Of a stretch of 64,000 nucleotides of DNA, positions 1 through 64,000 are shown in pieces (position 1 is the first letter of the stretch; each line of letters begins with the position of its first letter). The stretch is from assembly GCA_013239625.1 (NCBI GenBank), contig MU053911.1:300132-364131 (forward strand). Reading direction: 5' to 3'. The DNA comes from Lama guanicoe (lineage: Eukaryota). The translations under genes were made by a program, and so were the position numbers. The notes under the pieces are model-generated. The model ran no database searches. It was not told the DNA's origin and saw only the letters and a list, made by a program, of their open reading frames with translations.

Positions 1-310
1 TGTAATGCAAGTGCCTGACTGTACAGAAAGCCTCTGACGTCAAGGACATCTGTCCTGGATGCACACAGCTGCTACACAACTCGAGGAAGAGCCCAGCCAC
101 CCCACCCTGAGGATCCATCGCAGACAGTCTGGGGGCCGAAAATCGCTTGCTTGAGTGACCCCACTCTCCCCTTCCTATGTCTTAATTCTCACCTTATATT
201 TTAAATTCACCGATAAACAATGAACCTGCAACCCCCTAATCTGACCCCAATAAAGCAGAACCCCAGATCCCCTTCTCATTCATCCTCTCTCTCCTCCCCT
301 TTCTCTCTCA
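1..310 (+). mobile_element. ERV LTR-like fragment (family uncertain)
   Basis: AATAAA (249-254) followed by a CT-rich tract, as in ERV1-class LTR R regions. Truncated by the window edge. Confidence 0.4.
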
Positions 311-311
311 A

Positions 312-1540
312 ACCTATCAGTCATCACATTAATCATAATAAAATGCTCCAGTTATGAAACCGACAAAGGCTTGATCTCCAGAATATGTAAGCAGCTCATA
401 AGACTTAATAAGAAAAAAAAAAAACCCAATCCAAAAATGGGCAAAAGACCTAAACAAGCAATTCTCCAAGGAAGAAATACAAATGATTAATAGGCACATG
501 AAAAAATGCTCAATATCACTAATTATCAGAGAAATGCAAATCAAAACTACAATGAGCTATCATCTCACATCAGCCAGAATGGCTACCATTTAAAAGTCCA
601 CAAATGACAAATGCTGGAAAGGCTGTGGAGAAAAGGGAACCCTCCCACACGGCTGGTGGGAATGCAGTTTGGTGCAGCTGCTGTGGAAAACAGTATGGAG
701 ATTCCTCAAAAGACTAGGAATAGACTTACCATATGACCCAGGAATCCCACTCCTGGGCTTATATCCAGAAGGAAATCTACTTCAGGATTACACCTGCACC
801 CCAGTGTTCACAGCAGCCCTATTTACAATAGCCAAGACATAGAAACAGCCTAAATGTCCATCAACGGATGACTGGATAAAGAAGTGGTATATTTATACAA
901 TGGAATACTACTCAGCCATAAAAACCGACAACATAATGCCATTTGCAGCAACGTGAATGTTCCTGGAGAATGTCATTCTAAATGAAGTAAGCCAGAAAGA
1001 GAAAGAAAAATACCATATGAGATCGCTCATATGTGGACTCTAAAAAAAAAACCCAAAACATAAATACAAAACAGAAACAGACTCAAAGAGATAGAATACA
1101 AACTTGTGGTTGCCAAAGGGGCGGGGGTGGGAAGGGACAGACTGGGATTTCAAAATGTAGAATACATAAACAAGATCATACTGTATAGCACAGGGAAATA
1201 TATACAAGATCTTGTGGTAGCTCACAGGGAAAAAATGTGACAATGAATATATGTATGTTCACGTATAACAGAAAAATTGTGCTCTACACTGGAAATTGAC
1301 ACAACATTGTAAAATAACTATAACTCAATAAAAAAATGTTTAAAAAATGCTCCAGTTAGACACAAAGACTGACAGACTGATTTTTTTAAAAAAAGCAATG
1401 ATGTGATTTTTCAAAAACACGTCTAAAATACTAAGATCCAAAAAGGTCAAAAGCTAAAGAAAAAGACATAACCAGCAATTACTCAGAGGGAGGCTCCTAC
1501 AGTTGTACGAAGATAAAACAGACTCTAAGGCAAAAAAGAA
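312..1540 (+). mobile_element. old, degraded L1 ORF2 endonuclease-region fragment, split by a younger L1
   Basis: Joining 312-354 to 1359-1540 gives sequence resembling the start of L1 ORF2 (…atgctccagttagacacaaagactgacagactg…gactctaaggcaaaaa). Confidence 0.55.
355..1343 (+). mobile_element. 5'-truncated LINE-1 (ORF2 C-terminus + 3' UTR), lineage-specific
   Basis: Typical ORF2 C-terminal sequence, 3' UTR with AATAAA and A-rich end. Perfect 15-bp TSD AAAATGCTCCAGTTA at 340-354 and 1344-1358. Confidence 0.95.
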
Positions 1541-1552
1541 TCCCTGGGAGGC

Positions 1553-1672
1553 CGGGGAGGAGGGTGGATATAGCCCAGTGGTAGAGCGAATGCTTAGCAT
1601 GCATGAGGTCCTGGACCCCAGTACCTCTGTTAAATAAATAAATGAACCTAATTACCTCCCCTCTCCCCTCCA
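1553..1672 (+). mobile_element. tRNA-derived SINE (camelid Vic-1 type)
   Basis: A-box TAGCCCAGTGGTAGAGC, tRNA-like body, AT-rich (taaa)n tail and ctaattacctccc end. Imperfect flanking repeats aatcc(c)tggga. Confidence 0.9.
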
Positions 1673-2169
1673 AAAATCCTGGGAAACATGTCAATAAGTC
1701 TTTCTCCTCAAGAGAGTAAGATCAAAGTTTTTAACATGATCCTCAAAGCCCTTTATGATCTGGCTTCTGCCTGCAGCTCTGCTCTGAGACAATTAACAAA
1801 ATTGCTAATTAAGCAAATAAACAACTGCACAACTCCCCAAACGAGGCGCCCAAATCTGAGACACAGAAAGAAAAAATTAAGAAAATACGTGTGGAAGAAA
1901 CTGGAAGATGATTACCCCTTCTTTAACTCAAGGTTCAAGGTACACAATTGGCAGAAACGAGACTGAAGGAAGGAGTAAATTAACAGGTGGGTGACAAGAA
2001 GCATATCCGGACGGCCTAATGTCATCTAAAGGTGGCCCAGCGGCTTGGAAGCGGGGTGAGGAGAGGAAAATCCAGGCAAGCTCCGACCCTAGGAGAGACG
2101 CAGTGAGCACATATCGGCGTTGAGGGAGTTTTTCAGACACGAGAGGAAAACCTTAAAGCCCCTACTCAC

Positions 2170-2202
2170 CCAGACGGCTGCGGTCCGGACTCGGGTGGCC
2201 AT
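2170..2202 (-). CDS. ZNF268: first coding exon of a KRAB zinc-finger protein (MATRVRTAAVW); whole exon probably 2170-2251
   Basis: ATG at 2202, 11 codons, then donor GTGAGT (2169-2164). Upstream CTCAC branch point, pyrimidine tract and CAG acceptor (2253-2252). Peptide matches the human ZNF268 N-terminus as I recall it (MATRVRTASIW, 9/11); paralog ZNF26 (MATSFRTASCW) fits less well. Confidence 0.78.
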
Positions 2203-2614
2203 CCCCACGGCCAGCTGGGCGCGCCCTGCGCGGGGTGGCGGGACCACACGGCTGCGGGAGGAGAAAGAACGTGAGGGCACAGGTCTCCCCGCGCCCCCGC
2301 AGGAGGGGCCCGGCACCCGCCCGCCCCACGCCTGAGCCTCCTTCCCTCAAGCAGCCGCGGGGTTCCCGCCTCTGCCCCCCAACACACACGCGATCGGGTC
2401 AGGGCGGAAGAGGGGGCCCAGACTAGTCGGCAGCGTCCCGCCGCCTGGAAACTGGAGGGTCTCCCGCGAGCGGTTCCTCCAGTCCCTCGTGCGCAGCGCC
2501 GGGAATCGCAACCAGACCCGCTCGGTCCTCGCTCCTGACATGGCGGCGCCCGCTCCGGGTGCTTCGGGGACGGCCCGCGGGGCTACGAGGCCAGCCCACT
2601 CCAGCTCAGCTCAC

Positions 2615-2720
2615 CGCGACGGGAAGAGGACGCCGTCCGCCGGACGAGGCTCTCCCCGCCAGTGCCGGGCTGATGGCGCCCGCTAGCGACGCGCAGGAAA
2701 CAGTGCGACGCGAGGGCGGG
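2615..2720 (-). other. putative non-coding exon 1 of the KRAB-ZNF gene (5' end approximate)
   Basis: Donor CG|GTGAGC at 2614-2609 just downstream of the promoter motif cluster. TSS not determinable from sequence. Confidence 0.4.
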
Positions 2721-2723
2721 GCG

Positions 2724-2744
2724 AACTACCACTCCCAGAAGCCT
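2724..2744 (+). promoter_or_regulatory. ZNF143/THAP11 (ACTACA-SBS) motif
   Basis: AACTACCACTCCCAGAAGCCT closely matches the ACTACAnTCCCAGnATGC consensus common at KRAB-ZNF and bidirectional promoters. Confidence 0.75.
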
Positions 2745-3104
2745 CTGCGGGCGCTACCCCCGGCGCCGGGCGGCTCCAGCCGAGCGCTGCCGGAAGGGGG
2801 CGCTGCGGCGCGAAGCGCAGGCTCCCGGGCCCCATCCTGCGCTCGGGCACTAAACCAATCCCGAGAATCAGAAAACCGACCGAGGGAGCGCATCTCGGGA
2901 GGGGAATGAATTGAGTTAGAAGTGTGCTGAGGTTCCTGCTTTCCGAATGGTAGAAGCTCGAAATTACAGTTTAATGACGCAAAGATTCATTGCGTTATGT
3001 AAATGACATTTTTACGAAAGTTAAATTTATTTTCCGGAAGAAAAGGAGTGGCGTTCTTTTCCTACTTTGCGGGGGAGGGTCGGGGAGGAGGGCCTGTGGA
3101 GGAC

Positions 3105-4037
3105 TCTTGCAAGCGCCGGGCTTAATACAAAACAGCTAGATTCTCATATGTGCGTCTGCATTCAATATATTGCATCTTTGCTTCTGTGGAAGTACATTTT
3201 TTAAAAATCTGGCCTTACATAGGTATGTAGATGGAACAGGACAGGGTATTTTAATAGACTCAGATAATTGTGCATCTTCTTCCTAGTGAAAGCTGAACAA
3301 GGGATAGGTCAGTTGCAGTGTACGATCTGAAACCACACGGGCGAACTTCTATTATATTAAAATCCATTGGTCTACCTTGTACTTTGAATGGACAGTTTTA
3401 TCACGGATGATTTTGTAATGTCATGCATTGGTCATTATGAAAATGCTGGTTCGCTGACTAATGCAGATCCTCCAAATGTTGATACCTTTCATAATACAGT
3501 ATGAAAACTCGTATTCATTATTATCATGGATCTTAAGTTTTGGGAATCTATGTTCTCAGTGGCAGATACAAGATTTCCAAAATTCTGTTTTCACTTACAT
3601 TGGCAAAAAATGTTGTCTTTTGTTTTCCTTGAAGTGACAGCTCACTTGGTTGATTTTTGAGAAAAAGTCCTTTCATGCAAACCTCAACTCCCAGCTCAGA
3701 TCATCACACAAATACTTTTTCTGGAGACAGCTAAGGAATTTCACTGCAGCACATAATGTATGTTGCACAGATATTAAAAACACATGGCTCAAGAGATGAG
3801 ATGCAATAAAATTATTTTTCACTGTTCCATCGAGGACAACCAGAAGTGAAATTGGTCCTTCCCTTTTTTTTTTTTTAACTGTGAATGTGACAATGAAGAA
3901 CACAATGCCTACTAACAAGTACACTTTGGTGCTACCGCCCTGATGCATCTGAGTGCCCACAGATGCACCCCTATTGCTTTTGCACCATCAGTGCAAATTC
4001 ATCACAATGAGTGACGTCTGAAGTTTGGGAACACCAG
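3105..4037 (-). mobile_element. hAT DNA transposon relic (Charlie1/Charlie1a-like)
   Basis: Long stretches resemble the Charlie1 internal consensus (attaaaatccattggtcta…tgcattggtcatt…tgcagatc.tccaaatgttga…ttccttgaagtgacag). Confidence 0.8.
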
Positions 4038-4336
4038 TACTCATTGTAAAATTCTTTCAAATTTTCCATATCTTTCAAATTTTTCATAATAAAATATTGG
4101 AGGAAAATATTGTAGAAAAGGCAAACTTTTCAACGATTTGTGTAGGAAAATGAGATAGCTATACAATAACAGAAAAAAAGATTGCTGTCTCAGAATGCAT
4201 TTAAAATAAATCCTAAATAGATTAAATATTAAATGTGGAAAGGAAGGCTCTAAAAGTTTTAGGTTGAAAGGTAGAATTAGCATCCTTTGCACACTGATTT
4301 GTTAACCAATCTCTGTTATGTACTAAGGTCTCATGC

Positions 4337-4805
4337 TGTGTTAGTTTCCTCACTGCTGCAATAAACTTGGTAGCTTAAAACAACACAAATGTATCATCTT
4401 ACAGTTCTGAAGGTCAAGGTGCGACTCAGGTCTTACTGGGCTAAATCAAGGTGTTGGCAGGGCTGCGTTTCCCCTCTGGGGGCTCTTGGGGGAAGTTGTT
4501 TCCTCACCTTTTCCAAATTTTAGAGGCCACATTCATTTTCTGGCTCCCAGCCCCGCTCTTCCAGCTTCAAAAGCAGCAAGAGAGGATTGAGTCTCCTCAC
4601 ACCGCATCACTCTGGCCTCCTTTTCTGCCTCCCTTGTCCACTTTGAAGGGCTCATTAGGCACACCTGGACCATCCAAGCTACTCTTTCTATTTTCAGGTC
4701 TGCTGCTTAGCCAACTTAGTTCCCCTTTGCCAAGTAAGGTAATGTATTAATAGGTACCAGGATTAGGATGTGGACATCTTTCCAGAGCCATTATCTGCCT
4801 GCCAT
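4337..4805 (-). mobile_element. MaLR LTR (MLT1-type)
   Basis: tgtgttagtttcct…gcttaaaacaacacaaatgtatcatcttacagttctg…ggattaggatgtggacatcttt, the typical reverse-strand MLT1 pattern. Confidence 0.85.
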
Positions 4806-4896
4806 GTGTCTGTGAGTCTGTTTCCTGCCTCTTCGTTTTGTCCCATTGATATATGCCCATAATGGGCATCTGCAGATCTTTTCTGTAAAAGGCCAG

Positions 4897-5420
4897 TGTA
4901 TTAGTTTTCTAGGAGGGCCATGATAAAGTGCCAGAGGGCAGCTTAAACCACAGAACTGGATGTTTCCACAGTTCTGGAGGCTGAAAGTCAGAGATAAAGG
5001 TGGCAACAGAGTTGGTTTCTTCTCAGGCCTCCCTCTTTGGCTGGCAGGTGGCCATCTTCTCCCTGTGTCCTCACTTGGGCGTCCCGGTGTGCAGGTCAGT
5101 GTCCTAGTCTCCTCTTCTTACAAGGACACCAGTCGGATTGGATTAGGGCCCAACCTAATATCCTCATTTGTTATTTATTATTTTACTGATGTATGGGTAA
5201 TTTACAATGTCGTATTCATTTCAGGTGTTCAGCAAAGTGATTCAGTTACACATACACTATATATATATTCTTTTTCAGATTCTTTTCCATGATACATCTA
5301 ATATCCTCATTTTACCTTAAAATGTTTAAACTTCAAAGACCCTAAACAGTGACATTCTGAGTTATTGGGGATTAGGACTTCAATACAGGAATTTTAGGGG
5401 ACACAAGTCAGCCCCTAACA
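4897..5420 (-). mobile_element. MaLR LTR (MLT1A-type) interrupted by an L1 3' end
   Basis: TG…CA ends; tgtattagttttct…cagttctggaggctg…aaggacaccagtc…ggacttcaatac…cagcccctaaca. Confidence 0.85.
5170..5297 (-). mobile_element. short L1 3'-end insertion
   Basis: Artiodactyl-type L1 3' UTR with a perfect 15-bp TSD CTAATATCCTCATTT at 5155-5169 and 5298-5312. Confidence 0.9.
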
Positions 5421-6162
5421 ATCACCAGTAAACATGTTAGGGTTTGTGATGTCTACAGCCAGGAGGAAGTAAAAACAGCAGCTGGCCAAAAAAAAAAAAA
5501 AAAAAGGTCTGTCATAACTACTGAGCTCTGCCACTGTATCACAAAGGCAGGAATAGATAAAACTACATAAAATGAGCATGAATGTTCCAGTAAAACTTTA
5601 ATCACAAAAGCAGACAGCTGGCCAGATTTGGCCTGTTGTCCATTGTTTGCCAACTCCTGGTCCACACGGTGCTAATACAGCTTCTCTTGTTATTGTATCA
5701 TTAGAGCAAGCCTTGTAAGTAGTAGATCAAAACCCTTTTCCATTGTGGTCCTTCACAAAGGCCTTGGTTATTTTTAATCCTTTGGTCTTGCATGCACATT
5801 TGGGGCTCTGACTGCCAAGGTCCATGTAAAAGCCTTTGCCACCGAGGGTAGTATCGCTAAGATGTATTTCCACGGGACCCTGATCCAGTATGGCCTCATC
5901 TCCAGATCCATAACTAATTACATCTGCAGAGACCCTATTTCCAAATAAGGTCCCTTTCCTAGGTTCTGGGGGTCAGGACGTGGATAGAACTTTGGGGCAG
6001 ACCCCCATTCAACCCAGTACAGCAGCCCAGTTCCCAGACACCGGTCGAGGGCATATTTGCTGGCTGGCAGTGTTCCGTTTTCTGTGCAGAGGTGTCTTTG
6101 ATTTCTTGCTGCAACTCAGTGGGCAGAGGGGACACTACTGGCTGACCTTTTGGTCTTTCCAG

Positions 6163-6484
6163 GGACCTTGTCAAGGCATCCTCCCCGGGAGTGTGGAAGC
6201 ACGGCCAGGGCTCCCTGTACATACTCTATGCCTACCCCACAGTAGTCAGACACCTGCTCAGGCTGGGCATCCCCAACAGGCTGGAGGGGTCCCTGGACCA
6301 CTGCACCTTCCACCGCATTGACAGCCTGCCACGCTGTGTGCAGGCCTATGACCGTGGTGTGGACATGGACCTTACAGTCCTGCCGTGGACATCCCCACCC
6401 CACTAGCCCCCAAGAGGTCTGCTGGGAGGGGTGAGAAGCTGGCCATGAAGAAGACAGAGCTGGACCTAACCTCAGCAGATGTAG
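6163..6484 (+). pseudogene. orphan decayed coding exon of unidentified origin
   Basis: CTGAC branch point (6142), pyrimidine tract, AG (6161-6162). About 75 strongly GC3-biased codons (DLVKASSPGVWKHGQGSLYILYAYPTVVRHLLRLGIPNRLEGSLDHCTFHRIDSLPRCVQAYD…). Apparent 1-nt frameshift near 6383. AG|GCAAGT donor-like site at 6485. Confidence 0.55.
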
Positions 6485-6879
6485 GCAAGTATGGGGCTGC
6501 CCAGGTTGTGGGTGTCTGGGCTGTGAGGGCTCCAGCTTGAGGTGGCCACCCCTGCATGCAGCAGGGCTCACCTGGGGGGTCACCGCAGGGAGAACAGGCC
6601 TTTGGGTGATTTTCCAACTCTCCCCACTCCCAGACCCAGACCCACCCCCTGCCCCATTAACAGCCTTTAGATGGTGTTTCTCACCCAAACGCCTGCCCTG
6701 GGAGAGGGCTTTAACATTGCGTAGGGGTTGTTGACTGAAATAAATGCACAGAGGGCACCACCACTATAAGTGCCTGCAGAGGCTGGGCTGCAGGCTTGTC
6801 TTCATTGGGGGGGGGTGGCAGCAGTAGCTGATGACTTGATGGTTTCAGCATTCTATTGTTTACTGATATGGTCTGCAGT

Positions 6880-7920
6880 ATTTTTCTGTGCACACAGCAT
6901 TTATCACAATAGCAAAAGGTGGAAGCAACCTAAATTTCCATCAATGGATGAATAAACTAAATGTGATGTTCACACAATGGGACACTACATAGCCTTAACA
7001 ACTAAGGAATTATGACACATGCTGTAATGTGGATGAACCTTGAAGTCACTATGATACATGAAATAAGCCAGACACAGAAGGAAAAATGTTACATGATTCC
7101 TCTTATACAAGGTATCTAGAGAAGCCAAATTCAGGGACAGAAAGAATGTCATTGCCAGGGGCTGAGGGGAGTTAGTGTTTAATAGATACAGAATTTCACT
7201 TGGGGAAAATGTGTACATTCTGGAGACAGATGGTGAGATGCATGTGAGATTCCACGTACACCTCTCAAGCGAATAGTCTCCCTTTCCCCCAGCCCCATGA
7301 GGCTCCCGGAGCCAAGCATCCCCGGCCTTCAAAACCAGGTGTCCTGGGGTCTCCTTCTCCCGATGCCAGAACCCGAGCTGGGGAGCCTGACGTGGGGCCC
7401 AGAGCTCTCACTCCTGTGGGAGGGCCCCTGTGACACAACAAACCTTCAGCCTGTATGTCACCCACTCTAGGGGCACAGGGCCCAACTGTATCACGAGAAT
7501 ACTCCTCCTACCATCCTCTACGGTTCCCTCTTCACGTTTCCAGTTGCAGAAGATCTTTTTTGCTAGGTTCCAGGCCTTTTTTGATGGTTGTTTAGCCTTC
7601 AGTTGAGGTTTCGTTGTAGTCACGAGGAGAGGCAAGATCATGGTCTTACCACTCCGGCATCTTCAGGAATCGATTGGGTACAGAGTTTTACTTGGGGAAA
7701 ATGAATAACTTGTGGAGATGGATATTGAGGGCATTTTCACAGCAATGGAAATGTAGTTAATGCCACAAAACTGTATATTTTAAATGGTTTAAATGGTAAA
7801 TGTCATTTTATGCATTTTTAATCACAATGAAAAGTGTAAATGAAGCACTAATAAAACATGTTACTACTTGGATGAACATTGAAAACATTGTACGTGAAAG
7901 AAGCCATACAGAAGAGGCCA
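6880..7920 (+). mobile_element. old L1M 3' fragments flanking an inverted L1 5' UTR piece
   Basis: cacagcatttatcacaatagcaaaaggtggaagcaacc… and a second tgggtacagagtttt…aatggtaaat 3' UTR piece. Confidence 0.8.
7245..7665 (-). mobile_element. isolated L1 5' UTR fragment
   Basis: Reverse strand starts AAGATGCCGGAGTGG (YY1-like L1 5' start) and continues cccacaggagtgagagctctgggccccacgtcaggctccccagc, typical of laurasiatherian L1 5' ends. Confidence 0.75.
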
Positions 7921-8214
7921 TTGAGCTGCTGCTCATCTTGTGCGCTTCAAGTCCCTCAAGGTTTTGAAAACAAGGGAAAGTCTCAGCAAAGTTATCAGAA
8001 GAAGAAAACTGGATCAGAATGGGAAAAGATATTTTCATAAGTTGGGGCAATAGGGAAGGTTGAAATGGGCCTGAGAGTGCAATTACAAGGTGGAACCAGT
8101 AAACCTCCTTATTTGGAGCTTTGTGCTGGATCCCGAGGAGATTATCCCAGTCTGGGGTAAAATATACTGGAGAACTTTGTGTCAAATGTGAGTACTCTGT
8201 ACTGCTATTTAAAG

Positions 8215-8779
8215 TGTCAACAAAAATAATCAATAAACAATCAATAGTAAGAATAATAAAGGTTTATATTTGAGCCAAACTGAACACTAGCCTGCAGCCC
8301 GCCTCCCAGATGACTCTGAGGTGCTGCTCCAGAGAAGCAGGGTTTCCAACACAGTTTCATATCTTGTCAGAACAAAGAACATTAACAAGTCTGGGATCCA
8401 TTTCTTCAAGGTTTCAAAGAAAAGCAGGTCAGCACATTCACGGCGAATCAGCGTGGCCTCGGCATGTGGGAGGGGTCTCAGCGCCAGCTGAGTGCTAGGG
8501 TGGGTGTCCAAGGAATGGAGGCGTTTAATCTTTATTTTAAACATGGACATTCTTTACTTCTGGTCAACGTGCTCTTTTCTTTAATAATTAAAGAAGATAT
8601 ACAGTGCGTGTTTGATGGGCCGCAGACAGGCTGTTTTAGTTAGCATGAAATTCAAGGTCACTCATGGGTAAGCCAGAATGACTTCTCTTTATCTCAGTGT
8701 TAGCACTGCGACCTGGTAAAAAGGTCATTTCCACGGGCGTAAGTGTTCTCCTCAGTCTTAAACGCCCTATTTGTTTACA
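8215..8779 (-). mobile_element. solo ERV1-class LTR
   Basis: TG…CA ends, tttatatttgagccaaactga…ctgctccagagaagcagggttt pattern. Flanks aaag/aaaa (imperfect 4-bp TSD). Confidence 0.65.
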
Positions 8780-9334
8780 AAAAATTTGAAATAAAATAAT
8801 GACCTTTGAGGTAAAAGAACACAGTGTATTTATTTTTACAGTGAATTGAGTGCCCGGTAGCCGTCAGCGTCCAGGGCAGAAAATGAAGTCCATTCCCTAC
8901 ACGGAGGTTTGCACCGTGGAAGCAGCGAGTCTCACCAGTGCCCTGATTCCAGCACACTCAGTCGCGGGTAGTGGAACTTGGGCGCTCATTCTGTTCCTCC
9001 TCAACAAATGCCACATTTTACTACTTGGCTTCCACAAATAGAAACTCATTTTCAGTGTTAATTTAAAAAAAAAAAATATATTGTTAGTATTTTGTTCCTC
9101 TATTTCAGAGAAGTGAAAAATGACCACTGGCTCAGGAAATATCCGAGGATTTACTGTGTGCCTCCAACCCTCTCAGGCAGGGGAGTGAGATTAGGATGGC
9201 TGGAGCTTAGGAGGGTGGAGTGGAAACCATCAAATTTTCCTAGTGCTGTTTCAAGTTTATTTGCCAAAAGCTCAGAGGAAAAAAGCCTCTCTTCTATGTC
9301 CTTTTGTAAATATGCTTAGTCTTCCTTTGCTTTA

Positions 9335-9670
9335 TTAATGTCCTGGCTGAGCTAAAATAGCGCAATAAACAAGGAACACGTGTGAGGACTCCACATACTC
9401 CAGACAGTGACGACCCCCGTGGCAGAGGTCGAGGAGTGTGCACCGCAGAGCAGGTCCCAGTGTGAGGCGTGTGCTTTGCGGCCTGGTTGTGTCCCTAATG
9501 TGCTGCTGAATGTCCGGGTGGCTGTGGTCCTTTGTTTTCTTTAGGGAACAGCACCTAACCTGCAACATTGCTGTGCCATATTTTTGAAAGAATTTGAAGA
9601 TACAACCGGGAGAGTGACTAAAATGACTTAGCACAGAATCTAACAATACGAGAAGTGACCAGGAAGGGAG
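9335..9670 (-). pseudogene. candidate relic exon carrying an RGS-like domain (3'-most seen)
   Basis: Acceptor ccttctccccatatatcAG (9672-9671). Open frame LPSWSLLVLLDSVLSHFSHSPGCIFKFFQKYGTAMLQ…DIQQHIRDTTRPQSTRLTLGPALRCTLLDLCHG…LEYVESSHVFL follows RGS helix order. Confidence 0.45.
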
Positions 9671-10109
9671 CTGATATATGGGGAGAAGGCGTAAAGGCCC
9701 AGAAGAAAGGCCAAGAATGCCGGTGAGCAAGGGTCATGTCAAGATGAGAGCCCAAAGGATTTAGGTTATGTCAGGAAATGGGGCGTTCACTTCTCTTATT
9801 TGCAAAGCAGATTTGCTCCAGTGTAGACTGTGTCAAGCATGTGGCAAGATAACAGATGAGCAGTGGGACATGGAGGAGAAGGTCTTTGGTGACCAAGAGC
9901 TTAACACCCTAGGAAGGAGAATGCTGCGTGGAGACCCTGAAGTCAGTCAGAGGGTGGATGGTCATAGGGAAGGGACATGGACCATGACTCAAAGGAACAG
10001 TCTTCAGTGACTGAGGAGAAGGAATCAAAGATGAGGTGAGAGATGCAGATGAGACCACCAGGCTGCGCCCCTCCCTGCGTCCAAGCCAGCGGTGTCCCTA
10101 CATCCACAC

Positions 10110-10580
10110 CAGCAGTGATGGTAAACCTCCCCACCTCCCCGTCCAGAAGAGAAATCTCTTCCCCCCACCCCCGGAATCTATGTTGGTCCTGCTGCTGTGT
10201 CAGTGGGTGTGCGGAGTGTGGGGAGACGTGTGTGGAGCGTGGGCAAATGATACTTTGGAGCCTCAGCCTCGATAGTCTTGGCTGCCTCCAAAATTGTTCC
10301 CTCGTGGTTCTTCCCAGCACCTCTGAGCCAGCCCAGGCTGCTCTACCACACAGAGATGGAGACCACACAGAGCAGAAATATGCTGTCTCATCTGAGGGCA
10401 GCCTGGTCTAGCCAGCCCTCAGGCAACCTGGAGGCAGGAATAGTCCAGCTGAGACCAGAAATAAAACCCAGTGGAGCACAATCCAAATTGCCGCCCTGCA
10501 GAATTATGAGTTGTGTACATAGTGGTTGTTTTAGGCCATTAAGGTTTAAGTCAGTTTGTTAATCAGCAAAAGCTAACATG
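10110..10580 (+). mobile_element. MaLR LTR (MLT1E/F-type)
   Basis: Ends tgcagaattatgag…gttgttttaggccattaaggttt…gtttgttaatcagcaaaagctaac. Confidence 0.75.
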
Positions 10581-11551
10581 CGAGGAAATGACTGTGACAA
10601 GGAAGAACAGAAAACAGCATAGCTGAATGGCATGAGCCTCAAAGAGGTCTTTTCATTGAAGGCACAGTTTACCACAGTTGGTCTAACAGGTTGTGAGAGG
10701 CACCTCGGTATTTGACGGCATTTTCTCCCCCTCTTATGCTGGACGCTAGGGGGCGTGTAATGAAAATAAAAACTAATACGGGACGTAGATTTTGGGGAAC
10801 TCCAAATGCATGTTCAGTTACACAATCACTCATTAAAATTTAAAACCAGTTCTTATATGTTCTATATAGTTAGAATGATATTTATGAGAAAGAAAGTAAT
10901 GTCTGTTTAGCAATTATCTGCACTGGCCTCTGGGTACAGATTTCCAAATTGGCCCTGTTCCCTCCAAGTGATTATTCCTCTGAGCTGGCCGCTCATAGCG
11001 TGCCCTCGCTCCTGCCAGTGCTGACTCTGCCTGATACTGGAAATATGTCTCACCTTCACCTCCTCCGCCTGGTGCCTGGCTCAGTGCTGCACATATACAA
11101 GCATATTCAGCAAGACATTTATGATTTACCTTTAAAATAAGCATGTGAGAAGTATTCACTTTAAAAGTAAGTTGAAAATTTATAAAGTAGTGAACATACT
11201 TGAAACAAACAAGGCAATTTCAATCCAAATCTTAAAACAAACATCCTGTCTTGTTTGGTAGAACTACTTTAGCATTGATGATGAAAGACAGGACATCGAT
11301 GACCTAGAAGTTATTTCTACTTGATATATTTCATTCTCTAGAGTCTGTCATTCCCTGTACAAAGTACCTCATCACGCCACTAAATATATGGTACCTGAAC
11401 TTTTCTCAGACTATCTGATTATTAGTGCAATGAAGTAAAATTAGCCACAACCCATCTTTCTTTTCTATGCCCCCTGCTCCCTGCACTTCTGAAGCCAACT
11501 GAAGCCAATCCCTGGCAGATTAGGACTCATGAATGCCATGTATAACGTCAC

Positions 11552-12239
11552 CTGCAAACTCAGGACACCCAGAACAATACCCAATCCTGGAAGAACAGGA
11601 AGGCCCTGCCTCTAGACTGGATGCGCCACACGAGCACACTGAGGCAGCAGCCTTCTCCGAGATGTGCTTTCTCACACAGCACTGTCGCAAGCTGGTCCAC
11701 TTCCGTGCACACGGCTTCTTCTACCAGGGCAAGAAACTGATTAATATCCTTCCAGAGGCAGTAATCCATAGCTCCTTTTTATTTGATCTCATTAAGGAAT
11801 TTCAGGTAATGTATAGTTAGCCTCCCTCATCAGACCATCCACACAAAAAAAGAGAGAATATAGTCACACTGTCTCCTGTAGTCTGCTTGTCGCTTCTCTA
11901 CTTGGAATGTGTCATCTGCTTCTTCCTTTACTCTTTAAGTCCTGGTTGACAAATGTCACAAGCTCTGCCTCATGTGAATTTATCTCTGCCCCCAACCCCC
12001 CACCCCACCTGCCTAATCCGCAGGCCTGATAGCTCATCACACAATTATCCACCCCAAAGAGGCTGTGCTGTCTGTGATTCTCAAGGGAAGTCAGCAGCCT
12101 GGAACACAACAATCTCCAAGTATGCGGATACATTATTTAAGATTGTAAAATATTAATCAAGTAAGAAAACACAGCAAGTCTCACTAATGCCGATGCTGTG
12201 GGCAAGATGGTTCTGGGACAGGACCAGACGTGCAGCAGT
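11552..12239 (-). pseudogene. candidate relic exon(s); RGS-like domain in 11552-11820
   Basis: Strong acceptor (cctcttcctctcctttctcttctgctgcctgcttctAG, 12241-12240), donor AG|GTGACG at 11551. Frame HYLKFLNEIK*KGAMDYCLWKDINQFLALVEEAVCTEVDQLATVLCEKAHLGEGCCLSV…AFLFFQDWVL. Confidence 0.55.
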
Positions 12240-14937
12240 CTAGAAGCAGGCAGCAGAAGAGAAAGGAGAGGAAGAGGTAACAACGTCTGACAGCTTTGCT
12301 TTGTGCCAGACTCCGTCCGTGCAAAAACCAACCTTTCCTACATTTGGGAATGAAGCCTCAGAAAGATTAAATATGTGCTTGCCCAGCAAGGCTCCAAACA
12401 TTGCTCCGTCTAACCCTCATCCACACACCACTGTCTTTCCCTTTATCGCCTGTTAGTACACTGAAGCACACATTTGTGTACTTTTGGAAAATGTGTTCAG
12501 GATCACTTTAGGGATAAATAAAAAAGCTTTGATAAAGAAAGTACCTAGGCCTCCCCTTGGACTTTGTCTCCTCAGGCACTGAGCCAAGCTCAGGAGGTGA
12601 TTTTCCTCATTTCATGATAACCTTGGGAGTGCAGGCTGATGACATCATGGGCGTCTTCCATCCTTGTGCTCTGGCTTGGATTTGCTTCCATCTGAGGCCA
12701 CTAGTAGGTCAAGTTTCCAATCTTCAGACTTCCCATTTTTAGCAATAAAGACCAAGTTTTACAATGTCTATTTTGTTCAAGTTCTTCCCTGAGATAATCC
12801 AACACCTAGCATGTCTGAACGACTAGAATTGCTTAATCCCGCAGATCAAATAAAACAAAAAAGTTCCTCATATTTTTAGGCACAACCTATTAATTTGTTG
12901 GTTTGGGCTCTTTGGAGTTGTTCAAATAAACTATTTATTTGGCCTTAAGTTGGAATACAAGTAAAATCATCTCCAGGATAAAGTTCTTAAGAAATTAAAA
13001 AAAAAGTAAATTTATGACATGATCAAGTACATAAAGTAGAAGTTTAGAATAACATTGACTATATATATGTATATATTTAAAATCAGAGACGTTGTGAAAA
13101 TGTTCAGGTAAGATGCTAACCTGCTTGGTTACTGTTATCATTATGGACCTTGTTCATTTTTCTTGATGTAGTTTAAAGCTTGAACAAATTATTTTTCCAT
13201 TAGAATTGAATGTTAAAATTATTACACATTGGAAAATAAGCATAATACCGATGTGCAGCTAGTTCAGTTTTTACTCACATAAAAAATCTATTTTTTTGCC
13301 TTCTTTTCTTAACTCTTTTTTTTTGTATTTTTTGCTGCCAGTTAGTATTTCTAGTTTATGATGTGAACAAAAAAATAAGATTTAAATTTACAATGTCTTC
13401 TGCCTTGTTAACAGCTTTTGTGAGGTATTTGAACACTTATACAAAAATGAGATTTGGGATATTTAGTGAAAGTAATTAATTCATGTAGTCTTTGCCTCCA
13501 GGTCATTGGATTTGTACAAAGCTGGTTATAAATGTAGAATATTTGCTTGCTATTCTCAAAGGAGTATGGCCCTAATTAACCAAAACATAGTGTTATTATA
13601 CTTTTTGGACACATTTTCCCTATGTATTGAGTTTTTCTTTAGCAATTTTGCAATACTTAGTGTTGCAAATCAAGATAAAAGAAGAGAAATATAGTCTTCT
13701 TTTTCTCCAGTGCATTTCACCTGACAAAGCAGAAATCAGAGCCCCCCAAACAGAAAGGTGGCCACATGCTGGAAAGAAACGTGAGAAACTGAACTGTCAA
13801 ATCGTCTATTTCAAGTGTTCTTCAGCAAACATTGGTCATCAATCATGTTCTAAAACAGAATGAGGGCACAAGAAACATTCAGGGAAAACAGCATTTTTCC
13901 ACATTAATGTTTTCCGTTTTATTTGTGGCACAGTGCCTTATATAGATTGTTGGTGATCATTTTAACCACAAAATTCACCATTCTAAATGCAGACTACTCT
14001 ACTTAAAGTGATCATGTATTGAATATCAGATAGCAAATTGCCCAGGACTATGTTCAGTATCTGAAGAGATGAAGAGGGTAATGTTGCCTTTATGAAAATT
14101 GAATTCTATTTACTAGTTCATTCACTTATTCATTTACTTACTCAGTCCTGAATACAAGAAATATTTTAATCTTTTACTCTGTGCTAGGCTTTTTATTAGG
14201 TATTGAGCATTAGAAAATGAATTAAAATACTATATTTCCTCAAAAAGATCAAATATTCCATTCGCAGTCACTCTCCATCCAAAGGGCTGTGCTGAATGTC
14301 AAGTGAAAAAGTTACCAGAGTTCCAATTATCCATAAAGAACAACTCATTGTTATTCCCACAACATGTCTAGCTTAATCAGCACTCAAGTCTTAAAGCTGT
14401 CAGGCAATATTAATTTCAGTGAGATCTAGAAAGAAGCACAGACCTAAAAATCCTGCTTGAATATAAAGAACCTCTCTGTCTCCCTACTTCACTATTGGAA
14501 ATGCTTTGTTATTGTTGGAAAATGACTTAACCTCATAGAAAACAAATGTCTGTTGCCATCATGGAGCCCAGCTAAACTTTCCATTAATTCCCTACTTCGG
14601 GCCATTAGTAAAATTAAGAGAAAAAGGATAAAGGTGAGTTGAAGAGAGCTGGGTTTTCATTTTCTGGTCACTAAAAAAAAAAAAAACAAAAAACAACCTT
14701 GTGTTTTTATAAGAGACTATTTATAACTTATATGGCTATTTTGAAGGTAGGATTTAACTTGCAACCATGACAGCCAACATCAAGTTTTCATGTTGGGTGT
14801 GTAAAGGAAATGGCTTTTGTAGTGCTGTAGATTTTTATTTTCAGGCTATAACGTATAATTTTTTGATATTTAACTGTTATTTTAAACACGTTTAGGTTTC
14901 CAGAAGAAATGCCTTATCACTACAAAGGGTAATTTAC

Positions 14938-15067
14938 CTCCATTTTTTCCTTTTGTTATTTTTCTTGAAATGGTTTTTGATGGATGAAAATGATTAAATA
15001 GCCTATTTAGTTGTAGTTGCACTACTAAATTGTATGAAGCATTCTTTTTAAAAAGTTCTGTCCTCAC
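14938..15067 (-). pseudogene. candidate relic exon (RGS C-terminal helices)
   Basis: Acceptor attcccccAG, donor AG|GTAAAT, open frame VRTELFKKNASYNLVVQLQLNRLFNHFHPSK…. Confidence 0.4.
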
Positions 15068-15149
15068 CTGGGGGAATGATGTCAATTTCTAATTATTGCC
15101 TAAAAAGGAAAGAGTAATGATACTTGAAAACTTCTGTTCCTAGACTGGT

Positions 15150-17110
15150 AAACAGCTTTACCAGGTGTCTAAATCTAACTCTGAAACGAAATCAAATGAA
15201 TAAAAACAGTTTTATTGAAGGATTATGGGAAGATGACAAACAGTAACAGGGTAAGAGTGAGGACAGAAGCAAGCACCTATAAGCAACACCTACAGAAAAC
15301 CTAGGTGACGAGAGTTTCTCCTGAGCCTAAGAACACAAACGGCCCACAGCTACACCGCCTTTCAGTGGCATCGTCTACATGGGTAAAGGCAGAAAAAGGA
15401 ATCTGTGCTTCTAATGGCCTTGAGAACAGCAGAATGATAAAATTGCCAGGAGGCACAACAAATCAATCTGAAAACACAGACAACTGTGGAAGGGGCTTCA
15501 ATAGTATGCAAATTCCAAGTTTGTGCACAGGGACAATAAAGGATATCTGATGTTGCTGGAGCACGTGGACTTTAGAAACTATCAAATGTAATCTCTTTTC
15601 CAAGAGAACAGAAACTGCTGGGGTTGAACGCAGATTGATCAAGGTAGGGATAATGGTCAAAGGAGAGAATTTCAGATAAAAGTGTTGCAGTGGGAATCAA
15701 ATTTCACAAAAGCATTGTGTCGTGTTTTAGCACTTCCTCAAGTAAAACTTAAGACAGGGAGCTCTTGAAACATAAAGGTAGAAATGATGTCTGGGTCCAT
15801 TCGTCCCTTCTGAAAGTAGAGGAAAACTCATTTCATTGAAACAATGGTCCACAGAAATGGATTTCAGTTAAGTCCCATATAAATTTATTATATAAGGAAA
15901 AGAGAATGAGTAGAATAATTTTTTTTTGGCAGACAAAGCAGAAAAGCATATTTTTTTAAATAGTGAAAACTGTAACCTAGTATTTTTAAGTGATCCCAAA
16001 GAACTCAAGAAAATATTAAAAGTTACTTAAAAACATGAAAAATAACTAGAAAAACTCATAATAATCTGCTTGAAGAAAAAGGAGACTTGAGAAAGGTGGT
16101 AAAAAATTAGAAAAGTACCTAGAAAGAAATAAAAATAAATTTCAGAAGTGAAAATTGAACTACAAGTCACTTGAAATGAAATACAGCAGATAATGCCTAA
16201 AGAGACATATGAAGAGAAGGAAAGTTTTTAAAACTGAAAATAAAGAGTTTGATAAAAGTGCTAAAAATAAAAGATAGACAAACAAGGTCTAGCATGTGTC
16301 CAATACAAGACTCCGGAGAAGAAAAATAAAACAGTTATTAAGGATAAATGCTAAAAATTGTAATTCAAGAAAACTTACCAAAAATAAAAGAGAATTTGAA
16401 AACTCACATTGAAAGGACACCCTGTATTCCTGGGATATTTGTCTATTAGTGCCAACACTGAGAAATGCTATGGTAAAATAATTAAACTTCAAAGAGAAAC
16501 CAAACAGAATCCTTTGGTATTTTTTTTTTACATTTTTATTGATTCATAATCATTTTACAGTGTTGTGTCAAATTCCAGTGTTCAGTACAATTTTTCAGTC
16601 ATACATGGACATATACACACTCATTGTCACATTTTTTTCTCTGTGATTTATCATAACATTTTGTGTATATTTCCCTGTGCTGTAAGAATCCTTTGGTATT
16701 GTAGGTAAAAAAGACCAAACTAGTCAAATATGAAAGAAAATCATATTGTTACCATTCTTTTTAACATCAAATCCAGAATTCAATGGTGCAGCATATTTAA
16801 GATACTCATAGAAAGAAATTGTGTGCTTTGGTTTTATATTTAGACCAACTGTTAGGAAAGAAGTGTTATGAAATTGCAAATATCATTACATAAGTAACCA
16901 AGATGCTGTGCTGCTGGCATAAACACAGATACATTAAACAATGGGACAGAATAGAATGCCCCCAAATTACCCTTTGTATGTATGCAGAATGTATAGACAG
17001 GATGCTAAGACTACAAAAGGGGAAAGGACAGTTTCAGTAACAGATGGTGCTGGGAAACTGGACACCTACCAGCAAAAGAATGAAGCTGGAATCTTACCTG
17101 CATCTGATGC
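15150..17110 (+). mobile_element. old degraded L1 (5' region/ORF1 and ORF2 pieces)
   Basis: A-rich ORF1-like stretch, then gtgctgctggcataaacacagatac…aatgggacagaataga…aaaggacagttt ORF2-like piece. Confidence 0.65.
16522..16684 (-). mobile_element. short young L1 3'-end insertion
   Basis: Poly(T) plus L1 3' UTR. Perfect 16-bp TSD AGAATCCTTTGGTATT at 16506-16521 and 16685-16700. Confidence 0.93.
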
Positions 17111-17699
17111 GGAAATGTGGTGGTCAAAGGAGGTGATGACAGAGCAAAAAGGTAACTTTAGTGGAATGGAGGTGGTGAAGGTGATTTAAAAAACCTCTAA
17201 GAGTCAAAGATTTAGACTGATTTCAGACTTTGCAATTGACGATGGAATAAAACACCCTGGATCACTGAAAAAGCATTGGAGATACCAGAATATTTTTCTC
17301 CTGGGTCCTTCCTCAGGAATCTACAAGTGGTCAAGTTTCAGACAAATGACATGACTTGAGAGACTACAATATAAAATCTGTTAGATTTTGTATAAAATAC
17401 TTGATATGCCAAAGACGACTTCTTCATGTTAAGCAAGCAAGGCTTCAAAGGTGAGATGTGATTGTACAACATGCATAAAGTATCAAAGTAACACCTTTTA
17501 CTTGGTCAGTGAGAATGTGACAGCAGGAAACAGCTGAGGTGTTTGGTGCTGCAACATCTGAGGCAAGCAGGCATGTATGGAGCTTAATAAGACACCAACG
17601 AAAATGCTTCAGACCGTTTCAGAGCAGGTCTGCTAAATCCATGGTCATTTATTCAGGATGATATTGGCAATAGCATTAGTATTTATTTCCACTAATGCT

Positions 17700-18560
17700 T
17701 ATGATGTCCAAACCTGTGATTCCAGGTTAAACCTCTCTCCTAACCTCTAGATGCACATACTCCAAGTCTCTATAACATTTCCACTGAATATCCTACAGTT
17801 GTCTCAACCACAGCATATTCAAATTTATTTTCACGTCTTGTCCAATGTTCATTTTCTCCCAAAATCTGCTGCCTTCCTATTTTTTTCTAGTCTGGTCAAT
17901 TACCACCTAAGCTTCCATATTTTTAAAGACAAATGCATGTTAACAGAGTTTCAAGAGCACTTCCTTAGCATCTGTAAGATCTAGTTCTTCCTCTATGCAT
18001 TATTTTCTGCGTTACAACAAAATATCTCTTCCTAGTCTCATCATTGTCAACAAACCACTAGAATGATCCTTCTAAAACCAAAGATGATCACATACTCTTC
18101 TGCTTAAGAGTATTTAAGAGCTCCTTATTATGAGATAAACTCCAAGTCCTATTTAGTAATTATAATCATGTAAGAGAAAATAGCCCTTTCCTATGTGTTA
18201 ATTTCATGTCAACACAGCACCTCAGCTGCTTGATGGTTCAATCATTTTGACCTATATACTGTTCTGTTTAGTTTATGCAGGCTGCTGCACAAATCATTCT
18301 TACGATGTTACTGCCTCTGAAATACACAAAAGATTTCTCCTCTTTATTCCATCAAGTGACCTTGGCTCAGTCATTTACTCTTCACTGTTGACAGAGGAGA
18401 ACAGACTGCACCCCGCTTCCTCTGGATTCATCTCTACACTGAGCACACACTTCCAATGTTACACTGTATCCCTATCATACTGAATGACATACCCTTCTCT
18501 TTTTTGCACAATTCTCTTAAACTAAAGCAGTAAGAACCTCAGGACAGGGTCTTATTTTAT
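17700..18560 (+). mobile_element. degraded L2 fragments
   Basis: aacctctctcctaacctctagatgcacatactccaa…atttccactgaatatcc…gatcacatactcttctgcttaag…taaactccaagtcct, L2-type motifs. Confidence 0.6.
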
Positions 18561-18579
18561 GTTACTTCCAGTATAATAC

Positions 18580-19100
18580 TGCAATAAAAAAGAACAAATC
18601 CAACTCCATATTAGCTCTGTTCCTTTGGCTCTAACACTGTGCTCTGTTTCGTGGGATCAGTCATGCTGGTTCTGCACCTTTTGTAAAAGAATATTGCCTA
18701 AAGCCTGAAATATACAGGAAAGCCCGTCCTCCAGGCTCTGACCTTTAAGGGGATAACACTTTTCCGTACATATAAAGATAAAAATTTGCTGAATAGAAAA
18801 TAACATTTGTTTTGTTGGAGGTTTACAGGGACATCATGAACTGCCACATATGGACAGCTGCAAGAACAAAGAATTCTGGCACCAAGAAGTTTGCAGAAAC
18901 CAACCACACCCCCTCCCACTTTCAGTGTAAAAGGAGCCTGAATTCTGACTTGTGGAAGATGGTTCTCCAGGACATAAGTCCCCCATCTTCCCAGTCTGCT
19001 GGCTTTCTGAATAAAGTCATTATACCTTGCTCCAACACCTCATATCCTGATTTATTGGCCTGTAATTGCTTCAAGCAGAATGAGTTTGGACTCAGTAACA
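18580..19100 (+). mobile_element. solo ERV1-class LTR
   Basis: TG…CA ends, AATAAA near 19010, perfect 4-bp TSD ATAC (18576-18579, 19101-19104). Confidence 0.9.
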
Positions 19101-19337
19101 ATACCTATATATATTCCACTATATGTAAAGTTTGAAACCACAAAAAATAACATTGAAATTGGATAATTCTGAATAATTTTTACGTTGGGGTGCCTACTTA
19201 TATTTTTGAGCCTGCTTGAAATATTTTTCAATATATTGTAAAATATATTGAATATATCAATATATTGTAAAAGAATGGTGAATAAAACTATATTCAAGTG
19301 CTAATGTAACACAGATGTTATTGGTTAGCATTATAAC

Positions 19338-19435
19338 TTCATGGATCTTCTCCCTGCGATACATGCCTAACCATGTGAAATGCCATAACTGAACCGTTGC
19401 AGTCTGTACATCACTATGGTGAATAAGATCCTTGA
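19338..19435 (-). pseudogene. candidate relic exon (RGS C-terminal helices)
   Basis: Acceptor tgtatttttttttaAG. Open frame KDLIHHSDVQTATVQLWHFTWLGMYRREKIHE has the same Q…W spacing as the RGS22 EIQKHVQNRLENVWLPLF segment (recalled). Donor weak. Confidence 0.45.
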
Positions 19436-20342
19436 CTTAAAAAAAATACAAAATTACAGCATCTTTTTGGATAGTCTTTAAAGAAGAGGCATTTCTAGTA
19501 ACATAATAATAATAGCAACTACTACTTCCACTTTTATACTTACCTCATACCTATGAGTGTTTGATCAGTGTTTTATAGGAGACTGAACATATTGAGGGCT
19601 GTAAGAAAGAGTTGATTACTATAAGAAGTGCGTGTATCTGTGTGAGTTTGTGTGGCCATAATACTGACTTCTGAACATATGCTAAGCACACACAGACACC
19701 ATCATCTCTGATAATAAACTCTTGCATTCAATGTGTGTAAAGTTAAAAATGACAAAGTTATTTTAAAACTGTCCTCCTGTAAAACCCCTACATTATTTGC
19801 TCTTTTGAATTTAGGCAGCAAAGTCCTGTATAAATGTAAATATTATTTGAACACCATGAAACATTAAGTCCTTGTTGGCCATTATCATTTTAACTTAAAT
19901 TTCACTATCTAATTGGTGTAGTAGGGGCAAAGTGTGATGTATATTGCTAGGCCCATGAGTTTTTTTGAGCAACTTAAGCCACAGGCTCTTGTTCATGGAT
20001 TTTGTTAGGTGTTCATTCTAAGAGCTGGGTAGTAAGGCTTTTCTGTCCAATACACCTGCATAGGCTGGCCCCTTTTGGCCCCAGGAGCCAACTCAACACA
20101 GCAGATTGCTGTTTGGAACACCTGGAGACCTTTGTGAGAAAACACCAGTGTTGGGTTGCTCTGGGATTTACTTTTCCCCCATCTAACTCCAGAAGACGAG
20201 TGATTCTACAGCCAGGAGAAATGAGAAGACTTTCATGGGAAAGACAAGAACCGCATCTTTACTATCTCATTGTATCCACATCACGTGGGGCGCGACACCC
20301 CACAGTTGTTTGGTGACTGTGCTGATGGATGCCACCACCTAC

Positions 20343-20485
20343 CTTCAGACATTGCTCTGCAGCTTCAACTTCAATAAGTAATTTCCAATATTTTGCTTCA
20401 AATTCATCTGGTATAATTAGGAGGAATTGTCTTATCTCGGGTGTCTCTTTTTCCCCACAAATGAAGAAGACACTTAATAAACTCA
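20343..20485 (-). pseudogene. candidate relic exon (RGS helices 3-4)
   Basis: Strong acceptor (tgttttcttatcttttatttctcatctttgtatAG) and donor AAG|GTAGGT. Fully open frame SLLSVFFICGEKETPEIRQFLLIIPDEFEAKYWKLLIEVEAAEQCLK aligns without gaps to RGS22 FKKFIKGTLGERYWWLWMDIE (recalled). Confidence 0.6.
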
Positions 20486-22479
20486 CTATACAAAGATGAG
20501 AAATAAAAGATAAGAAAACAGACTTTGAGTAGTAATATACTAAGTAACCTCAAATATTTACATGCTAGAGGCTAAAAAGCATTGCCAGTTATCTAATACA
20601 TATGCTTTTATTCCATAAAAGGAATAAATCTAAACTGGAGGAATATGCAGTTTTCCTATTAAACATGGTAGAATGTTTCTCATTTTTAATAGGAGAAATA
20701 ACTGTGGCCTGTAACAAATGGGCTTTGGGATTCGTTTGGCCTAAATTCCACTTTGGCTCTGCCACCAGTGTCCTGCATGAGTTAAAGAAGCGCCCAGTGT
20801 TTGGACTTCTCAGAGTGTGTGAAGTTGCTTAGCACATGGCAAGTTTCAAGATTTTTGTCTTTCTTTTTCTCGGCAAGTAGCAGGACATTGGATATTGGAC
20901 CACAGAAGAGGAAAGACTCTAGATGACACCATGAGAACAGGCACTGCTTAGGGAGAAAAATACAAACAGAAAAGTGCTCTGGGCAGTTGTTCATGCTTCA
21001 CTGGCCTACGAAGAGGGCTAGAGACAGGAAAGGAGATGCCTTAATAACACATACAAAATAAGTTTCTTTCTGTCTCTCAAGTGGCGTGGGAGTAGATGGC
21101 AGCTTGTCATCAATTTTGCAGGGCACCTGAGATGATCTGACTACAAATATAGATTGTGTGGAATGAAAAATATCTCCTTTGTGGATTACTAACTGTGTTT
21201 AGAAGCTGGCACATTAGGGTGCCGTCTCCTTAGAGGCTCCAAGACTGGGTGTGAGGTAGGGCTGCCTTCTCTCTGCTGTCTGCAGATATGGGCTATCTGC
21301 TCCAAGGTGGGTCCCAGCAGGGTTCATTTGTTTAAGGACAGTGATATTTTCCACTGCCCATTTGTTAGGATATAGGAGGTGTGAAGGTAGTGATCATGAT
21401 GTGTCTGTACCCACTGCATCCACTGGCCCACACATCATGGAAACTTGAAGAGGTGGTCGGAAGCTGTTGTGATCGTGGTGAGGACTCGCTCTAGAGGTCA
21501 TTTGGGGTGACCCCGATGCTGACTGTCACCAGCTTGGCCATGTTATTTAGTTTTTCTGGGCTTTAGTTTCCCCTTTTTTAAACTTGAGAATAAAAGCAAC
21601 CCCCATCTCATGGGGACATTTGGAGGGTTCAGTGTGACGTTAGCATACAAGTCATTTAAAGTTGTTCATCTTTCTGCCATATGCAACCTGAGTCCTGTAG
21701 CAAGTAACACAGCAGGACTGTATTTCCATAAGTAACCTTATCTTCTCTGCTGTTATGCTGAGAAGAACTGGTTCATTTCACACATAATCTGCAACTTGTG
21801 GTTGAGCTTCAATACTAACACCCACACATACTGGACAAAGGAAACAGGATAGACACTTTTGTCTGTTTATTTCCACTGATTTTATAGAGTTGTATTTTGA
21901 ACTTCTTAGTGACATTGTTATAGGTCTGTGCCACATACCCTGTGGTGAATGAGAAACCATTTTTATAGTTGTCATTACAATGAAACTCCTATTTGCAGTA
22001 AGAGTAATTTTATTGTTCTTTCCATGTAAAATTGGATAGATCATTGTAAAATAACACATTTTTTTCTTAGAGATGAGATAGAAAAATAAAATGGTAATAA
22101 TGTGTTTAATTTGTAAGTAAAACCTACGTATACAACTTACTTCATTTTGTTCCTATCACAGACAATAAAAATTTATCACGTTTTTACAGATTATTAACAA
22201 ATCCCAGTTATTTCCTGTTTATTCATTTGTCCTGTACATGAAATTCCTTTTCTTTCCCATGTTGGAGACTAAATTGTGATGACCAAATAGAAAAATATAA
22301 AAATCCACTAGAAGATTAATTTGCTACAAGTCTCCTGAGACATCAGTCATAGATTCCTGGTCATGTAGATGACCAGGTTGTCAATAGGCAGAAGTTATGA
22401 AGAATGATGACAATAACATAAGCTATTTTCCTGTGTAAATTCTCAGTCCAGCTTTTTCTTCTTGTTTTCTCACATCATT

Positions 22480-23100
22480 CAACTCACTAGAGATTTATTA
22501 CTTGTTATATGAGAAGAAATAGAATATTTTAGCTATAAAATGAATAAGCCAAATTTTTTACCCTCAAGATATTTGCAACAGAATGAGAAAGGTTGATAGA
22601 ACACTGCAGTGTGGTGCAGTTTGATGAATACTGCATAACGCAACGACAGAGACCTGACAACAAAGTGCTACGGGGAACAGGGGAGAACTCATGACCGCTG
22701 AGCTTGGCTGCTGGAGACAAACAGAAAATGTCCAGAGAGAAGGTAACACCGCTGCCGACCTCGGGAATTAAGCAGGAGGCATCCAGTGGAAAAGAGGTGG
22801 GTGGTTCCACGAGACCATGTGCAAAGGCAAAGGGGTAGAAAAGTTTTGGGAGATAAAAAGGATTTGGGTTGAAAGGAATACAGAATGTGTGACAAGGATT
22901 ACTGAGAGAACATTTTAGAGTAAAAAATTGCGGCCATATAGTTAGAATCTTTACATTTAATATAAGAAACTTGGACATGCTCATGGAAGCATTAGGGAGC
23001 CATTGGAAAATGTAAAAGGGAGTGTGGTGCTCAGAATTCTGTCTGAAAAACAAAATCAAAGCAAATAATAAAACTGAGGGCATTAGGACATAGGAGAATG
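22480..23100 (-). mobile_element. degraded L2
   Basis: tcattcaactcact…atttatta…ccctcaag…atgtgcaaaggc…gggagccattggaaaatgt, reverse L2 3' pattern. Confidence 0.65.
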
Positions 23101-25128
23101 TAGACACAAATGGATCGAGCATAAAGGTTGGAAACACATCTGACCAAATTGCTGAGTTGAGGCATGCTCAGCAGAGTCCGTAAGTCCGCATGTTTTACAG
23201 AGAGCCTAACGCTCCTGAGTTGCTGTTATTCACCTGAGCTAGACTCGCTGCTGTTTTACGCACACAAGCACAGGCAGACAAAACAGACCCACCGCAAGTT
23301 TCAGTTTTGTGCAAGTAGTCTTCCAGTCTTCAGTCTTTTTAAGATGGCAAGAGCACTGTCAGTACATGATATATAATATAATGTAATATAACAATGATTG
23401 TTAAATCCATGTAGAGTATAAGGAAAATTATATATATATTCTTTATTTACAACTAACTCACAAACTGGTTTTATAAGTGGTAATTAATGTTCAGAAATAT
23501 CTCTCAAATTTTTATAGTTATTTTTAAAATTAAATGTACCTTAATACACCTACCTGCAGAAAATTATTTAAAAATATAAAGCAATTTTTGAAACAACAAG
23601 AAAAACATGCATATTTCACTATGGGAAGATTTTAATTTAATTCAAGATCTTAAATCCATGACATTTAAGTGACATCAAACTTAGCCTTATGTGTGTGTGA
23701 ACACTTACTCATTGCAATCCAGAAAGTTGCTTTAGAATTAGACTAAAAGTAAAATTGTTTGGGATAGATTATTCTTTCTTTTATGTAGTAAAATCATAAT
23801 GTCTAGAATACTATGTGCGTCCAATGTTCAAATCATGTTTCTGAAATCTACCATTAAAAGTTATTAAAAAGTGAAGGTTAAGGTAATGGTTTTGAAAGGT
23901 AGAATATAGATAAAATGGAAATATAAGATTTTTTAGGGAGAAACAAAATAAGGCACATCTTGTATTTAGAAAGCAAAAGGTAGAAAACATTTTGCATAAA
24001 ACAGTTTATAACATCATATAAGCAAGTATTTTGTACATTTATAAGATTTTCCATTGAGTTATTTAGCAAATCAGTTTGATTTTTCAAAAGAAACATGACT
24101 TTTAAATTTTAGGTATTGATGTAGCAAGACATACAAACTATTTTGAGGCAAATCGGTTTCATTCAAACAAAACAGACTTTCAAATCACCAGCTATTTAAT
24201 TGTGTTGTCAAGCGAATAGTTTTGACTCCTTTGAAACGTTTCCATTTCTAACAGCGTTTTATGCATATGCTCATTCATTTGCACACTCATTTCAAAGCTG
24301 CGTGTAGAGCATTTGTTATCTGCCAGGGACTGCAGGGCTCATCGGATGCGTCACTGAGCAGGACCAGCTCGGACTCTCCCCACAGATGTGTGAGGGAGCC
24401 TGGCATTACCATGAGGGAAACAGCATGGATGAGAACATTGTGACACATGTATTATAGAATGGGAAGAAGGTGGTGTAATTAAGCACAGTTTGTGGAGACC
24501 CGCAGAATAGGAAACTAGAAGCTAAAGTTAGAGTCATTCGCTTGTATTAATTGGATGGACTTTATGTCCCAGTCACTGTGCTGAAATCACAGCATGGCTC
24601 CATGAGGTTATTTTATTGGCCCTGAGAGACCTGTGGGCAGCTTGGACTGGAACGGTGGTGGTGGACAGAGATGTGGGAAACAGAGGGGGAAACCAAATTG
24701 TGACTGTGGTCTAGAATAAGAAATGGTTTTACATTTCAACCGAATGTGTGCATCCAGATGTAAATCTATAATCAAAGTATATGTTTGTGACTTAAATTTG
24801 ACTCTGATCTCTTTCAGCTTTAGTATATTACTTTTCATTATAGGAAAAAAATGACCCATTTGATTTATATCAGACTTGAGACCTGCAGTGTGGAAATACT
24901 GGATAGATTATTATGAACGATAATAAAATCTTTTTTTAATCTTTTAAAATATTTATTTATTTATTTTACAATATCATATTTTTAGAATTGAAGTATAGTT
25001 GATGTACAATATTGTATGTTATGGATTTACAGTATAATGCTTCACAGACTTTTAATTTACTGGTTAAGGAAGTAGGGGTGATGAGAGAACTGTATCAAGC
25101 CTGGCGCTAAAGAATTTTACAAGATAGC

Positions 25129-25183
25129 AAGTAGTAATGTACACTAAGTAGTACGTACACTAAGTAGTACTTACACTAAGTAG
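25129..25183. repeat. 16-bp minisatellite, about 3.4 copies (TACACTAAGTAGTAC[G/T])
   Basis: Directly visible tandem units at 25140, 25156 and 25172 plus a partial unit upstream. Confidence 0.9.
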
Positions 25184-25362
25184 GGGATGAACTGATGATC
25201 TGGGTTGTGGAGAAGTTGCGTTTAAGGATCTTTTGCAACATTTAAGGAAATGTGTCGAGTGGGCAGTTGATTCATAGGGCCGAGGGCCCAGTGCAGTGAG
25301 CTACTGTGTAGATGCTGCTTTATTATTTAAAAAAATTTTTCTTTTTTAAAAGCCATTCATTT

Positions 25363-25483
25363 GGGGGAGTGGGGGATAATTAGGTTTACGTATTTATTTA
25401 TTCTTAGAGGAGGAACGGGGGATTGAACGCAGGATCTCATCCATGCTAAGCACGTGCTCTACCACTAAGCTATACCCTCCCCC
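25363..25483 (-). mobile_element. tRNA-derived SINE (camelid Vic-1 type)
   Basis: Reverse strand ggggagggtatagcttagtggtagagcacgtgcttagcatg…gttcaatccccc…aataaataaat…cctaattatcc. Confidence 0.92.
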
Positions 25484-26168
25484 ACGCTGATTTCTGAGTC
25501 ACCTGCATATACATGGCCATCGTTCTTAGATGCGGGTACAGTCCCCCAGGAAAAGACCAGAGACCAGAGGAGAGGATGAGTAGGCTGAGCCCGAAGTTTT
25601 GAGGAGCTGCTGACCTTGAAACGGCTGCTTGCAACTGAGTAAACGCAAAGGAGGCAGGGTCAGGGGAAATCCAGCTGAAGTCACCAAAGTCAGCAGCAGA
25701 AGAAAGTGCTTTAGGAAGGAAAAGTGTCCTTGGTGACATTTGGGTACAATAGTGAAAGTGGAAGTCAGACTGTGGGTGCTGAGTGGTGAGTGTGTGGTGT
25801 GGAGGAGGAGAAAACACAGGCAAGTCTTCTGAGAATCTGGCGTGAGTGGAAGGGCCCCTGTGAGGTCACAGGCAGTTGCAAACACACCCTGCGGGCCTCG
25901 TTCACTGTCCTGGAGGAATTGGGGTTTGTGTCATCATCACTGGGAATGAACGCGTTTTTACAAAAGAGTATGATAGAACTTTTCCTGATGTAGACAATTA
26001 ACTCTGGTAGCAGTGTGAGGTGGACGGGCCGTGTCTGGGAGGACACTGGCAGTGGGAAGCTGCTTGCAAGTCCATTCCAGCTCAAAGAGGGCAGGACTTG
26101 GTACTGTGTAAACAAGATATGTCATAATAATGTAAGCTGAAGTCTGCTTTCTCATAGTTGGACCTCAC

Positions 26169-26328
26169 ATCCTTGTATCAAATCAGTGTCTTCATTTCCA
26201 TTTATGAAGGTGCTAAATTTAAGATAATCCCTGTGGAGGAGACTTTTCTCCCCTGAGGGCTTTTAAAATGAAGTGTGATGTTCTCTGTAAAAAAGTTGTG
26301 GAAGGAAGCAGAGCAGTTTTAAAAAGCA
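26169..26328 (-). pseudogene. candidate relic exon
   Basis: Strong acceptor (ttaattatttttatttcccactAG), donor GTGAGG. LFKTALLPSTTFLQRTSHFILKALRGEK, then frameshift to LLHRDYLKFSTF. Confidence 0.4.
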
Positions 26329-26699
26329 CTAGTGGGAAATAAAAATAATTAACTTTCAAAATTCGAGACAGGAAAACAATTGACAGATTTTCAATCTACT
26401 TAGGATTTAGGTTCATTTCCCATTAATGAAGTCGTTTACCAAAGGAACAAAATTATGATATTCACATTTCAGTACATTAAAAAAATTAATCTTACCCACT
26501 CTAAGTGAGGACAGTAAAATGCTCTCTTTTAATTGGCACAGAAAACAAGTTGCTCTTACAACACTCTATGCATTTCTCATTTTAAAAAAATACTAGAGCA
26601 ACTAAAAATCATAGTCTGGATAAAATCATTCTTTCCTGTTCAATGAAAGGTTAAAACTGTGAAATGGCTAACCATAATAAGTAATTTAAAAATCCACTC

Positions 26700-26847
26700 T
26701 AAGTATGTGTTTTCTGTTTTTTTTTTTTCCCTTTGGCTTTCCCCTAGACAATGTCCCATAACATGAGGGCCTGTCAAAAACACTTTTGAAAACTGACAGC
26801 ATTGTAGAATTAATGAACTACATTCCAGAAATATAAATTTGACTTAG
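26700..26847 (-). pseudogene. candidate relic exon (RGS NLxFW motif); 3' boundary approximate
   Basis: Acceptor atttttatttttatgccctttAG. Frame KSNLYFWNVVH*FYNAVSFQKCF*QALMLWDI resembles canonical RGS ENLxFW and RGS22 KNSVYFW…KQAQYLF (recalled). Confidence 0.6.
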
Positions 26848-27529
26848 CTAAAGGGCATAAAAATAAAAATTTCAAGACAAACCCAAATGATCTAGAATGT
26901 AGTTAAAGCAAATAAAGCAGATAGAGAATAAATGCACAAGTCATGATTCAAAATATGAAGGTTATTATATATTGAATAGTTTTACCTTCTTAATATAAAT
27001 GTATTTTGCCAACCCCTGTCAGCAAGGCATTTGAGTTCCATTGCGGTGGTGAACTTGGATTTTTACTGACACTCCTCAGAAAGATAGAAGGAAAGGCGAA
27101 TAGTATTACATTATTTAAGAAACGAAAACAGTTTAAGAATAGGGAAGGTGTGATGGGAAAAGAATAGGGTTTTTTCTTGGGGGGGGTGCTTAATAAGATG
27201 GCCAAAATATTGAAATGAATTTTGATTAAAAATCTACTGCCTACCTTGGGAATTATTTAAAATGAAAGAATAAATCATATGGAAGTAGATGTTGGAATAT
27301 TTAGAAGGTTTCTGCTGCTGATTGACAGCTGTGAAGTTGACAAGAGAAAAAAAAATTATGTGACTGAACAAATTTGTATTGTTAATTTGGTTAAAATGTT
27401 CAATTTTACATCTTTGTTTGTTTGAATACTCTATACTCTTTTGATGGTTGTTTTGGGAGTATGGAATATGAAGAATAAAACCAGTGGACTTGTTCACGTT
27501 GAAATTGAACATTTTAATCAGATTCATAA

Positions 27530-29900
27530 ACATTTCTGCTCTATTTATGTTTTATTACATTACAAAAATTCATGCCATGTAGTATAAAAATGGAACAGCA
27601 CAAAAGGGGTGATAAAAAGGCAAGCACCCATCCTTGTCCCTTAATTGCAGAGCAGATTCTTACAGGCACTGCCGCTACTTTTATGTATTTCTGTTATCAG
27701 CACTTTATGATTATCATCAAATTACAAAAATAGGGCTATTTATTGATGTCCGTATGTTCATGTTCCAATAGATAAGAACTCTGTTTACTGAAAAACCTCG
27801 ATTACTCCTCCCTCCTATTCTGTATTTTGATTGTTATATCACTGATTTTAGTTCTTTTTATGGACATCTTTGTAACCACATGGTTAACCATGGATAACTG
27901 TGTACATTTAAAGTTCAATTCACCACCATGCCGTGGTGTCTTTTGATTTGCTGCTTTTTAAGATGAGAATGTTAACTTTCTGAGTGTAACCTCTCCTCTA
28001 CTCAAGTTCTACTTCCAAATTCTGTCACATCCTATTTCTGTTCTGTAACTAAAATAAAGGTCTTCACTTTGATTCTAAAAGTCAGCAGCCAATAAGCAGT
28101 GTTTACATAATGGTGACCAGGTGAGCGTTTTTCACGCAGGAGGAAGCAGTGTGCTATTGTCCCCTTTCCTTTCCTTCAGTAATGCTGTTATGGCCCTTAT
28201 GCCACACACAAAACTGGGATTCCAAACATCGAAGAAAATTATTTCCCTTTCATTCTTGTCTATCAGTTGTTTATAATAAGTCACATTCTATTTTGCTTCA
28301 TACTTAGATCATATTTTTCTTGGATATGTTTTTGTTTTTCCTGGAATTTGAAATTGCTTTCCACTTTTCTTATTGAGATATAAAATCAATACCACATTTA
28401 TTTCTAACATCTTCCAAGTTCTTACAAATTCGAATCTTCCTTTGTACTACACTCTTCTCTTACACTTAAAACATTCCTCTTAGAAGCAACTGGCTTCCAG
28501 ATCAAATTTGGAAAGATTAATTGTAGGCCTTCCGCATGGCTAAGAATTTTTTTTTAAATTGAACTCTTAAGCATGTCCAGCATTTCTTGTATGCAACATT
28601 TTTTTTCTTTCTCGTTTCCCAGCCTTGCTTTCCTGGTGTATGGTTTCAAAACCTTCCTCATGGAGGGTTCTTGTAAGATAAAGTCTTTTTAAAAAACTTT
28701 ATTCATACTCATGCTTCATTCATGATTTGGCTAAAGATATAATTTTAATTTCTTAAAAATATCCCTCCCTCCATCCTTTAAAAATTTCTGTCTCTTGTCT
28801 TCTAGGATATATTGTTTTTGTAAAAAAATTAGATGCAAGACTGATTCTTATTTCTTTACAGAAAATGTTTTGATTTGTTTTTCTCTGTGAAACTTTTTAG
28901 AATCTTATTTCAATATTCAGTATTTTAATAATTGATAATATTTCTATGTGTACGTCTTTCACAGATTCTTGCTAAATGACTTAAAGGAAATCATTTAAAG
29001 AAATCTGTCCTATTTCAGATTTGGGGACATTTCTTCCATTATTTCTTTTATAATTTTTTATCGTTTATTTCCCTACTTTTTTCTCTTGAAAACGAGCTAC
29101 TCAGACATTGAATTTTCTGGAGTAACACTTTGTGTCCTACAGCTTAAGCTCTTGGACAAGTCTTCATTTTATTTTCTCAGTGTTATATTGATTTTTAAAT
29201 TTAATCAGTCATACTTAAAAAAACTCTGCCTCCTTTTTATTATGTAGTTTATTGGGTTGTTTCTTACTGTTGATTTTTCTTCCTTCACATACGACTTACT
29301 GAAATTTTCTAAGTAGAGGTGGATTTTACCGATTTTTTTCCAAATATCCTTTCCATTTCCATAATCACCTGCTGCTTTGAGGTCACCTTCATCTAGGGCT
29401 TCATCTGTCATTGCTGGAGGGTGTCTTCAAATATCCAGTTGTCTTTATTTGTTCATATTTTATATGGAGAGATTCAGATGACAGACAAGGAGCTTGAAGA
29501 CGGTCAAAAAGCATTTTAGCATGAGCGGTCAAGCAGCTGGCCTCGCCCCTGGGGTTCTCCAGGACGCCAGAATTATTAGTGATTTATCCCAGAGTGACAG
29601 TATCCACCTTAGGTGTCTAGTTCCTCAAACTGTTTGAAGTTTTTATAGAGAAAATGCTCCGGCGTGCTGCATGGGAATAAACTCCTGGTCTGCACAAGTC
29701 AGGACGAGGCAGGATCTGACGGGGGTCTACGATTTCCTCCATGTGTCAAAGGAATGAATTTATCCTTTAACTTTGTGTCGTCATTCTGCTGATCTCCGCG
29801 AGTCTCACCAGCAGCCTATGTTGTCCTCACCTCCTGTGTTTGCATGTTGTTTGGTTTAATCGTTTCCATCCCTTCGTCTACTTGCCATCTTCACCATGGA
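27530..29900 (-). mobile_element. old, highly degraded L1 (L1M/L1ME-type)
   Basis: T-rich ORF1-antisense motifs (gatgcaagactgattctt…, ttggggacatttcttccattatttcttt). Confidence 0.55.
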
Positions 29901-30552
29901 TCCTTTCTTTCTTCTCCTTTTTGCTATTATGAATTTATAACTTTCAATTCATTTACTGTGTCACTTGAACAGAGTCTCAGAAGAGGTAAGAAAGATATAT
30001 GTGCCAAGTCAGGGACCTTGAGCCAGAAGACTCAGTGCTGTAGTTACTTGGGACAAAGGTTACATGCTTTTTTAAAACATGCTTTGAGCTTGCGATGTCT
30101 TTGCACTTGTGCTTGTACCCAGAGCTCAGATTCACCTGAGGGCACAAATGCAGCGGGTCCTCTACGGCCTCCGGTCACTCGGCACTTTATTCTTCCTGCT
30201 TCACCCTTAGCTTTGCTGCGGGACTCTGGGGGAGACCACCTCACTCCACGCCGGGAGAAGCTGGGGAAGGGGGTGTTCTCAGTTAATTCCTAGGGGTGGA
30301 GTCTAGTCCCCCTGGGGCCTTGGAGGTTGGGCTTTTCCCAGCTGTAGAGCCCTCTGGAGCTCCCAAGTGAAGAATATTCCAGAAGCACTGTGTCTTCAGG
30401 CAACAGCAGTTACACACAGAGGTGATGACCTGGAATGGGAATTCCCATTGCTTGTGGCAGCAGGGCTGATGGTGCAGGAAGTGTCACAGGGGTGTTTCTG
30501 CCGCGTGTACCTGCACCTGCCTCTGTGGCTGGAAGACGTCATCCCCAGACTG

Positions 30553-31150
30553 GCCCTTGTCTGGCCCTAATTGCCCCCCCCCAGGAGGGGGCGAGACAGT
30601 CTGGTGGCCTTTCTCCCCTGGCTGCTTCTTAAAGTTACATACACTAAGCACATTTTGTTAAAGTTGTAAATAAGCCAGCAAGCGCACGCACAGGCCTTCG
30701 CCCCCATCCATCCTCCACCCCGTTCTCCTGGAGGGAGAGTTGCAAGACAGACTTGTGTAGCTGGACGCAGGCCCAGAAATCTGGAAAGTGTATTATATGG
30801 GACCCTGTGGAGAAGCTCTTGGCCGCCAGCAGCTCTGGCCCTGGTTTCCAAGCCCTTGTCTGGCCCTAATTGCCCCCCCCCCAGGAGGGGGCGAGACAGT
30901 CTGGTGGCCTTTCTCCCCTGGCTGCTTCTTAAAGTTACATACACTAAGCACATTTTGTTAAAGTTGTAAATAAGCCAGCAAGCGCACGCACAGGCCTTCG
31001 CCCCCATCCATCCTCCACCCCGTTCTCCTGGAGGGAGAGTTGCAAGACAGACTTGTGTAGCTGGACGCAGGCCCAGAAATCTGGAAAGTGTATTATATGG
31101 GACCCTGTGGAGAAGCTCTTGGCCGCCAGCAGCTCTGGCCCTGGTTTCCA
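30553..31150. repeat. near-perfect tandem duplication (298 bp + 1 nt + 299 bp)
   Basis: Units 30553-30850 and 30852-31150 are identical except for a C9 versus C10 run. Confidence 0.97.
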
Positions 31151-32264
31151 CACACCATCAATCTGGGGCATGGCGGTCACTGCCCGCCCTCCCCACCTCA
31201 TGCAGAGAGCAGACACTCAGCCAGATCACTGAGGGAGGGAAGACGAGGGAAAGGAAGGACCAGGGATAGGGGAAAATGACAACCTTCCAACAGGCCATGA
31301 CTGCTTTTTACTGTCAGGTTGTTCTGGATGTCACTGGGGGGAGGAAGAAACCACAGGGGACTCAGTGGAAGGGCCAGTATCTCGACCAGCCTTCGGAATC
31401 AGCTCCCAGTGGACAGAAGTGAAACTTCAGGTGTTCTCAGAAAGGAGGCTGGATTTGGGAAATAGTGCCTGAGGCTAATTTGTAAGAATAGGGCAACAGA
31501 AGCGAAGTCTTTTGCTAAACCCCTTGGGGTCTGATTTACACCCTTTGTACAGAACAGGAAACTGAGGCATGCCAAAAGGTCAATTCAGCCATGAAAATCC
31601 CACACATATGACCAGAACCAGTAAAAGATGTGTGAGGCTTCCTCGTATTCGAATAAAATGTATGTGTTTCCTTAGACTTCTGAAGCTGGCTTAACATCCT
31701 CAAAACAGAAATAAGGAAAATAGTATTTCTGCAGAGAGAATTTTCTCAGGCCTTGTGATGTCTGTTATTTGAAATGGTCTTACTCCTGGTTTTTGCAGAA
31801 GAGGCCTCTGCATTCTTGTGCCATTTGGCTACTGCCTCAGCAGTGGCAGGCAGAAAGCCAGATGGTGATTCAGGGTCTCGAGGACACCTAAACTCTCGCT
31901 CCTGCTGGCTTCAACTTTGAATTTAACCTCAACCCTAATATTTTCCTTCAATAGGAAGGGACCCAGGCTTGCTTGATCAGGTTTTCCATGTCTGGTCTAA
32001 GGTCTGAGACCTGGATCATACTTGACTAGTGAGTGGAATTATTTGTGAGCCATAATGAGTACAAATTATGATAGTCAGAAAATTTGTAATAGGTACCAGA
32101 CACCTCTAACTACAAAGGAGAAACATTTCTATATGCTTCAATTTCCTTTACTCAAACTGGAAGTTTGCATCAGAAAATCAAACATTTTTCAGTGACTACA
32201 AAAAACCCCCACAAAAGTATAGATTTATCCCTGAAAAAAATTATCATCTCATGTAAATGTATGC

Positions 32265-32265
<1 letters not shown>

Positions 32266-32303
<38 letters not shown>

Positions 32304-32313
32304 TTTTTTTTTT
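32266..32313. repeat. (TTA)n microsatellite followed by poly(T)
   Basis: Directly visible. Confidence 0.9.
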
Positions 32314-33396
32314 ACTAAAACTCTGAAGTCTGTGCTTTCTGGCCACAGCCTATGAGCATTTGTTCTCAAATACTCATACCACCACTCATGGTGTCTCACT
32401 CATCTGTGAACGCAAACCCTGCCTTCTGCTTCGCAGCCTCGCATTTTATATTGCTGGACTTGGGTGAAACTTCATTGCCAGCAGAGAGCAGTTTTTATTC
32501 ATCCCACGGTCATTTAGAATCTCATGAGATTAGGAGAATTGCAATACCTGACTTAAACGTATAAATGCTTCAGTCCCTGAGCTCAGTGCCTTTGGTTTCC
32601 AAGAACATTACAGAAGGTTTATTATACTTCCAGGCTTGGCAGTGCTTTATGCATAGGAGCTTTCAAACTGGCAGTGGATCTGGAGCTAATGAAACTGTAA
32701 GAATAACACATAGCAGGAAATGGTTCACTGGTTTTGAGGCTTCGCTGACTCCAAAGAAAAGAACAGTGTTACTGTAACAAAGGTTAGCAGTATTTGTGTT
32801 ACAGCAATTGCAAAAATCTTATCTCCCACATGAGAATAAAATGAGAATAAAAATTAGTTTAACTTCTAAAGGGAAAAAGTCATTTAGCCAGTAAACTTGT
32901 TGTACTTCTTTGATAAAAATACCTTAATCCAAAATTTTTAGTGCTTTATACAGAAGCACATGTCTAAATGCTCTGCCTTACTCAGCTAAAGACAGTAAAA
33001 CATTATTTCATTATTATCAAAGGATTGAGGAGATTAGCGTTTGATGCTAATCATTGATGAAGGTATTTATTTATTCCCATTGAATTGTTTTGTCTGTTCC
33101 CTAAACCCTAGCTTGCCATCTTCTTTCCACTAACTTTTCAAAATCTGAATCTGTGTTAATATTTTGTCCCATCACATTTATTTTCTCAATTCTTTCCTAG
33201 TTCAAGGACAAGAATTTTGGAAGCCTAATTCAAAAAATTGCACCACTCACTCGATCATATCTGTTGGACTTTATACAAATCAATCTCAGTAGAAATAATT
33301 TCCTTTTTTTGTTTTTAGGTGTGGGAGGGTAGGGGATGCAAATTGAAATAAAAGTATCAATAACTCCTAGCTCTGAAAAGTCTGCTCTTGGGAATA

Positions 33397-34057
33397 TGTA
33401 ATTATTATAAAGGTCCATGCCAGAACATTTCATTGCAGATAATTCCGAATGTGCTAATTACAATCAATGGAATCGTTCAGGCCGAAGATCATATTCCCTC
33501 CAGACTGTCTCGGCAAGCGGCCCTTTGCGGCTTTCTTGTTCACCCATTTCTGTTCCCTCTAACCTTGAAAACACCTAATTATAGGAATGCGATCACTAGG
33601 CATTTTAGCCAAACTCCTGACTCATGCGCTCTTAAAGGCACACCATGCCTTGCCTCACCTGTTGATTCTTTTCTGAGATAAAAAGACGTAAGAATGAAGA
33701 TCGAGGTAGTTAAAGAATGACTAGCTGTCTGGCCCAACAGCCCCCTTAGCAGTCCTGCAGGTAGATCACAAGGAAACATCCGAAGAGGGAGTCAGCCAGT
33801 CTGCACGCAGAGGAGAAGGATGCAGGCCCAGCGTCCTGCCTCAGTGATTCACTCAGATTCTCCCAGCTTTTGCTTCCCTTCTGTCATGGCTGAGCAGAAC
33901 CTTCAGGGCTGGTCTCAGAACACAAGTCCACCTTCTCTCCAGACTGCCGGCTTTTCTGATTAAAGCCTCATTCCTTTCTACTGACCCTCGCCTCTCAATT
34001 CCTGGCTTTTGAACAGTGAGCAGTGAGTGAGTTCTCTTCTGTTTCTAAGTGACTAAC
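33397..34057 (+). mobile_element. ERV LTR (boundaries approximate)
   Basis: ccaccttctctccagactgccggcttttctgattaaagc…tcgcctctcaattcctggcttttgaacagtgagcag, typical ERV1 LTR R/U5. Confidence 0.65.
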
Positions 34058-35609
34058 ACGCAGGCCGGAGGCTGTGGAGTTTCCACACCTCAGGGACTGC
34101 CACCTGGTGTTTTCCGACTGAGAACGTGTGTGAGTGTCTTACTTACACCTGTTGTCCAGAACAAGAGTAGTCGGCCAATAAATACTGATTTTTCTTTATA
34201 TATCGATGCTTTCGCAGATTACTGTTAAATTAGCAATACTAGAATTAACTTCAAAGAGTACATTCTGGGTTTGGTTCAGACCAACATGGAAATGCTCAGT
34301 TTTTGATGTGAAACCTGCTGATTTGGTGAAGTGAGTGTGGCCATCCTAAGAGAACACTTGAAAAGCTTTCCTCACAGACCACTTTTTCATCATTATTTTT
34401 GAAGTATTCAGCTGTTGCACATGAGCTGCACACGGAGTGTTCAGGGTGGTGGTTCTAAGTGGCATAGTGAGGGTCTTGTGAGGCACTGCTAGGGTCTCAT
34501 TGCTTTGACTGATTTGCATTAAGGCCTGTGGAATATGGAATTTCAGTGGTGAAATTTGCACTGAATATGGTGATATTTTTACCTAATATGTTGACATTTG
34601 TGCCCAATTTGTATTGAGAGTGTGGAAGTAAGAACAAAATGATTCCCATGGCGAAGGTTGTAGTAGCGCAGCCTCACTGCCCACATTCACCATTTGGCCG
34701 AGAACCGTTCTTGGAGCTGTGTGTGCACACGTATACTCATAAAAGTCAAGGGAGGCAGTCAGTCATATGGGGATATGTAGCACCTTTTTAAACTTAATAA
34801 GTGGACGCAATAAGGAAGCTGTGCAGCAGCTCTAAAGGGATACAGTTTATATCAAGTTTGCATCGCAAGCCTTCCATAACTAGCCCTGGCAAACCTCAGC
34901 TGATCAGGCTCCAGGTCCCATTGAACTCCCCTTATCAGATGAGATTTAACATTTTAGCCTTAGATCAACCTCAGCTCCCAAAACGCTCAACTTCTGGAAG
35001 TTAGAATCAGAAATAAATGTGTATGGTTGGCTCACTCATTCTCCACTCACTTATTCACTTATTAATTGTCTTTTCTGTTCAACTTGTATGTATTGGATAT
35101 GCGAATAATAAACGACAGACACTAGGATAGGCGTGTAGAGATGATTAACACTATTTTTCTTCATGGTGATTAAGTTCTAGTGAGGGGGCAAAATAATAGA
35201 AATATAACAGTATAAAAGGATAATACAATGAAATAAAATGAAACATGTAAGATGTTTTACATAATTTATTTTATGTGATCAAGCAGGTTTTTTTTTTTTT
35301 CTGATGGTGGTAACATTCAAGATCATTTCTGAAGAGCGTGTGGAAATTTTCCAGGCTTACCTTCCACAAGAACATTTTTGACAGGGAGAAGTATTTAGTG
35401 TAAATTAATTAGCAAGATGATATAGTCTAAGAAATACAGTTTGATTTGATTTGCATGGGATGTACAATGTTTGGTTGACTTTGAATATGACTCTAAAGAT
35501 ATGTCTAGAAAGGAAAATGTAAGTCAGATGATGAAGGCCATATAGTTGTATATGCCAAAATAAAGGGTAATATTTTGTCCTCTCTTTTGAGAAAGAGATT
35601 TAATTAAAA

Positions 35610-36480
35610 AGGGTGTTGAATAAGTGAAGTACATGGAGTTTTAGAGGGTAAAACTATTCTGCTTGCTACTATAATCGTGGGTATGTGATATTATGCATTT
35701 GTCAAAACCTGTGTACAAAGATAATGAACCTTAATATATGCAAATTTAAAAATTATTTAGGAGGTCAATGGATCTTAGGAGGGAATGGAAAATGTAACAA
35801 AACAACCTAACAAAATAATCTAACTGTACTACAGATATATGAAACAACCTCCCTGAAGAGAGCGGGGAAAATTTACTGACAAATAACTTTGGAAATAAGT
35901 GAGTCTCAAAAATCAAGGTAGAAAGAGCTGTAAATAAAGACTGTACTATAGTTGATGAAGTTGATAAAGTGAATGGGAAATTACAGCTACACAAAGGGAG
36001 AAGGCTGGAATGACCGATGGAGAATAGATTAGAGCTGGAGATATCAGAATGAACTCATGTTTAGTCTAATTAGGATGCAGATGGTTACATAGAGAAATAT
36101 ATGTATTTATGCATATATACATGACTTGGAATATACACATTTTTTTTCTTTTCTCTCTCAGCTGGGAAGGTTATGACATGCCAGTAGGAATGAACATAAC
36201 TGGATCCCAGATCTTGGCTTCTAATACCATTCTCCAAAGGTACCCAGATTCCTTAGAGAAATGACTGATTCTAGGAGTGAAGCAAAAAATATACAAGGTG
36301 AGCCTGGAGCTTACTGTAGTGACAGAAAAGTAAGGCATGTTAAAAAATATAAACAAAAACCACTAATGAGCATATGACAAAAGGACATAGGAGACAAATG
36401 AAAGAGTTTTTATTAGGCAAAATACCTTAGAATTGAAAATCAAGTATCAAAGTAAATGAATAAATAATTGAAAATGATAA
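35610..36480 (+). mobile_element. L1MC-type 3' UTR fragment
   Basis: aaaactattctg…attatgcatttgtcaaaacc…tggatcccagatcttggcttctaataccattctcca. Confidence 0.75.
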
Positions 36481-38138
36481 TAGTATATTTTGTGTGTTTT
36501 TATTTTTTGCAGTTACTCTACATATCAATTAGGAGACACACACCATTTGAGGTATGAATTACCATATTTGGTCTAAGTACTCTCCAACATGAGTATCCTA
36601 GTTGGGATCAAAAAAATCTAGAGGAAGACAGGAGAGATAGGAAATGGTGAACTTCGGGCCAATCAAATGATACAGTGTAGAAAGAAGCACATATTTTCCA
36701 AAGAGATTACTATTGTATCCTGAATTAACCAAACATGTACTACATAATGAGAAAGGTGTTACTTCTTAAATAAACCAATTTTGGTGGAGAAATCATAACT
36801 TGGAGAATGTATCTTGCTGAGCCTCTATAGATTATTGACATTATATTCTTTCTATTTGAAAATGTTCACACACAAAAAATAGTAAGATGGTAAGTCAACT
36901 TATCGACATATTGAGTCTTTGGCCAGGAAATTCATGCAAGAATAGAGAATTTAATGAGTGAGGCAGAATGATACCTCATACCAGAAAATTAAACTTTTCT
37001 TAACTTCCCACTTATTTCTAAATTCCTGCTTACTGCTTTTTGACTCCTTAGGCCATCATCTCACTGCATATGTTTCAGATTTTCCTGAAACATCACCTGA
37101 GGGACATTGTGTCCTGACACCCCCTGGCAATATCATCTCAGGCAAAGAAATGACTGTTATGACTTCTTGCCAATAAACTTGAAAAATAAACTAAAAATGA
37201 CGACTTGGTCTTGGGTTTTAAGGTTTTGGTGCCAAGTTTCAGCACCAAAGCCAATTTTGCAGCCAATTTCTAAGCCCTGAAAATTGGGGTCAATGGAAGG
37301 GCAAGAAACCAAAATGCTAGCTCTGGGTCAAAGCTACACAGAAAGACTGAATGTAAAAACACTCATCTGTATATTATCTTCCTATAGAAAAAACCTTGGT
37401 TAATTAGTCATACAAAATATGTCTCCCTAGCAATTTGATCTACTTAACAATGCAAGTTGTTTAAATTGTCTAAATAATTTGATTTATTTAACTACATACA
37501 CTTTAAATCTTGAAAAATAATTAAGAATAAAGCAGACTTTTTCAGGAAGATGTAAACATACAATTTTTCTTTTAGTTATAATTTAAAAATTAAGTGTTAT
37601 TTTAAGTAATTTTAAACATAGAGAGAAAGTTAAATAATTTTACAATGAATAATCAATATCTATCTACTCAGATTATTCTAACAACATTAAAATATATTTG
37701 CTTTATCATGACATTTTATATCCATCAATCAACCCATCTTTTTAACGCATTTTTGATACAAATAAGTTACAGACATCATTTCCCTAAATACTTTAACATA
37801 CATATCATCAAGAATTCTATGCCTTTCTCATTTGTAAAATTTATTTTTTCTTGTACTTTGTTAAAAGTTGTCCCCACATAAGTACGACCTACTGATCACG
37901 GAATAAACCCAACCCCCTTTCTTTATTAAAGGTCTGAAAACCTTCTGAAAAATCAAACATACCTAATAAATGTCTGCATTGTTCTAAATCAAACATCTCT
38001 GTTCCTTTAATGACTCCCACTAGAAAAAAAAATATGACTGTGCAAGCTCTATTTGGTGTATACGGGTTATATATAGATTAGCTTTGCTATTTGGTCCAGC
38101 AATTTAATATGGTGTTCAGAGACCCACTTCCAAATACT

Positions 38139-38277
38139 TTTTTTTGTTGTTGAGGAGGAGAGGTAATAAGGCTTATTTATTTATTTAATTATTATTTTTT
38201 AATGGAGATACTGAGGATTGAACCCAGGACCTCGTGCACATTAGGCACACGCTCTAACACTGAGCTATACTCTCCCT
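38139..38277 (-). mobile_element. tRNA-derived SINE (camelid Vic-1 type)
   Basis: tRNA-like A and B boxes on the minus strand, (aata)n tail, TSD CAAATACT at 38131-38138 and 38278-38285. Confidence 0.92.
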
Positions 38278-38384
38278 CAAATACTCCTTTTAAGAATTGA
38301 GTCAATACAAAGACATTCTATTTAGCAATAAGTCATCATTTTGCCTTAAGCGCTAAGCATGAAAATCGTCATGTTTCTGTAAGA

Positions 38385-38479
38385 AAGAACAAAAGGAAAA
38401 AAGGAAGAAAATAAGGGAAGAAAGAAAGAGAAGAAGGAAGGAAGGAGAGAGGAAGGAAGGGAGGAAGGAAGAAAAGGAG

Positions 38480-38546
<67 letters not shown>

Positions 38547-38695
38547 GAAAGAAAGAAAGAAAAAGAAAGGAAGAAAGGAAGGGAAGGAAGGAAAGGAAGG
38601 AAGGAAAGGAAGGAAAGAAAAGGAGGAAAGAAAAGGAGGAAGGAGAGAGAGAGAGAAGGAGGAAGGAGAGAGAGAGAGAAGGAGGGAGGGAGAAA
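38385..38695. repeat. polypurine tract with (GAAA)n core and (GGAA)n flanks
   Basis: About 300 bp almost purely A/G. Confidence 0.95.
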
Positions 38696-39241
38696 ATAAC
38701 AGAATAAAAAGTGTCTCAAAAATCTCTTCTTTGGGAGAGATTGTGTGTAATGAATAAGTAAATAAACAAATATGAATCAAAACATTATTCAATTTTTTAG
38801 TACTTGCTGAACACTGTTGAGTGGACAACCTTCATTTCAAATGTGAGTTGTATATCTCACACAAAAAAACTCTCACTGGGCGCTTTCATTCTTGTTGTGG
38901 GGGCCAACACAAGACATAAACACAGATAAATAAGAATACAGCAGCGACAATAATTGTCCAGGAGAGACTCATGATGGAGTGAAGTGATGCAGAGTTCTGG
39001 GGAAACACTTGGCTAGAGAGTGACAGTGTTCTTTGTGAGGATATGGAGTCAGCAGTCACGACCAGCTTTGAGCTACAGGAGCCAGAAGTGCAGCAACGAG
39101 GGAGGAACATTTTAGGTGGGCTGAGTTGCTGCAGAGGCATGTGGCAGGTGGACACGGGCTCGTGCTAGGAGTGTCGAACTGGGGACAACGCAGAAGACCC
39201 AATAAGAATTCCAACCTATATAACTGTGATGGGAACATCTT

Positions 39242-39612
39242 TAACCCCTAATTTATTCCTCCCCTGCCCTTTCCCCTTTGGTAACCATAGTTTGTTTTCT
39301 ATGTCTGTGAGTCTGTTTCTGGTTTGTAAATAGAATTTCCTTTTTTTTTTTTAGATTCCATGTATAAGTGATATCATAAATTAGGATTGAGGATTAACAG
39401 ACATATTACTATAAATAAAATAGATAAACAACAAGGTCCTACAACATAGCACAAGGAACTATATTCAATTTCTTGTAATGACATATAATGAAAAGAATCT
39501 GAAAAGAAAAAATACATATGTATGCATATGTATAACTGAATTGTTTTGCTGTACACCTGAAACCAAAACTGTAAATCATCTAAACTTCAATAAAAAGTAA
39601 AATAAAATAAAT
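39242..39612 (+). mobile_element. L1 3' end with 5' inversion
   Basis: 39242-39378 is antisense L1; 39379-39612 is the adjacent sense 3' UTR with A-rich tail. Flanking 17-bp repeat with 2 mismatches (39225-39241, 39616-39632). Confidence 0.85.
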
Positions 39613-40208
39613 AGATGTGAAGAGAACATCTTAAGCAGATGGGAGGTGTAATATGACTTGGGTTTTAAGCAGCTCTTTCCAGATCTTTCATGGCAAAGTT
39701 TACAAATGAGAAAGACATTTAACAAAGAAAAGAGGTTGGGTTTATTTATTTATTTTTTCAAGTATGATTGATTAAATTTAAGAATCAATATAACACTAAG
39801 AAAATAAAATGAAGACTTGTCCAAAAGCTTAAGCTGTAGGACATAAAGTGTTACTCCAGAAAATTCAATGTCTGAGTAACTAGTTTTCAAGAGAAAAAAG
39901 TAGGGAAATAAACAATAAAAAATTATAAAAGAAATAATGGGAGAAATGTTCCCAAATCTGAAATAGGACAGAATCTTGGAATAAGATACATTGTTGTCAG
40001 TTTTTTAAGAAGAGTATTTAATTGAGAAGAAAGTTCATCCAGTAATTATTTAAGCTGCGAGTTTTATTCTAAATGCTCTGAGATCACTGAAGTTTCTAGA
40101 TACAAGTATGAATAAACTTTGGTGTGTGTGGGGCCAGTTGCAGGTGAGGGCAGGAAATGGGAAAGTATTTAATGTGTTTTCTCAGATGTATATGCATCAT
40201 AATGCCTT

Positions 40209-40315
40209 TCTGTTTTTCCTTGTTTTTAATTGAAGTACAGTCAGTTGCTATGTGTCAGTTTCTGGTGTATAGCACAATGTCCCAGTCATGCATATATTCG
40301 TTTTCATAGTCTTGA
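40209..40315 (-). mobile_element. short L1 3'-end insertion
   Basis: ttgaagtacagtcagtt…tctggtgtatagcacaatg. TSD ATCATAATG(C/T)CTT at 40196-40208 and 40316-40328. Confidence 0.85.
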
Positions 40316-40382
40316 ATCATAATGTCTTATCATTGGTTTTATTCTCTTTTTAGAGTCTAAAATATTTCTTATAAAATGTTAC

Positions 40383-40591
40383 AATTCCAGTTTAACTGCA
40401 TGCACTCTCTTTCCTTGAACATATTCACACTCTTCATGAAGAATTCTAAGGTGAATTTAGAGACTTCAGGTAGCTGAACTTGAAAAATCAGTCATTAGTT
40501 TCCTATTTCAGGCTGTGCTCTTCTGGGGAGAGCAGAACGGCCTTGCAGGGTAGCTCTGTTCTCTTTTATTCCACACGATGTCACTGTGTCC
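40383..40591 (-). pseudogene. candidate relic exon (RGS helix 4)
   Basis: Acceptor ttttgtctttgacAG, donor GTAACA. Contains EVSKFTLEFFMKSVNMFKE, resembling RGS SEENIEFWLACEDFKK. Confidence 0.4.
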
Positions 40592-41362
40592 CTGTCAAAG
40601 ACAAAATTATCTCAAGTTTCTAAACTTCCACTGGATTTTAGGGAAGGGAAGCATTATGTTCATTTTGAATCACAATAATGGGGAAAAAATATAATTTTCA
40701 CTGTTAAATATTATGGTAAAATTTCCTGATTGCCTCTCATTTCTTTCAAATTTCAAAACAGATAGCTCTGTAGCATAAGGGGGAAGTCATTATTTATCTT
40801 CTCCAGGCTGCTTCACCAAGTAAATAGACTCAGGAAGCAATTTGCAAAAGCTTCATTAAGACCATTCAGACATTTCATCTTAACCTTCTCTTAATGTATT
40901 TATTTAAATATGGCTTTATATTTAAATAGAGATTTTTACAATGTAACACAGTTATATTTTGAAGTATGTATATGTATTTTTATATTTAAATATAAAATAT
41001 ATACTGAGAGATTTAGTGATGTATTGGAAAATGCAAAAATAATTGCATGACATAGTCTAATTGAATAGAGTTTTAAAAATAAGCAGGCTTGGTGACAGTA
41101 TCATGTATAGTGGAGCTTGCTGGAAGAAGCTTACGGTAATATTCGCCCTGGTTTTTGAGCCATGGAGGCACAGATCCCCTGGTAAATGTTGACCATCACG
41201 GAGGGAAAATAACAAGCTATGCGCTAGTCACAGTGCTTGTACTTTCAGAGTACAACTGTGCACAGCATCAGATAGCAGAGTGGCACTATGTCATCTGCAG
41301 GAACTCTGGAGTCAAATGTTCTGGTCCCAAACTTCAATTCCATCATTGCACACTTGTCATCT

Positions 41363-41996
41363 TGAGACAGGAAGGGGGCAGGGCACAGCCATTCAAGGAA
41401 TGCTACAGCAATTAACTTCAAAATGGTGAAAGATTTCAATCCCCTGTAGGCCTTGAGGCTCAAGATGATGGGAGACTTAACTTCTAGTAGACCTTGAGCT
41501 TCATTATATGCTTATTGTAATATATTAACATGGTGAATAACATGCCCACAGGCGCCATGACAGTCCCAAGGCTAGCCACAAAAGGTCAAAGAATGGGAAA
41601 TGGCCAACTTCCTGGGAATCCCAGCCCCTTCCCCAGGCTGGTTAGACTGGTCCTTCCACTTATTAGCATATGAAGCCACTGAGCCCATTGAAAGCTGAAA
41701 ACACAGTGCCTCACGGGCTGCCGTCTCTCTCTCTCCTGTTCGGAGACAGCCCACACTCTGTCTGTGGAGTGTGTACCTGCTTTTAATGAGCACCCAACCC
41801 CCACACCTCGTGGCCTTTCTCTTGCCTTTCAATGTATCTCTCTGAATAAATCTACCTTTACTTAACTGTGGCTTGCTCTTGAATTCTTTCCTGTATGAAG
41901 CCAAGGACCCACGCTTGGCAGGGCATGTCCCAGGTGCTCAACTGAAGTCTGAGACACAGTCTTCCTCACACCCCATGTCCGTTTTTTCCCACATCA
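41363..41996 (+). mobile_element. solo ERV1-class LTR inserted in a MIR
   Basis: TG…CA ends, AATAAA near 41845, perfect 4-bp TSD ATCT. MIR halves on both sides (ctctggagtcaaat… / cctcagtttcttcatctgta). Confidence 0.92.
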
Positions 41997-42288
41997 ATCT
42001 CACCCCTTGGTTCCTCAGTTTCTTCATCTGTACTATGGGAATAATAACAGTACCTATTTTTAAGTCTTTGCTAGTGTTGGGGGAATATATTATATATATA
42101 TATAATATTTTGATGAATAAACAGACAGTCCAGAATCTAAGAAAAAAATTTTATTGTGGAGATATATATGTACTTGTACATGGTTTCAAAAAGCCAACCA
42201 CACAAGTTAGCTAATTCTTGTCTAGATTTGCTTAGGGATTTTAAAATAACAATAAAAAGAGAAGGTTCAGAAGCAAGAAAATATTTAC

Positions 42289-42524
42289 CTTCAGATATTG
42301 TCCAGTCAACAGGGGAAGAGGTATGGGACTTGGTCTTGACATTGCGATTGGAAACCACAAAAGAGGGGACAAAGCAGTAAAATCCTGAGGGACACTGAGC
42401 TACAGTTACTGGAGGTGGTTAGTTCTGAAAAACGGAACCACTTGGCAATAATGCTGTAGGAGACATTCGGACAAACACCAGTTTGCCTCTTGATTTCAAA
42501 ATTTTTAGGTGTAGGATTCTATGC
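42289..42524 (-). pseudogene. candidate relic exon (RGS C-terminal helices)
   Basis: Donor AAG|GTAAAT. NPTPKNFEIKRQ…SYSIIAKWFRF would continue the domain begun in 47091-47354. Acceptor degenerate. Confidence 0.4.
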
Positions 42525-43639
42525 CTCAGAAATAAATATAGTGGGGCAGAAGAGACTGGTTCAGAGAGAGGAGTAGAATGGACAGGCATTATAATATATA
42601 ATGTCCAACCTCTTATTATTTTATGAACAAGTATATCCATCTCCTGATTATCTGGTAGAAAAACTCTAAGTTTTATCTATATATTAATATTTCTTTCTCT
42701 CCAATTTTTGTAAGCCACTCAAAAACAGTTGCAAAATCATTCCTTTCTACCATGGCACCAAATCAAGTGATAACAATGTGATACAAAGTTAATATGTAAT
42801 TATTGAGTATAATTTATGAAATCAAATCGGGGTTCAAATCCCAGCAGCACAATGCCACTTCAGAAGATGGTATGAAAAAGCACTGGAAATTCCAGGTGCA
42901 GTGAAGTCCTATGCAGATGTGGTAAAACTGGGAGTCACACTTATAATCTCTTTATGTAGCTGTTTGAATTATACAAGTGATCTTTGAACACATGTTTAAT
43001 ATAGCTATTATAAATACTGCACTGGGTCATCTTCTGATTATTTTACTAGTATGCATGTTTATTTGTGCAAATATGTTTAAGAGTTTTTCTTCCATATGAA
43101 TTAGGTCACACTATGGGTAATTTGTCATGCCTTTATTTTCTTATCACTTACTTATTCAGTCATTTATTAGACCAACATTTAACCAGGGTCCTTTCCACAT
43201 CATGCTGATGGTGACAAGGGCACAAATGAGGAAGCAAGGGACTAAGGCCACATGACCAGTGAGCTGGTAACATAGACCGTGCAGAGACCGCAGCAGCGCA
43301 TGGAAATCTTGCCTTCTGTGATTAGGAAAATCCTGGAGGAGGTCGTGACTAAGTTGATTATAAAACCGGAGGAGTTACCCAAGATAAAACAGGGAAGGGT
43401 AAAGACATTCCAATTCCAAAGAGAGACAATCATATGTGGAAAAAAAAATACATTAAGTAAAAAAAAAAGAGAACATGGCATGTGAAGGAGCTGTGGAGAA
43501 CAGGCAGAGCCCTGACAAGTGATGGAGGGGCAGACCATGAAATGCTTCCCATCCTCTCCTGAGGCTGCTCAGAGGGGCTTATAATGTCCCTGAAGGCTTT
43601 TGGCGGGTATGTGACATCATGAAAACTTTTGCATTTTAG

Positions 43640-44148
43640 CAATATTGAGCATTTTTTTTCGTGTGCCTATTGGCCATTTTATGTCTTCATTGGAGAATTG
43701 CTTTTTTAGGTCCTCTGCACATTTTTGGACTGGGGTTGTTTGTTTTTTTGTTATTAAGTTGAATGAGCTGTTTGCATATTCTGGAAATTAAGCCTTTATC
43801 AATCACATCATTTGCCAATAGTTTCTCCCATTCCATAGGTTGTTTTTTTGTTTTGCTTATGGTTTCCTTTGCTGTGCAAAAGCTTATAAGTTTAATTAAG
43901 TCCCACTTATTTATTTTTGCTTTTGTTTCTATTGCCTGCGTAGACTTCCCTAGGAGAACATTGCTAAGATTTATGTCAGAGAATGTTTTGCCTATGTTTT
44001 CTTCTAGGAAGTTTAGAGTGTCTTATCTTGTATTTAAATCTTTAAGCCATTTTGAGTTTATTTTTGTGTGTGGTGTGAAGGAGTAGTCTAACTTCGTTGA
44101 TTTACTTGCGGCTCTCCAGTTTTCCCAACACCGCTTGCTGAAGAGACT
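43640..44148 (-). mobile_element. internal L1 ORF2 fragment
   Basis: Classic antisense ORF2 (tttgctgtgcaaaagctt…ttttgcctatgttttcttctagg…ttgctgaagagact). Confidence 0.92.
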
Positions 44149-45169
44149 AAAAGTTGTACAATTTAGAGAGAGCAGTTTGGTTGTCATTTGGAGAATGGAT
44201 TGGGGCCTGGTAAAACTGAAATTATGGATACATTTAGGAAGTAGAGGCAGTTCTCAATCAAAGATAAATGTACATGAACTATTGTCTGAGAAGAGAGGAT
44301 GCTGAGAAGTGGAGAGGTTTATGGCCAGTTGGGAGTCCAGGAGAGCAGGGAGGAGGATGGACGGTGCCTCTCAGCTGAGATGGTGCAGCTGCTCCTCCGA
44401 GTGAGCAGATGCAGCCTCCCCACCGAAGTCACCAGCTAGCCAGCGTCATCATAACGTCCACCCTCACCTATGCTGGCACTTGGGCTGGGCAAAATACAGG
44501 CTGAGAATGTCTTTGGATCACATTTTCCCCTTCGATTTTACAAAGAAAGAAGACAAGGGAAAGGGAGAGGAAGGGGGGAAGAGACTGAGCAGGAGACAGG
44601 GGAAGAAGTGAAAAAAACAAAAAGATAAAGAATAGAGAGTAATAATATAAAGAAGACAATGCAATAATAATGCTTTCTTTCACACAATTCTGGTTTTTAA
44701 TCTTGGCCCTATCATTTGAAGATACACCAATTTGACAAGTAGCTTAATGTCTCCAAACTCAGTTTTCTCATTTGTAAATGTGACTTCCTAGGGATTTTAG
44801 TAATCAGTGTAATCATACATGTAAGGTACTTAAAAGAGTTCCTGAAACATGGGTAAGTTCTTTAGAAATATATTTGTCTTCCCAGTGACTGTCTATTGTC
44901 TGGACACAGCCAGGCATTACATTATGTATAGCAGTTCAGAACGCAGGCCAAGATGCATAAGAGTGCGTGTGTGTCTGAAAGAACTAGAGGGCCAGCAAGT
45001 TAGAGAACACTGGCGGCTGTGGGGACGAGAGTCTGGAGTTCAGCTCAGATGTGAGCCTTGCACTCCGTGTTGCTTTTCTCCTTCTGAGATATTTTTGACT
45101 TTTGAGGAGGCTGCTGGAAGACTGGGAGGCTCTTTATCAGCCTTCATTAACCTTAAATGAATCTCCCCA

Positions 45170-45845
45170 ACCCTAACTGCTCACCAGAAGTAACAGTGAG
45201 TCCTCTATGGAAGAAAATATCATTATTCAGTCTGCATACTATCATTTTTCCGAAGACAATATCTGGAGTTCAATACAATTTCCAATCATATCAGGACACA
45301 ACGTCACCCAACTTAAAACAAGAGAAGAAATAGATGCTACAGACAAACCTAAAACAGACCGACGGGAAATTCAGATGTGAAAATGCGTTGCATTTGGACT
45401 TTGAAACAACTATGATTGATATGTTTAAGAAACTAGATGTCAAGGCAGGAGATACAGAAAGCTAGAAAAGACAAAAAAGAATCTCATGGACATTCTGGAG
45501 CTTTCAAATACAGTAATTAAAAGCCCAGCATACGTATTTCATAGGAGATTTTACACAGCTGACGAGATTGGTAAACTCAAAGATAGATCAGAATAAACAT
45601 GCAGACTGAGATTCAGAAAGACTGAAAGACAGAAAAATGTGAAAGATTAATGTGATACAGTGAAAAGATTTAGCATGTGAGTTCATGGAACTAAATAAAG
45701 AAAATGGGGCAGAAAATACATCTGAAAGGTAACAGAAGAAAATTTTGAAAAATAAATTAAAAGTAAGAACACATAAGTTCAAGACTGTACAACCAAAACA
45801 GAATAAATGCAAAGAAAATTATACCTATAGACACATCACAGCAAT
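45170..45845 (+). mobile_element. old L1 ORF1-region fragment
   Basis: ggactttgaaacaactatgattgatatgtttaag…acacagctgacgagattggtaaactcaaagatagatca. Confidence 0.7.
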
Positions 45846-46249
45846 GGTTAGATTAATTAATTGCTGAACAGGCCTTAGAAGAGTGCCTGCAGAAAGGACC
45901 ACCCAATTGTTACAGTTATTATTATCATTATTTATTTATTAGCATTGTTACTTCTAATCAAGTTTCTCTTAGGTAAGTTAACTGGATTATCTGGTGAGCT
46001 AATTTAGGAAAAGTATTTTTCTAAGATATTGACATTGAATAATAGCCTCTTACAGTTATATATTATTATGTGTTGCTCAAAGCTTTTCATGTGTATTAAT
46101 GTATAGTATATCTTTTTAAAGTTCTTTAAAGCAAATCAATCAAATACTTCTCAATGACAACAATAAAAATAAGGAGGCAATGGAATGATAAATCTGAGAA
46201 TATTTACCACCAACAGAACAGTACAAAACTTCTGAGTAATAAATTTCAG

Positions 46250-46375
46250 GAAGAAAGGAAATGAAAGAGAGAAAGAGAGAAAGAAAGAGAGGAAGGAAGG
46301 AAGAAATGAAGGAAGGAAGGAAGAAAAAAGAAAGAACGAAAGAAAGAGAGAAAAAAAGAAAAGAAGAAAGAAAAA
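46250..46375. repeat. GA-rich low-complexity tract
   Basis: Directly visible. Confidence 0.85.
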
Positions 46376-47090
46376 ACTTAGATGTCAGGAGGAACAGAAA
46401 ACAAATGGTAATAATAAGTAAATCTAAGTAAACATCATTCATATAAAATAATTAAAAACCACTATATATATTTTTATATTTTTTAAGAGGGTAAAATATA
46501 AAGACATAAAGAGTAAATGAGAGGCAACAGTTGGTTTCAATGCTCAGAACTTTTGAGATACACTGCCTGATTTCAAATCCTGCAGTAGCATTCATGAGCT
46601 TTGTGACCTTAAATAAGTGAAACTTTGTTAATCCTTTTTTACTCATCTTAGAACATGAGTAGTTATTGCATCCATCTCAAGGGGTTATGTGAAGACAAAC
46701 TGAGTTCATGTATGCAAAACACTTAGACCCTTGCCTAGGGAAGGCAAACCCATCATGTGCTCCTTGAAAGGAACAAGACTATTGATAAAGTGAATTGATC
46801 ATGTAAAATTTTCAATTTAGACTGCTTTTCAAATATACTCTGTATCAATAATTAGAGCAATATAGAAACTCCGACAGATTTTTGTTTCATTCTGTTTTAT
46901 TTATCCTCTAAAAATGGCAGAATGGCTGAATAGCTGAGAAGAACCACAAATTCCACAGAAAATAGAAACGTAAATAACTAAGAGTTGACCAGTAGAATAT
47001 TGGTAAATGAGAAAAAATATTCACAATTAAGACTGGACCAGTCACTTTAGAGACTCTTTATTCTGTATAGAGGTACTCAAAACCATTCAC

Positions 47091-47354
47091 CACCAAGAGG
47101 GCAGGCTTGGACTTGTGGTTCTTTGTCCTGTGTCTTTGTTGGAAGTATCACTGGAATAACTGGATGTCCAGGTAAGAGAAAACCGCCAACAGTCTTTGCT
47201 ATCCTACTTGTTTTAGAACAGACGCATGGCTACCAAGACCAGTGGTCATTGACACTGACAACTTCCTCCAAAACAAAGTAAGAATATCGGCAGTCTGTTG
47301 GTAGAAAGAATTTGAGTAACATTGACCTTCTCTCCTAAGAGAACCATTTGTTGC
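47091..47354 (-). pseudogene. candidate relic exon carrying most of an RGS domain
   Basis: Strong acceptor (ttaattatttcccttcattcAG), donor GTGAAT, 264 nt. With two compensating frameshifts it reads MLLKFFL/QQTADILTLFW/EEVV…KTSRIAKTVGGFLLPGHPVIPVILPTKTQDK. Confidence 0.6.
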
Positions 47355-47854
47355 CTGAATGAAGGGAAATAATTAAATACTGCCTTTTAAGATGACAAGT
47401 TAAATTCACAGACATCTGCTGTTTGGTCAGAGTTTGCTGGAGCTTTTGAGATGGTCCATGGGACCTGCATTTCCCTGTAATAGGGAGTTAATATGCCCAT
47501 AATGACAACGCTGTGTGATTCATTTCTGTTTTTTCTCCATCTCTTCTAAAGACGAAGATTTTCAGCTGTTCTTTATTAGTCTCAAAATAAGGTTTAAATA
47601 GGCCAGAAGCCCCCTTTCTGAGAATAGTGACATTGTAAAGTTAAAGACACATATCTGTGTCCCAAAGTAAAACAAGACACTATGTCTTCATTCTCAGTGT
47701 CACTCTTGTGTGGCTCAGTAGGGTTAATAAACACGTTGGAATCACTTGGGAATTAGCAGCACTTGTGGAAACTTCTGAGTTTAGTGCCTGTTCTATCTGG
47801 ACCAAGTATGAGAAAGAGATCGTGGATATCCGCCCCTGAAGAGGCCACAGACAC

Positions 47855-48239
47855 CCGTTCTAAACAAATGCACGATGAACTCCATGTGTTTTCGTTTTTA
47901 AGGAGCTTGCTGCACTGAGTGGAAGTTTGTCCATTTTTTTATAGTGAGAGCGTTTCCAGGCCCTCTGGGAAATGAAGCTAAGGGAATCTCCTGTACCAGT
48001 GGTTTTAGCGCCAACACTGTTAGTGCCCTGCAAGCCAGGGATGTCCCCACTTTCGGGTAATGCCATCTTTTGAGATTTAGGTGAAGTGGTGACCGCTTTC
48101 TCAGATGACATGTGCTTAGATAGACATTCACTCAGTGTGGTCCACCAGCCACGGGTTTCCTTGGTCTCTCTGTCCGTTGGGTCTCTAGGAATCCTCTGAC
48201 ACCAACGTCCTCTCTAGAAGAACTTGACAACTTGTTCAG
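47855..48239 (-). pseudogene. candidate relic exon carrying an RGS-like domain; 3' boundary approximate
   Basis: Acceptor attttatcccAG. Motifs in order across frameshifts: EQVVKFF, VNVYLSTCHLRKRSPLHLNL, PLVQEI/LSFISQRAWKR. Confidence 0.5.
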
Positions 48240-48899
48240 CTGGGATAAAATGTTCATTTCCTATTGTTCTCTTCCTCTCTTTGTGCGATATGGTGTCATT
48301 ACTTTTTTTTATTGGAAACCCAGTGCAGGAGGTTTTCCTTTCCCAAGGAGAAAGGGCCCTGGGAGATGCTGCTCAGGTGTATAGACAGTGCAGGGTGTAG
48401 CTACATCAGCTCCGCCGTCCAGTCACTAGCCTGTCTTCTCCCACTCGCTGCTCACAGGGAGCGTGCTTCAGGCATCGTAACGCTTTCCTTGCAGTAACTG
48501 TCTCTTACCTGGATTTCCACTTCTGTAGACTACTTCTAAGTGCTTAACATAGGTTTTTTTTTTTCTATTTAGAATATTACAAAAGAGTAGGATTGCTTGC
48601 AATTCATGTCCCCTAAGCTGTACAATAACACACAGGGGTGGGCTGGGCAGTGATCAAGCCAGGTTTTTCCCACTTCTCTCAGCAGTTGAAACTCCCAAGG
48701 TATGTTTCAGTTCCATAGGAATGCAGCCTCGAAAACCAGTAAGCAACGCTGAGGCCGTGACGCGAGTGTGGGTGGAGGCTGGTCTGTGTCCGACACCCCA
48801 GCAGGGGGCACCCTTTGCCTCTGCCCAGTGCTGGGCGTTTTGAGTCCAGCCGTGAAATGATAGCATCAGGTTCCTTAGACACGAAAAGTCACTACTTAC

Positions 48900-49080
48900 T
48901 AAAAATATCTGTTTCTACCCATCTTTACAAGGAAACCATCAAGATTCCATTGAGCAGATTAAAACTTTCAGAAATAATAGGAGTACTGGCTCCTCAGCTG
49001 AATCTCTGCATCCAACACAACTTTTTCACCAGGTAACATCTGACACCAGCTCCTCGACGTGAGGAAAACGACCTTTTGTC
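48900..49080 (-). pseudogene. candidate relic exon (second half of an RGSL1-like domain)
   Basis: Perfect donor GTAAGT (48899-48894). RFPHVEELVSDVTW*…VLLLFLKVLICSMES*WFPCK resembles RGSL1 EEMLQCDA…LLTLQGHVMKSIEEKWF (recalled). Phase matches the preceding exon. Confidence 0.5.
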
Positions 49081-49430
49081 CTGTGCATTTCAACATCCCA
49101 TAGGCTGTCCACCCTAAGGGTCCTGACCATTAGAGAAAAAATGTAGAAGAAATGAGTAAAGAAGGAAGAATTTTAAGACTTTTGTCAAACAGCTGAAATA
49201 TTGTGATCCTGGTGTCATTTAAATTTCTGAAAAGATTTAGGGCAATTCATATTTAAGCCCTATGACTAATCCACTCAGAAACCAAAGTCATTACAAGTCT
49301 CACTTCTTTATAGATCATCTGATAGCAGACAAATCAGAACTGAACAAAAGTGTATTCTTCTGAAACTACTATAGAGTCGAAGAATCAGAAGCTCTCTGAA
49401 GACCTATGTGATACCTCTCAAATAACTCAC

Positions 49431-49559
49431 TTGGTTAGAAGAGTATTATGTAACCATGACAGTGGTGAAGATAAGTTTAGAGACGTGCTCGTATTTCAAG
49501 CAGAACTATGTTGTAATGGAAACAAAGAATTATTAGCAAGTTCATTCAGATTCTTTTTC
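49431..49559 (-). pseudogene. candidate relic exon (RGS helices 1-4)
   Basis: Acceptor ttcttatttatctttaccggcccAG, perfect donor GTGAGT, 129 nt. KKNLNELANNSLF then, frameshifted, FCLKYEHVSKLIF. Confidence 0.5.
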
Positions 49560-50228
49560 CTGGGCCGGTAAAGATAAATAAGAATAGTCTCTTGGAAAGT
49601 TAAATGTCAACAAAGAAAATGCAAGTGTGCTTAGAGGCGAAATTGTCATACTGAATACGGAGGTGTGAGTTTGCTGTCTGACGAGTGTACCTCTAACTAA
49701 ATTGTTCGTGATACTGTAATGCATAGAGCACATCAATGGAATAAAAAATACTACCTTAATTTTTTTTAATTAGAAATATTGACATGTATATGCTGTCTCC
49801 TGAGTTTTCCGAGGCATTTATCTGAGAAAGTATATGAACACAGGAGATGATCCTTTGACGATGCTTTCATTTAAACAGCATGAAATAGTTTGCAGGGACA
49901 CCATTTTACCTTTTCTTGGTCTGTTTTATTTTTTAAGTGACTGTGGCCTACTTTACTGATATTTAAACACAAACTCTAGACTGCAAGTCTAGATTAGAAT
50001 GCAACTCAGTCTAGAATGCAACTCTAGACTGAATAAAGATAATTCCTTGGAGAAAAAGAGAGAATTCCTGTATTTCATTACAAGAACTTTAGAATTCACT
50101 GCTTTTCCTCTCATGAAACTTAAAGGATGTTAAAAATACAGGAAAATATAACCTGACAAAATCTGGTAGCTCCTAAATGTCAGTGAAAAATCTAATGTGA
50201 TGTTTTATTTCATAGTAAATGAAATTAC

Positions 50229-50505
50229 TTCGTAATGTATCAAGTGTGTTTCCAAATGGAAAGCCAAAGCCTGCACCAACTCTGCACTGCCAAGAAACGT
50301 TCTGCCGTGGTTCTCATTGTTGACACAGCGTCTAAACGAAGGCCTCAGATGAAGGGGGAAAGCACATCTTTACACCCGGGCTTCTTGGCAACAGAAGAAA
50401 GTGCTGTACTGTTCTCCTCGCAAACCGTCCCCATTAGAGCTCAAGATGTTCTTTTCCTTCTAATCCTCATTTGTCCCCTTAGCCATTTGTTTAGAATTAA
50501 ATTAA
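50229..50505 (-). pseudogene. candidate relic exon
   Basis: Acceptor ttttccaaattgcAG, donor GTAATT. FI*GLRLDAVSTMRTTAERFLAVQSWCRLWLSI resembles RGS22 AFRKALLNPVTSRQFQRFVALK (recalled). Confidence 0.4.
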
Positions 50506-52224
50506 CTGCAATTTGGAAAATGTGGATGAAAGGTAGTGCATTGAGTAGATATCACATGTTTCCTGAATGGTGCCTGTTCGGCCTCTTTCACGGCCATTCA
50601 TTGTGCTTGAAAGGGTGTAGTGTGTGAATTGTTGGACTGTCACTCTGCAGAGAAGTCTGGCAGCCAGTATTACCATGGAAACAGCAGGAAAAAGACAATT
50701 AACAAAATGGCTCTGATTTTTTTTTCCTATTTCTTTTTCTACTCTTTAGATTTAGAGGATATTCGCCCTTTAAAACACACACACTCAGATGTACGCACAT
50801 ACCCTCAAGCACACGCACCAAAAAAAAATTTGAAAATCTACTTATACTTGGATTCCTCCACTGATAGTATCTGTGAAAATTGTTTTAAAAATCACATTTC
50901 TAATATAAAATATTTATAGATGATTCTCTCAACGTCTTCCTCCCCCCCTTTCTGTTTTTGTTCTTTTCAGACATGGAAAGAGTTCTTTGGAAATATCCTT
51001 AGGTAAACGACTGTTAATGAGCAGAGTCTGTGATTTTAACCCTGGCACATTCATTGGACTTTTAATTAGTCCCTCTTACCATCACTCCCATGACAGAAGC
51101 ACAATGTAGGCCCAAGAGCTTAAACCAAAAGGAGGCTCTCTTTGGATTTGTGAACCTTAGTTTAGGTTAGCACATGAGGGAAAGAGGGCTATATGTGGCC
51201 GTTCTGGCTAGAATTTGTGACTGAAGGGTTAACAAAGCATAGAGAGTAAACGTTTGATGTCACCATTCATGCTAAAAACGCATTGCAATCTAAACTTTGT
51301 CAGACTTTGATTTTCTTTAAAAAGCTATTTATAAATAAAGGGAATGATTGTACATTGTCAGCATCATAATCAAAGTAAAATATGAGTGGGAGACCTATTG
51401 AGCCCGTGTGTCAAATATTCCATTGAAATGAAACATGGTGCTTTGCAGATAAGCACTCTAAGTGCAAAGAGATACTTGGGAATGTAAGAATGCAGGTTTC
51501 CTTTGCACACTGTATTTAAAATCGGTTCTCTTTCCTAAGCCTTATAGAAAAAAAATAATTCTATATGAGGCCGAAGCCCAACAGTGACCTTGAGCTTGTT
51601 CTGACTTTAGTACAATGAAAAAAAGTTTTCTACCAGAATGGAATGGAAGTATCTACTGTTTTACAGAACATTTATTGGCGTCCCTAAAATTTGAGGCAAG
51701 TCTCCAAAAACCATTCTCAAAATTTCCCAAACCAAGGAAAGCTTAACCACTGTTGAATTATGTTTTTTTTTTGTAAATTTTCTCCAATGTTTCATGCTTC
51801 CTCTAATCGACAATATTCACTTCTGATTGTAAAAAGGCTCATTTAAACACAAAATTCCAGGAAAGATTTTTCAGGCAAGGATGTAATCTGTTTTTACCAC
51901 ATTTTAGAATCTGGGTGAATTTTTAAAAAGCCTTTTAATTTCTGATAAAACCCATAGGTTATACCTTAATGGGGCTGAACAAAAAATTGTCTTTATTAAG
52001 TAATTCTGAACCAGATCCTGAGGAAAAGAGACGGTGTTCTAGATTTGGACAGTCCCATATTTTTTGAGGCTAGTCGTTTATACTATGCAAAAAAAAAAAA
52101 TTAAAACATATTAGCATATTTGGAAGGAAGTATTTGAGAAAAAGTCATGTGAAAGTTTGAAAAATGTGTATGGTTTTGAATTGAAGTCAAGCAAAACTTG
52201 ACATTTTTAGTAAGAGGAAACCAC

Positions 52225-52332
52225 AAAGTAGTGATTTTCAGATTCTATAATCCTGGGCAGCTCTGCTTTTAGCCATATTTAACTTCTTGTCAACTGTATC
52301 ATTGGGATGAACACAAATCCCTTTGGAAGTGA
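52225..52332 (-). pseudogene. candidate relic exon (RGS terminal PRFxxS motif)
   Basis: Acceptor ttctgatatacctcatAG. SLPKGFVFIPMIQLTRS*IWLKAELPRIIESENHYF. Donor weak. Confidence 0.4.
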
Positions 52333-53690
52333 CTATGAGGTATATCAGAAGATAATTATTTTTAATTTATAGTGTAGGATTTTAGAGTAAAGAAGTTGAA
52401 AACCCAATGTTCTAAAATGAAAAAAATGAAATGGGTCACTGAGCCATTGTTAAGATACATATTTCATGAACAAAAATTCACATAGCATCAATCGTGTGCC
52501 AGGTACCATGGGATGACAAATTTGGGTAAAGGTCAATAAATAAGTCTGGGATTCATGACATTTAATGAGATATCAGCTTCATAAACACATTTATAACAGA
52601 CCCAAATAGTGTGCCATTAATGAGAACAGGGACTTAGTTCTGCTCACTGCTCTACCCCCAACACCTAGACCAGTGCCTTGACACGGACTATATTAGTTCA
52701 AGACATGTTTGTAAAGTTAATTAATCTCATTTGTCACTATGGCAAACCTAGGAGTCCTGACTCATTCATCTGTCCAAGCATCCTTTAGTATGCATAATTT
52801 CTTATTTTAGATTTTCTCCTTCAATAAATTTCATATAAGGCTTGTAGTGGATTTAGACATCTGTAGAGCTACTCTAGCACACATTTCAAATTTAAGCCCA
52901 TTTCTTTACGTTTTCTGTAATTTTTACATTATCTGTAGCCAATATGATATAACAGTAAGTTATAACTGGTATAATTAGTTATGTGCAGAAAATATAACTG
53001 AAATTAAATGTTACTATCATTTCCTCTTGTAGTTCCCTTTCTTAAAAAGATTTAAAAAGTAATCTTACATTTTCAGCATATCATGCTATATGTCGTCAAA
53101 TAAAGAGGAAAAAGAGATGAGAAGGAAGTAGAGGAACAGGAGAAAAGTGAAGGAGAGAAAGTAAATTAAGAGCAAGAAAGAATAATGAAACATGTCATTC
53201 TACACTCTGTACTATAACTGAGCAATGCTTTTCCTGATTTTTATGAGAATCTTGTAAATCAGTCTCTGAGTGCACATCTAGGTGATTTTACCTGTTTCCC
53301 TGAAATGACAGGTTGCTAAGCAGTGAGCTATGTCTAATTCTGTACAAGCAATGACATGGTTACAAAAAGAGAGAGAGAGGAATTTGCAAATACTGAGATA
53401 TCACAGAAATAAGAAGACTCAGTGAATTTTTAGTCTTCCAAAAATGAGTGTAAAGGACTTCAAGAACTTGTATATCAAAGGGGCCAAAAAGGCCGGTGAG
53501 CCACAGGTACTCTGGCCTGACTCTGCAGACAGGTGTGTGCCCCAGCACACGCCCTGAGGACGCTGCCACCTGGGGGCTCTTGAATGTGATCAGCAGAGTT
53601 TTCTGTTGCCGCACTAGAGCTTAATACTGGGTTCTTACAGTATCAATTTACAATTTCTCCTCAAACATACTGTTTCTTCCACTATGTGTG

Positions 53691-53742
53691 TGTGTGTGTG
53701 TATATATATACATATATATATGTATATATATACACACACACA
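53691..53742. repeat. perfect 52-bp purine-pyrimidine palindrome (TG)5(TA)5CA(TA)4TG(TA)5(CA)5
   Basis: Equals its own reverse complement when read base by base. Confidence 0.92.
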
Positions 53743-53964
53743 AATGTACATACACACATCTGCTTGTATATATAAAATAGATGTTTATTTTGACTATTTG
53801 GAAAAATGCTGAGAAGACTGAAAAATAAAGTCACTCATAAGATCATCATTCACAGAAAATCATGTCAACGATATACTGTTTATCTTTTCATTAATTTTCT
53901 GAGATTACTTATCTAAAGTTTAGATAATTACAGAAAAGAAAATCTGACCTACGTTCTAGACCCC

Positions 53965-54160
53965 ATATAGCTAGACCATATACTAGCTATACAGGGCTCT
54001 TTAAATATACATTAAAATTAATTAAATGAAATTTGAAATCAGTTCCTCAGTCACAGCAGCTACACTGTCAAGTGCTCAGTTGCCACGTGTGGCTGGTGAC
54101 CACCACGTTGGGCAGTGCAGATTACAGAGCTTCTCCACGACCAGGGAGGGTTCTGAGCAT
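53965..54160. mobile_element. MER3/MER33-like hAT MITE
   Basis: tcagttcctcagtcacagcagctacac…tcaagtgctcagttgccacgtgtggctggtgaccacc…gggcagtgcaga. Confidence 0.8.
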
Positions 54161-54569
54161 CATTGTTGCAGGCCTACTGTACGTCTACTGCACATACTCC
54201 TTAGTTACTAACTGTTTGCACTTAAAAGTGTACTGAAAGCCTTTCCTTATGATGCTAAATATACATACTATTATATAAAATGGTTTACCTGAATTATCTT
54301 GATAAGCATATATTGTCACACATTGCCCTATTGATTTTTTGTTATTAGCAATAATACTTACCATAAATATATTTTAGAAATATTCCTGCACACAGGACTT
54401 TAATGAGTGTCTTAAAACGCCAAGACAGACATAGATACTGTCATGTGAGCAGCCGCAGTCATTCACACCACACTCTCTATGGACCCTCTTCAATCTCAAG
54501 TTGCATTTTAGATTTACATGGTAGTTTACAGGAGTTTATAGTGAAACAGTATCTATTTTTTGCACACAT

Positions 54570-54755
54570 GATTAAAAATAAATATTTTCTTTTTTTGCTA
54601 AAAATCCAGAGAATTGCAGAGTTGTCTAAGTTTCTGAAAAGGTACATCGGCGATCCGACACTTGCCCAGCGCTGCTTCCTTCTGTATGTTAGCGCACTGT
54701 ATTTTATTCAGATTCTTTAGACAAAAGTGGAGTCACCATTAGAAGTCTATCTGAT
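54570..54755 (-). pseudogene. candidate relic exon; 3' boundary approximate
   Basis: Acceptor catttcctgcAG. AALGKCRIADVPFQKLRQLCNSLDF*Q, where the TAG sits at the invariant RGS Trp (TGG) position. Confidence 0.45.
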
Positions 54756-54807
54756 CTGCAGGAAATGCCTGCTACTTTAGAGGTGAACTAGTCAAGATTC
54801 CCCTTCC

Positions 54808-55430
54808 ATTTTTTTCTATTGAAGTATAGTCAGTTATAATGTATCAATTTCTGGTGCAAAGCATCATGTCTCAGCCACCCATATACACACAGATATTTGT
54901 TTTCATAGTCTTTTTCATTATAGCTTATTACAAGATATGGAATATACTTTCTTGTGCTATACAGAAGAAACTAGTTTTTTTAATCTATTTTAAACACAGT
55001 AGTTAGTATCTGCATATCTCGAACTCTCAATTTATCCCTTCCCACTCCCTTTCTCCCCAGTAACCATAAGTTCGCTTACTATGTCTATGAGTCTGTTTCT
55101 GTTTTGTAGATGAGTTCATTAGTGTCTTCTTTTTCTTCTTCTTTCTTAGATTCCACATACGAGTGATAGCATATGATATTTTTCTTTCTCTTTCTGACTT
55201 CACTTAGAATGACAATCCTCTGGTCGTTCCATGTTGCTGCAAATGGCATTATTTTATTCTTTTTTATGGCTGAGTAATATTTCTTTGTATAAGTATACCA
55301 CAGCTTCTTTATCCAGTAAAGGATATCTGTTGACATTTAGGTTGTTTCCATGTCTTGGCTATTGTAAATAGTGCTGCTGTGAACGTTGGGTGCATGTATC
55401 TTTTCCAATTATCCTGGATCATATGGTAAG
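54808..55430 (-). mobile_element. L1 3' end (ORF2 C-terminus + 3' UTR)
   Basis: Antisense translation WIKKLWYTYTKKYYSAIKKNKIMPFAATW and artiodactyl-type 3' UTR. Confidence 0.92.
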
Positions 55431-55857
55431 TCTATTTCCTTTGAATTTGTCACAGTTTAAACTACGCCTGCATTCATTCCTTTGAATTGTCTGCTTTGCA
55501 TTATTGATTAAGGAACTGCAGTTTTTACCAAACACACTTATTTTTTTCCTTAGGCTGTGCCCTTGGCCCTGATATCCTTGTGTGTCCAACTCCTTGCTTC
55601 TTGTTTATCTTAACATTTCAGTGTTTAATTTCATTGAGTTTAGAGAAGTTCTTGTTGTTTCATTACAGATCACTCTGTCAGTAAGCTGTGTAATTCACAA
55701 TGTAAATCTTTAAATTTTAAAGAAAAAGAAAAGAAAAATGTTTAAACATTTCAGCATCTAGATAAAATAAATTCGATTTTTTTCTATTAGTAACAATATC
55801 CCAAGATGGTGAAGAAAGTCAGAGCATGTAACAAATGTTGACATGGGCAGAAATTAC

Positions 55858-56085
55858 TCCTTTAAAACAGTGTCTCAGAATTTAAACTTCCTAATCGTTT
55901 CGTGTATTTTTAGCACAAGAAGTCCTGCAGACGCCCTCCCACAGGTTACAGATTTCACTGGGCGCAGCTTGTGTGTTTTGTTTGCAAAACATACAAAGCC
56001 TACATGTCAGCATGGTGTTATATGCATATTTGTTAAGATAATCCTCACTTCGCTTTTTGACAATAACAGTTTTGTGTCCATGCAT
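55858..56085 (-). pseudogene. candidate relic exon (RGS helices 2-4)
   Basis: Acceptor ccctgttctgtgccaAG, donor GTAATT, 228 nt. PVGGRLQDFL/LKIHETIRKFKF*DTV with TGA at the expected Trp. Confidence 0.45.
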
Positions 56086-57329
56086 CTTGGCACAGAACAG
56101 GGTACAATCTTACACTCTCTTCACATGTAAGGCATATAACTTGGACGAGCATTTTGTGTGGTGGTGTTTGCCTTTAGACTGTGTTTGCCAACTTCACAGG
56201 GAGTGACAATGAGTCTTCTATCCATGAAATCTGGGGTGCTGAGTCTCTCACTCACCCCTATGCCCTTAGCACCCACTGTCACCCTGCCCTGTTGCCAGTA
56301 CCAGCAAACAGCTGACTCTCCACGCCCACGACTTTTTTGTAGTCAGAGCTTTCTGTTGTTTGCCGCAACTGGTTGCACCCCTGCTTTCTAGCCTTTCTTA
56401 TCTTCCTGGACTCCAGTCTCCTTTTCTGGTCTCAGCTCTGTTGGAAGGCTCCGCTGGCCCAGCCCCTGCTTAGGTCAGAGGGGGACCTATCCTCACGAGG
56501 ACTTCTCCAGGGTTTGGAAGAGCTTCCTGACTCAGCCAAGGATAGTCCCTGATTCTGTGACTGATGTGTCTCTGGTCCCCCCACCCACTGTCTCTCTAGG
56601 ACAATTGCATTTCAAAACTTTATTTTTCCCTAACAGAGTACCATGGCTAAGTTTATCTGGGGCTATCCCTACAAGCTTGAATTTTAGGAGGCTGGTATTG
56701 GAATTTTATTCCTTCCCATCAAAAAAAAAAAGTGTCCTATTATGATTTGGAGGAGTCATGAATAAAATCTTTTGTGATTCCATTGAAGCTACTGCTTCCA
56801 GAAACATTTGGAATGCAGAAATAGATTCAGGCTGAGAGAGGAGTAGTTGTATCATGTTATTTTAGGAGATTTTCCAATCTGTCTGATCATCAGAGTGATT
56901 TTCTTAAAAAATCAAAGCTTTTAATGTCAGTCCTCTATTGAAACCTAACAGTGGTTTCCTAAGGCCAATAGGTTAAAATCCAAACGCCTTCTCATGTACA
57001 CAAGACCAAACATGCTTTAACTCCTAATTCTCTATATGTCGATTTAGTGCATGAGAAATTTTAAAAAGAGAAAACCACAAGGAATACATCATTTCGTTTC
57101 ATATAATTAAACTGACAATTTTTTTTTCCACAAGCATGTCTTTTATCTGTTGGCTGAGAAGCATCCTCTTCCCTAGGGTTCGCGCTGTTGCTCATACTCT
57201 TGTGATGAAGGAAAATGGAAGAGTACAGTGAAATGGGAAGACGGGGCAATGGAAAGGAACAGCGGGTGTGGCATCTGAATATTTTCTCGGTTCCAACTCT
57301 CAAGTAAAATTGGTGTGTGGTGAAATAGA

Positions 57330-57600
57330 AGTGCAAAAGCGCATCGCAGCGCGAAGACCTGCAGAAGTGCCTCTCCTCCGGCAGCCTCGCACTCGGGGAG
57401 GCGGCGGCGCTCTTGCCCCGACCCCGAGGCGGCCCTCCGGCTCAGGCACCGCCGCGCCCCACGCGCGCCCTGTGGACTGGCGCGGCGCGTCCTCCCACGG
57501 TTTCTCCGAAGGGCTCGATTCTCCCTCTTCAAACATCAAAGGGTAAGACGTGAGCTCTTCATAACGGATGTACGCACACGGTGCTTGCCTGAAATCCCAC
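57330..57600. promoter_or_regulatory. small CpG-rich island within AT-rich DNA
   Basis: Dense CpG (gcgcatcgcagcgcg, ggcggcggcg, ccgccgcgccccacgcgcg) with no recognisable repeat. Confidence 0.55.
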
Positions 57601-58339
57601 ACAAGCCTTCCCCTGGCTGGGGAGGAAGCTGCTCGAAGCTAAGGTCAGTCTGAGAGAACAGACCAGGCGCCCTCCGTGCCCGCAGCACCTGGCTCTGGGC
57701 CACTTCAGCTGAGGCCACACAGCCGTGAACCCTCAAGTTACAGCTTCTTATCTCTCCTGACCTCTAAACTCTTTGGACCGTTTAAACAAAGCCATATAGA
57801 TTATAGGAAGATTATTAAAGAAAGTGAACAATAAGAACATTTAAAAAATGAATTATCTTTTGTAAGGCAGTGTGGTGTGACAGGAAAAAAGCAAGCTTTG
57901 CAATCAGACAGATGTGCGTCCTAGAGCTGTGAAGAATGGCTGTGCAACTTGGGGCAGGTTACTTTATTTTTCCAGGATGTTGGTTTCTCACGTGCAGTTC
58001 TGAAGAGGGTTAGTTATCTAAGATTGCTGTGAAGTAGAAAGCATGAACAGAGCTGCACATGGGCCATAAACGCCCTTAATAAGTTGAAACTGTGATAATT
58101 ATTATAAATTAAGTGCTTTACATTTAATTTTCTTCTCATCTTTGTCAAGAATTCGGGTAGAGTGAGGCATTCTTTGCACAGCCTGTGTGAGGCCACTGAA
58201 GTTTCCTGTTTCCTCTAGATTTCGTCTGAGGAAGTTGTCATCTCTTATGTCAATATTCTAAGAAGGCTGCTGGGTAAGTTGTGTTTTAATAATTCTTTCA
58301 ATAACAGAAGAAACAATGTTTGATAAAATCATAGGATTT

Positions 58340-59950
58340 CTCTTTGATCCTAGACTTTCCACCTCTCTGCTTACATTATCCATCTGCTCTTGCACCTTGT
58401 TTTCTGTAATGGCTACCAGCACAGTAAATGTAGTTTTAAGTTGCTGCTCTAATAATTCCAACTCTTCTCCACATCTGAGTTCAAGTCTGATGACTGCTCT
58501 AGTCTCTTCAAACTCTGGTTTTTACCTTTGAAAATGCCTTCTAATTTCCTATTGAAGGGCAGAAAAATTACAAGGCATACTACAAGGTACTGTAAGCAGA
58601 GATTCGGAAATCTTAAGACAAAAACAATACTATAAAATAAAAACTGTTCTGAGTGAAAAGAAGTGACGTTAGCTCCATCAGTGGTTTCTGGCATTTCTGT
58701 TCCGAGTAAACCGTTCGTCTTTGTGTCTGTCTGTCTCCAGTTTTCAGTGTGGTGGTCTGTCCTGTGACTTCAGTTCTTTGATGGATTTGGAAAAGGTGTT
58801 GGTTTTCAGTTTTCAGCTTCCTCCTTGCTGCGGTGACCTCTAAGCCTCTCGGGCGTGGAACTGGAGACACGTGGCAAACGGCACTGGCGCTTCTGACCCG
58901 CAGCGCTTCTAGGGATTCTCTCCTGACGTCCCAGTCTTCCTGTGTACGTTGTCCATAGGCTCTCGCATGCTGTCTGCTTTTCCCGTGGAAGTCCGCAACA
59001 CGTCAGTCACAGCTGTTTTAGATTCTCTGCCCGATAATTCCAAAATCCGCGCCATGTCTGAGTATGCTTTTGATGATGGCTTCATCTCTTCAGACTGTGG
59101 TTTTCTTTGCCTTTTAGCAAGATTTGTACTTTTTGGTTGAAATCCAGACATGATTTGTTGGGTTGTAGGAACCTAGATAAGTATGTATTTAGTGTGAATA
59201 TTATGTTGATCTAGCTAGGAGCTGGGTGCCAGTTTTTACTGTTTGCTATAGCTTTAGGTGCCAGAAATTTTAAATTCCTCTAATGCCCTTGGTTTTTTTT
59301 TTTTTTTCCCTCCCCTGTTGTCTTTGAGTTTCCGTAAGAACTCATCCTGAGATAGAGCGTGAATTATGCAGCTCTCGGCTGCAATCCCTTGTTCTTACGC
59401 TGCAGCCCTATTGGTATGGTGGTAAAAACTGTAACCTTATATTTACAACTCAGTGTATTAGTGGGTGTATGTCACAAGGCTACGGTCTTCAAAAGTGTTT
59501 TTTAACTTACCTTCCAGGTCCCTAAGAAAGATCGGAAGCCCAAAGGGGGCTAAAGTCAGGAATATGCCCTTCTCCCAAGTGTGGTGGGGCTGTGAAGAGT
59601 CTTCCCCTAGAGAATGTTCTGGGAAACTTCCAGAATGCTTGCTTTTCCCCTTTCACTGTCAGAGCTCTCAGGGTATTTTACTTGGCTCTTGCCGGTAAGA
59701 ATCTGGTGATGTTTCTGGAGACAAAACCTGTGGGGGCTGGAGAACCCCACACACCACACCCCCAAGACTCTCTTCTGCAGGTGTCCTCTCAACTTCCAAC
59801 AATTTGCCAAAGTTACTACTTTTTGGTTCTAGTGAGCTCTTCTTCAGGTGAGCCTGTCTTGGTTGTGACTCCTTGAATTCATCTGTCTCTCCAGATCTGG
59901 GGGTGGCGGTTTTCACTGCGACCTCGCTTCTCTGACCAACACTAGAAAAG
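58340..59950 (-). mobile_element. two old L1M ORF1/5'-region fragments
   Basis: Two similar antisense ORF1-like peptides (ELLEQQLKTT…VQEQMDNVSREVE; LELSGRESKTAV…MREPMDNVHRKT). Confidence 0.7.
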
Positions 59951-60223
59951 GCGCTTTGACTGTTGCTTGTTCTTCCTGAGACTTAGACACTGAACTGTCC
60001 CTTGAGTTCTGTGACGCCGCACAGACTTTTTTTAACACACCCCCTTTTGGATGATCAGTCATAATAGCACTTTCCATCTGCCAGGCACTCACTTTTTGAT
60101 CCCTTTTAATATATCAGTGCATTTGACTCACCTCACCACCTTAAAAGCTAGTTACTATCACGTCTCCATTTTATGGATGAGGAAATTACAGCAGGGTGAT
60201 GTCAAGTAACTCTCCCAAGTTCT

Positions 60224-60722
60224 CGTGGAGGCGGCTGGCATTCTCTGGAGTCATACAACCCCCACCCCGGGCCCTCTGTGTGCCTGGAGCCTACTGACAC
60301 CTTAACCCTCACTCCCCACTGCGGGGCCCTCTGCACATCTGCATTTCTGCTGGACGTAAAGCACCTTCTCTTAATGTGTGTTTGCCCTAACAAAACTCAT
60401 CGCCCAGGAGGACAGCCCTCACATCCTGCCCTCATCGAAGTCGGAAAACCTACTGTTCAGAGAAGTCCTGAGAGATCTTACAACCAGCCAGGTACCTGTG
60501 CATGAACTGATCACGCAGCCCCCTCCTCCTTGTGTGCACAGCCCCCTCCCCCAATAACGGACCTTCTCTGCCCATCCCTGGCACTCACGCAGGCACCTCT
60601 CACCTGTGTGGCCCGCTGGTGCCTATAACAGTGTCCCTATAAAACTTTCCTAAACTCTTTTCGGTCTTTGGTAATTCTTTATCAGCTCACGTCACCCGCC
60701 CTCTGCATTGCGTCTCACAACA
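60224..60722 (+). mobile_element. solo ERVL-class LTR (MER54/MER74-like) inserted in a MIR
   Basis: 5-bp TSD GTTCT (60219-60223, 60723-60727), CA 3' end. MIR (gatgaggaaatt…aagtaactctcccaag / cacagccagtaag) rejoins across it. Confidence 0.75.
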
Positions 60723-62739
60723 GTTCTCACAGCCAGTAAGTTGTGAAGACGTCAAATGAGAGTCAACTGAAGATCTTGCAGGATATGGGATAGATCAGTG
60801 TCCAGTGGAGAACATCTGGAGACAGCTGATGTCCAGGTGGGAAAAGATGAAGGCTTCAGTTCAATTCATAAAATCAATGGTGGTGGAAGGAATAGACCAG
60901 CTTGAAAGACATATTTTAAATGAAACTGAAAAGACCCAGTAACTAGTTGAGTGACTTTCCTGGGCATTGATGAGGCTAGAACTTGATGATAACTCAGACT
61001 TTGTATTCTGGGAACCTGAGTGGATGGTGACATTTTTAACTGATCTCAGAACAATTTTAAATGGAGAGAGAGATAGAAAGAGGTGAAATGAGTTCAGCTC
61101 GAGGCCTGATGTCTTTGAGATCCATTTAAATACCCATAGAGATGTCTACAACCTAGAAGTTTATATTCGTTTCGTAAGATAATTTAAATCTGAAGATGCA
61201 GGCTTCAGAGTCACTACTTAAACTAACTAAATTAGGTTCTTGTTAAACCAAATAAGAGGATGTAATTTTCTAGACAATAAATATATTTAAAAGAGGCGGG
61301 GCGCTTTAAGATAGAAGTTGTATTAACTTCTATTTGCTTAGAAAGATGCACTGATGAAGCCCTCAGAACTGCACTATCTGGGCATAGTGACAACACACAC
61401 ACAACGCGCTCTTCCCGTGTAAAAGGCCTTGTTCTAAGCACTTCACAGGTATTAACAAATTAAATTTTCACAACAACCCAAGAGGGTGTTATTAATTTTT
61501 GTTTTTCTTTTTAAGAACCCTCATATGTCAAAATATTTTTAAATGCATTCTTCCAAGTATCTGCTAAAAATGGATCATAGTTGGCTTCTGGGCTTAAAAC
61601 TCTTAGTCAGTCCAAGTCAGGGGGTTATTAATGGTGGTAGGCCAATCTTGACCTGTTATTGTTTTCTTAAACTTTTAAGATGGAAATCATTGAAGGTATT
61701 TATTACTATCCAAATTAAACAAGTTACTACTACTTTCAGAAGTAAGATCCTAGGAAAAAAATGAACTTAAATTTTAAAGAGTCTGGAAGTGCATTTCTCA
61801 CTTTGTTATATTGAGGAAAGAAATGTTTTATTTTCCAGTCACAGTTTTCCTGTTCTCTCTACCTAGTCCCCAAGAATTTTATCCAGCATGTCAGCCATGC
61901 CCATAATAAAGTCTCCTTGGATATTGTGGGCCCAGGACTGGGGGCTCTGTTATTTATCCAGGAAACTGAATTGCAGGGAGGAAAGAATGTTCACACCTCT
62001 GTACTTCAGGATAAAATCAGGATTAGACCAACTTCTGCCTGGGTTTGGGGAGTTTTGTAGAAGAGAGATACGGGGAAGAATTAGATTAAGGTAGATTTTG
62101 GGTTTTGTTAGAGCTGTCTTAAAAACAGATACTTTTTTGGCCACAAAATGTTGTGAGATTCAATTAAGTTCAGTAGCCCAGATCTGTATAACCCCAACAT
62201 CCATGTTCATTCACTACATCCCTGAGTCAAAAAATACTTCTCATAAATTGGGTTTTGTTGGGGGAGAGGTCTCCAGAGTGAAAGGGAGTTAACAGTTGAT
62301 AAGAATAAAGAAAGTGGGATTTACTTTTGGCGGCTTCTTTACAAAAACTAAGGAAAATGCAAAATACAATATTGAGTCAAAGAAGTGACCCAGAGCAGGG
62401 GGAGGCCATGTGTGGAATCTCCCTTCGTATATTTTGATTCACTCTTTCTGTATACACAAGTCGTCTCCTCGAGGCATCTGAGTATTGTAATGTTGAATTG
62501 TATTATTTCCCCATCATCAAATACAGGCCCACAATATTTTCCAGGTGAGATTCAAAAATTTAGATTTTTTAGACAGATACTGCTGTGCCCATGTTCTCAG
62601 TGTAGTGGATGGAGCATCTTGCAATCAGTATATTACTATGTCTGCACCAAGTCACATGAAGCCACTTTAGGTAGAGGTCAGGTCAGGATTCTACCAAAGG
62701 AGTTCAAGGCAGGACGGTTTCAGACTTGGACTCTGAAAC

Positions 62740-63233
62740 TGATACAGGAAAAAGAACATGGGGCGTGAGGATGGCCATGTCCCAGGTCTTGGATGAGTCC
62801 CTGGGTGTGCCCTGCCAAGTATGGGTCCTTGGTTTCACTCAGGAAAGAATTCAAGAGTGAGCCACAATTGAGTAAAAGTAGATTTATTCAGAGAGATGTA
62901 TACTCCATAGACAGAATGCAGGCAGTGTCAAAGGCAAGAGAAAGGCCACAGGTGTGGGAGTTGGGTATTCAGTTTAAAGTAAAAGTAGATACACACATGC
63001 AGTCTGTCTCACTCAGAAGGGAGAGTGGCCGTGAGGTATGGGGGTTGCTAGTTTTCATGGGTTTGGTAACTTTATATGCTAATAAGTGGGAGGGTTAGTT
63101 TAACTGCTTTGGGAAATGGCTGAGATTCCTAGGAACTGGGCCACCGCCCAGTGTTTGACCTTGATGGTCAGCCTTGAAACTGCCTTCATTCCTGTGGGTG
63201 TGACATTTACCATGTTAATTTTACAATGAGCAT
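62740..63233 (-). mobile_element. ERV1-class LTR, same family as 41363-41996, interrupted by L1
   Basis: Reverse complement shares ctctctgaataaatctac, cttgaattctttcct, ccaaggaccca and cttattagcatat with the 41.4-kb LTR. Confidence 0.88.
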
Positions 63234-64000
63234 CCTAAGCACAGCAATAAGACAAGAAAATGAAATAAAAAGGATCCAAATTGGAAAAGAAGAGGTAAAA
63301 TTGTCACTATATGCAGATGACATGATACTATATATAGAAAACCCTAAAAGCTCCACATGAAAACTATTATAACTAATAAAAGAATTCATACAACAAAAAA
63401 ATGTGACAATGAGTGTGTATATGTCCATGAATGACTGAAAAATTGTGCTGAACACTGGAATTTGACACATTGTAAAATGATTATAAATCAATAAAAAATG
63501 TTAAAAAAAAAAAAAAAAAGAATTCAGCAAGGTAGCAGGATACAAGATTAATGTGCAAAAACCAATTGCATTTCTTTACACTAATGATGAATCAACAGGA
63601 AAAAAGAGTAAAAAAAACAATCCCTTTTAAAACAGCACCCAAAGTAATCAAATACCTAGGAATAAATCTAACCAAGGAGTTGAAAGACTTATACATGGAG
63701 AATAATAAAACATTGATGAAGGAAATTAAAGAAGACTTTAAAAAATGGAAAGATATCCCATGCTTCTGGATTGGAAGAATCAATAGTGTAAAAATGGTCA
63801 CACTGCCCAAGGCGATCTACAGATTTAATGCAATCCCTATCAAATTACCCAGGACATATTTCACAGAACTAGAGCAAATCATGTTAAAATTTATATGGAC
63901 ACACTAAAGACCCAGAGTTGCCAAAGCATTGCTGAAGAAAAAGAATGAGGCTGGAGGAATAACCTTCCTAGACTTCAGACAATACTGCAGAGCTACAGTA
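63234..64000 (+). mobile_element. LINE-1 ORF2 reverse-transcriptase region (inactive; runs off the window)
   Basis: [10 protein letters not shown] with YADD at 63310-63321, [24 protein letters not shown]. In-frame TGA near 63358 and a nested insertion. Confidence 0.95.
63389..63515 (+). mobile_element. short young L1 3' end nested in L1 ORF2
   Basis: L1 3' UTR with AATAAA and long poly(A). 11-bp TSD AAAAGAATTCA at 63378-63388 and 63516-63526. Confidence 0.93.

Follow-up and report, generated by a model that had tools for sequence, protein, structure and literature searches.

A probable old unitary pseudogene of the RGS22/RGSL1 family in a gene-free stretch of a Lama guanicoe contig

Results

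The window analyzed here comprises 64,000 nucleotides of contig MU053911.1 from Lama guanicoe. A gene-free stretch of 47 kb, which extends on the minus strand from about 56 kb to 9.3 kb, carries the candidate exon pieces described below. The downstream neighbor is a CpG-island gene, the first coding exon of which is located at 2170..2251 on the minus strand, with an ATG at 2202, 11 codons and a GT donor; we take this gene to be ZNF268, for which our literature search gave no confirmation. On the upstream side, a CpG island and the start of a spliced unit on the opposite strand were identified at 57300..58273 (plus strand; donor after 57542, exon at 58219-58273), and this island is a possible shared promoter. 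The base skew across the region is mixed and uninformative. A decayed KRAB zinc-finger gene in the stretch was considered and rejected, the pattern matches being isolated and chance-like, with neither a finger array nor a KRAB box.

By eye, about 19 pieces on the minus strand contain RGS helix motifs in a sensible order, and some 8-10 partial RGS-like domains can be counted among them; searches of Pfam and the PDB and our own profiles, all of low power, gave null results. Among sequencing runs matched to 46.9-53.6 kb, none of those listed as containing it was from RNA, and four possible RNA runs had a share of 0.13-0.14. A literature search, largely of open-access papers, turned up no account of a gene or relic of this kind.

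All pieces lie on the minus strand and are given in the presumed direction of transcription. At the upstream end, the piece with KFKF*DTV (55830..55951) has, by eye, a helix 2-4-like core that extends over a frameshift and a score at background, and the candidate exon with NSLDF*Q (54556..54755, acceptor 6.8 bits) ranks third on the minus strand under a hand-written RGS class motif, yet also at background. The piece WLKAELPRIIESENHY (52195..52311), identified by eye and with no match in Pfam or NCBIfam, presumably resembles the N-terminal segment of RGS22/RGSL1. These are followed by a 53-nt candidate exon with two stop-free frames and a very strong acceptor of 13.5 bits (51965..52017), a 129-nt candidate exon with an acceptor of 8.4 and a donor of 9.1 bits (49431..49559) and a candidate exon with a weak donor (48900..49122). 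The 48.2-kb piece (47770..48230) contains by eye a helix 5-6-like loop, HLRKRSPLHLNL. The 47.2-kb piece (47029..47353) resembles by eye a near-complete RGS domain with one frameshift and then three stops; it gave no match in Pfam, the PDB or, for a 50-aa stop-free piece, the ESM Atlas, and a pairwise HHalign E-value of 0.55 against an authentic RGS profile. Another candidate exon (42289..42452) ends at the donor 42288 of the original prediction.

Further downstream, a 144-nt candidate exon with a helix 7-8-like DYIILLINL* (35361..35504) is bounded by an acceptor of 8.6 and a donor of 11.2 bits; it was absent from the original prediction. A long multi-frame piece with TASLDFY and SPYSVQIS was recognized by eye at 34147..34831, and a candidate exon with HIFYWFWSYVWDF and an acceptor of 7.8 bits is located at 31450..31728. 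At 30463..31150, an RGS-like domain extends by eye over three frames, and self-BLAST showed that the 5' 299 bp of this piece are tandemly duplicated (30553-31150, 99.7% identical). The best-scoring piece, at 26.8 kb (26729..26891), spans helices 2-5, with DHLGL in one frame and LKFL, KSNLYFWNVV and QALMLW in the next.

Three splice-bounded pieces cover helices 3-4, 5-6 and 8 in order. The first is a candidate exon of 143 nt that reads KYWKLLIEVE in a frame free of stops and has a donor of 10.4 bits (20343..20485), the second a 55-nt candidate exon that was found by its splice scores alone (9.3 and 12.0 bits) and is helix 5-6-like by eye (19544..19598), and the third a candidate exon of 130 nt, also with one frame free of stops (NRLFNHFHP; 14938..15067). 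The phase of this third exon agrees with that at the end of the 20.4-kb piece, and the 19.6-kb piece is out of phase with its neighbors. The 11.8-kb piece (11474..11826) is by eye a near-complete RGS-like domain in two frames; in comparison with the database ORF P0002, a 14-nt indel lies between them. The last piece, at 9.6 kb (9338..9640), contains KDHSHPDIQQHI and PALR and had no match in Pfam, PDB or NCBIfam searches; we take it to resemble the last domain of RGS22/RGSL1.

The nine motifs of the original prediction are all present on the minus strand (at 26845, 47291, 11769, 54615, 55889, 20393, 47187, 48104 and 52263), although ADILTLFW/EEV can be read only with a one-base frameshift, and so are its five donors. 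Four of these donors outrank more than 98% of the GT sites on the minus strand, with donor 48899 being weaker (5.1 bits, 93rd percentile), and the acceptors at the 11.8- and 26.8-kb pieces are weak (0.9 and 1.7 bits). A signal beyond chance was mostly not borne out, the counts of splice sites and open exons being similar to those of the plus strand and of shuffled sequence: 27 strong donors on the minus versus 25 on the plus strand, 86 versus 81 acceptors, and seven versus three splice-bounded stop-free pieces (200 shuffles: mean 4.1, 95th percentile 8).

As originally proposed, the pieces do not overlap the interspersed repeats that self-BLAST revealed, with the exception of the 299-bp tandem duplication in the 30.5-31.1 kb piece, and no interspersed copies of them were found within the window. 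By tblastn self-comparison, the pieces share no internal protein repeats. The claim of decay is supported as well: almost all pieces contain stops and frameshifts, and the 11.8-kb piece shows a neutral-like divergence from P0002; if the pieces are exons, multiple disablements are spread across the gene, as in unitary pseudogenes.

The proposed membership in the RGS family held in part: the motif order seen by eye and what we take to be a likeness to RGS22/RGSL1 speak for it, whereas the objective profile tests were null except one. Under the hand-written RGS class motif, which was composed after the 26.8-kb piece had been seen, this piece scored 18.4 bits versus a maximum of 16.6 bits in 100 shuffles, with all other pieces at background; in an earlier version of the motif without composition correction, the top score was below the 95th percentile of the shuffles. 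Leave-one-out tests among 12 hand-picked pieces exceeded the shuffles in none of the 12 cases, and profiles built from 10 authentic RGS domains placed every candidate at background, the 26.8-kb piece included. Pairwise HHalign comparison of this piece with an authentic RGS profile gave an E-value of 0.015; the core alignment gave 0.16 versus 0.12 for plus-strand decoys, and the P0002 alignment 0.47. Plus-strand decoys also appear RGS-like by eye, and a crude motif accepts them with nearly the same frequency. By eye, the pieces lack the acidic E-x-S-x-E-N motif of alignment A8, a loss that decay alone could explain.

Planted contiguous RGS domains with 15% decay exceeded the 95th percentile of the shuffles in all 24 trials, and a planted protist RGS domain with 25% substitutions exceeded it (23.3) in two of eight. 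An authentic RGS domain used as a PDB query did not place RGS22 among the best 60 of its 69 matches. These tests have low power for decayed, intron-split domains of the RGS22 type.

The check by Pfam RGS models did not come out in favor of the prediction, with no RGS family match in 53 reads. Pfam returned matches to GH49 (E 0.025) and DUF2569 (E 0.039) alone, and no transposase, reverse-transcriptase or ORF1 families were present; together with the null result for interspersed copies within the window, this argues against transposon coding remnants, one of the outcomes that were to count against the prediction. No RGS match was obtained in seven NCBIfam reads, and no RGS protein in eight PDB searches, the queries of which were taken from the window or from P0002. 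Word-based homologue searches gave no match among targets of 246-2000 aa or of 30-58 aa and, with alignment A6, none among 2907 candidates of 145-2000 aa; targets of 59-144 aa and above 2000 aa were left out of these searches.

When the 11.8-kb piece was compared by HMMER with the full set of 1.84 billion proteins, one match was obtained, the short ORF P0001 (71% over 31 residues), and no close intact homologue was found among these representatives. This piece is thus neither RGS22 nor RGSL1, nor a recent copy of either; the original "neither gene" holds for the one piece that was tested, for which a copy of camelid age would match strongly. P0002, a cluster mate of P0001, is 82 aa long and occurs in 21 Logan contigs. 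It bridges the 14-nt indel and is open on a frame path with, by eye, an RGS-like C-terminal pattern, and a reading of the whole piece in frame A was dropped once P0002 had been compared. Identities are 22/31 and 34/46 residues, the same in both frames, with no third-position excess and a neutral-like rate. The 11.8-kb piece has a counterpart in the DNA of another organism from which it has diverged at a neutral-like rate. The P0002 locus was not found in metagenome or prokaryote contigs, a search of the ESM Atlas with P0002 gave no usable match, and its AlphaFold2 model (three-row alignment) has a mean pLDDT of 45.6.

Discussion

We propose, with a probability of roughly 70%, that the minus-strand stretch represents a third RGS22/RGSL1 family member that became a unitary pseudogene long ago. 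The eroded exons at about 56-9.3 kb on the minus strand would then be the remains of an ancient dead gene for a long chain of divergent RGS-fold domains. Since the pieces are full of stops and frameshifts, no such protein is made here, and since no intact close orthologue was found, the loss appears to be old and is probably common to many placental mammals. By analogy with RGS22, the ancestral product may have served motile cilia or sperm flagella as a structural scaffold and not as an activator of G-alpha GTPases.

It could be argued that nothing but ordinary, old non-coding sequence lies between the two CpG-island genes and that primed readers picked out RGS motifs in it by chance. The null results of all objective tests except one (profiles, splice counts, Pfam, PDB and homologue searches) agree with this, as does the frequency with which plus-strand decoys pass the crude motif, and the equal identity to P0002 in both frames, without codon bias, is as in non-coding DNA. 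However, the 26.8-kb piece exceeds 100 of 100 shuffles, the tests are weak, as seen from the planted domain with 25% decay, and the motif order is coherent by eye both within and between pieces. We therefore regard a non-coding origin as unlikely, although it deserves to be taken seriously; if true, it would caution against reading motif patterns into old non-coding DNA.

We also considered that RGS22 or RGSL1 itself was duplicated long ago, possibly with rearrangement, and that the pieces stem from this copy instead of an independent family member. The presumed resemblances map to specific domains of these two proteins and internal duplication, of which the young 299-bp copy is an example, could inflate the domain count. 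Yet the candidate domains outnumber the four of RGS22, and a copy of placental age, about 60-75% identical to its parent, would match in a search that did find the yardstick P0001; this makes a duplicate very improbable. Even less credence is given to an origin from the coding parts of ancient transposons or from a helical-repeat gene unrelated to RGS22. The age of the region leaves room for such remnants, as does a repeat screen confined to self-BLAST, but several pieces have exon-like splice sites and the Pfam reads lack transposase and reverse-transcriptase families.

Returning to the dead family member, a broader hypothesis, which we hold tentatively and at slightly less than even odds, is that a third and larger vertebrate gene of the RGS22 family, with about 8-10 RGS-fold domains and situated beside the ZNF268 cluster, contributed a part of the motile axoneme, disappeared early in placentals and is still present, without annotation or name, in marsupials, reptiles or fish. 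If so, a specific gene loss would be tied to changes in the structure of mammalian sperm or cilia, adding an unrecorded loss to the evolution of these structures, and the relic would point to an uncharacterized axonemal protein in other vertebrates that is open to direct study.

The canonical RGS GAPs (R4, RZ, R7, R12) share with the relic the hydrophobic helix pattern seen by eye, best at 26.8 kb, but have one domain and conserved G-alpha-binding residues. No candidate rose above background under the canonical profiles built from 10 authentic domains. Unitary pseudogenes resemble the relic in the multi-exon layout, the many disablements and the absence of a close parent in our searches; they are defined by an intact outgroup orthologue, of which none has been found so far for the relic. 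RGSL1 (regulator of G-protein signalling like 1) has the general architecture proposed for the relic, and we take the 48.2-, 47.2-, 11.8- and 9.6-kb pieces to resemble it, but the 11.8-kb piece gives no RGSL1 match.

The remaining comparison is with RGS22. We take three pieces to resemble domains of RGS22/RGSL1: the one at 26.8 kb the second domain, and those at 11.8 and 9.6 kb the last two, in the right order. The gene adjoining the relic presumably differs from the neighbor of RGS22. RGS22 is described as a radial-spoke protein with four divergent RGS domains that lack G-alpha-binding residues (PMC13443885), and its role as an animal-specific radial-spoke component was shown only recently (PMC11779644, PMC13443885). 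One of these reports records both RGS22 and RGSL1 proteins in bovine sperm, RGS22 in the axonemes of cattle and pig, and RGSL1 in bovine and mouse sperm (PMC11779644). Unlike RGS22, the relic is broken, contains by eye about twice as many domains and has no search match linking the two. It would be like RGS22 in that both are multi-exon genes with several divergent RGS-fold units, with a presumed motif resemblance that follows the same order at both ends.

Results

All nine motifs and all five splice donors listed in the original prediction, which proposed a decayed multi-RGS-domain gene resembling RGS22 and RGSL1, were found at their minus-strand positions, and four of the five donors score above the 98th percentile. 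Three-frame views gave about 19 pieces (candidate minus-strand exon remnants from about 56 to 9.3 kb, named here by approximate position), with stops or frameshifts in nearly all; no intact protein can be made from the locus when it is read in these frames. Three of the minus-strand pieces, previously unnamed, were added by splice scoring, at 52017-51965, 35504-35361 and, on the splice score alone, 19598-19544. Both the 20.4- and the 15.0-kb piece can be read without stops and in compatible phases, and fold-order motifs could be recognized by eye inside the 26.8-, 47.2-, 30.7- and 11.8-kb pieces and across the splice-bounded 20.4-, 19.6- and 15.0-kb pieces. Strong splice sites showed no strand excess (27 minus-strand donors versus 25 on the plus strand, and 86 acceptors versus 81), and the number of splice-bounded stop-free pieces, seven versus three, did not exceed the 95th percentile of 8 in 200 shuffles (mean 4.1).

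A 299-bp tandem duplication of 99.7% identity (30553-31150) lies within a candidate exon and is either young or an assembly artefact. Between 46900 and 53600, 13-14% of the words are present in four runs of one study, possibly RNA; this share is about the fraction that candidate exons would cover, and DNA of a related species would give the same.

An RGS match was obtained in none of 53 Pfam reads or seven NCBIfam reads, eight PDB searches returned no RGS protein, and three word-based homologue searches gave no match. A full HMMER scan of 11826-11347 against 1.84 billion representatives, each of which hides its 50% cluster, had P0001, a 34-residue database ORF, as its sole match (E 9.4e-4, 71%). 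Its unnamed cluster mate P0002 (82 residues, from 21 Logan contigs) aligns to the window in two frames, between which lies a 14-nt indel (tblastn E 7e-24), with 22/31 and 34/46 identical residues, numerous non-conservative changes and no third-position excess of changes. We infer that P0002 is orthologous DNA of another mammal that has diverged neutrally. An earlier frame reading of the 11.8-kb piece was dropped, as P0002 points to a path with a better helix 7-9 ending. The scan picked up P0001, so it should likewise have revealed an intact RGS22, RGSL1 or close orthologue of similar identity, within the limit set by the 50% clusters; the claim that the locus is neither gene thus gains support, for this one piece. 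Both proteins appear in the bovine sperm proteome lists of PMC11779644 (supplementary file 2).

A hand-written class motif, composed after the pieces had been seen, allowing frameshifts and corrected for composition, reached 18.4 bits at 26.8 kb, whereas none of 100 shuffles scored more than 16.6. Behind it on the minus strand came the predicted 11.8- and 54.6-kb pieces, both at background level, and the first rank was not significant when the composition correction was omitted. The bias of such a motif was avoided with 117 authentic RGS loci from metagenomes, which provided a profile set of 10 full-length domains out of 16 non-redundant ones, the six that run into introns being left out; all three authentic domains checked matched Pfam RGS. 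The candidates remained at background in HMMER, in a frameshift-aware profile and in a core-column profile built from these domains. With HHalign the E value was 0.015 for the 26.8-kb piece, 0.16-0.55 for the others and 0.12 for plus-strand decoys, and a leave-one-out comparison succeeded for none of 12 pieces. Planted RGS domains exceeded the shuffle 95th percentile in 24/24 trials at 15% decay, and the most divergent one in 2/8 trials at 25%. Furthermore, RGS22 was absent among the best 60 of 69 PDB matches to an authentic RGS domain. Judged from these sequence comparisons, canonical RGS domains of recent decay are excluded; the limited power seen with the planted domains and the PDB query leaves room for old RGS22-type domains split by introns.

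The window is mammalian in composition (GC 39.6%, CpG observed/expected 0.32) and two CpG islands flank 55 kb in which no gene could be recognised. To the left, a CpG-island gene on the minus strand begins its coding sequence with the exon at 2251-2170, which we take to encode the N-terminus of ZNF268; a paper search found no published match to its motif. ZNF10, which in human lies just upstream of ZNF268, has no visible remains at 3-57 kb. A table in PMC12075139 places ZNF140, ZNF10, ZNF268, MBD3L1, ANHX and CHFR, and no RGS gene, in one cattle window. On the right, a CpG island and plus-strand spliced unit (57300-58273; donor after 57542, 55-nt exon 58219-58273) is the start of a putative gene opposite in strand to the candidate pieces. 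Among the repeats, an inverted 220-bp pair (29004-29223 and 39753-39972, about 10.5 kb apart) is 95% identical, a far closer pair than the window's other repeats, and LTR-like copies at 41508-42002 and 62734-63233 lie in opposite orientation with 70% identity.

Discussion

We favor the interpretation that the region is the relic of a new member of the RGS22/RGSL1 family, to which we assign a probability of roughly 0.7. It is favored because of the fold order seen by eye within and across pieces, the recovery of the 19.6-kb piece by splice score, the stop-free frames at 20.4 and 15.0 kb, the frame path indicated by P0002 at 11.8 kb, and an apparent correspondence with the domain order of RGS22 and RGSL1. 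We take the 52.3-kb piece to resemble the N-terminal part of these two proteins, the pieces at 26.8 and 35.4 kb to resemble domain 2, and those at 11.8 and 9.6 kb the last two domains, in the same order; features of both paralogues are presumably represented. By rough estimate, any single resemblance falls below significance, and persuasion comes from order and number only. Chance pattern-matching is a serious rival, although we consider it the less likely reading. Several observations speak against the relic: an RGS-like appearance could also be read by eye into plus-strand decoys, the phase of the 19.6-kb piece does not fit those of the adjoining pieces, and two of the best pieces are without good acceptors.

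If the region is such a relic, the pseudogene would be old and probably dead in many placental mammals. The literature searched contained no description of such a gene or relic. By analogy, the ancestral protein may have served as a scaffold of the axoneme, built from several domains, instead of regulating G-alpha; this role is proposed because RGS22 has four domains that lack the G-alpha-binding residues and braces the radial spokes (PMC13443885, PMC11779644).
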